Part shown: in pieces, positions 1 through 64,000 of the stretch | Layout: every line of letters starts with the position of its first letter | How positions within the stretch are numbered: the stretch's first letter is position 1 | Notes under the pieces: generated by a model | Seen by the model: the letters and a program-made list of their open reading frames with translations, nothing else | Told to the model about the DNA's origin: nothing | The model's database searches: none | Position numbers and translations under genes: made by a program | From: Heptranchias perlo | Lineage: Eukaryota | DNA length: 64,000 bases | Assembly: GCF_035084215.1 (NCBI RefSeq) | Contig: NC_090367.1 | Coordinates: 186,001 to 250,000, forward strand | Direction: 5' to 3'

Positions 1-3000
1 TACACTGCCATGTTCTCCCTCTCTCTCCCCCAGTACACTGCCACGTTCTCCCTCTCTCTCCCCCCAGTACACTGCCACGTTCTCTCTCTCTCTCCCCCAG
101 TACACTGCCATGTTCCCTCTCTCTCTCCCCCAGTACACTGCCATGTTCTCCCTCTCTCTCCCCCCAGTACACTGCCATGTTCTCTCTCTCTCTCTCCCCC
201 AGTACACTGCCATGTTCCCTCTCTCTCTCCCCCCAGTACACTGCCATGTTCTCCCTCTCTCTCTCCCCAGTACACTGCCATGTTCTCTCCCTCTCTCTCC
301 CCCCAGTACACTGCCATGTTCCCTCTCTCTCTCTCCCCAGTACACTGCCATGTTCTCCCTCTCTCTCTCCCCCAGTACACTGCCATGTTCTCCCTCTCTC
401 TCCCCCAGTACACTGCCATGTTCTCTCTCTCTCTCTCCCCCAGTACACTGCCATGTTCCCTCTCTCTCTCCCCCCAGTACACTGCCATGTTCTCCTCTCT
501 CTCTCTCCCCCAGTACACTGCCATCGTTCTCCCTCTCTCTCTCCCCCAGTACACTGCCATGTTCTCCTCTCTCTCTCTCCCCCAGTACACTGCCATGTTC
601 TCCTCTCTCTCTCCCCCCAGTACACTGCCATGTTCTCCTCTCTCTCTCCCCCCAGTACACTGCCATGTTCTCCTCTCTCTCTCTCTCCCCCAGTACACTG
701 CCATGTTCTCCCTCTCTCTCCCTCCCAGTACACTGCCATGTTCTCTCTCTCTCTCTCTCCCCAGTACACTGCCATGTTCTCCCTCTCTCTCTCCCCCAGT
801 ACACTGCCATGTTCTCCTCTCTCTCTCTCCCCCAGTACACTGCCATGTTCTCCCTCTCTCTCTCCCCCAGTACACTGCCACTGTTCTCTCTCTCTCTCTC
901 CCCCAGTACACTGCCATGTTCTCCCTCTCTCTCCCCCAGTACACTGCCACGTTCCCTCTCTCTCTCCCCAGTACACTGCCATGTTCTCCTCTCTCTCTCC
1001 CCCCAGTACACTGCCATGTTCCCTCTCTCTCTCCCCCCAGTACACTGCCATGTTCTCCCTCTCTCTCTCCCCCAGTACACTGCCATGTTCCTCTCTCTCT
1101 CCCCCAGTACACTGCCATGTTCTCCCTCTCTCTCTCCCCCAGTACACTGCCATGTTCCTCTCTCTCTCTCCCCCAGTACACTGCCACGTTCTCCCTCTCT
1201 CTCCCCCCAGTACACTGCCATGTTCTCCCTCTCTCTCCCCCCAGTACACTGCCATGTTCCCTCTCTCTCTCTCCCCCAGTACACTGCCATGTTCTCCCTC
1301 TCTCTCTCCCCCAGTACACTGCCATGTTCTCTCCTCTCTCTCCCCCCAGTACACTGCCATGTTCCCCCTCTCTCTCTCCCCCAGTACACTGCCATGTTCT
1401 CCTCTCTCTCTCCCCCCAGTACACTGCCATGTTCTCCTCTCTCTCTCCCCCAGTACACTGCCATGTTCTCTCCTCTCTCTCCCCCAGTACACTGCCATGT
1501 TCTCTCCTCTCTCTCCCCCCAGTACACTGCCATGTTCTCCCTCTCTCTCCCCCCAGTACACTGCCATGTTCTCTCTCTCTCTCTCCCCCAGTACACTGCC
1601 ATGTTCTCCTCTCTCTCCCCCCAGTACACTGCCATGTTCTCCTCTCTCTCTCCCCCAGTACACTGCCATGTTCCCTCTCTCTCTCTCCCCCAGTACACTG
1701 CCATGTTCCCTCTCTCTCTCCCCCAGTACACTGCCATGTTCTCCCTCTCTCTCTCCCCCAGTACACTGCCATGTTCTCCCTCTCTCTCCCCCAGTACACT
1801 GCCATGTTTCTCTCTCTCTCTCCCCCAGTACACTGCCATGTTCTCCCTCTCTCTCCCCCCAGTACACTGCCATGTTCTCCTCTCTCTCTCCCCCAGTACA
1901 CTGCCATGTTCCCCTCTCTCTCTCTCCCCCAGTACACTGCCATCGTTCTCCTCTCTCTCTCTCCCCCAGTACACTGCCATGTTCTCCCTCTCTCTCCCCC
2001 CAGTACACTGCCATGTTCTCTCTCTCTCTCTCTCCCCCAGTACACTGCCATGTTCTCCCTCTCTCTCTCCCCCAGTACACTGCCACGTTCTCCCTCTCTC
2101 TCTCCCCCCAGTACACTGCCATGTTCCCTCTCTCTCTCTCCCCCCAGTACACTGCCATGTTCTCCTCTCTCTCTCCCCCCAGTACACTGCCATGTTCTCT
2201 CTCTCTCTCTCTCCCCCAGTACACTGCCATGTTCTCCCTCTCTCTCCCCCCAGTACACTGCCATGTTCTCTCTCTCTCTCTCTCTCCCCCCAGTACACTG
2301 CCATGTTCTCCTCTCTCTCTCTCCCCCAGTACACTGCCACGTTCTCCCTCTCTCTCCCCCCAGTACACTGCCATGTTCCCCCTCTCTCTCTCTCCCCCAG
2401 TACACTGCCACGTTCCCTCTCTCTCTCCCCCAGTACACTGCCATGTTCTCCCTCTCTCTCCCCCCAGTACACTGCCATGTTCTCTCTCTCTCTCTCTCTC
2501 CCCCAGTACGACTGCCATGTTCTCCCTCTCTCTCCCCCCAGTACACTGACATGTTCCCTCTCTCTCTCTCCCCCAGTACACTGCCACGTTCTCCCTCTCT
2601 CTCCCCCCAGTACACTGCCTTGTTCCCTCTCTCTCTCCCCCAGTACACTGCCATGTTCTCCCTCTCTCCCCCCCAGTGCACTGCCATGTTCCCTCTCTCT
2701 CTCTCTTCCCCCCCAGTACACTGCCATGTTCCCTCTCTCTCTCCCCCAGTACACTGCCACGTTCCCTCTCTCTCCCCCCCAGTGCACTGCCATGTTCCCT
2801 CTCTCTCTCTCTTCCCCCCCAGTACACTGCCATGTTCCCTCTCTCTCTCCCCCAGTACACTGCCACGTTCCCTCTCTCTCCCCCAGTACACTGCCATGTT
2901 CCCCCTCTCTCTCTCCCCCCCAGTGCACTGCCATGTTCCCTCTCTCTCTCTCTTCCCCCCCAGTACACTGCCATGTTCCCTCTCTCTCTCCCCCAGTACA

Positions 3001-3131
3001 CTGCCACGTTCCCTCTCTCTCTCCCCCAGTACACTGCCACGTTCCCTCTCTCTCTCTCCCCCAGTACACTGCCATGTTCTCCCTCTCTCCCCCCCCAGTG
3101 CACTGCCTTGTTCCCTCTCTCTCTCCCCCAG
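1..3131. repeat. Pyrimidine-rich minisatellite, unit CAGTACACTGCCATGTTC(TC)n(C)n, ~33-42 bp
   Basis: Unit repeated continuously from the window start; the stop-free ~800-1000 aa ORFs in all three + frames are low-complexity translations of it. Confidence 0.97.
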
Positions 3132-3357
3132 TGACACTAATACTGGATCACTTCCCTCGGCTCTCAATACATGGAGTGGAGCCGTTTGAATGGGAATGGG
3201 ACCAGTGACTCACATGTCGAGTGACCCAAACTCTCACATGGCAGTGACCAGGGGCTGGAATGTTGAGCCGAATAAGCTGATTGTCATTCTGTTCCTTGTC
3301 CAGGCCACGCTGGGGTCACTCCAGTCTGAAGCTTGACTTTGGCTCATGGTGTTACTA

Positions 3358-3557
3358 NNNNNNNNNNNNNNNNNNNNNNNNNNNNNNNNNNNNNNNNNNN
3401 NNNNNNNNNNNNNNNNNNNNNNNNNNNNNNNNNNNNNNNNNNNNNNNNNNNNNNNNNNNNNNNNNNNNNNNNNNNNNNNNNNNNNNNNNNNNNNNNNNNN
3501 NNNNNNNNNNNNNNNNNNNNNNNNNNNNNNNNNNNNNNNNNNNNNNNNNNNNNNNNN
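3358..3557. other. Assembly gap (200 N)
   Basis: Run of N. Confidence 1.
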
Positions 3558-4092
3558 TCCCCCCTCCTGAAGGCAGTGATTGTTTTACTGGGATACGGGT
3601 GCTAGTTGCCCTCTGGCACTGTGCCCAAGTGGCCATTCTTCATGTGGCCCTCTTGACTGGCTGTTCGACTGTGGAATCCATCACGGCCAGTCCCGGTGCC
3701 CACTCGTACACTCCTAATGCAGGTCCCTATATAATAGAGCTGCAGCAATCATGGTTGTCACTGAGCTAGACTTATATCACGACCCCTTCTGCCTCATGCT
3801 GGAAATACACAGCAGGTGAGTCTGCATCTGTTAAAAAGTAGAGACAGGGTTAGCATTTCAGGCGTGTAACCCTCCCTCAACACCTGGCGCAGGAGGAGGG
3901 GGGGCTGATCACCATCTGCTGGAAAACACGGCTGTGGACCGTGGGCGGGGATAGGGCTGGGCTCACCTGTGATGCCTACAAGGTCAAATAGCTTGCCGAC
4001 ACAGTGTTGTGGGTTTGTGGGGGAGGGGACAGGCAGAGTGAATCTAGTAGTTTTGAGAGATTTAATGTTTCTTTCTCCCTTTCTCCCTTAAG

Positions 4093-4146
4093 CTGGATGA
4101 TCCATTAGCATCTTTTCCTGCCTTCAAAAAATACGACAGAAATGGG
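4093..4146 (+). CDS. NAA40: NAA40 (histone H4/H2A N-alpha-acetyltransferase, NatD) internal exon, probably exon 3: LDDPLASFPAFKKYDRNG
   Basis: Polypyrimidine tract + AG at 4091-4092, donor GTAAGC at 4147; matches vertebrate NAA40 LGDPLEAFPVFKKYDRNG. One G too many to be in phase with the next exon. Confidence 0.9.
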
Positions 4147-4429
4147 GTAAGCGTTTGTGTCCCTTCCTGTACTTCTCTCATCGTGGGCTGTCACCCCGTG
4201 CTTTATGCCCCCTCTTGCCCTGCCTGTGTTACTACCTGTCAGTACCTCGGTTGTCCGGGCTCTTGCATCAATTGCACTGCGATGCAGCCTCGAGCCTCCC
4301 TGATGCTGGTGCACTCTGGTCCCTGTTTTTATACAGTGCGAGTCCTGATTCACCAACGGTTTGGAACCCACTGATGGAATTTGCTGATTTTACTCCTCTA
4401 AAATGTTAATACAAAATCCTGAATATTTT

Positions 4430-5456
4430 AAAGGGAGATATGTGTACAGTGACAGGTGTCTCTCAGTCCCTCTCTCTCAGGGAGATATCTGTACACTGAC
4501 TGGTGTCTCTCAGCCCCCTCTCTCTCAGGGAGATATCTGTACATTGACTGGTGTCTCTCAGTCCCCTTTCTCTCAGGGAGATCCCTGTACACTGACTGGT
4601 GTCTCTCAGCCCCCTCTCTCTCAGGGAGATATCTGTATGCTGACTGGTGTGTCTCAGTCCCCTTTCTCTCAGGGAGATCCCTGTACACTGACTGGTGTCT
4701 CTCAGTCCCCTCTCTCAGGGAGATCCCTGTACACTGACTGGTGTCTCTCAGTCCCCTCTCTCAGGGAGATATCTGTACACTGACTGGTGTCTCTCAGTCC
4801 CCTCTCTCAGGGAGATCCCTGTACACTGACTGGTGTCTCTCAGTCCCCTCTCTCAGGGAGTATCTGCACACTGACTGTATCTCTCAGTCCCCTTTCTCTC
4901 AGGGAGATCCCTGTACACTGACTGGTGTCTCTCAGTCCCCTCTCTCAGGGAGATATCTGTACGCTGAGTGGTGTCTCTCAGTCCCTCTCTCTCAGGGAGA
5001 TATCTGTACACTGACTGGTGTCTCTCAGTCCCCTCTCTCTCAGGGTGATATCTGTACACTGACTGGTGTCTCTCAGTCCCCTCTCTCTCAGGGAGATATC
5101 TGTACACTGACTGGTGTCTCTCAGTCCCCTCTCTCTCAGGGAGATATCTGTACACTGACTGGTGTCTCTCAGTCCCTCTCTCTCTCAGGGAGATATCTGT
5201 ACGCTGACTGGTGTCTCTCAGTCCCTCTCTCTCAGGGAGATATCTGTACACTGACTGGTGTCTCTCAGTCCCCTCTCTCAGGGAGATCCCTGTACACTGA
5301 CTGGTGTCTCTCAGTCCCCTCTCTCAGGGAGATATCTGTACGCTGAGTGGTGCCTCTCAGGGAGTATCTGCACACTGACTGTATCTCTCAGTCCCCTTTC
5401 TCTCAGGGAGATCCCTGTACACTGACCAGTGTGTCTCAGTCCCTCTCTCTCAGGGA
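4430..5456. repeat. ~43-47 bp minisatellite (CAGGGAGATATCTGTACACTGACTGGTGTCTCTCAGTCCCCTCTCT) in an NAA40 intron
   Basis: More than 20 tandem units. Confidence 0.95.
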
Positions 5457-5839
5457 GTTGCCCCTACACTGATAGCTGGGGTGGCAGTAGGGCCTCTACA
5501 GATATCCTCAGCCTTGCTGGGCTGGTGAAGGGTAATTTAGCCGGGGGCTCCTGCTCTTTACTACTATACCGTGATCCCTGCTACACAGCACACGTGTGAA
5601 TGGTGAGGACTGGATCAGTGCTCTGAACTGATGTGTGAATTGTAGTCCCCAGGGTGAGGCACTGGAGGGTACTTGACGTCTGTGGATCCAAATCCCAACG
5701 GTGGTTCCAGGAGAGGAGAAAACTCGAGAGCTGGGGGGGGGGGAGATTAGGGGAAAGAGGGGAAACAAGAACTATCTTGTACCCTTTTTTTTGGGAGGCG
5801 GCTGTGATCTGTGACTGTCCCTGTCTCCCTCCCACCCAG

Positions 5840-5935
5840 AATGAACATGCTGATCGAGTGCAAGCGGGTGGCAGACCTGGACCCCAGCACTGTGGACTGG
5901 GCAGTGGAACTGACCAAAACCAACATGCAGACCAT
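5840..5935 (+). CDS. NAA40: NAA40 exon: [32 protein letters not shown]
   Basis: CAG acceptor, GTGAGT donor, 96 nt; matches [32 protein letters not shown]. Confidence 0.95.
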
Positions 5936-6221
5936 GTGAGTGAGCCGCAGGAGATTGATTGCATGCTCCCTCCTACTGGATGAGGGAATAGAGAGAGGAG
6001 ATATCACAGGAACTGTAGGTGATTCTTCCCATCACACCCCTTAGTTATTAAGCACTAAACGCAGGGTTACATTGGGACAGAGATGGGAGCCTGGTGTTTG
6101 GGTTCAGTAAGTGGTGATTATGGGGGGTGGTGTGTGTTTAAAAATCCTGTTGATCTGAGATCCAGGCCCCCCCCCCCCTTGCATTGCCTGTTCTTGGACC
6201 AAGGTCTGGAATCTGCAGTGT

Positions 6222-6495
6222 GAAAGTTGAGGGATAAATATTGGCCCCAGGACACCGGGGAGAACTCCCCCTGCTCTTCTTCCAATAGTGGCCGTGGGAT
6301 CTTTTACATCCACCTGAGAGGGGCAGACGGGGGCCTCGGTTTAACGTCTTAACCGAAAGACGGCACCTCCGACAGTGCGGCGCTCCTCAGTACTGGCCCT
6401 GGGGAATGTCGGTCTGGATTATGGGCTCAAATCCTCTGGAGTGGGGGCTCAAACCCACGGCCTTCTGACTCCGAGCGAGTCACGGCTGACACATA
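6222..6495 (-). mobile_element. Deu-domain SINE (SacSINE1/AmnSINE1-like), 5' part
   Basis: Reverse complement of the body of the full copy at 61759-62360. Confidence 0.8.
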
Positions 6496-6743
6496 GCGAC
6501 TGACCTGTCAGAAGAAACAGAGCAGTTGTATTCCTCCGGCCTGGTCCCACCCCTGCTTCCGACTGATGCTCGTGAGGAGAGACGAAGGCGGAGATGGGGA
6601 GTGGTCGTTTGAGGCAACAGGACGGGACCTTGGGTGTGGGCGGGCAGGGTGGGGTGGGGAGAGGGGGTTTGTTGCCCGCTGCTGAGATGCTCGAAGCTTG
6701 GCGGATTGCTGCCCCTCTCTCTCTCTTTCTCTCTCTCCCCCAG

Positions 6744-6906
6744 GTACGAAGCAGAGCGAGTGGGGCTGGAAGGACCGGGAGAAGAAGGAGGAGATGATGG
6801 ACGAGCGAGCCTGGTACCTGGTGGCACGGGAAGGAGGCAGCACAGAGCCCGCAGCTTTCTCACATTTCCGATTCGACGTGGAATGCGGGGAGGAAGTACT
6901 GTACTG
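6744..6906 (+). CDS. NAA40: NAA40 exon: [54 protein letters not shown]
   Basis: Strong acceptor and near-identity to vertebrate NAA40; one extra A near 6749-6750 (TACGAAGCAG) shifts the frame; donor GTATTC. Confidence 0.93.
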
Positions 6907-7412
6907 GTATTCTTGCGCTACTTAACGATTCCGATCACGACCCTTCCCAACGCGGAGGGAGAGCGGCTCCCACGGTGCGAGGCCGCTGGCTGAGCTCCAC
7001 CAAATGCACAAACTCCTGACTTAAAACCGCTGGTGGTGGGAAGCGAGCGAGGCCCTGGTGCCCCACGGGGTCTGGGGACCGAGGAAGTGATGCGACCGAC
7101 TGTGATTTAAGGTGACTCGGCTTTTCGTCACAGCGAGTGTTGCGTCATCCGTTTTCCCCCTGTCCTGGGCGCCACCCTCCGTTAACTCCCCCGAGTGGGA
7201 CATACTGCATGTGCACACCTTGATGGCGAGTCCCGACTGATTGCTCGATGTGGGGGGTGAGATGATTGCCTCAACCTGCCCCCAGCCCAGTGCCCCCCAC
7301 ACACGTTCTGCAACAGTGATTTGAGGCAGAATCCCAGTCCGTTCCCTTCCCCCTCCTCTTACATAACTCGGGGCATTTGAAGCCAATTTTACTGTCCCGA
7401 CTGCCAATCTAC

Positions 7413-8317
7413 TGGATACAGAGTAAAGCTCCCTCTACACTGTCCCATCAAACACTCCCAGGGCAGGTACAGCATGGGTTAGATACAGAGTAAAGCTCCC
7501 TCTACACTGTCCCATCAAACGCTCACAGGGCAGGTACAGCATGGGTTAGATACAGAGTAAAGCTCCCTCTACACTGTCCCATCAAACACTCCCAGGGCAG
7601 GTACAGCATGGGTTAGATACAGAGTAAAGCTCCCTCTACACTGTCCCATCAAACACTCCCAGGGCAGGTACAAGGTTAGATACAGAGTAAAGCTCCCTCT
7701 ACACTGTCCCATCAAACACTCCCAGGGCAGGTACAGCACGGGTTAGATACAGAGTAAAGCTCCCTCTACACTGTCCCATCAAACGCTCACAGGGCAGGTA
7801 CAGCATGGGTTAGATACAGAGTAAAGCTCCCTCTACACTGTCCCATCAAACACTCTCAGGGCAGGTACAGACCGGGTTAGATACAGAGTAAAGCTCCCTC
7901 TACACTGTCCCATCAAACACTCCCAGGGCAGATACAGGGTTAGATACAGAGTAAAGCTCCCTCCACACTGTCCCATCAAACACTCCCAGGGCAGGTACAG
8001 CACGGGTTAGATACAGAGTAAAGCTCCCTCTACACTGTCCCATCAAACGCTCACAGGGCAGGTACAGCATGGGTTAGATACAGAGTAAAGCTCCCTCTAC
8101 ACTGTCCCATCAAACACTCCCAGGGCAGATACAGGGTTAGATACAGAGTAAAGCTCCCTCTACACTGTCCCATCAAACACTCACAGGGCAGGTACAGCAC
8201 GGGTTAGATACAGAGTAAAGCTCCCTCTACACTGTCCCATCAACCATTCCCAGGGCAGGTACAGGGGGGTTAGATACAGAGTAAAGCTCCCTCTATCTAC
8301 GCTGTCCCATCAAACAA
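7413..8317 (+). repeat. 48-53 bp minisatellite (TAGATACAGAGTAAAGCTCCCTCTACACTGTCCCATCAAACACTCCCAGGGCAGGTACAGCACGGG)
   Basis: Tandem units; the same unit occurs in the opposite orientation at 21322-22525. Confidence 0.95.
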
Positions 8318-8596
8318 TTCTGTGAGAGCAGCTGGTGGTTTAGTACCAGACTTTGCTCTGGGCCCAACTGGAGCTGGGTTGAATCTGCCTGAGCATACTC
8401 TGCGAAGGTCCTTTCAGGAGAACCATCTCACGATCACATAATTCCCCCAATGGACTGCGTGACTGGGGGAAGGTGAGATTGGTGGGGGGAGAGAGAGAAA
8501 CGAGTGGAAATGAGATGAAGATGCTTTGTAACGGTGTGATGTCTCTGCGTTGTTACCATTGGCGATGAACTGACAAAAGTGTGTCTTCTGTTGCAG

Positions 8597-8680
8597 TTAC
8601 GAGGTTCAGCTGGAGAATCGGGTGAGGAGGAAAGGGCTGGGCAAATTCCTAATGCAGATTCTACAGCTTTTAGCAAACAG
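8597..8680 (+). CDS. NAA40: NAA40 exon: [28 protein letters not shown] (GNAT acetyl-CoA-binding motif RRKGLG)
   Basis: TTGCAG acceptor, GTAAAG donor, phase-compatible with both neighbours. Confidence 0.97.
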
Positions 8681-9112
8681 GTAAAGGCTTTGTGGACATG
8701 ATAAAGACAGTACGCATGTCCCCATATCTCTCACTCCATCCTGAATGCACTGATCGCAGTTGAGTGCGGTACTTGAAAGGCCATTCATGTGTGAACCCAG
8801 ACAGCGCTATTCTACAGTGGAGGTCACAAACCTTTGTTTAATACCATTCCCCCTTCCTCTCTCTGCCAGTGTTTCTGCCAAGCCAACAGCCTGACCGCAT
8901 CACACCCCCCGACAGGTTTTCCCCCTTGAGTGGAGTGGAGGGGTGCGGTGGGTAAGATGGGGGAAGCGGCCTGGCAGGAACCCCTAGGGCTATCCCAATG
9001 TTACCATGTTTGCGGAGTGTGGGAACTGCCTAGAGACTTGTGGGGGGGGGGGGGGCAGGCCAGAGTGGGGGGACTGGATGAGACTGATGCTCGCTCTCTG
9101 CTCTCTCCGCAG

Positions 9113-9190
9113 CGCACAGATGAAGAAAGTGATGTTGACTGTATTTAAGCACAACCGCGGGGCTTACCAGTTCTTCAGAGAGGCCATGCA
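9113..9190 (+). CDS. NAA40: NAA40 exon: [26 protein letters not shown]
   Basis: CAG acceptor, GTAAGT donor, matches [26 protein letters not shown]. Confidence 0.97.
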
Positions 9191-9544
9191 GTAAGTTGGG
9201 TCTCGGCGCTGGGATATTGAGGGATGTATGGAAAATCGGGGGATTAGTGAAGACCCCTCAGTGAGAACACTTGAGTGTGCACTTGCACACATGTACACAC
9301 TCGCTCGCACGCACTCTCTCCTGCAGGGATTACTGGGTGGCTGTGACTCTGAAGCCACTTGTACCTCTCTCCAGCTGCCGCACGATCCAAGCTCAAACTC
9401 AGAAGTTATTATCATAGAATCATACAACGCAGAAGGAGGCCATTCGGCCCATCGTGCCTGTGCCGGCTCTTTGAAAGAGCTATCCAATTAATCCCACTCC
9501 CCCTGCTCTTTCCCTGTAGCCCTGCAGATTTTTCTTTTTTAAGG

Positions 9545-9822
9545 AGGCCCCGCATGCCTTCTCAGGTGGACGTAAAAGATCCTGTGGTACTAGTGGAAGA
9601 GCTGGGGAGCTCTCCCTGGTCTCCTGGCCAACATTTATCCTTCAACCAAAACACCTAAAATCTGGTCAATATCTCAGTGCTGTTTGTGGGATCTTGCTGT
9701 GGGCCAAAATTGTCTGCCGTGTTTCCTACATTACAACAGTGACCACACTTCAGAAAGTACCTCATTGGCTGTAAAGTGCTTTGGAACGTCCTGAGCTGGT
9801 GAAAGGAGCTGTAGAAATGGGA
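9545..9822 (+). mobile_element. Deu-domain SINE, 3' part, preceded by a minus-strand CR1 tail (~9410-9530)
   Basis: TCAGGTGGACGTAAAAGATCC...TTCCTACATTACAACAGTGAC...CATTGGCTGTAAAG shared with the other copies. Confidence 0.8.
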
Positions 9823-10192
9823 GTCTTATTCTTTTTTCTTACTTGGTCTGGCCAACATCGACTCCAGTCCCGTGCTACGCGGTTGATTCTTAATATCCTC
9901 AGTTGGAGGGCACTAAATGTGGCCTTGCCAGTATCGCCCACATCCTGCGAGATCAATATTAAACATTAGGCGGTACTGTGTCACGGATGGGTTGGGCTTG
10001 GCGGGCCTGTGGTTTGTTATATCTTACGTTTGTTGCAATTTGTGTGGGGGGGGGGGAACGAATTAGCCAGGGCTCCTGATTATCTGCTAATGTGCAGGTA
10101 GGATTGAGACCATCAACAGGAGCTTTGTAGGGCTACAGGCCCAGGGGATCACTGAGGTCCCCCGTTAGTTGTGGTGAGCCTATCACTGTGCA

Positions 10193-10489
10193 CTCCTGTC
10201 ACCCGCGAGCTGCTCCGATTGACCCTCCTCTCCCCCGCGAGCTGCTCCGATTGACCCTCCTCTCCCCCGCGAGCTGCTCCGATTGACCCTCCTCTCCCCC
10301 GCGAGCTGCTCCGATTGACCCTCCTGTCACCCGCGAGCTGCTCCGATTGACCCTCCTGTCACCCGCGAGCTGCTCCGATTGACCCTCCTGTCACCCGCGA
10401 GCTGCTCCGATTGACCCTCCTCTCACCCGCGAGCTGCTCCGATTGACCCTCCTCTCCCCCGCGAGCTGCTCCGATTGACCCTCCTCTCC
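10193..10489. repeat. 31-bp GC-rich minisatellite (CCCGCGAGCTGCTCCGATTGACCCTCCTSTC) abutting the acceptor of the last NAA40 exon
   Basis: About 9 tandem units. Confidence 0.95.
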
Positions 10490-10503
10490 TTTTCACTCTG
10501 CAG

Positions 10504-10645
10504 GTTCGATATTGACGATTCTTCCCCCAGTGTGTCGGGCTGCTGCGGTGACGACTGCTCCTACGAGATACTGAGCCGAAGAACCAAATACGGGGAGCAC
10601 CCACACCCACACGGCAGCCCGCACTGCGGGGGCTGCTGTCACTGA
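10504..10645 (+). CDS. NAA40: NAA40 last coding exon: [46 protein letters not shown]
   Basis: CAG acceptor; characteristic His/Cys C-terminus HCGGCCH; TGA at 10643-10645. Confidence 0.97.
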
Positions 10646-11087
10646 GGGACCAACCCCCACCATTACCCTCCGACCTTCCCCTCCCAAAAGACACTTATCA
10701 CACTATGGGACAGCGGAAACTATGCGAGTGTGTGTGTGTTCACCACACCAGCTGTTACAGCACACGCAACGTTCCAGAAAGCTTTTTTTAAAAAATCTTT
10801 TTGTTTTTTTAATACACACATATCTATATATACTGTGAATAACACCCAGACTCTCACTGCCAGGCTGTACAAACTCTACTCCTGGTCGTTTGGAGTTGAA
10901 TCTCATTGCTATTTACTGGTCTGATGGCAACGTAATCCTTTTGAATACTGAAAGGCCTCCTGCAGCCTCTTTTTTTAAAAGAAAAATACAACTTGCTTTT
11001 ATACCTAAAAAGAAAAATGATTTCTGTGACTCCAAGTGGAATGTCCAGCAGAAAAATAACTGGAGCTTTTCTTAAATTCAGTTTTTG

Positions 11088-11093
11088 AATAAA
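11088..11093 (+). terminator. Candidate polyadenylation signal of NAA40
   Basis: AATAAA ~440 nt after the stop, in AT-rich UTR-like sequence. Confidence 0.55.
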
Positions 11094-12627
11094 TTACATT
11101 TCAAAGGGTTTGAGCACATACTGTATATTATCTGTAATATATATAAAAGAAACTTGTCTCTGTGCTCCCTTTCATTATAAATTCCTGTGTCCCCGTTTAT
11201 AATGGAAACTGCCTATGTAAACTTGTCACGCTGTAATTACGCCCTCCCGTCAGTGGAGGTGCTGCAATACCACCATTGCTAGGCAGTTCCCATTATAAAT
11301 ATGGATGTAGGAATTTATAATGGCAATATAACAATGTATGGCCTTAAAACGGGGGCTGAATTACAGCTGGTCGTCACCCTCTAATCCTGCTTCACCTGAA
11401 GACTGAAGGTGCCCCCAAGAGCCCTGGCCTGTGGCAGGAATAGAAGTGACCGTACCCTCCCTGTTTTATGCCCAGGCTCCTGGCTGCCAGCACCAAACTA
11501 CAGGGCGTGATTAAATTACCGGGGATTCTAGGCTGGGTGTGTGGCCCTGGAATATTTTTGAGCCCTGTCATTCTAATGCCTACGTCCCAGAATTGTACAG
11601 TTGGCAGGTGCACATGTACATGAACCCAGATGTCTTATTAAAATCTTGTTGGGTTTTGTGTCTTTGTCGAAGAGTGCCGGGGGGCTGAGCTCTAGACGCC
11701 ATGTGAATCAGTCTCCGTGCACACTTCCCTGATTGTCGACTCTACGTTTAGGGATCCTGTTTAACTCCGCTTTTGCACACTACTGCTTCCTCCAGGACTA
11801 ACCCCGAGGGACGTATCCAAAAAAATCTGAATTCATTCGGACCATCTGGCTGTGGGTCTTGTGTTTTTTTTTATTGTCGAATAAAATTTTTTACTCTATT
11901 TTTCTTTTTTCCGTTCCCTACCGTTTCTCACCCTCACTTTCCACTCTGCTCTGACGTCAGACGAGCGTAAGCAGGTGATTTTCGAGAGTCTGGAACAATT
12001 GACTTGCACCAGCGCTCTTGACTCGTGTGAACTGTGAAGAATATACTTTCCCCCCCAATACACGGGCTAAACGTACAGCAGTAGGTGCAGCACTGATCTG
12101 TCAGGAGATCGGCAAGGCACCGGGTCCAGTCCTTGCTCTGGGCTAATCGAGCTGGGATATTAGGAACAGAAGGAGGCCATTCAGCCCCTCGAGCCTGTTC
12201 CACCATTCAATTAGATTATGGCTGATCAGTACCTCAACTCCATTTACCACCATTGCTCCATATTCCTCGATCTCCTTACCTAATAGAGGGCACCGAGAGG
12301 AGGATTCAAACTTCTGATCAGTGACCATTAAACCCTGTTTGGACAATCATAAGGGCAAGATTGAGCTCAGCTGTGATGCCCTTCAGAGTCAAGTAGCACA
12401 TACTGTTTAAGCTCACGTGAAGAATGGCTGCATAGAGTCAGCACCTTGAGGAGGGTGGAAAGGATGAGAAATTCAGATTGGGGTAGATGGAACAAGTCGA
12501 TGGTTCAGATACAATTTTATCTCAAGACAGCAAATATAGAGCAGGAAAGCAAAAAGAATCTTAGATTCTTCAGTAACTATATAATAAATTTTCACAAAAG
12601 CAGTTTGGCATTTGGTTGTGCAAGTTT

Positions 12628-13310
12628 TGGGCTGCAGTAGTTAGCTCAGTGGATAGCATTTCCCGAGTCAGAAGGTTGTAGATTCAAGCCCCACTTCAGG
12701 GACTTGAGCGCATGATCCAGGCCGACACTCCCAGTGCAGTACTGAGGGAGCGCCGCGCTGTCGGAGGGTCAGCGCTGAGGGAGCGCCGCGCCGTCGGAGG
12801 CTCAGCGCTGAGGGAGCGCCGCGCCGTCGGAGGGTCAGCGCTGAGGGAGCGCCGCGCCGTCGGAGGCTCAGCGCTGAGGGAGCGCCGCGCCGTCGGAGGC
12901 TCAGCGCTGAGGGAGCGCCGCGCCGTCGGAGGCTCAGCGCTGAGGGAGCGCCGCGCCGTCGGAGGCTCAGCGCTGAGGGAGCGCCGCGCTGTCGGAGGTC
13001 CTGATTTCTGGATGTGATGTTAAATCGAAGCTCCGTCGGCCCCCTCAGATGCATGTTAAAGATCCTGGTGCACTATTTGAAGAAGAGAATGTGGTGTCCT
13101 GATCAACATTTATTCCTCAACCAACAGCATCAAAACAGATTGAACTGGTCGGTGATATAATTTCCAGATTGCGGGATCTTGCTGTGTGCAAATTGGCTGC
13201 ATTAATTGCTTACATAACATCAGGAACTACACTTCAATTCTGTGTTTGTGAAGTGTTTTGTGACATACTGAGGGTGTGAAAGGTGATTTATAATTGCAGG
13301 TTATTTATCT
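12628..13310 (+). mobile_element. Near-complete Deu-domain SINE with an internal 30-bp tandem expansion (12737-12998)
   Basis: tRNA-like head (TAGCTCAGTGG...GATTCAAGCCC), Deu body, tail; about 8 repeat units. Confidence 0.85.
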
Positions 13311-14199
13311 TTAGCGTCCAGGACACCAGCCTGATCTCAACCCGAAAGGAATGAAATGTAATCGTTTGATGTTTCTGTGTTTTTAATCCCAAGTGTTGGA
13401 AGATGAATCCAATCATGGAAGACAATATCCAACGTGACGGTAAATTATGGTAAGCTCTTTCGTAGCTTTGAGAGGCTCACAAGCGTTTGTAAGTCACGAG
13501 TGAGACAGTGCACTGCCAGCATAGGAATGCACGGCTTTCTCTTGTTAAAGCCTTCAGCTGAGGATAGAGCTGAGGACTGTGAGGTTGTACCTTCTGCTCA
13601 AGCTCCAGATCCCCATGTTTAGCTGACTGCTGGTGAATAATGTTGCCTTGTCCTCTCCTGACTCTTGCTGGGCTGGAGATCCACCAGTAGTGGTGCTCTG
13701 GTACCCCATGGCGTAGAAGGCATCACAGCCGCAATTCAACCTGTTCTCTTTATAAAAAAAACTCACCTTTTCGGCCAAGCTTTTGGTCGTCCTTCTAATC
13801 TCTCCCTCCGTGATCTGGGGCCTGTTTGTCTACCTGTTTCATTGTGTGGATCACATTACAGGTATCACCTGTAGGCCTGTTGAGATCCTTATTTTGAAGG
13901 CCGACCAAAGCCCTCACAAATGGTCTGTTTTTTTATATGTTAAAGGCATGTAGTGTTGCTCGAGGTGGTTGCTCCCAGGCCTCTGCTAATCCTTCTCGGT
14001 AACTGTCCATCTGCAAGTGTCCTCAGTGGCCTGTAGTAGTGACCCATGCGCTTGATTTTATTTTCTCTTCCCTTGCTATAGGGTTGCACACAGTCTCTGC
14101 TTGTTGCCTGTTCGTCATAGAAGAGAAGGCCTTTCAGCAAGGCACCAGGTCCAATCCTTGGTCTGGGCTGATCGAGCTAGGACATCAGTTTGAGGATCA

Positions 14200-15400
14200 T
14201 TAGGAACAGAAGTAGGCCATTCTGCCCCTCGAGCCTCTTCCGCCGTTCCATTAGATCGCAACGGATCTGTACCTCAACTCTACCTGCCTTTTCTCCATAT
14301 CCTTTGATACCCTTATCCAACAAAAATCTAACGATTCCGTCCTTCACAAATCCATGCTCTCGCTTTGATCAGCTCATACTTGTCCAAGTCACTCTGTCCC
14401 TGATGATAGATTCCAGTAATTTGTCTATAACCGATGTTAAACTGACAGGTCTGTAGTTACCTGGTTTTTCCCTCTGTCCCTTCTTAAATAATAGTGACAT
14501 TTGCAATTTTCCAATCCATGGGCACAATTCCTGAATCTGGAGATCTTTGGAAAATTATGACTAACACATTTACAATTTCTGCCCCTGTTTTATTATTGTG
14601 GTGGGAAACCATCATGTCCTGTAGATTGGTCTATCTTAAGTCCCATTATTTTCTCCCTTACCATTTTCTTATATTAAATTTCTTATATTAAGTTCCCTTG
14701 ATTTATTTTTAGATTCCATTGTACTTTGTACAATGGAGGTATTTTGACCTCTTCCTCCACTGTGAAAATGATAGATACAAAGTACTCATTTAACAAATCT
14801 GCCATTTCTTTATTGTCCGTTATAATCTTGCCTGCATTTGCCTTTAATGGGCTCACATTGCCTTTTACCACTTTCTGTTAATATATTTATGAAAATTTCT
14901 GCTGCTAGTTTTGATATTCCTTGCAAGTTTTTTTCATACACCCTTTTTGCACCTCATTATTTTCTTTGTTTTCCTTTGCTGTTTTTACCAGCTCTCCCAG
15001 TCTGTTGGATTTCCACTTTTCCTTGCATTTGTGTAAGCTTTTCCTTTTAGCGTGATACCGTCTCTCACCTCGTTTGTTGACCACGGTTGCTTACACAAGT
15101 GGAGCCTTTGCCTTTTAGGGGTACGCACTGGTTTTGTATCGTACCAAACTTCTCTGAATAACTCCCACTGTCTGTAGGTTTACGCATTAACACTCAGCCC
15201 AGCGGTCAATTTATTTCTCATCCCCTCAAAGTTTGCTGTAAAAACCTTGGGTTGTGACTCACTCTTCTCCCTCTCAAACCTAATTATCAAATTCAATCAT
15301 ATTATGGTCACTATTGCTAAAATGTTCCCTTATCGTCAGATTGTTAAGAAATTCGGGTTTGTTACTCATCACTAAATCTAGTGTGGCTTGTTCCCTTGTC
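14200..15400 (-). mobile_element. Decayed CR1 LINE ORF2 fragments
   Basis: Minus-strand ITDNKEMADLLNEYFVSIF and a remnant of the NYRPVSLTSV motif; many stops. Confidence 0.8.
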
Positions 15401-18177
15401 GGTTATAAAACATATTGGCCCAGAAATTCCTGGAGATTTGCGCCATTGTGATGGTGCATCTACGTTGCAGGGCCTGATTTCCAGTGCAAAGATCCTAGGA
15501 AATTATCCCATAAGTGCCGGGAAGGAAAGAAAGTTGTGGGGGGGGGGGGGGGGGGGGTGGTTGCTGGCAGTATTGATTAAGGAGAATATTGCAGTGCTGG
15601 AGAGAGAGGATGTCCTGGAGGGGTCAAGGACAGAATCTATTTAGTTAGAGTTAAGAAACAATCGAGGTGCCATTACACTACTGGGTGTATTCGATAGGCC
15701 ACCAACTAATGGGAAGGATAAAGAGGAGCAAATTGCAGGGAAATTACAGAGATGTGCACGAACTATAGAGTAGTGATAATGGGGGACTTCAACTATCCTA
15801 ATATAGACTGGGATAGTAACAGTGTAAGGGGCAAAGAGGGGGAGGAATTTATGAAGTGTCTTCAGGAAAACTTTCTTGACCAGTACATTTCCTGCCCAAC
15901 GAGGAAGGAAGCATTGCTGATTTTGGGAAATGAGGTGGGCCAAGTGGAGCAAGTGTCAGTGGGGGAATATTTAGGGAACAGCGATCATAGTATCATAAGG
16001 TTTAGAATAGTTATGGAAAAGGACAACAACCACCCTAAAGCAAAAATACTCAATGGGATGAGAATGGATCTGGCAAAACTGAAATTGAACAACGGGCGGC
16101 CTTTAAAGAGGAGATGGTTCAGGTACAGTCTCGGTACATTCCCACGAGGGAGAAAGGCAGGGCAACTAAAGCCAGAGCTCCCTGGATGACAAAAGAGATA
16201 GTAAAATGAAACAGAAGAAAAGGGGCGTACGACAGATGTCAGGTTGATAATACAAGTGAGAACCAGGCTGAATATAGAAAGTTCAGAGGGGAAGTGAAAA
16301 AGGAAATAAGAGGGGCAAAGAGAGAGTATGAGAATCGATTGGCGGCCAACATAAAAGGGAAGCCAAGTCTTCCATAGGCTGTAAACAGTAAACAAGTAGT
16401 AAGAGGAGGAGATCTATGCATGGAGGCAGAGGGCATGGCTGAGGTACTAAATGAGTACTTTGCATCTGTCTTTACCAAGGAAGAAGATGTTGCCAAAGTC
16501 ACAGTAAGTGAAGATATAGTTGAGATACAGGATGGGCTAAAAATTGATAAAGAGGAGGTACTAGAAAGGCTGGCTATACTTAAAGTAGACAAGTTATCTG
16601 GTCCGGATGGGACGCATCCTAGATTGCTGAGGGAAGTAAGGGTGGAAATTGCGGAGGTACTGGCCATAATCTTCCAAACATCCGTAGGGGACTGGAGAAT
16701 TGCAAATGTTACAGCCTTGTTCAAAAAAGGGTGTAAGGATAAACCCAGCAACTACAGGCCAGTCAGTTTAACCTCAGTGGTGGGAAAACAATAACCTGGG
16801 ACAAAATTAGCAGTCACTTGGACAAGTGTGGATTAATTAAGGAAAGCCAGCACGGATTTGTTAAAGGCAAATTGTGTTTAACCACTTGATTGAGTTTTTT
16901 GATGAGGTAACAGAGAGGGTAGATGAGGGCATTGCGGTGGATGTGGTGTATATGGACTTCCAAAAGGCGTTTGATAAAGTGCCGCATAATAGGCTTGTCA
17001 GCAAAATTGAAGCCCATGGAATAAAAGGGGCAGTAGCAGCATGGATACAGAATTGGCTAAGTCACAGGAAGCAGACAGCAGTGGTGAACGATTGTTTTTC
17101 GGACTGGAGGGAGGTGAACAGTGGTGTTCCCCAGGGGTCGGTGCCGGGATCACTGCTTTTCTTGATATATATTAATGACTTGGATTTGGGAGTACAGGAC
17201 ACAATTTCAAAATTTGCAGATGACACAAAACTTGGAAGGGTAGTAAACAGTGAGGAGGATAGTGATAGACTTCAACAGGATATAGACAGGCTGGTGGAAC
17301 GGACAGACACGTGGCAGATGAAATTCAACGCAGAAAATTGTGAAGTGATACATTTCGGTAGGAAGAACGAGGAGAGGCAATATAAACTAAAAGGTACAAT
17401 TCTAAAGGGGGTGCAGAAACAGAGAGATCTGGGGGTATATGCGCACAAATTGCTTAAGGTGGCAGGGCAGGTTGAGAAAGCGGTTAAGAAAGCAAACGGG
17501 ATCCTGGGCTTTATAAATAGAGGCATAGAGTACAAAAGCAGGTTATAATGAACCTTTATAAAACACTGGTTCAGCCACAACTGGAGTATTGTGTCCAGTT
17601 CTGGGCACCGCACTTTAGGAAAGATGTGAAGGTCTTAGAGAGGGTGCAGAAGAGATTTACTAGAATGATTCCAGGGATGAGGGACTTTAGTTACGTGGAT
17701 AGACTGGAGAAGCTGGGGTTGTTCTCTTTCGAGCAGAGAAGGTTGCGAGGAGATTTGATCGAGGTATTCAAAATCATGAAGGGTCTAGACAGAGTAGATA
17801 GAGAGAAACTGTTCCCATTGGCAGAAGGGTCGAGAACCAGAGGACATAGATTTAAGGTGATTGGCAAAAGAACCAAAGGCGACATGAAGAAAAAAATTTC
17901 ACACAGCGAATGTTTAGGATCTGGAATGCACTGCCTGAGGGGGTGGTGGAGGCAGATTCAATCATGGCCTTCAAAAGGGAATTGGATAAGTACTTGAGGA
18001 TAGTGATACATTTCGGTAGGAAGAACGAGGAGAGGCAATATAAACTAAAAGGTACAATTCTAAAGGGGGTGCAGAAACAGAGAGATCTGGGGGTATATGT
18101 GCACAAATTGCTTAAGGTGGCAGGGCAGGTTGAGAAAGCGGTTAAGAAAGCAAACGGGATCCTGGGCTTTATAAATC
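15400..18177 (+). mobile_element. CR1 LINE ORF2 (endonuclease + RT), frameshifted, 3' end replaced by an internal duplication
   Basis: [61 protein letters not shown] spread over several frames. Confidence 0.95.
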
Positions 18178-18939
18178 AGCCATTACTTACGTTGTTCCGC
18201 CATTTCCCTCACCGGAAGAATTAACAGCTAATTATTATAACCCTGCCTCCCTATTAAAATCACTGTCGAGGTCGTTGAACTAATGCCACTGATCGCCACA
18301 GACACTTGCACCATTGCAGAGTGTTTGTGTAATCGCACACTGAGTTATTAGGATAGATTTTTTTTCTCCACTATTCAGAAGGTGCTGACTCTTACTGGTC
18401 TAGTATCATGGGTGCCAACAGCCCCCCAGTGCCCCACCCAAATGAGCATCCTTCACATGTGAGGCGTTGAGTGCTAGCAGGCTACTGACCATGGAGGAGA
18501 TCAGAACTGATGCTGTCCTCACACTTACAGCCGCTCATCAGATCCTCCAGAAACGTCTCAAAGCACTTCACACACAGTGAACCACCTTCGACCGCCACGA
18601 CGGTTGCTATGGAGGCGAGTGGGCCAGCCATTTGTGCACAGCAAGATCCCACAAACAGCAACGAGATGAACGATCAGTTCATCTGTTTTTGTTGTTGATA
18701 CTGGTGTCCAGCAGGCGTCACTAGTTAGCATTCAGAAACAGGAACCTTTAATGTCGCACCTCACTGAAGCCAACTGTAGTCCATCCAGTTATTGCTCAGG
18801 CAGAGATCAGTTAACCAGGGGACCTCAGTGTTACAATGGCTGGTGCCTTTACCCACTTTAGGCCACGGTGAGGGGGGGGCAGGGGGAGCCATTGACTCAA
18901 CTTGTGGAGGTGTTTATTATGTCACTATTGACAAATGGA

Positions 18940-20680
18940 ACTCATGGATTTGTATCCAGGGGTGTGGAATACAACAATAGGGAGGTAACACTGATTGTGT
19001 ACAAGACTGTTGTTAGCCCACAGTTGGGAGTATTATGTACAGATATGACTACTTTTTGGCAACCAAAGGTATTAAGGGATAGGGGCCAAAGGCAGGTATA
19101 TGGAGTTAGATCACAGATCAGCCATGATCTTATCAAATGGCGGAGCAGGCACGAGGGGCTGAATGGCCTACTCCTGTTCCTATGTTCCTACCCAAGTACA
19201 GGAAGGTGTAAAATCAATGGGAAAGCTGTAGTGTAGGTTCACTGGGAGTTTCCAGGGACGAGGGGGTTACAGAGTCTGGAGAAGTTGGGGCTTTTTTTCA
19301 CTGGGGCTGAGAAGGTTGAGGGGTGACCTGAACGAGGTCTTCAAGATTCAGAAGGGTTTTGATGAGGTAAATAGGGAGAGATTATTTCTACTGGTCAGAG
19401 AGACAGTAACGAGGGGGACACAGGTTTAAGATAAGCACAAAAAGAATTAAATTGAAGGGTAGAAAAAAGAATTCTTTAGAGTGTTGGTTAGAATGTGGAA
19501 TTCTCTGTCACAAAACGTAATTGAAGCAGTCTATAAATTCTTTTAAAGAGGATCTAGAAAGCAACATGAAAAAGAGGAATATTAAAGGGTGTGTGGTGGG
19601 AGCAGGAGTGTCTGGATATGCCTACTGAGGTCATAAACAGGAGGACAATGGGTTTGTGACTCCATAAACAGAGCAGAAATCAAACTGAACAGCTCACATA
19701 CTCCATCTTCACAATGAAGATCCTCAGGCCCTTTCTCACCACCTTCCTCGTGTTTTTCCTTTTTGTGGGTGAGTAAAAATGTTCTTGTCATTGCTTTTAT
19801 TCGTTTGACCTTCTAATGGGTTGATGCACCAGGTGGTGTACTGAGCCACAGGGCTGAGCAGACCCGAGGCTCGATCCGCCCGATCAGATCCACACAGGCT
19901 TTCCAGCAGGGGTCGCTAGATAGCAGCTTGGGGGCTAAAGTACCTCTAATCCCCCAGCCCCCTAATCCCACCACTTGAAGACTGCACTTGGTCTTGACCT
20001 CCCGCATGCAACCTCACAGTTGAGGCCATTTCACCAGGACATAATTGAAAAGGCTAATGGAATGTTATCTCAAAGGGGTTGGAATACAAAGAGGTGCAAG
20101 TTATACTACAGTTATATAAAGGTTTGGTTAGACTCCATTTAGAGTATTGCGTTCAGTTCTGGGCGCCGCACCTCAGGAAGGATATATTGGCCTTGGAGGG
20201 GGTGCAGATTCACCAGAATGGCACCGGAGCTAAAAGGGTTAAATTACGAGGACAGGTTGCAGAGACCGGGCTTGTATTCCCTCGAGTTTAGAAGATTAAG
20301 GGGTGATCTGATCGAGGGGTTTATGATGATTAAAAGATTTGATAGGGTAGATAGAGAGAAACTATTTCCTCTGGTGGGGGAGTCCAGAACAAGAGGGGCA
20401 GAACCTTAAAATTAGAGCCAGGCCGTTCAGGGGTGATGTCAGGAAGCACTTCCTCACACAAAGGGGAGTGGAAATCTGGAACTCTCTCCCCCAAAAAGCT
20501 GTTGAGGCTGGGGGTCAATTGAAAATGTCAAAACTGAGATCGATGGATTTTTGTTAAGCAAGGAAATTGAGGGATAAGGAACCAAGGTGGGTAGATGGAG
20601 TTAGGATACAGATCGGCCATGATTTAATTGAATGGCAGAACAGGCTCAAGGGGCTGAATGGCCTCCTCCTGCTCCTATGT
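18940..20680 (+). mobile_element. Patchwork of old CR1 3' fragments
   Basis: [35 protein letters not shown] and CR1 tails GGCTGAATGGCCTCCTCCTG. Confidence 0.8.
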
Positions 20681-21321
20681 TCCTGGGACAGACTGGGGGA
20701 GTCAAACCTGGAACTTTCTCAGGTTCCAACCCAGATTATCTGGTCATTTAGCTCATTGCTGTTCGTGGGATCTTGCTGTGTGCAAATTGGCTGTTGCGTT
20801 TCCTACATTACAACAGTGGCTACACTTCAAAAGTACTTCATTGGCTGTAAAGCGCTTTGGGACGTCTGAGGTGGTGAAAGGCGCGATATAAATGCAAGTC
20901 TTTCTTCTTCAGAGAACTTTCACAAAAACTTCTATATATTTTTGTGTGGCTGTTGCAATCAATGCGAACATGTTTTGGGGGGGACTGGGGGGTGGTGCAG
21001 AGCATTAGACAACAGGCTGAATCCTTCATCCAAATCCATCCGAGGTAGATGGGATGATAGACTTCTGTATCTGCTGGCAATAAGGGTCCTGCGTGAGATG
21101 AGCTTGGCCAGTCCTGATCCGTTGCCTAGTGGACAGGAACCCACTGCAGGAAGCTGCCACTGACCTGGGAGACTCAGAGGCCACCGGATGGCTGGTCTCG
21201 GAATGGAAACTGCCATATTGGAGCAGCCAGGAGCGGGAGGAGGGGTGAGGGCAAGTCTTCTGAGGCTGGGGGCTGAAACATGTCAGTTCAGTATAGCGAG
21301 ACCGTTACTGTGCAACTAACA

Positions 21322-22523
21322 CTGTACCTGCCCCGGGAGTGTTTGATGGGATGGTGTAGAGGGAGCTTTACTCTGTATCTAACCCTGTACCTGCCCTGGG
21401 AGTGATTGATGGGACAGTGTAGAGGGAGCTTTACTCTGTATCTAACCCTGTACCTGCCCTGGGAGTGATTGATGGGACAGTGTAGAGGGAGCTTTACTCT
21501 GTATCTAACCCTGTACCTGCCCTGGGAGTGTTTGATGGGACAGTGTAGAGGGAGCTTTACTCTGTATCTAACCCTGTACCTGCTCTGGGAGTGTTTGATG
21601 GGACAGTGTAGAGGGAGCTTTACTCTGTATCTAACCCTGTACCTGCCCTGGGAGTGTTTGATGGGACAGTGTAGAGGGAGCTTTACTCTGTATCTAACCC
21701 TGTACCTGCCCTGGGAGTGTTTGATGGGACAGTGTAGAGGGAGCTTTACTCTGTATCTAACCCTGTACCTGCCCTGGGAGTGTTTGATGGGACAGTGTAG
21801 AGGGAGCTTTACTCTGTATCTAACCCGTGCTGTACCTGCCCTGGGAGTGTTTGATGGGACAGTGTAGAGGGAGCTTTACTCTGTATCTAACCCTGTACCT
21901 GACCCTGGGAGTGTTTGATGGGACAGTGTAGAGGGAGCTTTACTCTGTATCTAACCCGTGCTGTACCTGCCCTGGGAGTGTTTGATGGGACAGTGTCGAG
22001 GGAGCTTTACTCTGTATCTAACCCTGTACCTGACCCTGGGAGTGTTTGATGGGACAGTGTAGAGGGAGCTTTACTCTGTATCTAACCCGTGCTGTACCTG
22101 CCCTGGGAGTGTTTGATGGGACAGTGTAGAGGGAGCTTTACTCTGTATCTAACCCTGTACCTGCCCTGGGAGTGTTTGATGGGACAGTGTAGAGGGAGCT
22201 TTACTCTGTATCTAACCCTGTGCTGTACCTGCCCTGGGAGTGTTTGATGGGACAGTGTAGAGGGAGCTTTACTCTGTATCTAACCCTGTGCTGTACCTGC
22301 CCTGGGAGTGTTTGATGGGACAGTGTAGAGGGCGCTTTACTCTGTATCTAACCCGTGCTGTACCTGCCCTGGGAGTGTTTGATGAGACAGTGTAGAGGGA
22401 GCTTTAATCTGTATCTAACCCGTGCTGTACCTGCCTTGGGAGTGTTTGATGGGACAGTGTAGAGGGAGCTTTACTCTGTATCTAACCCGTGCTGTTCCTG
22501 CTCTGGGAGTGTTTGATGGGACA
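21322..22523 (-). repeat. Second array of the same minisatellite as 7413-8317
   Basis: Reverse complement of that unit. Confidence 0.95.
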
Positions 22524-22849
22524 TTGTAACCCAATGACCATTATTCGTGAGGTTTGTCATTGTGCATCGACAGGGTATTTGGCTGTGGGGAGCATCTTGG
22601 TTGAGTATGAACCTACCCTCAGCTGGTGTACATATAATATAATATAATGAGGGCCAATGCTGCTGTTGACAGTTTGCTGCTTTTACACGCACGATGCTCG
22701 CAGGGTAAGTTAGATTGGGAATTATAGGACGCAGCTGATACAGGCGGAGATAAGGAGTTTGTGACTCTCGAAGAGTGTGGAGAGTTTCAGTCACAATTTC
22801 TGCAGCTGGGATTGACTTTTTGAATTGATATTTTGACATTTTACCTACG

Positions 22850-24020
22850 CAGACCTGAACTTGCTGCTCACTGCTTCTGAGAGTGTGAGACCCATCGGAC
22901 GATTTTGACCTCCCAACTTTAGCGAGGGCTTCAGTGTAGCAGGTCTGGCTATTCCCTATGGGCATACCCTTGCATACCATTATCATGAAGGAGGAGCAGC
23001 ACAGGGTGGAGCAAAGAGTGAGGCAACATTTATGGAGGATGAATCCAACCAGATATTACTTCCCCCCCCCCCCTATAGAATATACAGGCAACATAGCTCA
23101 TATAAGGTGTATGTAAGAAGAGTTCATCAAAGAGGCAATAAGAGAGCTGAGCCACCTACTGCACGAGGACCTGCAGCCACGGTCCGCTCCCTGCACCGCT
23201 CTCTGTGGCTATGAAAGTGACGGCCACACTCAACTTTTATGCAACAGGATCATCTCAGGCAGCCACAGGGGATCTTTGAACATCGGCCAAGGTGCAGTCG
23301 AAGTATGTATCTGTCAGGTGATTGGCGCACCAGGGAATTCATCCCCTTTGGTATCACAGCAAGGAGGCAGTGAGATGGAGCTCCATGGTTTTACTGGATT
23401 GCTGGCCTTCCCAAGGTCTGGGGTGCAATAGATGGAACCCGCCTTGCTTTGCAAGCACCTATGGTCAACCCTCTCAACTGGAAAGTCTTCCACTCCTTGA
23501 ATGTAAAAGTTGTGTGTGGCAGCATGCAAAGGATCCTGCCGGTCAACACGAGATATGCTGGAAGTTGTCACAATGCATTCAGACTTTGGCAATCAGCCCT
23601 CCTTGCCTGACCTTTTCAGGGAAGGAAACAGTGACAAGCCATGGATAATGACCCCATTAAGACTGGCCTAGGCCTAAATAGCAGCTTAGGAACGCTACAG
23701 GGGCACATGTCTCAACAAGAGTGATCATCAAGAGGACCCGTTAAAGAGGCACGTTCGCTGACCAGAGAGGTTGGGACAGTCTCTGCAGTGTGCTCCAGCT
23801 CGTGTGTCATGCACAGTGTTCTAGCTTGCTGTACGCTGCACAACTTCGCCATGCAAAAAGGCCTGAACTTTGACATTAATGGGGGAGTGGGGGGGGCCCT
23901 AACTGCTTTGGAGGCAGAAGTACATGGAGGGGAGCGTCAGGATGACTGTCACTCAGGCAGCTCCTTTGTGATTGCTGCAATGGGCATCAAAGCACAATGA
24001 TCACGGACATCTTCTGTTTA
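22850..24020 (+). mobile_element. Decayed PIF/Harbinger transposase (HARBI1-like DDE)
   Basis: MKVTATLNFYATGSSQAATGDL at 23211, FHSLNVKVVC, RYAGSCHNAF, VLACCTLHNFAM; stops and frameshifts; ends not defined. Confidence 0.8.
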
Positions 24021-25133
24021 ACACACTCGACCTCTGTCGCCACTGCATCAACTGTTTCTTCACCACCTTCAAGTAAAGGACTTAACTTTTAATCCAGTTC
24101 CTTCCCTAGAACATGACAACACATCAGCCCTCTTTGCCCCTGCACATGCCAAAAATCGTCACCCGATTGAATAAGTCAGCACCAAATATATCCACCCTTT
24201 CCTGGATGACTCCAGCCTCCACGAATAACAGCACAAATAATTTCAATACAAGAAACACAACCCAGTTCAGTCCGGGACTCAGTGGGCGCACCACGGGAAA
24301 GGCCAAAAAGGGTGAGAGAATTCAAAAGGATGGACTTTGGATTGGAAAGCTGGCGTGAACAGCTTCCGTCCCATTTACTTGCCCCGGCTATATTACACCG
24401 AAAATGGTGTGGAATTTCTAGCCCGACATCTTTACATACAATTAAATAGTAATGTGAATCACAACGATCAGGAAATATTAACAGTACACTGGAGCCAATT
24501 CTTCACAGCCCCTGTTCCTGGCGCAGAGCCTCACTTGATGGGTGTGTGGGTCACATAACACTATAGGACCGATTGTGCAACAGGAGTGGAATTTGCAGAA
24601 TCAGCCCCAATCTGTAAATGTACTCACAGTGGGAAAGTCTCTAATGGGTTACACTGCCCTTCATAGGAATTACCTGTTCATTCGGTGAATAATGTTCCAG
24701 TTGGACAGAGACCTACTTCAAAGTGATTCCTGCTCGGGGCTCTTGCCACAAATGATATTGTGTTCTGCCGCCAGCAATGGATGCTGCGTGCCACTGTTTT
24801 TGTTTTTGTCTGCGGCTGGTCTTGAGCTTTCAGGCCGCCCTTGTAGGGTGGCAAATTGGTTTTGATATCGCTGTAAAACCCTTCCTGCAACATCAGGGGA
24901 GGACCGGATCCAGAACCCGAAAGCCACAGTCCCACTTGCTTCAGTGTTGCACCCAGTCCCCTCTGCAATGTGAACGGGCCGAACTCAAAAGAAGGAGCAG
25001 AGCTGATGAACTGTGCAGCTGCTTCTGGTGGTTAAACGAGCCATTAAAGTCTCCTGCTCACTAAACAGCTGTCTAGAAGCGGCCTGTGTAATCCTGTGCC
25101 CTTTGTAATGATCTGTGTGTTTTTCTCTTTCAG

Positions 25134-25174
25134 AATTCTCGAGGGCTGCCAGTATTCACAACTTTTCTTGGCCG
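25134..25174 (+). CDS. Kazal inhibitor gene A, exon 2: xFSRAASIHNFSWP
   Basis: TTTCAG acceptor, GTGAGC donor, 41 nt, phase 1-0 as in SPINK exon 2. Confidence 0.75.
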
Positions 25175-25268
25175 GTGAGCAGCTGAATTTAGTATTCCAC
25201 TTGACCGTTAAGAGAGAGCTGGGGGCTTAAAGTGAAGATGTGTTTACATGTTTATTTGATCTCTTTAG

Positions 25269-25372
25269 GCTGACTGCGACTACACCACAATCTGTGTGAG
25301 GGAGCTGCGCCCAGTCTGCGGCACAGACGGTCAGACTTACATGAATCGGTGTGACCTGTGCAAGGAAATAAT
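25269..25372 (+). CDS. Kazal inhibitor gene A, exon 3: ADCDYTTICVRELRPVCGTDGQTYMNRCDLCKEIM (P1 = Arg)
   Basis: Canonical Kazal motif C-x-R-E-x-x-PVCGTDG-x-TY-x-N-x-C-x-LC; AG/GTGAG boundaries; phase 0-2. Confidence 0.93.
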
Positions 25373-25659
25373 GTGAGCCTCCTTATTTCCACCTCGGTGA
25401 CGACCGATATTCTGATTAATAAGGAAGCCAAGTTGTGCGAAGGAAGTTAAGACAGCCGAGAAAAATCTCTTCACAATTAAGTTTTCTCCTGTTTAAGGCA
25501 GCGCTTCTGATCCCGATCCTGCCTTCAGCTGACCTCCACATGCACTTTTCAACAAGTCACTCAATCATCCCAACCAGGCTGGCTGTCAGACCTTGCCAGC
25601 GGACTTTCCTCTCTGCCGACTCCCCTTGTTACTCCTCCATTCATGTTTTTTGTATGCAG

Positions 25660-27430
25660 CCTCACCATCTCCACAACTTCCATTCATATAGCTCATTTCA
25701 TGTTCCAGAGTGCTTCACTGCCATGCCTTACTTTTGAAATGCAGTTACATTTGTTATTCAGGCAAATGCTTCAGCCAATTTGCACATAGCAAGATCCCAC
25801 AAACAGAAAATAAAAAAATGAATTAAAGACTTGCATTTCTATAGCGCCTTTCCCAAAGCGCCTTACAGCCAATTAAATACTTTTGAAGTGTCGTCACTGT
25901 TGTAATGTAGGAAACGCGGCAGCCAATTTATGCACAGCAAGATCCCACAAACAGCAATGTGATAATGACCAGATCATCTGTTTGGTTGAGAGATAAATAT
26001 TGGGCCAGGACACCGGGGAGAATTCCCGTACTCTTCTTAGAAATAGTGTCATAGGACCTTTTACGTCCACCTGAGAGCGCAGATGGGGCCTTGGTTTAAC
26101 ATCTCATCCAAAGGACAGCACCTGCAACAGTGCAGCACTCCCTCAGTACTGACCCTCCGACAGTGCAGCACTCCCTCAGTACTGACCCTCCGACAGTGCA
26201 GCACTCCCTCAGTACTGACCCTCCGACAGTGCAGCACTCCCTCAGTACTGACCCTCCGACAGTGCAGCATTCCCTCAGTACTGACCCTCCGACAGTGCAG
26301 CATTCCCTCAGTACTGACCCTCCGACAGTGCGGCGCTCCCTCGGTACTGACCCTGCAACAGTGCATCACTCCCTCAGTACTGACCCTCCGACAGTGCAGC
26401 GCTCCCTCAGTACCGCCCCTCCGACAGTGCAGCGCTCCCTCAGTACCGCCCCTCCGACAGTGCAGCGCTCCCTCAGTACCGCCCCTCCGACAGTGCATCA
26501 CTCCCTCAGTACTGACCCTCCGACAGTGCAGCGCTCCCTCAGTACCGCCCCTCCGACAGTGCAGCGCTCCCTCAGTACCGCCCCTCCGACAGTGCAGCAC
26601 TCCCTCAGTACCGCCCCTCCGACAGTGCAGCGCTCCCTCAGTACCGCCCCTCCGACAGTGCAGCGCTCCCTCAGTACCGACTCTCCGATAGTGCAGCGCT
26701 CCCTCAGTACCGACCCTCCGACAGTGCAGCGCTCCCTCAGTACTGCCCCTCCGACAGTGCAGCGCTCCCTCAGTACTGACCCTCCGACAGTGCAGCGCTC
26801 CCTCAGTACCGCCCCTCCGACAGTGCAGCGCTCCCTCAGTACCGACCCTCCGACAGTGCAGCGCTCCCTCAGTACCGACCCTCCGACAGTGCAGCGCTCC
26901 CTCAGTACCGCCCCTCCGACAGTGCAGCGCTCCCTCAGTACCGACCCTCCGACAGTGCAGCGCTCCCTCAGTACCGACCCTCCGACAGTGCAGCGCTCCC
27001 TCAGTACCGCCCCTCCGACAGTGCAGCGCTCCCTCAGTACCGACCCTCCGACAGTGCAGCGCTCCCTCAGTACCGCCCCTCCGACAGTGCAGCGCTCCCT
27101 CAGTACCGACCCTCCGACAGTGCAGCGCTCCCTCAGTACCGCCCCTCCGACAGTGCAGCGCTCCCTCAGTACTGCCCCTTCGACAGTGCAGCGCTCCCTC
27201 AGTACTGACCCTCCGACAGTGCAGCGCTCCCTCAGTACCGACCCTCCGACAGTGCAGTGCTCCCTCAGTACTGACCCTCCGACAGTGCAGCGCTCCCTCA
27301 GTACGGACCCTCCGACAGTGCAGCGCTCCCTCAGTACCGCCCCTCCGACAGTGCAGCGCTCCCTCAGTACTGCACTGAAGATGAATGACCAGTTAATCTG
27401 TTTTTTAGTTGGTGTTGGTTTAGAGAGGAA
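25660..27430 (-). mobile_element. Deu-domain SINE nested in an older copy, with a 30-bp tandem expansion of ~41 units (26125-27375)
   Basis: SINE tail and body at 25825-26125 run into (CCTCCGACAGTGCAGCGCTCCCTCAGTACCGM)n; the older copy resumes at ~27380. Confidence 0.88.
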
Positions 27431-27979
27431 TGTTGTCATCTCGATAAGTCACTTATTGGAGAATTGTTTGGCGGGAGAATTCTTTCCAACAGTGGTGAAA
27501 TGAGCCAATGGGTGGGGCAGAGTGGGTCAGTCAACCACCTTTGGGCATTGATGATCCCTCAAAAGAGATGTTCAGTCATTCCTCACCAACTGAGATACGT
27601 TGTGCGGGCACTGAAGGTGTGATGGATGACTCTGGCCCGGAATCAGTCAATTCATTTGCCCACAGAGATCGAAATATCTCGCAGCTCAAAGTTCACAGAT
27701 GGTTATTCTGTGGGTGAACTATTAACAGCCAGCAGCCACACACGGAGGATCGGAATTAATTTAAGATTCATTGAACCAGCCAGGGTAGCGGGTGGGTCAG
27801 TGCCAACGGTCTCAGTGCCAGGAGGGGAAAATCAGCCATTGTCCGTGGGCCTGATTTCTATCCAGTAACACCTGTTGGAGAGTGTAGGTTCATGGACATC
27901 TCGTGATAACAGGGAGCAAAATTAGGAACACAATATAATGAAAGATTAAACTAGGTTTACCTTCTGTGTTCGCTTGCAG

Positions 27980-28025
27980 GAAGTCTGGCCGGGATATTAA
28001 TATAAAGAATCACGGAAAGTGTTGA
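27980..28025 (+). CDS. Kazal inhibitor gene A, exon 4: KSGRDINIKNHGKC*
   Basis: TTGCAG acceptor in phase; supplies the sixth Cys (HGKC); AATAAA at 28142-28147. Confidence 0.92.
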
Positions 28026-28492
28026 ACCACAGACAGGATCTTGAGATGCCAAAGTATAAGAATTTCACCACAAATTTAATTAACATTATGGTCATTGGGA
28101 ATAGAAGTACTTTTACATTTTGTGAAACTAGCAGAATTGTGAATAAAGTAAAAGTGTTTCTGAATTTGTGTGTATTTGATGATCAATCAGGCAGCGTGTA
28201 CAGCAACACTGGACTAGCACCAACATGGTGCTTCTGCAATGGAAATTTTGGAGGAGGCTTTTTCAGGACCTGAGCCTGAAAACTGCACAGCACCAGTCTG
28301 ACCATTGCAGTGCAATCTCGCACTGTGCTAACAGGTAATACTGAGTTTGCAAGGAAAATGCCAACACAAGCAATCAGGATGCAATTTTATTCAGTAACGA
28401 GCTAATTACATGATGTTTTTATAACGATATTTCAATTCATAACCACTGCTTTGTTTGAATTAAATTACATTTAGTGTTTCTCTGCCATGCTA

Positions 28493-28538
28493 TTAGCATG
28501 GACTGTCAGCCACAATTCTGATATCCATACCAGTTTCC
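28493..28538 (-). CDS. Kazal inhibitor gene B, exon 4: ETGMDIRIVADSPC*
   Basis: TTTCAG acceptor, in phase, sixth Cys then TAA; AATAAA on the minus strand at 28386-28391. Confidence 0.9.
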
Positions 28539-30219
28539 CTGAAACAGAATGAAAAATGTCAATTGATGATTCATCTATACTTCTTTCATCTACATTTAGA
28601 CACAATGAGCTTCCTCTTGCCATTTACAACTGTTAGGAGTTTAGTTTCCCTGCATTTCTAGGCTATATACTTACTGCATTGCAGTCAGCTGGTATCTGCT
28701 GATGGGCCACTGACAAATTTGCTTTCAACCAGGCAATAAAATTCTCAACTGACACCCCTGATTTCATCCAAGATAGCAGCAGGGGTGTCACAATTGGTCT
28801 CAGTGTCCATGGTCCAGGGAGAGAAGGACTCAGGTTCCTGCTTCTGATTGCTATGTAGTGTCTCCTTTTGCGCTGCTTGCATGGATATCAGATGAGGAGG
28901 TGATGGGGCTCAACTGTGATGCCTCTCCTCAAGGCCAAATTATCCACTGGCACCCACTTCCTCACCTATGAAGAATGCACACTTGGATGAGGTACCAAAG
29001 AGTGCCCAGCGTCTGTAGTACCAGCCCCCCAACATACGTTACCACTTCAGGAGAGAAAGGGTAAGGAGCTAACATAAACCAATATTCTCTCCGCTTCTTC
29101 TGAAGGTGCTGACCCATACGAACATATAAACTTGAAGGATAAAAGACATCTGGTCCGCTGAGCCTGTCCTATACTGTCACGGTGTAACTAATGCATACCA
29201 TGACTGTCAGCCGCCCCTCACCCCCACTCACGCAGTCTCCTGGGAGACACATTCCAATACCCACCTACTTTCTTCGTATCGTTATGTCGGCCACAGTCAG
29301 GAACTGATCCAGTTGCGGTAGTTCCATGGCTAGCACAAATCTTCTGGTCTGTAAGTGTCAATTGTAGCGCACCTGCTACCCCGGCTGAGATCAGCTGGCT
29401 TAGCATACTGCAGATCACATCACTGAGCTACTAGTTCGCATAGGTTGGTGCCTTTATCCAACAGGACATTGTGGGAAGCTAGAAAATGTATTTTTGGAGT
29501 GGGTTTTAGCAACTGGACAAACCTCTAGATCACAAGAATGGGAAGATGATTTGGGAAAGTCAAAAATAGGAATGATTATTAAATCTGATCTCAGTGGAGA
29601 TGATTATCTTGGTTTGATCCCCATTGGTCTCATCTTGCACTCTTGATAATGAAAGTCAGAATGCCCCTCCCAACCGATTGGCAGGCAACTGCATGATGAG
29701 AATGTGTGACAGAACCAGATCGGCAGTAAACATGGAAACTGCCATCAATAAGAGCTATTCCTATAATGGATGGGGGAATATTTCAACAGTCAACACTTTA
29801 AAAATTGTAATATAAAGTGTTGGTGTGGGTGTAGCACCAGCGCATGATACAAAGGAATAGCGGCAGACGATTTTAATCTCCCCAGTCCACCCAACCAGAG
29901 TCTCCGCTTTGCAGCTCTGAGAAATTGCTGAGCCAGAGCGGGGCCTGAACATAGTGCACTTTGGTCTCGTTTCCACACCAGGACCATCAGAAAACTCGCG
30001 CAGCTATAAACTGACATAAAATCAGTAAACTTCTTATGTAATATCACTTTCAGCTGGAAATTATTAGTCGACACACTGCCTTATACAGGAGAGAAATTAA
30101 TTTTCAAAAGATATTGCTCAGTTCTAAACAACATCCTTCCTTCTGATAAATCAGTTTTGTTTTCATTTACAATACGGGTCTTCACTGTGGTTCACAGGAG
30201 GAATTATAAAGACACTCAC

Positions 30220-30332
30220 TTAATTTGAGAACAGAGAACACAATGGTTTGGGTAAGTCACACCATCCGTGCCGCAGATAAGGTGAGTATCCTCAGTACAG
30301 GTAGGGAGATTGGTGTAAACGTCACATTCTGG
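30220..30332 (-). CDS. Kazal inhibitor gene B, exon 3: PECDVYTNLPTCTEDTHLICGTDGVTYPNHCVLCSQIK (P1 = Glu)
   Basis: Five Kazal Cys, ICGTDGVTYPN; CAG/GTGAGT; 113 nt. Confidence 0.93.
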
Positions 30333-30427
30333 CTGCGAGAGATCAGATTAACAGGTAACACTGACAATCAAACAGCGTTCGTCATTGCTCTTAAGGTGAA
30401 GTAAAGTGCCAAAGGTTAAGAGCTCAC

Positions 30428-30465
30428 CGTAGTAAAAGCAGGCCAAGTCAGCGGCAAGGCCACGT
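30428..30465 (-). CDS. Kazal inhibitor gene B, exon 2: DVALPLTWPAFTT
   Basis: TTTCAG/GTGAGC, 38 nt, phase 1-0. Confidence 0.85.
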
Positions 30466-30961
30466 CTGAAATAGAAAAACACACAAATCGTTACAAAGCA
30501 CACAAATGTGCACAGACCACTTGTGGACACCTGCCTATTGAGCAGTAGGACGATTTTTAGAAGTGACAGGGATTCTCACCGAAACCACATCAAACATTTG
30601 AATAAATCACATCATCAAGAAGGTCCAGGAGTAAAAGGTGATAACAAGAAGCGTTTAGAATGTTGGCCATTAGCCAAGAGGCTCCTTTAACATTCTCCCA
30701 CAACACTCTCTTCAATAAAGTCCTGGTTATCACTGTTTACGTTTGAAATGGGAACGGTTACGTAAAATTTACAGTACAGCAACAGGCCATTCGGCCCAAC
30801 TGGTCTGTCCTCGTGTTTATGCTCCACACGAGCCAGTATCTTCAGTACCAATGAGAGGGAAGATGCTCTGGTTCATGGAGATTTCAGATGGAAAAGAATC
30901 CCCATCTCCAGGCTCCAATATTAGATGGTGATAAATAATTTACAGTTAGACCCTCACTCAC

Positions 30962-31010
30962 CAGCGAAAGCAAGAACTGCAACGCTGACTATGAGAAACA
31001 TTCTGTCCAT
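30962..31010 (-). CDS. Kazal inhibitor gene B, exon 1 (signal peptide): MDRMFLIVSVAVLAFA
   Basis: AAGATGG start context, hydrophobic core, GTGAGT donor in phase 1; the four exons join into an 81-aa ORF; TATA-like CATAAATA at 31060-31067. Confidence 0.9.
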
Positions 31011-31639
31011 CTTCCCTGTGAGTTGAATGGGTGTGAGCTAACCAGTTCAATGCTGGCAGTATTTATGTAGTTTCACATCTTGTTCCTCCAATATCTTGGG
31101 TCAAGTATTGCCTGTGTCATGTGCTGAATCAGTTACTAAGTGCTGGTTGAAAAATTCTTTAAAAGAGTGGCTTGCAACACATGAACCATAGGTCAATCAA
31201 ACAGCCGAGTGGGTCCAATCCCAGTCATTGTGACGTGTTAGAACACTTTCAACTGCTGGGACCTGGGTTTGAATACAGCCCAAACTAAAGTGATGAAAGT
31301 CTTTTGGAGGGGTAGCAATCTGCAAAGATGTGCTCAAAAGGCTGAAAGTACATTAGCTCCTCCTGGCACCAGTAAGGAAAGTTTAACACTGCACCTCTTC
31401 TTCCTGCAGATCAGGTTTTACCAAGTGGAGCCCTGTTGGTGGGCAACCCCCCTCAGTCGGTGAATAAAATGCCTTCAGGGTCCGGATAAGACCCTGATTT
31501 GCATGTACTAATGAGGCTCCCAGGCCCAGTTAAGGTGGCAGCGGGTGAGAATGGTGTAGGAATCAGACAGTAAGTTTTTGGAGTCGATTTTAACTGTGTG
31601 GCTGCCCTGAACCCACCAGGTGGGGTGGGTTAAAACTGC

Positions 31640-31990
31640 CATGGTGTTGAAATTTGCAGATGATACCAAATTGGGGGTTATAGCTAATGTGAAAGACTGC
31701 ACTAAAATACAGGAAGACATTAACAGGGTGCACAGCAGGCTGTTAAATGGCAAATGAAATTCAATATAGCAAAGTGTGAGGTGGTTCATTTTGGTAGGAG
31801 GAATGAGGAGGCCACTTAATTCTTTGAAGGTAAGAAATTAAATGGGGTAGAAACTAAACGAGGTAGAGGAGCAAAGTGCGGAAAAGATTTACAAGGATGT
31901 TACCAGAATTGATATGGTGCAACTATCAGGAAAGGATGAGCAGGCTCTTTTTCTATGGAAAAGAGAAGACTAAGAGGAGAGCGGACTTCA
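31640..31990 (+). mobile_element. Old CR1 RT fragment
   Basis: KFADDTKLG, WQMKFN, KCEVVHFGR, RFTRMLPEL. Confidence 0.75.
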
Positions 31991-33138
31991 ATAATGTTTC
32001 CATGTGGCTGTCACTGGATGATGTGTACAAGAGGAAGTACCAATTTATGGATTACATTGATGAGGTTCTGAGTGGATTATCTCGATAACAGACAATATGG
32101 ATATTAGAATTCTTATTTTATTTTTCTGATGTTTTTGCCCTCTTTTCTACTTTTCCCATCCACCGTCAAAGTTAGTTTTTAGAGCTCAGGGCACAGTCCT
32201 GTTAGCCTGTTAGTAGTCAAAGCTGGTACCAGCTGTTTTTTGGCACAGGCCTGATGGCTGATCATCAAAGCTGGCATATCGTGCTCTGGGCACAGTCCTC
32301 ATCATCCATCACCTCTTAGCTTCCTAATTGGGTACACTAATTAGCCAATGAAGTCTGATCTTAAGTAAACGTGGCAGAGAAGTGTAAAGATTTATGTTCC
32401 AACTGCTGCCACTTTGCTTTTAAGGGAACAGGGCTTGTAAGAAAACCAGGATGTGTGTGTCAGAAATCTCAATGTGTAAAAGTCTGACAGTCAAGTCAGA
32501 AATCTCAGTAAGGCATGCTTACATCATAAATCATGTGACAGGCAGTCCATAGGGATAGATGACTTGGATTTGTCCACTATCACTGGTTGACCAGTGACTA
32601 TGAAAGTGATATCGTCCTGCCAGGTAGTGATCAACCATCTTATTTCCTGGTGTGTAGATTGAGCAGGTGCACCGTCATGCTGAAAAATCCCTGCTCTCTT
32701 CAACATTTTCTCCTCTTATGATAAGGGCTGCTTCCTCCGCAGATCTAAAGATGTAATCCTGCCCTAAAAGGTCTCTTTGTGCATCAGCTTGGTGCAGTGG
32801 CTGGCTGAGAAGGATCTGGATTTGAGCCTCACACAAAGGCTAATCTAGGCTGACATTGCAGTGCAATGTTGGAGGCGTCGTCCTTTGGATGGGAAGTTAA
32901 GATGAGTTCCCATCGGTCTGTTTCGTTGGTTCAGGTGGATATTAAAGATACCATAGTACTAAGAGATGAAGAGTTGTCCAGGTCTCCCCTCCACACATAT
33001 TCCCTGTCCCTCCAACAGGCTAGTTTATAGATGCTTTTACAATTAGGGTTAGGGTTGGATCATGGGAGAGTGATGCCCCCGAGTTTCCTACATTTACACT
33101 ATGAAAACTGGCTCCCTTATCCCAACTGAATGATAGAT

Positions 33139-33296
33139 AAATGTAAGGAATCTTACAACACCAGGTTATAGTCCAACAATTTTATTTGAAAATCACAAGC
33201 TTTCGGAGGCTTTTCGAATAAAGCTGTTGGACTATAACCTGGTGTTGTAAGATTCCTTACATTTGTCCACCCCAGTCCATCACCGGCATCTCCACA
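33139..33296. mobile_element. Penelope-like non-autonomous hairpin element with target-site duplication
   Basis: Perfect 40-bp inverted arms 33139-33178/33225-33264; flanked by GAATGATAGAT / GAATGATCGAT; the family assignment rests on recalled shark repeats. Confidence 0.75.
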
Positions 33297-33716
33297 GAAT
33301 GATCGATAAGTCCAGGATTCTGCCGTCAGGTTAAGCGAGCTGGTTTAAGCGATGCCAACACAGGAGCTGACTCAAGGACGACGCTTTCCCACATTCCGGA
33401 GCACAGAAGCATCAAAAGTGACTCACGTTAGGACCAGTTTAAAAAAAGAAGTTAAATGGCGAGAACGGGACTAGTGCAGGAAGGGGCCGTGTCCCATAGT
33501 ATCAGTGGGGTGGGATCAACTATAAATGAGGGTTTGAGATTTAGTCCAGGGCTGGTTGGTTCACACCGAGTAGAAAAAATGATCAAGTAACGTGCACGGA
33601 TCAACTGAAGCCAAAATACGTTGCTGCAGACGGTCGAGAATGTTATGACCCAGCACTTGCAGTAGGAGCTTTGCCCGCCCGCCGCATGCTCCTGGAAGAC
33701 GCGGGCACCATGTTAG

Positions 33717-33849
33717 GAGTTACTATCGGTCACCGCGAGTTTACTATCGGTCACCGCGAGTTACTATCGGTCACCGCGAGTTACTATCGGTCACCGCGAG
33801 TTTACTATCGGTCACCGCGAGTTTACTATCGGTCACCGCGAGTTACTAT
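33717..33849. repeat. 20-21 bp minisatellite (GAGTTACTATCGGTCACCGC) x~6
   Basis: Tandem units. Confidence 0.95.
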
Positions 33850-34294
33850 TAAGTTACTGGTTGGGATCCAGGCTCCGCCCGAATCGCTCCCCCACCTTCG
33901 CCTCCTGGTTCTTGGAACTTCTGGCACCAAACCAGGAGCAAAGATGCTCAACCACGGGGGACCCGCCCTTTTTATGAGGTAAATGCGGGAACATTTGCAG
34001 AAACCGGGCGATCAAACCTCCCGGAATTCCTCCAACCAGAGTTGGCAACCCGAAGTGAACCAGGGTTTCCGCCGAGGTGACGGGCGGGGCGGCGAGGAAA
34101 TCCCCCCCCCCCCCCCCCAAAAGATATTATTTCCTTTGACAAAACGTTGTCGTTTTTTACATCTCTGTGTGTTTGTAAGTTTGAAGTTTATATCCTTGAA
34201 GTATATTTGTTGCCTACCGCTCCTTCCCGCCTGCCGTTCGCGCCCGAGTTCGAATTTGTACTGAACCAACGGATCGGCGCGCGGGAGGGAGGAG

Positions 34295-34812
34295 CTGGAC
34301 CAATCAGGCAGCGCGGGGTGACTGGACCAATCAGGCAGCGCGGAGTGACTGGGCCAATCAGGCATCGCGGGGTGACTGGGCCAATCAGACAGCGCGGGGT
34401 AAGTGGATTAATCAGGCCGCGTGGGATAACTGGATCAATCAGGCAGCGCGGAGTGACTGGACCAATCAGACAGCGCGGAGTAAGTGGATTAATCAGGCCG
34501 CGTGGGATAACTGGATCAATCAGGCAGCGCGGAGTGACTGGACCAATCAGGCAGCGCGGAGTGACTGGACCAATCAGGCAGCGCGGGGTAAGTGGACCAA
34601 TCAGGCAGCGCGGAGTGACTGAGTCAATCAGGCAGCGCGGGGTAAGTGGACCAATCAGGCAGCGCGGAGTGACTGAGCCAATCAGGCAGCGCGGGGTAAG
34701 TGGACCAATCAGGCAGCGCGGGGTGACTGGATCAATCAGGCAGCGTGGAGTGATTGGACCAATCAGGCAGCGTGGGGTAAGTGGACCAATCAGGCGGCGC
34801 GGAGTGATTGGC
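34295..34812 (+). repeat. 24-bp minisatellite (GTGACTGGACCAATCAGGCAGCGCGGR core), ~21 units, most with a CCAAT box
   Basis: Tandem units inside a CpG-rich stretch (~33.6-35.0 kb). Confidence 0.93.
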
Positions 34813-37812
34813 GCCAAGGGGCGGACGGGCAGCAACTGCCATAAACGGTAGGATTTTGTTAATAATAATAATTGTCATTAAATGTAATTCCGGGGAAGAA
34901 AAGCTGCACAAAGACCGAGAGCTGTGGAGCGGCCACATGTGGAAAGTTGTGTGTGGAGAAATGTCGAGGATGTGAAGCTCGGTAACGGGTCGGTGCAGAA
35001 ATCTTGTCATTTTTTTTGTGAGGGGCACAATCTGTGACCATTCGGCCCATCGCCCTGCTATCCAGCTGTTCAACACTGCTGGTTTTGTTGATTGCTGCTG
35101 TTCATTGGCTGGACATATTGAGTGTTGAGTCCACTGTAACCTCTAGATTTATTTTAAATTCACCCTCAGCTATTTCCACACATTCATCAAGTTTGCATGG
35201 TGCCCATTTTTCTTTCCTATGTTCATTACTTTACATTTGCCTGCATTAAAGTTAATGCACCATTTCTCACTTTCCCATCTTTGCTATTTTCCAAGCACAG
35301 TTCTGTTGACCATGTCTCCGTGCTCTGGATCAGGCCCTGATCGTTCTCCCAAACCAGCACATTGTGCTACTGGCACAGTCATCAATAGCCCGAGCAGGTG
35401 CATCATGTCCTGGGCATGATGTTCCATCAGAGAGCTGGTACATCACGCTCTTGATACAGACGTCTTGGCCCATCACCAGTTAAAGTTGTATGTCTGGTCT
35501 TCCTGCAATCTTGTTAGCACACTACCAGTAAAGAAAAAACAGCGGTTCTGAAATTCTGCACTGCTTTGTCTTTTCCCCAGAAGGCCAGAAAATTGGGGTG
35601 GAAGCTGTTTCCACAGGCTTTCCACCCCAAAATTGAATTTTCACGTGCATTTTTGTGCTTTCCACAGTCTGCCTGCCAAGTCCCCAGCCACCTAATCAGC
35701 ATATATCATAATAAGCACCAGTGGGTACTACAGCCCCGATTTTCCTGGTTTCATGCTCTCAATGCACTGGGGACAAATTAGAATGAGAAATACAATGCAT
35801 GGCTGTTACCAGGATTGGCTCAGACTGGTGGAAGTGAGGACTTTTTGAGCCTGAAAATGGCTGAAAATTTGAGCCGTGATCACTGCACCCTAGAAATGAC
35901 TTTTTGGAGTGATTTATTCCCGTTCAGCCCAGACAGCTTTGAACTTGCTTCTCAATGGCTGTAGGAGTGTGAAATCACCTAGAGTGAGAGCTTCTCAGGA
36001 GCAGGGTGGCATTTCCCTATCACTATATCTTTGTAAGCCATTGTCATAGAGGAGGAAGAACAGGAGAGGTCGGAGGAACAGTGAATGAGGCAGCATTTAA
36101 GGAGGATAAACCTCATCAGATATCAACCTCGGAAAGAATATCCAGGTATCACGGGTCCTGTGAGGACCTTAGTGAGGAGTTTGTATTAGAAGGCTCAGCA
36201 CTCAATTCCTTGGCTTCCTGTCCAGCTGGATAACAAAAAGACACAGAAACACATAGTTTGGGTCAGTGTGGAAGACCCAGTAATAGAGACAGGGACAGGG
36301 CGCATGAGTGCTCTCATTAAGGAGGTGCTGATCAGGTTCAGAGGAATTACTGGTCAGAAAAGGTATATTTAACCCTCTAACAGGGACACTGTAGCATGTT
36401 ATTTTGTTTGTTACAAGGAATGTTAAGAAATAAACTAATTCATTGTAAACGGTTTCTCTGTCGTTCACTTACTGTTTTATAAAATAAATCCACCTCTTGA
36501 TTTATACGTGACCTTGCCTCGCAAGAGTTAGTCATCCAACCTTTTGTAAAATTGAAAAAGTGCACATGGTGGCGAGTGCAAGATTATAGTATCCAGCTCA
36601 GAAAATAAGGGGTTTTCATTGTTACAGCCACTGAGTCACACTTTTGTGGGGCTAGAAATTGGGCGGTAAGATAAACTTCTGATTGTGATGGACGTGGGAT
36701 CTGCTTACAGGAGAGACCAGTGATGCTGAACCTAAAATAATATCTAGAGCAGACTCGAAGCTACCATTTCACTAACCTGTATAAACTCCTCCATAGAGAT
36801 CACTATACCTCCTTATACACTGCTCCTTTATTAGGGTAGGTAAGGCATCCCCCCCCCTACCGTATAATCTTTCGCTTGGGTCTTCTGAGAATGTTGCTTC
36901 TGTACGGAACCAGCCATGAAAGAAACAAATACCTTGTCATCTTCCTGCTGGGTTTAATTCCTTATGTGTCTGTTTTATTCCCATTCTGAGTGTGACTCAT
37001 GTCTCCATGTGCAAAAATCCTGTAAGTATTTGGAAAATGCAATGTGGCTAAAATTAATTCTACTAATTAAGGAGTGGGGTTAAGGGAATGGTGATAAATG
37101 TTAATGGAGCTAATTACAAAGTAATGTGTGTTGGAAATGAAAGCAGCCAATATGTTTATACAATGGACACAGGGATGCAATTTTTAAAACAAACACCTCT
37201 TGAACAAAGTCTTAAGAATCAGAATACGCTTTTTGTCCATATTGGTCTTGTGGAGCAGAGCTTCGCTGCTTCAATACAAAGATTCACTGCTTCAAAAGCA
37301 ATCTAAGTATATGGTTGAAAACAGTGCCAGAGGGATGTATATGTACAGCCAATTTAAACAAATGCTGTGTGGGATAGAATAGTTCCTATACTGTTGGAAT
37401 GGTAACTAGTTGGAGGCCAACTGGTGGAAATAAGGGAATGGATGAGTGTTCAGGAGATTACTCGATTTATTTTTGAGTATCAGGGAACATTTTGCAGAAC
37501 TTTCTTTTTAGGAGATTAAATACCTGGAGGAGAGTCCACTGTACTGCATGGTCTGTGAAAGGAGCAAGCCTGATGGGCCGAATGGCTTATTTTCAAACCA
37601 TGCTTTCAAATGTCAACTACGTGGCAATTTTTTCTGGAGTTCCTATGACGTGGAAATTGCATTGCGCAGTGCCCGTTTCTCGCACTTTCTTGCACTCATT
37701 TATGAAGAAAACGCCATCACACACGATTATTCTGTGGTTTTATTTTATCCAATGTTCAGTCAAATGATTGAAGAGATTTTAAACAAATTTGATTCATCAT
37801 CAGGTCTGTAAA

Positions 37813-37885
37813 TTACACTTTCTGTTCCATTGAGCCTTTCTTGCATTTTCCTGGATGTTTGATTTTGACATTTAAACTTTTCTCC
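37813..37885 (-). pseudogene. Kazal locus C, orphan exon 4: EKSLNVKIKHPGKCKKGSMEQKV*
   Basis: Acceptor context (CCCTGAAAGAAGTGAAAAATGT on +) is homologous to exon 4 of B, D and E; HPGKC; no exons 2-3 found. Confidence 0.75.
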
Positions 37886-38739
37886 CTGAAAGAAGTGAAA
37901 AATGTAAGTTCTTTCATTCATAATACGACACGATGAGCACTCTCCAACCCGTGGAACTGGCCTAGGATTGGACCGCGTCTGAATCGGGATGGAGTCCCTG
38001 TGCGAGAAAATTGGAAAACTAATGTTGCAGGTGATTAAACTAATGTTGAGGCGGCAGGACCATGTGAGCTTGGTCCCTTGGCCCCATTTGTTTATTACTG
38101 CCTGTTTCAGGCACGGGCCCTGGATGCCTATACAGGAGCCTTTACCAATATGGGAGGCGGTGGACTTCCAGCATGGACGCCAAGAAATTTGTAGCTCATT
38201 AAGTTCTCTAATGTTCCCACGTCACACACTGACTGTAGTAAATTGTTTGGGTGGACAGTCTTCTGCCAGACCTCAACCAATGCTGCTCTGAAACGTGAGG
38301 CTTATCAGGTGGGTTGGGAATGATTTCCCCAGAGGGGAGATGCTTGGCCTATGCACAGCACCACCTCAGTTGCAAGGTTGAGTCCAGGGGGCCGATTTTA
38401 CTTGGAGGTTGGGGGTGTGGCGGGGTCGAGGTGGGTGGAGCACCTGAAAGAAGTCATCGCTGCGAGAGTTGGCGGATTATAACTGCCAGGCCTCATAATT
38501 TGATTGGCAGTCAGTAGACCAGCCAAACGCTTTGGCAGCGGGCGTCTGAAACCCCACAGCCAATCTTTCCCCTTCTTCCAGCCATCTCCAACGTGAAGAT
38601 AATTAAATTGCAGATCCTGGAATGTTCTCAGACACCTCTGGCTGGGATCTCACCTATTACCTGTTTAATTGGTTTCAGTAATACTATACTGCAAGACACC
38701 TTTAAAAGGTTTTGAAGAAGTTATTTAGTTACTCATTCA

Positions 38740-39230
38740 CTGTGTGATTGAGGTTCTTGGGACATTTTATTATAAACAGAAACAGGATGTGTGGCTGTAT
38801 AAATATCACTATCATAAACCTGTTTAACTCACATTCAGCAATCTCGCATTGAAAATTGATGGAATGTTTCTCTTCGACACTGTGTAAGCTATTTATAACT
38901 ATATTATATATTACCATTTAATATTTGTAAAACAATGGGGCTTGGGGAGGGGATTAATTTACATCTGAAATCTCATTGGATTAATGTTATCAAAGGGCAT
39001 GAATTTATAAAATGTGCAATGATTTAATTTAAAGCAAACTTTTTTTTTTAAACTTGAAAGCTGCCTGATGGCAACAGGCAAAGGGGACCTGGGTTAGAGT
39101 TGATATTGTGAGGATTAATTTTATTAAAACACAGAAAAACAAACTCCCTTTCATTAGTATGGAAGGAACCATTCCCATTCCAAATGGGAACAATGATAAT
39201 TGGGATGTTACTGGAGAGAATGGGAGAATC
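38740..39230 (+). pseudogene. Kazal locus C, inverted promoter + dead exon 1 + part of intron 1
   Basis: TATAAATA 38798-38805; TTG AAA ATT GAT GGA ATG TTT CTC at 38849 versus ATG AAG ATG GAT GGA GTG TTT CTC in gene D; downstream sequence resembles paralogous intron 1. Confidence 0.72.
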
Positions 39231-39310
39231 TCAATCACCTGCAACATTAGTTTTCCAATTTTCTGCACGTAGGACTCTCTGGAAGTACTGACCTCTTCCA
39301 AAAGGCAATA

Positions 39311-42300
39311 GGGCTGATTTTCAGGGGCGTGCACCAGTCGGGCTCAATTCAGTGTGTGCCTTGTGCACCAGAAGTGAGCAGCGCTGTGACAGATTGCTAG
39401 CAACCTGGATTTCCTGATGGCCCTCATTCGAATAGAGCAGGTAGACGTTGAGCACACGTGGAGACGCATAAATGGTGAGAGTGCCCAGGTGACGGGAAGC
39501 TCAGGTGCATCTCAGGCTTTAAAGGCCTGAAACTTCTTAATGGTGCACAGCCCGCTGCAGATTAATTCACTGGCCCAGAGCAAGGCATGTGAGTGTTTTG
39601 GCTGTTCCTGATAGTTTTAAAGTATTTAAAATTAAAGTGCCTGAAGGTTTTGTTAAAAATGATTTAAATATGTCCTTGACTGACATTTGCCTTGTAAATG
39701 CTCTTTGTTGGTTATAAAGTTCCATCCCTTGATAATGTTTTTTTGTTCCCCTGACACGAGAGAAGGGGGGCACAGGACTCTGCAGTTTGAGGAGGAAAGA
39801 GCAGAAGTTCTGCTGCAGGCTGTGGGACAGGTGGAGGGCGACACTGTACGCTGCATTTGGCAAAAAGGGTCCCAAAAACAGCTGGACATAAAGCATGGCA
39901 GCCGATAGCACTGGCTGCATTGTGCCTCACGCACACGTGCAGTGCTGGAAGAACTTCGCCCACCCTTATCAGAAGGGGCTAGTTAGGGCACTGAATGGTG
40001 ATGCTTCTCGTTAAAGGGAAGGTGATTTTTGTTTGCACCTCAGTACATTCTGCCCATCGCAATCTTTATTTTGCACGTGTCCTGAAAGTTTCTTGTCTTC
40101 ACTCCTCTAAATCTTCTTTCAACACCATTCATTCTCACAGCACAAGCATATCTACTGCCAGAAGCTCCCAAGTTTCAATGACTCTTCATCTACGTAAAAC
40201 ACGTTTTCATTTTACCCCCAGTCACCCCTCATATGGGCTTCTTCAGTATCTCTTCTCGCTATGTTAACCCTCATCCGTATTTAATTTCTCACTGTAGAAA
40301 GCAGGCCGTAACAGAGGGCAGCACCTGGCAATGGGAGGAGGAGAACCTGCCATGAGGCACCTTGCCCTTTCAAGGATGGGCCATCTCCACCCAAGGATAT
40401 GGAATCTTGGAGATTGTGGGAGTCCGAAAAACAGGAGGGTTAGTCCCAGCAAGGGCTCCTTCCAGAATACTGCAGTATAACATTCTATCTGAAGGACTGA
40501 CACTTAATCTTTACAGGAGCGTTGGACATTGGAAACATATGAAATGCTTGCCTATGCCATATTAGCACAGGTGGATAAGAGAAGGAGCTCCTCGGCACAG
40601 GGTGAGGTCACCTCCCTTCCCAATTGTTAAGGCCAGGGAACCAGTTCTCCATGGCCCAACTTTTAAGAGGATGATTTCTGAGGACGATAGGTTGTTGGGG
40701 CCGTTAATGGAGCTGCCCAGAAGTTTCCAACAAATGGTGGCTGGTATGGAGGAGTGCAGCAGTTATCTGAGTGGGTTGCTAAAGGTTAGCTTGCAGCACT
40801 TGGATAGAGTGGCAATTCCAGGGCCATCAGCAACGCAGCCCCCGCCAGAATGACCATGAGAACAGTTCAAACTATGGTAGCCTCGGACCTCATTATCGCC
40901 ACATCACTGGGCATGGTTACAGATGAGGCGTAAATTGAAACAGGCTTCCACGGTGTAATTCAGGCCATCGTTTCTGGGCACCCGCAATCAACGGGCAAGA
41001 TGGCATGGAGGCTCCAAGTGGGATCGGGCCATGGAAGGTAATGCTGTCCCTCAGCACAGCAGCATTTCTACACTATCCCCCTGTCCAGCACTATCCCCAT
41101 GTCTGTGAAGAGTTCACTAACTGCAGCGGAACCATCTGATTGGGGGCCACCTCGTTCTCCGCACCATGTTCCAGAGACACAGCTTGGCCCCCTTTCCCAG
41201 TCTGTCAGTGGCTGTTCATTTAGAGGGATCACAAGGATAAGTGGTATGGAAAGCATGGGTAAAATGGAAGCACTGTGATGATAGAGTAGACCCTATTTAT
41301 TAATAAGTCCCTGTTGGAACTCTGTCACTGTGCCTTTTAACTAAATGAACAGGGAAAACGAGGATGGATGAGTACACTGAAGATCTGGGAATCGGAGGAG
41401 AGAGAAGGTCAGAGTGAGAGGATTGTGGGATGGAGCCATTATATGGAACAGCAGAAGGAGGATTCTAACCCTTTGCTAGTGACGCAGTTGAGAGGGCCAG
41501 ATTACTTTTTTCATCAGCTGTCAAGGTGGCTGGTGGTGGTTGTTCTTTGTTTGGCTCCATATAAGCCATCTTGCGAAAGGTGTGTGTGGGAGGCGGGGGT
41601 AAGAGAAGAGCTGAACTAAACACAGCATCTATCAGTGAGTGAAAAACAGTCAAAGTTCTGCAACAACTTCTCAGGCTGAAAACCCATTGTTAATTCAAAA
41701 AGCCAGAAGTGCCCTGGTAATATCAGCCTGTCCCTTAAGACAAATGCCAGCTCTGGAAGCTGCAGCGTAAGGTTTTTCTGGAAGCAGTTTGCCCTTGAGT
41801 TGCACCCGGTGCTAGAACAGGAGATCTGAGTGCACAGCTCTCGTACTCATTTGCATGCAGTTGGCATTGGTTACAACCTCTCACGGCACAGACAGGTGCA
41901 AACACCTGAAAAAACCAAATAAGAAATGCAGAGGCAGAGCTATTCAGGCACAAAACAGGGCTAAAGGATTAGCGTTTATTTTTCAGGTGCTAAACCCAGG
42001 AATATCACCCCTGATATTAGTTGCCCTCGGGAAAGCCATGCTAATATCACAAGAAATATTTTTATTAGTATACAGCAACAGAAACAATGTGATAATAAGT
42101 CAACAAATGCATAAAGGAGAATTTACAAGACACCAGACTTACAGAAATCTTACGGCCTTGTAGATCTGCTTTGATCCCGAGGCCCACCCCATTGGACCTG
42201 GAGGCTCCCATTCGCAAAGTTGTGGCCTGAGCGATTGGCAGCCAGAACGGCTCGAGGCCAGTAGCCACGACTACCTCTACCAGCTTCTCAGAGCAGCCGC

Positions 42301-42435
42301 TGCGCTCCTCCTTCCTCCCTGGCTTCCAAGCACGAGGCCCTGCCGGGGAACGACCCTGCACTATGTTAATGGCCCAGCATTTCAGCACAGCTCAGCCTGG
42401 ACAGGCACAGCACACTTTGTGTAGAAAATCAGCCC
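39311..42435 (+). mobile_element. Decayed TIR DNA transposon, probably PIF/Harbinger
   Basis: 12-bp inverted termini GGGCTGATTTTC / GAAAATCAGCCC; Myb/SANT-like remnant RTLQFEEERAEVLLQAV near 39775; no clean TSD. Confidence 0.55.
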
Positions 42436-42764
42436 AGGTATCTGTTCACTTATTAGTGTCACCTCTTGTTAAAGTGTTTTATGTCTCAACCGTATTGGTT
42501 AGAGATAGACCTGGACAGACATTTTAACTCCCGGGTGGGAGAGTGGCCTAGCGAGCGGCCGTACTGATTTTAACAACTAGGCTTCATTAACTTGTCACTG
42601 GCTGACTTCCCGACCAAAACAAGAACAATGATGCCCGTTAGTCTGTCTGGTGTGCCTTGCACCGTACTAGCAAGTTTACAAAGAAAATATCAACACATGA
42701 TTGGGGTGAAATTTAATTTTATTTAGCATTCAGCAGACGACATGAAGGTTTTTAAAAAAATACT

Positions 42765-42864
42765 TCAGTTCATTTTTATAATTCTCTTTCTTTTTAATTC
42801 GTTTGAGTCTGTTTCAGCATCACATACTCCTTCATGCAAGATTTTAACCTTAAAACCAGTTCCC
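42765..42864 (-). CDS. Kazal inhibitor gene D, exon 4: GTGFKVKILHEGVCDAETDSNELKRKRIIKMN*
   Basis: TTTCAG acceptor homologous to gene B, in phase, HEGVC sixth Cys. Confidence 0.87.
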
Positions 42865-43439
42865 CTGAAATAGAATGAAAAATGTTAATCAGTTGATGGT
42901 CCATCTGCAGCTCCATTTAGACCCAGTTAGTCCCCTCCTACCCTGCAACCTCGGAGGTAAGTACCATTCACATTCTGTACTCACTGTTAAACATACTTAA
43001 CACTGTGACACTGACACTGGCATTGTAGCCACGAGGTTAGATAAAAGTTAAATTAATAGATGGAGGCTCTTGCAGAGGTAACTTATTTATTCATTGACTC
43101 CTTCCCCCCCCACCTCAATTTTACAATTGCATTGCACACCAATAAAATCAACCCCAGTCCCACTCTGACCTTCCACAGTCAAACTTACATCAGAGTCTAG
43201 GTGAGTCACAGATATGATTAAACCTGCTTTTTCTGCTGGACCCTCCTATTACTCTCCTTAGCTTGCCTTGGCTTAGCCTGGCTTGCTCCACCTTGGCTCC
43301 ATGTGAGGAAGAGCTACATGTGTAGATTTTTATATCCCTCTGGTGCGCTAAGAGGTAGAATCCATTACTACGTGACCTCTGGAAGTCAATGGTCCCATCT
43401 TTCCTCACTTCAGAGGACCACTCTACTCAACTTCTTTGT

Positions 43440-43820
43440 TACAAAGAATGTAAAGCACAGACACAGGCCATTCGGCCCACCTGGTCCATGCCGGTGTTCA
43501 TGCTCCACCCGAGCCTCCTCCCACCCCTCTTCCTCTCACCCTATCAGCATATCCTTCTATTCCTTTCTCCCTCATGTGTTTATCCAGCTTCCCCTTAACT
43601 GCATCTGTGTTATTCGCCTCAACTACTCCTTGTGGGAGCGAGTTCCACATTCTCACCTTCTCTGGGTAAAGAAGTTTCTCCTGAATTCCCTATTGGATTT
43701 ATTAGTGACTATCTTATGTTTATGGTCCCGAGTTTTGGTCTCCCCCACAAGTGGAAACATCTGTTCTAAGTCTACCCTATCAAACCCTTCATAATCTTAA
43801 AGACCTCTATCAGGTCACCA
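43440..43820 (-). mobile_element. CR1 3' fragment
   Basis: Reverse of RGDLIEVFKI...RRNFFTQRVV and tail. Confidence 0.8.
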
Positions 43821-45128
43821 TATGTTGTATGTATTGTCCAATGAGTGTATGCTATACCTTCCAAACATCCTTCACTATCCCGGGTGCATAATTCTATCTT
43901 CCAACCATCAAAGCAGTTGAACGTTCTCCCATTGAACATATTTAAAAATCCAGCATAATATTTTGGTCCTGTGTTGGCATTAATTGCAGTGCTAGCTGAG
44001 ATGACAAAAATTACGATAATAACGGCCGATGAGATCTTGTTAGACGTTTTCTCTGTGTTTGAGTCCAGATTCTACCTTGTACCCTGCCACTGAAATTAAA
44101 CACTATTTCTCTCAACTTAATCATGTGGTCCCACTGGCCGAGAAAGCAAAGGAGGAAATGTGGGAGTTCCATTTGATATGGGGAAGGACTAAGGTTGGAA
44201 CCATCAAAAGGTAAGCGGTGTTGATTGGTTGGACTTGTAAGAGGCATAAAGAAGCTAAATCTTTGAAAAATTAAAAGAGATAAGATTTTCATCGCTCCAC
44301 CAAAAGGTCAGGGAGGAGATCAAGATGTAGTGATTTAGTCATTGTACTGCTGCTGCGCTCTGCTCATTGGTACTTGGCCTGGTATTTGTGCAGTTGTATC
44401 TTTCTTTACAGGTCATTTGTAGGAGAACACGAGAATACAGTATGTCTGTGAGCCTGGTTATAAATATTCGTGCTGTAATATTATGTACTCAGCATTCCTT
44501 GAAAAGGGAAAAATTTTCAGGGCTCTGGGGAAAGAACAGGGGGGACTGGGACTAAGTGGATAGCTCTTTCAAAGAGCCGGCACAGGTACAATGGGCCGAA
44601 TGGCCTCCTTCTGTGCTCTATAATTCTACATCAGATTTAATCATTAATTTCGATATTAAGCTTTCCCAAATTATCCTCCTAGCATTTTGAAGTACCTGCT
44701 CAAACCCATGCAATCTTCAGCTATTCATTTTTTTTTTCGAAAGTAAATTCTCTCTCTCTCTCTGCTGAAGGTGGGGATCTGTGCAATATGATTTCCTAGG
44801 CTATGGTGGCTCTACAGTACCTTGCTCAAGTAATCGTTCTTCATGTGTGAACTTTGAAAGTAATTGTCAACAGGCTACTTTACGTTAGGATAAACCTGAT
44901 CCATGCAAAGTCTGCCCTGGCTAAAATCAGCCTCCGAGACACAGGCCAGGGATCTTCCTCCTCTCTACACTAGTAGTACATTTTCCAACAGCTGTATATC
45001 GACATAAACTATGAACCCCCAGGGACCCTTTGTCTATCTCAGACATGGATTGTTACTTGATTTTCGTTTTTGTTCATAATATGGATCTTGACTAGAATGT
45101 TTCACTGTCTAATGATGAGGACACTTAC

Positions 45129-45241
45129 CAGTTATAAAGACACAGATGACAGAGGTTTGTGTAAGTCACACCGTTTGTGCCGCACAATGGCTGTAAGTAC
45201 AAGGAACAGGCTGGGTGGTATGGGAAATCTTGACATTTAGG
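45129..45241 (-). CDS. Kazal inhibitor gene D, exon 3: PKCQDFPYHPACSLYLQPLCGTNGVTYTNLCHLCLYNW (P1 = Leu)
   Basis: Five Kazal Cys, PLCGTNGVTYTN; CAG/GTAAGT; 113 nt as in gene B. Confidence 0.93.
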
Positions 45242-45391
45242 CTGTGAGAGATAAGATTATTAGATTAGAATTAATAATAGAACAGTCATCATTTACTTCA
45301 AAACGAGAAACAAGCTCACCAAAGTAATGGAATTTTAAACTTAAGTAGGTATGCGGTGGGGTGGGGGGTAATTTAATTTAAACAGAAGCAC

Positions 45392-45429
45392 CTCAATGCC
45401 AGCAGAGCCCCAAGCTGTGGTGGCCAAGT
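45392..45429 (-). CDS. Kazal inhibitor gene D, exon 2: DLATTAWGSAGIE
   Basis: Acceptor homologous to gene B; 38 nt; weaker donor GAG/GTGCTT. Confidence 0.78.
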
Positions 45430-45973
45430 CTGAAATAGAAAAGCATACAGATCATTAATTGAAATAATAGGTCACTTGTCGACACTACTCTTTTCAGCAT
45501 AAGGATCTCTGAAAGTAATGGATGTTCCCAGTGAAGCTCTATAACATGTTTCAGGGAATCACATCATCAAAAAGGCCCCGACTGTCGCGAATAATAACTG
45601 CGAATATCATCAGTTAGCCATGAGCTTCATTTAAAATTCCCCATCCTGTTCTCCAATAAAATTCTGAGTATCACTGTTTGCATTTGGAATGGGGTTGGTT
45701 CCTTCAGCACCAATGAAAGCAAAGATTTTACACTGGGTTTTAATAAAACTCTTCTTGCAATATCAGCATTTCCTCCTTCATCTGTTGCTATCAGCAACTT
45801 CAGATGGAAATAGTTTAAGTTAAATCATTGACATTTTGAAATGATATATGTAATCACAATCAACACAATGTTTTAATATCGGATATTTCAGATAAAGAAT
45901 TCCCTTCCCTGGGTTGCTTATTCTACAAATATTAAGTGATAATATATTATATAAAGGTATAAATGTCACTCAC

Positions 45974-46028
45974 CAGTGAAAACAAGAACCACAATAGCAG
46001 CGATGAGAAACACTCCATCCATCTTCAT
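45974..46028 (-). CDS. Kazal inhibitor gene D, exon 1 (signal peptide): MKMDGVFLIAAIVVLVFT
   Basis: Hydrophobic core, GTGAGT donor in phase 1; second ATG at 46022. Confidence 0.9.
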
Positions 46029-46071
46029 TGTGAAGTTCCTGGGAGTGAGTTAAACAGCTCCATGCAGATGG

Positions 46072-46079
46072 TATTTATA
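46072..46079 (-). promoter_or_regulatory. TATA box of Kazal gene D
   Basis: TATAAATA ~45 nt upstream of the ATG; position conserved in B, C and E. Confidence 0.75.
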
Positions 46080-46994
46080 CACTCACATATCTTGCTCCTG
46101 CTCATGACATCACTTGTTCTATCCCGAGAGTCACCTGTATCATGGTGAATGAATGACTAAATGTTGCTTTTCAAAACCTTCTAAAGAATGGTTTGCAGTA
46201 CATTAACAAATCAAACAGGTAACAGGATGAAATTCCAGTCACTGCCGTGTAAAAAAAAACATTGCCTTTCACCTCTGAGCGCTGGGTTTGAATTTAGGCC
46301 GAACTAACCCAGTGGAAGGTACCTATCTACACTGGCTGTTAAGGGTCTTGCATTAAATGAGCTCAATCTAGTTGCAAGTTAAAAGTCCACAAATCAATTG
46401 GGATCTTATTGTGAATGTTAATCATAGTGACCACAAGGAAGGCTGAAAGCAAGTGTTCCACTGCTGCAGTCGGGGCCTTAGTCTTAGGTTGGGGATAAAG
46501 GCTGTGCATTATCCGAACTGGGAGTACTTGGTAAGGGCAATGTGAATGGGGCTTCACTCTGGATCTGTCCTACACTGTGCACATTCATACCAACCTCAGA
46601 AATGAGCAGAAGCTTCAGGCAAGCTTACACCCCCCCAAAATCTGGCACTCCATTAAAACAAAAACTGAGAGCTTTAAAAACAGCCCAGAATATGGGCTTG
46701 TGACTAGAGCCACTGCTTTACAGTGATTGAACTGCATTTTTGTTACATGAGGTTCCTAGATTTTTATCAGCATTTTAGGGATCACATTCTGCCGTTCAAT
46801 TTGTGAAAATTAAAACTTGATGCCCTTGTCTCCGATGTGAAAACAAGTTTAACTGAAAGTGCAGTGGAGCATAAGCTTTTGATAACAATCTGATGATATA
46901 CCAATGTTCCATCATTTATATTACAAGGAAAAATTACATAAAATTGTATTTTTGTTTACAATAAGTGATTTATAAATTTCTGAAGGGGGTTTGA

Positions 46995-47350
46995 AAGAAC
47001 GAACTTGCATTTATATAGTGCCTTTCACATTCTTAGGACACAGCCCATAAATTATATTTCAAGTGTAGTCACTGTTATGTATGTAAATGTGGCAACCACT
47101 TACAGCAGTGAGATAAATGACCAGTTAATCTGTTTTGGTGGTGTTGGTCAAGGTATAAATTATGGCCAGGATACCAGGGGAGCTACCCTGCTCTTTAAAT
47201 AGTGCCGTTGGACCTTTTACAGCAAGTAAGCAGGGCCTCGGTTTAATGTATCATCCGAAAGATGGTACCTCTGACAGTGCAGTACTGCCGAAGTCCTGGA
47301 TTGGGGCATGAACCCACAAAAAGCTGACTCGGAGGTGACAGTGCTACCAA
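46995..47350 (-). mobile_element. Old Deu-domain SINE
   Basis: Degenerate tail, body and head. Confidence 0.7.
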
Positions 47351-47713
47351 ACAGATGCTTAATTCACAAGATGTGTTTCCCAAGGTACCCGAAGCCTCCT
47401 ACAAAATGTTGATTTTTGACACTTTTTTGATGCATTTTCCAACATGTTAGAGTCTTGTGGATAGAAACCGTGGAACACTGAGGATGTGGACCTCATAGGT
47501 TTCCCTTCACCAGCCTTGGAAGAGCCATCTCCAAGGCGAGGAGGTAATTCCTTGCACTGTTTTCTAAGACAATTGGCATTGCCTTTCACCGAGAGCAGCG
47601 GGGATATGCATCACCTCCTTGATTGTAAATTTTACATCACTGGTATATTTCACATAAGTCTCGGTTGTGTTTCACCTGCTGGAGTAATTGACATGATCAG
47701 TCTGTCATGTCAC

Positions 47714-50130
47714 TGGTGGGGGGAGTCCAGGACAAGGGGGCAGAACCTTAAAATTAGAGCCAGGCCGTTCAGGGGTGATGTCAGGAAGCACTTCTTCACA
47801 CAAAGGGGAGTGGGAATCTGGAACTCTCTTCCCCCAAAAAGCTGTTGAGGCTGGGGGTCAATTGGAAATTTCAAAATTGTGAGATTTTTGTTAGATAAGG
47901 GGTATTAAGGGACATGGAACCAAGGCAGTTAAATCCTCCTTGGATATGGGAGTGGTGCCAGAGGATTGCAAATGTCACACTCCTGTTCAAAAACAGGAGA
48001 GGGATGTACCTGGCCACCACAGGCCAGTCAGCCTAACGTCAGAGACAATAATCCGGGACAAAGTTAATTGGCACTTAGAAAAATATGGGTTAATAAATGA
48101 AAGCCAGCCCAGATTTGTTAAAGGCAAATTGTGTTTGACTAATTTGATTGAGTTCTTTGATGAAGTAACGGAGAGGGTTGATGTTGTGTACATGGACTAT
48201 CAGAAGGCATTTGATAAAGTACGCCATAATAAACTTATTAGCAGAATTAAAGCCCATGGGATTTAAAGGGGCAGCGACTGCGTGGATACGGAATTGGTTA
48301 AGGGACAGAAAGCAGAGAGTAGTGGTGAACGGTTGTTTTTCAGACTGGAGGGAAGTTTACAGTGGTGTCCTCCAGGAGTCAGTATTGGGACCACTGCTCA
48401 TTTTGATATATTAATGACCTGGACTTGGGTATAGAGGGTATAATTTCAAAGTTTGCAGATGACATGAAACTCAGAAATGTAGTAAACAATGTGGAAGATA
48501 GTAACAGACTTCAGGAGGACAGAGACAGACTGGTGAAACGGGCAGACACATGGGGCATGATTTTAAATGGGAAAAACGGGGGAGGAAGGCAGTAAAAATT
48601 TTTAACATCTAAAACCCGCCTCCAACCCGCCCACTTCCGGTATCAATGGAGGCAGGACGAGAGGCGGCTGACCAACCTGCTCTCAGGAGGCGGGTTGGTC
48701 ATTAAAAGCTTTCAAGGAGGCTGGGGGCCTCCATTTTGACAGGTTTTTTTTTTGCTTTTAACCCCTGGGGGCTGGGATTCCCAGGCCTTCTCCTTCACAC
48801 CACGTGAGAGGAGGCGAGAAGGCCCGAGACTACAGGTAAGTGCCTTTATAACACAGCTATAGAGAGAACCTTCACCACACGGACTGCAGCGGTTCAAGGA
48901 GGCGGCTCACCACCACCTTCTCAAGGGCAATTAGGGATGGGCAATAAATGCCGGCCTCGCCAGCGACGCCCACATCCCATGAACGAATAAAAAAAAAGCT
49001 GTGGGCCCGGAGGAGCAGGAATGCTTTCCCCACGTCCAACAAGCCTACCTGCAGCAACCACCCCCACGATCCCCTCCCACCCCCCCCGGGTGACTGAGCC
49101 CCCTCAACGATCCCCCAATCTAACACTTACCCCTTCCTTCCACTTCTCCCATCCGACCGAGGCAAGCCTGTCAATCAGGCAGCCCTGTCGGGTGGGACTC
49201 CATCTAAAAATCAAAAGACGTCCTTACGTCAAAGTCATAAGGACGTCCAGGAATCCCGTACTTCCGGGTTTCCCATCCAGGGCGGGTGCGAGTCGCACAC
49301 TCCCCGAGTCGCACCCGCCCTGATAAATTTCTTTGCCATGGGCATGATTTTAACGCAGAGAAGTGTGAAATGATTCATTTTGGAAGGAAGAATGAGGAGA
49401 GGCAATATAAACTAAATGGTACAATTTTAAAGGGGGTGCTGGAATAGAGAGACCAGGGGGTTTACATACACACATCTTTGAAGGTGACAGGACAAGTTGA
49501 GAAGGCTGTTAAAAGCATACGGGATCCTGGGCTTTATAAATGGAGGCATAGAGTACAAAAGCAAGGAAGTTATGCTCAACCTTTATAAACACTGGTCAGG
49601 CCTCAGCTGGAGTATTGTGTCCAATTCTGGGCACCGCACTTTCGGAAGGATGTCAAGGCCTTGGGGAGGGTGCAGAGGAGATTTACTAGAATGGTGCCAG
49701 GGATGAGGGACTTCAGTTACACGGAGAGACTGGAGAAGCTGGGATTGTTCTCCTTAGAGCAGAGAAGATTAAGGGGAGATTTAATCGAGGTGTTCAAAAT
49801 CATGAAGGATTTTGATAGAGTAAATAAGGAGAAACTGTTTCCAGTGGCAGGAGGGTTGGTAACCAGAGGACACAGATTTAAGATAATTGGCAAAAGAACC
49901 AGAGGCGACACAAGGACTTTTAAAAAAAAAACTCAGCGAGTTGTTCAGATCTGGAATGCTCTGCCTGAACGGGCGGTGGAAGCAGATTCAATAATAACTT
50001 TCAAATGCTTGAAGGGGAAAATTTGCAGGGCTACGTGGAAAGAGCAAGGAGCAGGACTAATTGGATAGCTCCTACAAAAGAGCCAGCATAGGCACGATGG
50101 GCTGAATGGCCTCCTGTGCTGTATGATTCT
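47714..50130 (+). mobile_element. CR1 fragments; the RT region is interrupted (~48552-49338) by a GC-rich TIR-like insert, which itself holds a poly(A)-tailed LINE 3' end (~48871-48997)
   Basis: CLTNLIEFFDEVT, KFADD before the insert; NAEKCE...QRRFTRMVPG and tail after it. Confidence 0.85.
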
Positions 50131-50419
50131 GTGATATCTCCCCCCTGAAGGTTTGAAGTACTTACCTGCTACACCAGTTCCATTTCATCAAAAGCCAGGG
50201 AGGAGCCACCTGATCATGCGATTGTGCACGACCACAACTTCTGCACATGCAGAGAAAAGATTTTTTTACGGCATTCTTGAGGCAGCGGCAAAGCAGCACA
50301 GGAAGCTCAAATCCCGCACAAATTTTTGTTAGCGAGCACTTACTCCTTCCTGTCTCATGCCTCCCTCCCACTGCTGACCTCCTGGACTCCTCCAGTGAAT
50401 CATCAATCACCACCTCTTT

Positions 50420-50565
50420 CTGCATTGCCCTCCAAAATACCTGTTCACATGCGAACGAAGCCTTTGCTGTGTATAATTTTATTCTGGATGATTGCATCGA
50501 CAATACGGCCTTGACAGAAACTTGGCTCACTGACGATGACACCTTCCCCCTTACTGAAGACCTGA
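50420..50565 (+). mobile_element. L2-type LINE endonuclease N-terminal remnant
   Basis: AFAVYNFILDDCIDNTALTETWL (APE-type LTETWL motif). Confidence 0.65.
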
Positions 50566-50569
50566 CTGA

Positions 50570-53005
50570 TTCCCAATCTCCCGAACCGAACCCACACACT
50601 CCCCGAGTCCCAATCTCCCGAACCGAACCCCCACACTCCCCGAGTCCCAATCTCCCGAACCGAACCCACACACTCCCCGAGTCCCAGTCTCCCGAACCCC
50701 CACACTCCCCGAGTCCCAATCTCCCAAACCCCCACACTCCCCGAGTCCCAGTCTCCCGAACCGAACCCACACACTCCCCGAGTCCCAGTCTCCCGAACCC
50801 CCACACTCCCCGAGTCCCAATCTCCCGAACCCACACACTCCCCGAGTCCCAATCTCCCGAACCCCCACACTCCCCGAGTCCCAGTCTCCCGAACCGAACC
50901 CACACACTCCCCGAGTCCCAGTCTCCCGAACCCCCACACTCCCCGAGTCCCAATCTCCCGAACCCACACACTCCCCGAGTCCCAATCTCCCGAACCCCCA
51001 CACTCCCCGAGTCCCAGTCTCCCGAACCGAACCCCCCCCACACTCCCCGAGTCCCAATCTCCCGAACCGAATCCACTCCCCGAGTCCCAATCTCCCGAAC
51101 CGAATCCACTCCCCGAGTCCCAGTCTCCCGAACCGAATCCACTCCCCGAGTCCCAATCTCCCGAACCCCCACACTCCCCGAGTCCCAGTCTCCCAAACCC
51201 CCACACTCCCCGAGTCCCAGTCTCCCGAACCGAACCCACACACTCCCCGAGTCCCAGTCTCCCGAACCCCCACACTCCCCGAGTCCCAATCTCCCGAACC
51301 CCCACACTCCCCGAGTCCCAGTCTCCCGAACCGAACCCCCCCCACACTCCCCGAGTCCCAATCTCCCGAACCCACACACTCCCCGAGTCCCAGTCTCCCG
51401 AACCGAACCCACACACTCCCCGAGTCCCAATCTCCCGAACCGAACCCACACACTCCCCGAGTCCCAATCTCCCGAACCCCCACACTCCCCGAGTCCCAAT
51501 CTCCCGAACCCCCACACTCCCCGAGTCCCAATCTCCCGAACCCCCACACTCCCCGAGTCCCAGTCTCCCGAACCGAACCCACACACTCCCCGAGTCCCAA
51601 TCTCCCGAACCCCCACACTCCCCGAGTCCCAGTCTCCCGAACCCCCACACTCCCCGAGTCCCAATCTCCCGAACCCCCACACTCCCCGAGTCCCAATCTC
51701 CCGAACCGAACCCACACACTCCCCGAGTCCCAATCTCCCGAACCCCCACACTCCCCGAGTCCCAGTCTCCCGAACCCCCACACTCCCCGAGTCCCAATCT
51801 CCCGAACCCCCACACTCCCCGAGTCCCAATCTCCCGAACCGAACCCCCCCCACACTCCCCGAGTCCCAATCTCCCGAACCGAACCCCCCCCACACTCCCC
51901 GAGTCCCAATCTCCCGAACCCCCACACTCCCCGAGTCCCAATCTCCCGAACCCCCACACTCCCCGAGTCCCAATCTCCCGAACCCCCACACTCCCCGAGT
52001 CCCAATCTCCCGAACCCCCACACTCCCCGAGTCCCAATCTCCCGAACCCCCACACTCCCCGAGTCCCAGTCTCCCGAACCGAACCCACACACTCCCCGAG
52101 TCCCAGTCTCCCGAACCCCCACACTCCCCGAGTCCCAATCTCCCGAACCCCCACACTCCCCGAGTCCCAATCTCCCGAACCGAACCCACACACTCCCCGA
52201 GTCCCAATCTCCCGAACCGAACCCCCCCCCCACACTCCCCGAGTCCCAGTCTCCCGAACCCCCACACTCCCCGAGTCCCAGTCTCCCGAACCGAACCCCC
52301 CCCACACTCCCCGAGTCCCAGTCTCCCGAACCGAACCCCCCCCACACTCCCCGAGTCCCAATCTCCCGAACCCCCACACTCCCCGAGTCCCAATCTCCCG
52401 AACCCCCACACTCCCCGAGTCCCAGTCTCCCGAACCGAACCCCCCCCACACTCCCCGAGTCCCAATCTCCCGAACCCCCACACTCCCCGAGTCCCAATCT
52501 CCCGAACCCCCACACTCCCCGAGTCCCAGTCTCCCGAACCCCCACACTCCCCGAGTCCCAGTCTCCCGAACCGAACCCCCCCCACACTCCCCGAGTCCCA
52601 GTCTCCCGAACCGAACCCCCCCCACACTCCCCGAGTCCCAATCTCCCGAACCCCCACACTCCCCGAGTCCCAATCTCCCGAACCCCCACACTCCCCGAGT
52701 CCCAATCTCCCGAACCCCCACACTCCCCGAGTCCCAATCTCCCGAACCCCCACACTCCCCGAGTCCCAATCTCCCGAACCGAACCCACACACTCCCCGAG
52801 TCCCAATCTCCCGAACCCCACACTCACTGAGTCCCAGTCTCCCGAACCGAAACCACCCCCCCCCCCACACACTCCCCGAGTCCCAGTCTCCCGAACTGAA
52901 CCCCCCACTCTCTCCGAACCCTGCGTCCCAATCTCACCAATCCCCCCCGAGACGCAACCTCCTGTACCCCAATCTCCCCAACCCCCCCAGAGTCCCAATC
53001 TCCCG
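50570..53005. repeat. C-rich ~32-41 bp minisatellite (CCCCACACTCCCCGAGTCCCARTCTCCCGAA[CCGAA])
   Basis: About 65-70 units; source of the 790-940 aa ORFs on both strands. Confidence 0.97.
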
Positions 53006-53328
53006 ACCCGTCCCTACCCAACTTTACATTATCGCACAAGTCAAAAATGATCCCATGATGTCTGTCATTTATCCTTTTTAAAAATGTTTTATGCTTTTAA
53101 ACTGCTGGTCAGGAGCAGCTTGAAGAAAGATATAATGTATAACTAACTCTCTGGGCACATTCTAAGTGACAGTGAGGGCTCTCCCCATTCACGATGCAAC
53201 TGCTGTGGAACAAATTAACGTGCCATCAGGGGATGCACAACAAGGCAGCTCGGAAGAGGAATCACAGGAAGCTGTTCACGGGTGTCCCAGGAGCTGAGCC
53301 TGAAAAGTGCACCATTTTAATTGCCGAC

Positions 53329-53472
53329 ATGAAGGTAGAACTGTGCACTTTTAGCAGGTGTAAAGTATACTCCGGTCACGGGAAACACCGAGCTCGGGTT
53401 GAAGGGAAGGTTTTCCAGTTTCTGAACTCACAATGTGAGTCAGCCTTTCTCTCCAAGAGAAACCCTCGAGAG
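53329..53472 (+). pseudogene. RPL24: Processed RPL24 pseudogene, 5' part
   Basis: [48 protein letters not shown] versus RPL24 MKVELCSFSGYKIYPGHG...[22 protein letters not shown]; no introns. Confidence 0.93.
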
Positions 53473-55849
53473 CTTTTTGAGCCAGCATGTAGAAAGTCCT
53501 ACAAGAGAGGGGGCGGTACTGGACCTAATTCTAGGGAATGTGGCCGGCCAAGTGGAAGAAGTGCTAGTAGGTGAGCACTTTGGTGACAGTGACCATAATT
53601 CAGTGAGATTTAAGGTGGTCATGGAAAAGGACAGGGAGGGGCCGGAAATAAAGGTTCTAAATTGGGGGAAGGCCGATTTTAATAGGATAAGGCAGGATCT
53701 GGCCAAAATGGACTGGGATCAGCTGCTTGTAGGAAAATCCGCATCGGAGCAATGGGAGTCTTTCAGAAGGGAGATTGAGACCATACAATGGCAACATGTT
53801 CCCGTAAAGGTCAAGGGTGGTTCCAAGAACTCCAGGGAACCTTGGATGTCAGGGGATATACGAGAATGGATTAGGAAAAAAAGGAGGGCTTTTGGCAGAT
53901 ACAAAAGGCTAAAGACGGAGGAAGCCCTAGAGGAGTACAAAAAGTGCAGGGGGATACTTAAAAAGGAAATTAGGAGATCAAGGAGGGGCCATGAAATAAC
54001 ACTGGCGAGCAAAATAAAGGAAAATACTAAGATGTTTTATAAGTATATTAAGGGTAAGAGGATAACTAGGGAAAAAATAGGGCCCATTAGGGACAAAAAT
54101 GGCAATCTGTGTGTGGAGCCGGAAGATGTAGGAGGGGTTCTAAATGAATTTTTTGCATCTGTTTTCACTATGGAGAAGGGCGACGTAGACATAGAAATAC
54201 GACAGAGGGACTGTGATATACTCGAACATATTAACATCGAGCGGGAGGAGGTATTGGCGGTTTTAGCAGGCCTAAAAATGGATAAATCCCCAGGCCCGGA
54301 CGAAATGTATCCCAGGCTACTGTGTGAGGCAAAGGAGGAGATTGCGGGGGCTCTGACACATATATTCAGAACCTCTCTGGCCACAGGGGATGTGCCAGAG
54401 GACTGGAGAACCGCTAATGTAATACCATTATTCAAGAAGGGGAGTAGGGAAAAACCGGGGAACTACAGGCCAGTGAGCCTAACATCAGTGGTAGGAAAAT
54501 TATTATTGGAAAAAATTCTGAAGGACAAAATTAGTCTCCACTTGGAGAAGCAAGGATTAATCAGGGATAGTCAACATGGCTTTGTCAAGGGAAGATCATG
54601 TCTGACTAATTTGATTGAATTTTTTGAGGGGGTGACTAGGCGTGTGGATGAGGGTAACGCAGTGGATGTGGTATACATGGATTTCAGTAAGGCCTTCGAT
54701 AAAGTCCCGCACAGGAGACTGGTCAAGAAGGTACGAGCCCACGGAATCCAGGGTGCCTTGGCACTTTGGATACAAAACTGGCTTAGTGGCAGAAGGCAGA
54801 GGGTGATGGTCGAAGGTTGTTTTTGTGACTGGAAGCCTGTGGCCAGTGGGGTACCACAGGGATCTGTGCTGGGGCCCTTGCTGTTTGTGGTCTACATTAA
54901 CGACTTGGATATGAATGTAAAAGGTATGATCAGTAAGTTCGCTGATGATACAAAAGTTGGTAGGGTGGTAAATAGCGAGGAGGATAGCCTCAGTCTGCAG
55001 GACGATATAGATGGGTTGGTCAGATGGGCGGAACAGTGGCAAATGGAATTTAACCCGGAAAAGTGCGAGGTGATGCACTTTGGAGGGACTAACAAGGCAA
55101 GGGAATACACAATGAATGGGAAGACCCTAGGCAAGACAGAGGGTCAGAGGGATCTTGGTGTGCAAGTTCACAGATCCCTGAAGGCGGCGGAACAGGTAGA
55201 TAAGGTGGTAAAGAAGGCATATGGGATACTTGCCTTTATTAGCCGAGGCATAGAATATAAGAGCAAGGAGGTTATGATGGAGCTGTATAAAACACTGGTT
55301 AGGCCACAGCTGGAGTACTGTGTGCAGTTCTGGTCGCCGCACTACAGGAAAGATGTGATCGCTTTGGAGAGGGTGCAGAGGAGATTCACCAGGATGTTAC
55401 CAGGGCTGGAGCGCTTCAGCTATGAAGAGAGACTGGGAAGATTGGGTTTGTTTTCCTTGGAGCAGAGGAGGCTGAGGGGGGACATGATTGAGGTGTACAA
55501 AATTATGAGGGGCATAGATAGGATGGATACTAAGGAGCTTTTTCCCTTCGTTGAGGGTTCTATAACAAGGGGGCATAGATTCAAGGTAAAAGGCGGGAGG
55601 TTTAGAGGGGATTTGAGAAAGAACTTTTTCACCCAGAGGGTGGTTGGAGTCTGGAACTCACTGCCTGAGAGGGTTGTGGAGGCAGGAACCCTCACAACAT
55701 TCAAGAAGCATTTGGATGAGCACTTGAAATGCCATAGCATACAAGGCTACGGACCAAATGCTGGAATATGGGATTAGATTAGACAGGTCTTGATGGCCGG
55801 CGCGGACAAGATGGGCCGAAGGGCCTCTATCCGTGCTGTATGCCTCTAT
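53473..55849 (+). mobile_element. Young 5'-truncated CR1 LINE; ORF2 (end of endonuclease + complete RT) open to its stop at 55777
   Basis: About 770 uninterrupted codons: SDHN, NYRPVSLTSVV, DFSKAFDKVPH, GVPQGSVLGP, FADDTK; CR1 3' tail. Confidence 0.96.
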
Positions 55850-56229
55850 GAGATCGACTGGACTGTTGTACAGGCCCCAGCACAAAAAGGGGCAGTCCAA
55901 AGAGTGAAATTCCAGAGGACTATTACTGGCGTCTCTCTGGCTGAGATTATGGCTAAGAAGGATTGGAAACCCGAGGTGTGCCAGGCTCAATGTGAACAAG
56001 CAATTAGGGCTGCCAAGGAAGCCAAGGCGGCCAAAGCTGCAACAAAAAGTCAGTGCGCCTACAACTACGGCAGCTCAGAAGATAACACCCACACAGAAAT
56101 TTGCTAAGCCAGTGAAGACTCTTGACTTCCATGCATTAATGGAAAACGCAAAAGATCACACAGTTCGATGTTGATGTATAATAAAAAGCCAGAATAAAAT
56201 TCAATGTTTTTTGTGTCTTACAAAAAAAA
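55850..56229 (+). pseudogene. RPL24: Processed RPL24 pseudogene, 3' part with AATAAA and poly(A) remnant
   Basis: IDWTV...[36 protein letters not shown]; indels; AATAAA ~56180/56193; A-run 56222-56229. Confidence 0.92.
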
Positions 56230-56422
56230 GTATGCACTGTGTCAGTATGAGGCCCGATAGTTCAACTGGTAAAGCATTAACAATTGACAAAAAAACCACT
56301 AACATACATGATTTAAATTTCATTTAATTTTAGACAGAATTTAGCAAATGACATGAAGATCTTTTAAAGATACTTTAATACATAATCAAAAATATTTTTC
56401 ATCAAAATAATAGCTCTGCTAT

Positions 56423-56477
56423 TTAAACAATGTCGCATATTCCATGGTTCATGATTTTAAGATCTAAACCAAGTTCC
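56423..56477 (-). pseudogene. Kazal locus E, exon 4: ELGLDLKIMNHGICDIV*
   Basis: Homologous acceptor; HGIC sixth Cys. Confidence 0.8.
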
Positions 56478-56520
56478 CTGAAAGAGAATGGAAATATTAA
56501 TTAGTGCTCTACTTTAAAAA

Positions 56521-56760
56521 AAAGACTTGCATTTATATAGCACCATCCACGACCGCAGGACGTCCCAAAGTGCTTTACAGCCAATGGATTACTTTTTGGA
56601 GGGTGGTCACTGTTGTAATGTAGGAAACGCAGCAGCCAATTTGCGCACAGCAAGATCCCACAAACAGCAACGTGATAATGACCAAATAATCTGTTTTAGT
56701 GATGTTTGTTGAAGAATAAATATTGGTCAGGACACTGGGGAGAACTCCCCCTGCTCTTTG
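56521..56760 (-). mobile_element. Deu-domain SINE, 3' half
   Basis: GACTTGCATTTATATAGC...GCACAGCAAGATCCCACAAACAGCAA. Confidence 0.8.
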
Positions 56761-57219
56761 ATGCATTTAGCTCTCCTTTTCCCCATAAAACAGATGTTAG
56801 CCAAACAATTCCAGCATGGGAAGGAGTGGAGACAAGGGGGTAGCTTTTGCAGATAGTTGTTTCCCAGGTTACTGGTGGTCCTAGTATGTTCTCATATGAT
56901 GCATGAAGTTGTCTGACAATTGGTGTCGAGGAATATTCTGATTTCTATTATCTATGGGGCTTTACCAGAATTACAAGATGAAATCAATGGGACCTAAAAC
57001 AAGAGTCATTTTATTCACTGAGATCAACTTTAATAATCATTTCTATTTTCAAATCTCCCAAATTATTTTCCTGTCCCTGTAATGCATGTGTTTGTGCACT
57101 CATTAAAACCAATGTATTCTTCAGCTATTTTGTTTAATCTTTATTTAAAAACAACATTTTCTCTCCAATTGTCTCTGATTACCTAGCTTCACCTGCCATA
57201 CTGGAGCTGATTATTGTAC

Positions 57220-57321
57220 CTGTTTTTGGACAGCAACAGGACAGTAGTGCAAGAAAATTTGGAGTGCAGATCGTACTGTCCCGCTGACCTCCAGGGTGCT
57301 GTCATATCCCAGACAGTCTGG
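57220..57321 (-). pseudogene. Kazal locus E, decayed exon 3: PDCLGYDSTLEVSGTVRS...
   Basis: Acceptor flank and PxC start are homologous to B and D; VCGT has become VSGT; 102 nt, out of phase with exon 4. Confidence 0.6.
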
Positions 57322-57659
57322 CTGCAAGTAATGAGATTGACAGATTAATGTGTGCAATCTAAAAATTTACTCTAATGATAAAACAAACTAAAACCTTGGC
57401 ACTCACGAAAATAACGGAATAATACCTAACAGCCTACAGAGAGTGAAAGAGTAAAAATTGGGAAAAGAATATTCCCAGTTTCTGATAACCAGAAACAAAA
57501 TCAAACCCATGACCTTACATTACTCAGCAGAATACTGAGTTCTGGAAAAGTCTAAAAGTTAGAGACCCACAAATCGCACTCTGTTTTTGGCGTAATTTTA
57601 AAGAGTACAAGTGGGGCACGTGACCTTTTTTTGGGGTGGAAATGGTTTATGCTGGTTTT

Positions 57660-58205
57660 AGGAATGTAGGAACAGGAGTAGGCCATTCGGCCCCTCAAAC
57701 CTGTTTCACCATTCTCTTAGATTATAGTTGATACGTATCTCACCTCTACCCACCGTTGTTCCATGTCCCTCGATACCCTTACCTAACAAAAGGGTATCAA
57801 TCTTGGTCTGGAAAATTTCAATTAACTCAACATCCACAGCCTTTTGGGGGAAATGAGTTCCAGATTTCCACTACCCACTGTGAAAAAATACTTGCTGATT
57901 TCACTGCTGAACGGCCTGGCTCTAATTTTAAGGTTATGCCCCCTTGTTCTGGATTCCCCACCAGAGGAAATAGTTTCCCTGTATCTACCCTATCGAATCC
58001 CTTAATCGTTTTAAATACATTAATTAGATTACCCCTCAACTTTTTAAAACTCTAAATGAGTACAACCCGTCCTCATAATTTAACCTTTTAAGCCCTGTTA
58101 TTGTCCTGGTCAATGTGTGCTGTACCCCTTCCAAGGTCAATATATCTTTCCTGATGTTTGGTGCCAAGAAACAGAACATAGTACTCCAGGTGGGGTCTAA
58201 CCAAG
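57660..58205 (-). mobile_element. CR1 3' fragment
   Basis: RGNLINVFKTIKGFDRVDTGKLFPL, tail. Confidence 0.8.
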
Positions 58206-58674
58206 TCTAGAGATAATGGGCATGTACTCCAGTTGGTAGGATATGACTCGTGGTGTGTTTTTCTTTTATTCCTTCATGGGATGTGGGTCTCACTGGCTAG
58301 GCTGGCATTTATTGCCCATCCCTAATTGCCCTTGAGCTGCCTTCTTGAATAACTGAGTGGCTTGCTAGGCCATTTCAGAAGGTGATTAAGAATTGACCAC
58401 GTTCGTGTGGGTCTGGAGTCACATAGGCCAGACCGGGTAAGGACGGCAGGTTTCCTTCCCTAAAAGGGCATTAGTGAACCAGATGGGTTTTTAAACAATC
58501 CAGTAGTTTCATGGCCACCATTACTAGTTCTTTTTAAATTCCAGATATTTTTTTTAATTAATTGAATTTAAATTCCCCAGCTGCCATGGCAGGATTTGAA
58601 ACCATGACTGCAGAATATATTAGTCCAGGCCTCTGGATTACTAGTCCAGTAATATAACCACTATGCTACCGTAC

Positions 58675-61075
58675 CTGGTGGCCCCCAGGGATCTGTACTG
58701 GGGCCTCAGCTTTTCATTATATTTATCAATGACTTCACCAAAGGAACAGAGAGCTGTATATCCAAGTTTGCTGATGACACTAAGTTAGATGACACAGTAA
58801 ATAGTGTAGATGGGAGCAGAAAGTTGCAAAGGGACATTGAGAGATTGAGCAAAACTGTGCGAGGTCATTCACTTTGGACCCAAGAAAGACAGATCAGAGT
58901 ACTTTCTAAATGGTGAGACTGTGGAGGAGCAGAGAGGTTTAGGGGTCCAAGTACAGAAACCACCAAAAGCAGGTGGACAGGTACAATTCTTTTTTTAAAA
59001 AAAAAAGGCTAATGGAACGTTGGCCATGATCTCAACAGGGCTGGAACACAAAGGGGAGGAAGTTATGTTACGGTTTGTATAAAGCTCTGGTTAGACCCCA
59101 TCTGGAGGCTGTGTTCAGTTCTGGGCACCGCACCTCAGGAAGGATAGATTAGCCTTGGAGAGGGTGCAGTGCAGATCCACCAGAATTACAAGGCCAGGTT
59201 GCGTGGAGTCGGCTTGTATTCCCTCCAGTAAAGAAGATTAAGAGGTGATCTGATTGAGGTGTTTAAGATGATTAAAGGATTCAATCAGGTAATTCTCTTC
59301 CCTCTCCCGCACTCCCTCTGGAGTCCCCCAAGGATCTATCCTTGGCCCCCTCCTATTTCTCGTCTACATGCTGCCCCTTGGCGATGTCATCTGAAAACAC
59401 GGCGTCAGATTCCCCATGTACACTGACGACACCCAGCTCTACCTCACCACCACCTCCCTCGACCCCTGCACTGTCTCTCATTTATCACACTGCTTGTCCG
59501 ACATCCAGTACTGGATGAGCAAAAATTTCCTCCAACTAAATGTTGGGAAGACCGAAACCGTTGTCTTTGGTCCCCGCCGCAAACTCCATTCCCTAGTCAC
59601 CGACTCCATCCCTCTCCCTGGCCGCTGTCTGAGGCTGAACCAGACCGTCCTATTTGACAGAGGTGAGCTTTTGACCACATGTCCGCTCCATCACCAAGAC
59701 CGCCTATTTCCACCTCCGTAACATCGCCCGTCTCCGCCCCTGCCTCAGCTTATCTGCTGCTGAAACCCTCATCCATGCCTTTGTTACCTCTAAATTCAAC
59801 TATTCCAATGCTCCCCTGGATGGCCACCCATCTTCTACCCTCTAAATTTCAGCTAATCCAAAACTCTGCTGCCCGTATCCTAACTCGCACCAAGTCCTGT
59901 TCTCCCATCACCCACTATGCTCACTGACCTACATGGTGTACCGGGAACACCTTGATTTTAAAATTCTCACCTTTGTTTTCAAATCCCTCCGTAAGTAATA
60001 GGAGCAGGCCATACAGCTCCTCGCGTCTTCCATTCAATAAGATCATGGCTGATCTTCGACCTCAACTCCACTTTCCAGCCAGATCCCCATATCCCTTGAT
60101 TCCCCTAGAGTCCAAAAATCTATCTGTCTCAGTCTTGAATATACTCAACGACTCAGCATCCACAGCCCTCTGGGGTAGAGAATTCCAAAGATTCATAACC
60201 CTCTGAGTGAAGAAATTCCTCCTCATCTCAGTCTTTATTTGCCGATCCCTTATCCTGAGACTATGCCCCCTAGTTCTAGACTCTCCAGCCAGGGGAAACA
60301 ACCTCTCAGCATCTACCCTGTCGAGCCCCCTCAGAATCTTATATGTTTCAATGTGATCACCTCTCATTCTTCTAAACTCCAGAGAGTATAGGCCCATTCT
60401 ACTCAATCTCTCCTCATAGGACAACCCTCTCATCCCAGGAATCAACCTTACCTAAAACCATCTCTGTAACCTCAGAGATCTCTACGCTCCTCCAATTCCG
60501 GCCTCTTGCGCTTCCCCGATTTTAATCACTCCACTATTGGCAGCTGCCTGGGCCCTAAGCTCTGGAATTCCATCCCTAAACCTTTCCACCTCTAAGTCGC
60601 TCCTTAAAACCTACCTCTGACCAATCACCTGTCCTAATACCTCCTTATATGGATCAATGTCAAATTTTGTTTGATAACGCTCCTATGAAGCGCCTTGGGA
60701 TGTTTTATTACGTTAAAGGCCCTATATAAATGCAAGTTGTTGTTGATAGAGAGAAACTATTTCCTCTGGTGGGGGGAGTCCAGAACAAGGGGGCAGAACC
60801 TTAAAATTAGAGCCAGGCCGTTCAGGGGTGATGTCAGGAAGCACTTCCTCACACAAAGGGGAGTGGAAATCTGGAACTCTCTCCCCCCCAAAAAAAGCTG
60901 TGGATCCTGGAGGTCAATTGAAAATTTCAAAACTGAGATTGATAGATTTTTGCTAGCCAATGGTATTAAGGGTCATGGAACCGAGGCGGGTAATTGGAGT
61001 TAAGATAAGATCAGCCATGATATAATTGAATGGCGGAACAGTTTCAGAGGGCTGACTGACCTCCTCCTGTTCCAA
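58675..61075 (+). mobile_element. Nested LINEs: CR1 (+) containing an L2-type LINE (~59293-60745, +), which contains a CR1 3' end (~59995-60445, -)
   Basis: CR1 KFADDTK ... resumes at 60746; L2 [22 protein letters not shown] and (GTT)n tail; inner CR1 MIPGMRGLSYEERL. Confidence 0.85.
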
Positions 61076-61089
61076 TGTTGTGCGAGTTT

Positions 61090-61260
61090 GGGAACTCTAG
61101 TGGATTGGAGCCTGTCTTTTACCAACAGTTTCCTTGGCATCGATGTTTCCTTCAAACTGCATACAAAATGGTCTCTTATTGCACCATCCAGAAACCCACC
61201 AGAGTCACATTTCTTGGACAGTTTCCTCAGTTTTGCCATAAACTGAGAAATATGGTCGTC
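61090..61260 (-). mobile_element. Gypsy-type LTR retrotransposon gag remnant
   Basis: AKLRKLSKKCD.G.FLDGAIRDHFVCSL...RKLL resembles the gag LRxLAxxC...LRDRxVCG motif. Confidence 0.55.
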
Positions 61261-61632
61261 GACCCTTTCCCTCCTCTGGTTTAAATTTCATCAGTTCCAC
61301 AAATACAAGCGGTGTTGGAATCTGATGTTCTTTGACTACTTGGAGCACCCCCTCATTCAGACTGGGCAGGAGCAATCAGATTCTTAATCAATGTAGATCC
61401 GCAGAGAATCAGTAAAACTCCTCTCCCTCTCGTGATTCACAATTATGTGGGACAGGCTGGATGGACCAGAAGGTCTTTTCCTGTCCATCATTGTTCGTAT
61501 AACAAGATACGAGCTAAAGGCAAGGAATTTACCAACGGATGGGACAGTCTTTGGGATATGAAGGAACAGAATTAGGAAAACACATTAGTAAACGCTGTAA
61601 ACACAGAAACAAATTTAAACTTAGGAACTCAC

Positions 61633-61664
61633 ATCAATGACATCACTCTGAGTCACAGGCAGTT
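61633..61664 (-). pseudogene. Kazal locus E, exon 2: ELPVTQSDVID
   Basis: Acceptor (CTGAAATAGAAAAACACA on +) identical to gene B; GTGAGT donor; 32 nt, phase 1-0. Confidence 0.75.
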
Positions 61665-61758
61665 CTGAAATAGAAAAACACACAGATCATTGCAATGGAC
61701 ACGAAGATACAAAGACCCCTCATTCCCCACTGTTTATTGAGTAAGGAGGAAGAAGGCG

Positions 61759-62360
61759 TCAGCTGTGGTTCAGGAAAAGCAATCTCGCCTCAGACATCAC
61801 CGTCACACATCCTGCCCCACTCCAGAGACTTGAGCCCATAATCCAGGCCAACACTCCCAGTGCTGTACCGAGGGAGCGCCGCACCGTCGGAGGGGCAGTA
61901 CCGAGGGAGCGCCGCACCGTCGGAGGGGCAGTACCGAGGGAGCGCCGCACCGTCGGAGGGTCAGTACTGAGGGAGCGCCGCACCGTCGGAGGGTCAGTAC
62001 CGAGGGAGCGCTGCACCGTCGGAGGTGCCGTCTTTCAGATGAGATGTTAAACCGAGGCCCCGTCTGCTCCTCTCAGGTGGATGTAAAAGATCCCACGGCC
62101 ACTATTGGAAGAAGAGCAGGGGGAGTTCTCCCTGGTGTCCTGGGGCCAATTTTTATCCCTCAACCAACATCACTAAAAAACGGATTACCTGGTCATTATC
62201 ACATTGCTGTTTGTGGGATCTTGCTGTGCACAAATTGGCTGCTGTGTTTCCTACATTACAACAGTGACTACACTTCAAAAGTACTTCATTGGCTGTAAAG
62301 CTCTTTGGGACGTCTTGAGGTGGTGAAAGGCCCTGTAGATATACAAGTCTTTCGTTCTTT
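61759..62360 (+). mobile_element. Near-complete Deu-domain SINE with ~5 copies of the internal 30-bp unit
   Basis: Head, expansion 61865-62025, Deu body, tail. Confidence 0.88.
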
Positions 62361-62789
62361 ACACATGATGGGGATTCTCACTGAAACCACATTAAACATT
62401 TTAGTAAGTCACTTATTCAAAAAGAGCCCAAATAGCAACAATCGTTTAGAATATCGACAGTTAAAATGGTTCCCTCTAACATTCTTGAATCATATTATCG
62501 CCAACAAAATCCCAATTATCAGTGTTCATATTGGAATGGGAATAATTCCATCAATATCAACAAAAGGAAAGATTTTGCTCTGTTTTTTAATAAAATACAA
62601 TACCCACAATATCAGCACTAACCTGTCGTCACCATTTGCCATTTCAGTGTCTGGTAAGACTAGTTTTACTTTAAATTACTACACCTGTAATTTATAACAA
62701 AATGTGTGATAGTTTAATTTGTCACCACTACATCATTTAATGAATTTTCAGATGTAAAAGAGTCCCTTCCACTAGACTCCATTATTCTC

Positions 62790-63460
62790 CCACTCTGTAG
62801 TGGTCCTGGGTTCAAGTCCCACTGCAGAACTAGGCACATAATCCAGGCTGAGACTGCAGAACCAAAGGGGACATGAGGGAAAACTTTTTTTTACACAGCG
62901 AGTGGTTAGGATCTGGAGTGCACTGCCCGAGGGGGTGGTGGAGGCAGATTCAGTCATTGCCTTCAAAAGGGAACTGGATAAGTACTTGAAAGGAAAAAAT
63001 TTGCAGGGCTACGGGGATAGGGCTGGGGAGTGGGACTAGCTGGATTGCTCTTGCATAGAGCTGGCACAGACTCGATGGGCTGAATAGCCTCCTTCCGTGC
63101 TGTAACCTTTCTATGATTCAGTACTGAGGGAATGCTACACCAGCAGACTTGCCATCTTTCAGATGAGGTGTTAAAACCCAGAGCTCATCTGCCTGTTCAA
63201 GGGGATGTAGAAGAACCAAAGGCATTATTCAAAGAGAAGTAGGGAGTTTTCCTGGTGTTCTGGTCAATATTCTTCCCTCAACCATCAAAAACAAATTAAC
63301 TGGTCATTCACCTTATTTGCTGTTTGTGGGATCTTGCTACGTGCAAATTGGCTGCCGTGTTTGTCTACATAACAATTGTGACTACACTTCAAAATCAATC
63401 GATTGGCAGTTTGGGAGATTCGGAGGATGCAAAAGGTGCTTTTTAAATGTACATTCTTCT
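62790..63460 (+). mobile_element. Old Deu-domain SINE split by a CR1 3' end (~62858-63117)
   Basis: SINE ...AGACTGCAG | CR1 | CAGTACTGAGGG... resumes. Confidence 0.78.
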
Positions 63461-63510
63461 TACAAATATTAAATGGTAGTATGTGGTATAAGATTATCGA
63501 CATCACTCAC

Positions 63511-63565
63511 CCGAGAAAACAAGAATCACAATGGCAGCCACGAGAGAAACCTCACACATCTTCAT
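63511..63565 (-). pseudogene. Kazal locus E, exon 1 (intact signal peptide): MKMCEVSLVAAIVILVFS
   Basis: Homologous to gene D exon 1; GTGAGT donor; TATAAATA at ~63607-63614. Confidence 0.8.
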
Positions 63566-63614
63566 TATTAAACAGATGAATGTAAATTGAAGGTTAGTGC
63601 TGACGGTATTTATA

Positions 63615-63912
63615 GTCACATCCTGTTCCTGTTTGTGACATCACCGTCACACATCCTGTTCCTGTTTGTGGCATCACCGTCACACATCCTGTTCCTGTTT
63701 GTGACATCACCGTCACACATCCTCTTCCCGTTTGTGACATCACCGTCACACTTCCTGTTCCTGTTTGTGACATCACCGTCACACATCCTGTTCCCGTTTG
63801 TGACATCACCGTCATACATCCTGTTCCCGTTTGTGACATCACCGTCACACATCCTGTTCCCGTTTGTGACATCACCGTCACACATCCTGTTCCCGTTTGT
63901 GACATCACCGTT
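63615..63912. repeat. 33-bp minisatellite (GTCACACATCCTGTTCCYGTTTGTGACATCACC) x~9, directly upstream of the locus E TATA box
   Basis: Tandem units; single homologous copies sit in the promoters of C and D. Confidence 0.95.
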
Positions 63913-64000
63913 CTCCTTTAGAGTCACTTGAAACGTGCTGAATGAATAATTAAATATTATTTTTCAAAACTTTATAAAAGGATGTTTTATTGTAGGTTGA

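Follow-up and report, generated by a model that had tools for sequence, protein, structure and literature searches.

A probably old tandem cluster of SPINK-type Kazal inhibitor genes beside NAA40 in the sharpnose sevengill shark

Kazal-type inhibitors, which we take to carry the MEROPS label I1, act on serine proteases by the standard mechanism, in which a rigid loop enters the active site as a substrate would and the P1 residue of the loop selects the target. The Kazal fold is held together by disulfides between cysteines I and V, II and IV, and III and VI. A cluster of SPINK genes lies on 5q32 in mammals, and human NAA40 is located at 11q13. Human SPINK1 is placed on chromosome 5, with exons given as c.1_55, c.56_87, c.88_194 and c.195_240, which corresponds to 55, 32, 107 and 46 nt (PMC10898081). 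Chicken ClTI-1/SPINK2 is described as having a role as a seminal acrosin inhibitor (PMC6767445). The rules for P1 specificity that we apply are drawn from statements in PMC8131977, PMC9850914 and PMC3082530, the first of which also states that P1 does not always fix specificity.

We analyzed a 64,000-nucleotide stretch of the Heptranchias perlo genome (contig NC_090367.1, positions 186,001 to 250,000; hereafter the window, to which all coordinates refer). The initial annotation of this DNA had proposed a hidden cluster of five Kazal loci. The five loci are real, with A, B and D intact and C and E dead, and the description of the genes as local duplicates of SPINK1 type, with four exons and a single Kazal domain, next to NAA40 is supported. 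Taken together, the data are probably best explained by an old tandem array of SPINK-type genes, each for a serine-protease inhibitor with a single Kazal domain. The cluster is not hidden, because the databases already hold B and D as full-length NCBI/UniRef proteins and A as a partial one. The spliced products of B and D are identical in every residue to the NCBI H. perlo entries P0024 and P0022, respectively, both named 'trypsin inhibitor ClTI-1-like', while A is represented by the 5'-partial P0028 ('turripeptide OL11-like, partial'), which comprises A exons 2-4; the three entries lie on one 10,701,561-bp contig, and none of the proteins retrieved corresponds to C or E. These names look like automatic best-hit labels, and misleading ones, and nothing in the analysis suggests a venom role. 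A six-frame pattern scan of the window found Kazal cores at A, B and D only and no sixth Kazal locus, and Rfam gave 0 matches above the gathering score. No title or abstract start in the literature searched, which left out most subscription papers, concerns the cluster. Its genes are undescribed members of a known family.

B and D are complete genes on the minus strand, as first described, with GT-AG splice sites in phases 1, 0 and 2 and open reading frames that encode six cysteines. B (31010-28493) encodes 81 residues in exons of 49/38/113/46 nt, which are exon 1 with the signal-peptide core (30962-31010), exon 2 (30428-30465), exon 3 with the Kazal core and P1 Glu (30220-30332; Pfam Kazal_1 E-value 1e-09) and the coding part of exon 4 (28493-28538), with an AATAAA 102 nt past the stop. 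D (46028-42765) encodes 101 residues in exons of 55/38/113/100 nt, which again consist of exon 1 with the signal-peptide core (45974-46028), exon 2 (45392-45429), exon 3 with the Kazal core and P1 Leu (45129-45241; E-value 7.5e-10) and exon 4 (42765-42864), which adds an 18-residue basic tail past Cys VI and has an AATAAA 42 nt past the stop. The donor of D exon 2, GTGCTT, is non-consensus and weak, yet it is the site that agrees with the annotated protein and with five orthologues. A stronger donor 72 nt downstream was rejected, as it creates a stop and the orthologues fit the upstream donor.

Gene A (plus strand) had been credited with three of four exons, and all four are present. The overlooked exon 1 (19714-19768) lies 5.4 kb upstream of the start of the earlier finding and is missing from the NCBI model. 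It has an ATG, a hydrophobic signal-peptide core and a phase-1 GTGAGT donor, is preceded by a TATA-like box near 19663, and is the most hydrophobic of 122 ATG..GT phase-1 candidates between 10650 and 25100. The promoter and exon 1 DNA of A aligns with that of B, D, E and C at scores of 54, 64, 53 and 40, respectively, against null maxima of 29, 28, 32 and 30 (556 windows each). Exon 2 (25134-25174; 41 nt, ending in phase 0) is within P0028, and its last 9 residues are identical in Mobula P0052. Exon 3 (25269-25372) holds Cys I-V of the Kazal core and P1 Arg (Kazal_1 E-value 3.1e-11), and the coding part of exon 4 (27980-28025) supplies Cys VI and the stop, with an AATAAA 117 nt further on, which gives exon sizes of 55/41/104/46. 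The corrected model replaces a 5'-partial protein with a predicted secreted one, and the Mobula model probably needs the same fix. A, B and D share the SPINK1-type layout claimed for them, with four coding exons in phases 1, 0 and 2.

The Pfam comparison bore out the domain assignment, with the A, B and D proteins scoring as Kazal_1 at 59.1, 48.8 and 50.5 bits (E-values of 4.2e-16, 7.1e-13 and 2.1e-13; gathering threshold 21 bits), and exon 3 alone of these genes provided the three of eight queries above the gathering score. A, B and D fit the six-cysteine spacing C-xn-C-x7-C-x10-C-x2-C-xn-C, and C and E have no such core. The N-terminal hydrophobic cores reach best 11-residue Kyte-Doolittle means of 2.7 in A, 3.0 in B and 3.6 in D. 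D exon 3 aligns with the ovomucoid third domain, and the Atlas model of B (pLDDT 0.70) matched Kazal proteins at TM 0.63-0.68.

As had been reported, neither C nor E is intact: C lacks exons 2 and 3, which nhmmer profiles found on neither strand, and E lacks the Kazal core. What is left of C is an exon 4 remnant on the minus strand (37813-37885; nhmmer E-value 4e-4), which has an acceptor, 3'UTR homology, an AATAAA and local alignments to the 3' ends of B, D and E, and a block on the plus strand (38639-39222; E-value 1.9e-16) composed of the promoter, a decayed exon 1 with no in-register ATG and no donor, and part of intron 1. This block aligns with D at 64% over 628 nt (E-value 2e-25). The opposite strands of the two pieces were absent from the initial annotation. 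The segment at 38000-39268 has inverted copies at its edges (38000-38036 and 39233-39268), 32 nt of which are exact and occur nowhere else in the window, and it is likely that an inversion of this segment broke C. On the minus strand, E retains an open, signal-like exon 1 (63511-63565; nhmmer E-value 7.4e-17), an open 32-nt exon 2 (61633-61664; E-value 3.2e-10) and an exon 4 remnant (56419-56477; E-value 2.5e-09). Its decayed exon 3 (57220-57321) is out of phase with exon 4 and is matched by nhmmer only in the retained acceptor and first bases (E-value 0.047); neither of its two open frames has a Pfam match, and an Atlas search returned no usable match and was uninformative. Two ways of joining E were rejected, a four-exon join that runs out of frame into exon 4 and a five-exon join with a 27-nt cassette (57433-57407) that leaves exon 4 out of frame.

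Shared promoter, intron-1 and acceptor DNA had been noted among B to E, and these copies share 3'UTR sequence as well. The earlier account needs correcting in that such similarity extends to the promoter and acceptor DNA of A; its acceptor region is 77% identical to that of B over 84 nt (E-value 3.8e-13). As described, A has diverged furthest among the copies and is convergent with B. Among the copies within the window, which ends 435 nt past the start of E, DNA identity is 50-68% for all 10 pairs over joined alignable blocks. B to E form a star at JC distances of 0.42-0.51 and A lies at 0.60-0.81, while the paralogous domains are identical at 18-22 of about 50 residues. As there is no close pair among the copies, the births appear to be ancient. 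Thus, of the proposed birth-and-death evolution, the deaths stand, with C and E lying beside live paralogues, but the window holds no recent duplicate, and the proposal stands only in a reduced form, with old births and two deaths. The cluster probably arose by local duplication of one gene beside NAA40, with A branching off first and B, C, D and E then separating at similar depth, and at least A and D would predate the separation of sharks and rays. C was probably lost through rearrangement and the removal of its exons 2 and 3, and E through decay of exon 3.

The family is not lineage-specific at the level of the species, since A and D both have orthologues elsewhere. Those of D come from three rays and two further sharks, and in these 5 species 36-44 of 50 domain residues are the same; the one of A comes from the ray Mobula (39 of 47 domain residues). 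In a protein tree of 65 domains and 55 columns, which included 7 SPINK4 rows and neither SPINK1 nor SPINK2, the orthologue groups of A and D each had 100/100 support, and none of A, B and D joined the SPINK4 rows. A, B and D grouped together in 0 of 200 bootstrap trees, although a single clade was not rejected (p-AU 0.32), and the deep forks of the tree are open. P1 is Leu in four of the six D sequences, Met in one and Arg in one, and is Arg or Gln in the A group. We infer the timing of the B, C and E splits, in the case of B because no orthologue was found among 39 candidates or the best 150 of the 1055 representatives that matched B in a whole-library search at E<=0.001; all but two of these 150 are longer than 140 residues, and the one other 81-residue protein among them has 52% identity. 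The neighbouring NAA40 gene (4090-10645, plus strand) is present from about residue 34 to the end in six exons, whose segments are 76-96% identical to the 236-residue Carcharodon protein P0059 (tblastn). Kazal genes and NAA40 are on equally long contigs in each of the two species that allowed this check (Mobula, 44,030,355; Scyliorhinus torazame, 56,527,583), as are squirrel SPINK4 and NAA40 (210,638,491), and equal contig sizes show a shared chromosome, not adjacency.

What might these genes do? Judged from their sequences, A, B and D are most likely secreted and would inhibit serine proteases by the standard mechanism, and their different P1 residues predict different targets. Each combines a predicted signal peptide with one Kazal domain of six cysteines, and P1 would select the target, with P1 Arg directing A to trypsin-like proteases, P1 Leu directing D to elastase-, chymotrypsin- or subtilisin-like proteases, and P1 Glu directing B to subtilisin-like or Glu-specific, probably microbial, proteases. 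A more ambitious reading, which we offer tentatively and as a whole regard as somewhat doubtful, is that the cluster is an undescribed NAA40-linked SPINK subfamily that belongs to sharks and rays and to which no bony-vertebrate gene is orthologous one to one. Its members would have split their targets early (A trypsin-like, B microbial subtilisin or Glu-specific, D elastase- or chymotrypsin-like) to form a set for defence at surfaces or in the gut that arose independently of the mammalian cluster, and the basic C-terminal tail of D would derive from what was ancestrally 3'UTR and have been retained in each of the six species sampled.

Alternatives exist for several of the individual genes. The A protein might be made as in P0028, from a first exon at 13407-13449 (plus strand) that has a good GTAAGC donor, in which case it would have no signal peptide, as in the Mobula model, and would not be secreted or not be translated. 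This stretch, however, lacks an ATG, with an in-frame TGA upstream of it, and the N-termini of the two database models are unrelated to one another. Moreover, the exon at 19714-19768 is homologous to the first exons of the paralogues of A, and shark-ray identity of A begins at the expected mature N-terminus, which makes a start at 13407-13449, perhaps NAA40 read-through, quite improbable. It is unlikely that B is not an active inhibitor and is drifting or has some other role. B has a long branch (1.33), an acidic P1-P1' pair (Glu-Asp), no Pro ahead of the Val/Ile-Cys of Cys III, no Gly two before Cys VI and no orthologue in the searches described above, but its four exons are open with consensus splice sites and six cysteines, its C-T-E-D loop is also found in ovomucoid domain 1 of PDB 1yu6, and Kazal domains with Glu at P1 are reported to inhibit subtilisin (PMC3082530). 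Damage to C and E could be an artefact of the assembly, which has errors, given an apparent 1-nt frameshift in NAA40 and a 200-N gap in the window. Single-base errors do not yield damage of this type, however: C is missing two exons and has a decayed exon 1, and most of E exon 3 no longer resembles a Kazal domain. We consider an artefact highly improbable.

Two further alternatives concern the whole cluster. The strongest reading of the initial annotation was that the family expanded recently in this shark alone and that birth and death are ongoing, in keeping with five local copies, two of them dead, and with the lack of orthologues found for B, C and E. The ray orthologues refute this reading for A and D, and the low identities between copies (no pair above 68%) and between paralogous domains leave it with very little credence overall. 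Another possibility is that the cluster corresponds in the shark to a bony-vertebrate SPINK (such as SPINK1, SPINK2 or SPINK4) that has relocated, and is not a separate subfamily, which would be compatible with most of the old-cluster explanation. The exon phases equal those of SPINK1, the best single-domain solved relatives of B are SPINK2, PEC-60 and SPINK1, and mammalian SPINK4 is among the database matches. We nevertheless think relocation rather unlikely, as A, B and D fall outside the SPINK4 rows of a tree without SPINK1 and SPINK2, and the bird and bat NAA40 models are fused to COX8 and not to a Kazal domain. A search of the window with the COX8 portions taken from three such fusions gave no match, which is a weak test.

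An old tandem cluster of this kind reveals no new kind of system, and its importance is modest. It adds two unannotated pseudogenes and a corrected model of A, defines orthologue groups for A and D, and provides a point of reference from cartilaginous fishes for the evolution of SPINK genes. A, B and D also offer three easily assayed natural Kazal scaffolds that differ at P1.

The arrangement resembles the mammalian SPINK cluster on 5q32, where genes with one Kazal domain each also lie in tandem and have diverged in their reactive loops, and would differ from it in the neighbouring genes. Like human SPINK1, the intact shark genes have four coding exons in phases 1, 0 and 2 for a predicted signal peptide and one Kazal domain, with a 55-nt exon 1 (A and D, and also the dead E) and a 46-nt exon 4 (A and B), whereas P1 is given as Lys or Arg across mammalian SPINK1 (PMC9850914) and is Arg, Glu or Leu here. 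Chicken ClTI-1/SPINK2, which is described as an 81-residue protein with a signal peptide, a Kazal domain and P1 Arg (PMC6767445), is like A in its P1 residue, while its namesakes B and D carry Glu and Leu. The loop of D matches that of OMTKY3 (P1 Leu) and the loop of B that of ovomucoid domain 1 in PDB 1yu6 (P1 Glu), but ovomucoid has several domains in one chain, whereas the shark carries its different P1 residues in separate single-domain genes.

Kazal cores occur in a six-frame scan of the window at only three positions, 25293 (+), 30299 (-) and 45208 (-), and an intact gene is found at each of the loci A (+), B (-) and D (-) beside NAA40. Splicing at GT-AG sites joins exons of 49, 38, 113 and 46 nt into an 81-aa product for B and exons of 55, 38, 113 and 100 nt into a 101-aa product for D. 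Both products are open, with a hydrophobic N-terminus, six cysteines and intron phases 1, 0 and 2, which bears out the initial annotation of the two genes as complete. It had also proposed a comparison with Pfam Kazal models, and exon 3 of all three genes matches Kazal_1 (E 3.1e-11 for A, 1e-09 for B and 7.5e-10 for D). The observation of Kazal genes is far beyond chance. Their four-exon layout had been likened to SPINK1, and the likeness holds, since intron phases are identical to those of human SPINK1, whose coding exons are 55, 32, 107 and 46 nt (PMC10898081).

The genes are members of the well-known Kazal family, and most of them have been annotated before. Querying with the three Kazal exons yielded 49 proteins out of 275 candidates, three of them from Heptranchias perlo and all on one 10,701,561-bp contig. 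B is identical to the annotated protein P0024 and D to P0022, and a third entry, P0028, consists of A exons 2-4 and a different start without an ATG (13407-13449), directly after an in-frame stop. The cluster is therefore not hidden, as had been supposed: NCBI and UniRef already list its three live genes, with names taken from best hits. We found no account of the cluster in the literature, as represented by titles and the beginnings of abstracts, with few subscription papers covered. New here are the predicted first exon of A, the pseudogenes C and E, and the recognition, in sharks and rays, of two NAA40-linked orthologue groups.

A had been credited with three of four exons, and the missing one is predicted from sequence and homology at 19714-19768 (+), which would make A complete. 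This 55-nt candidate has an ATG start, a hydrophobic stretch and a phase-1 end at GTGAGT, lies downstream of a TATA-like box and ranks first in hydrophobicity among the 122 ATG..GT phase-1 candidates in the interval from NAA40 to A exon 2. Alignment of its promoter and exon DNA to that of B, D, E and C gives scores of 54, 64, 53 and 40, and all 556 control windows per locus scored lower (maxima 29, 28, 32 and 30). With this exon, A encodes an open 81-aa protein. Exon 2 encodes an Asn-Phe-Ser glycosylation sequon (25160-25168, +) close to where the mature protein is predicted to begin, and the Mobula orthologue has the identical sequon. Intron 1 holds a decayed DDE transposase remnant (23374-23607, +; Pfam DDE_Tnp_4 E 0.006, under the curated cut-off), presumably Harbinger-like, and one of two arrays of a 63-67-bp satellite (21305-22528, -); the other lies in NAA40 (7415-8316, +), in opposite orientation and 91-95% alike.

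Profiles from A, B and D recover five first, four second, three third and five fourth exons in the window, and C and E are dead, in agreement with their initial description as broken. In C, exon 4 and the 3'UTR survive on the minus strand, and the promoter and exon 1, both decayed, lie on the plus strand. The inverted piece is flanked by a 32-nt exact inverted pair, unique within the window; the simplest reading is that this piece was inverted and exons 2-3 were lost. E retains exons 1, 2 and 4; its exon 3 is a trace in the profile search (E 0.047), has no Pfam match in either open frame and is out of frame with exon 4 when joined. The assembly does have errors: in NAA40, a conserved gene, two codons (Tyr-Glu) of the shark relatives correspond to 7 nt at 6744-6752 (+), which looks like a 1-nt frameshift and is probably an assembly error. 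The lesions of C and E are nevertheless too large to be likely errors. Upstream of E exon 3, at a distance of 85 nt that matches the position of exon 2 in the paralogues, lies an open 27-nt cassette (57407-57433, -) flanked by good splice sites. Directly upstream of the E TATA box, a 33-bp unit is repeated 8.9 times (63617-63911); it aligns with the promoter motif common to the Kazal loci, and thus a promoter element of E has been tandemly amplified. The unit is also tandemly amplified at 26127-27370 (38 copies), 12742-12998 (8) and 61865-62025 (5), in each case within a member of a dispersed repeat family that is probably a SINE.

Other elements lie in the window. Between B and C, a CpG-rich stretch (34295-34811) contains 19 copies of a 27-bp unit with a CCAAT motif and looks like a promoter array of some putative transcript. 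A processed pseudogene of ribosomal protein L24 lies at 53329-53469 (Pfam L24e E 2.9e-15) and about 55856-56225 (+), the second part resembling the 3' half; this part has an A-run and a poly(A) signal but no Pfam match. Inside it is a LINE fragment (53426-55777, +), likely a young insertion and one we take to be CR1-type, whose reverse-transcriptase reading frame is open over 783 aa (RVT_1 E 7.6e-33).

The family was first proposed to be lineage-specific, but it is not confined to this shark: A is shared with Mobula and D with five other shark and ray species. Identity to D over 50 domain residues is 44 in both Scyliorhinus torazame and Chiloscyllium plagiosum, 42 in Pristis pectinata, 37 in Narcine bancroftii and 36 in Mobula birostris; the A orthologue in Mobula matches at 39 of 47 residues, and paralogues share just 18-22. 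Each orthologue group has tree support of 100/100, and sharks and rays split apart within the D group. The shark-ray split dates to roughly 270-300 million years ago; A and D are older, which makes the cluster ancient, and two copies died later in the H. perlo lineage. No B orthologue appeared among 39 candidates or the best 150 of 1055 whole-library matches, and these searches brought up no orthologue from holocephalans or bony fishes, both being weak evidence of absence.

Paralogue DNA was compared over the promoter, exon 1, an intron-1 block, the exon-2 acceptor and the 3' end. In these blocks, picked from earlier matches and hence biased upward in identity, B, C, D and E form a star without branching order (63-68%, JC 0.42-0.51), and A lies further away (50-59%, JC 0.60-0.81). 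Among unrelated stretches (n=382), the median identity is 39% and the 95th percentile 49%; the maximum of 1.0 probably reflects overlapping draws. There is no recent duplicate pair among A-E. Of the birth-and-death evolution initially suggested, the deaths (C and E) stand and recent births, at identities of 50-68%, do not. A is more divergent than the local duplicates B-E, as claimed; it also shares their promoter DNA. The protein tree (65 domains, 55 columns) speaks against a straightforward history, as A, B and D group together in none of 200 bootstrap trees, though a single A+B+D clade is not rejected (p-AU 0.32). Shared non-coding DNA is better evidence of a local origin than the protein tree.

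The cluster may be a separate subfamily or a relocated counterpart of SPINK1/2/4. NAA40 was found for two of the five orthologue species among the 120 of 155 matches listed. Contigs of equal size carry A, D and NAA40 in Mobula (44,030,355) and D and NAA40 in S. torazame (56,527,583), which shows a shared chromosome without implying adjacency; squirrel SPINK4 and NAA40 are likewise on equal-sized contigs (210.6 Mb). NAA40 is fused with COX8 in bird and bat models, and COX8 was not detected in the window by what is a weak test, so the neighbourhood may differ from that of amniotes.

Canonical inhibitors bind serine proteases substrate-like through a rigid loop (PMC9850914), in which P1 Arg or Lys indicates trypsin as the target and Ala, Val or Leu, with exceptions, indicates enzymes of the elastase and subtilisin type (PMC8131977); subtilisin is also inhibited by Kazal domains that have Glu at P1 (PMC3082530). 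A has Arg at P1, B has Glu and D has Leu; the loop of D aligns with that of the turkey ovomucoid third domain and the loop of B with that of ovomucoid domain 1. The three products, predicted to be secreted and active, would probably cover three protease classes under these P1 rules. B may also target Glu-specific proteases, and D chymotrypsin. Across D and its orthologues, P1 is Leu in four, Met in one and Arg in one, and the A group has Arg and Gln; such variation on a kept scaffold is as expected of Kazal loops. All six members of the D group have a C-terminal tail of 16-18 residues, 4-5 of them Lys/Arg. The 3'UTRs of B, C and E align with the D tail, so either the tail arose from UTR or the other copies lost it, as seems probable. 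Chicken ClTI-1/SPINK2, a seminal acrosin inhibitor, has Arg at P1 (PMC6767445), whereas shark B and D bear the NCBI name ClTI-1 but have P1 Glu and Leu; the ClTI-1/SPINK2 label does not carry over to either gene.
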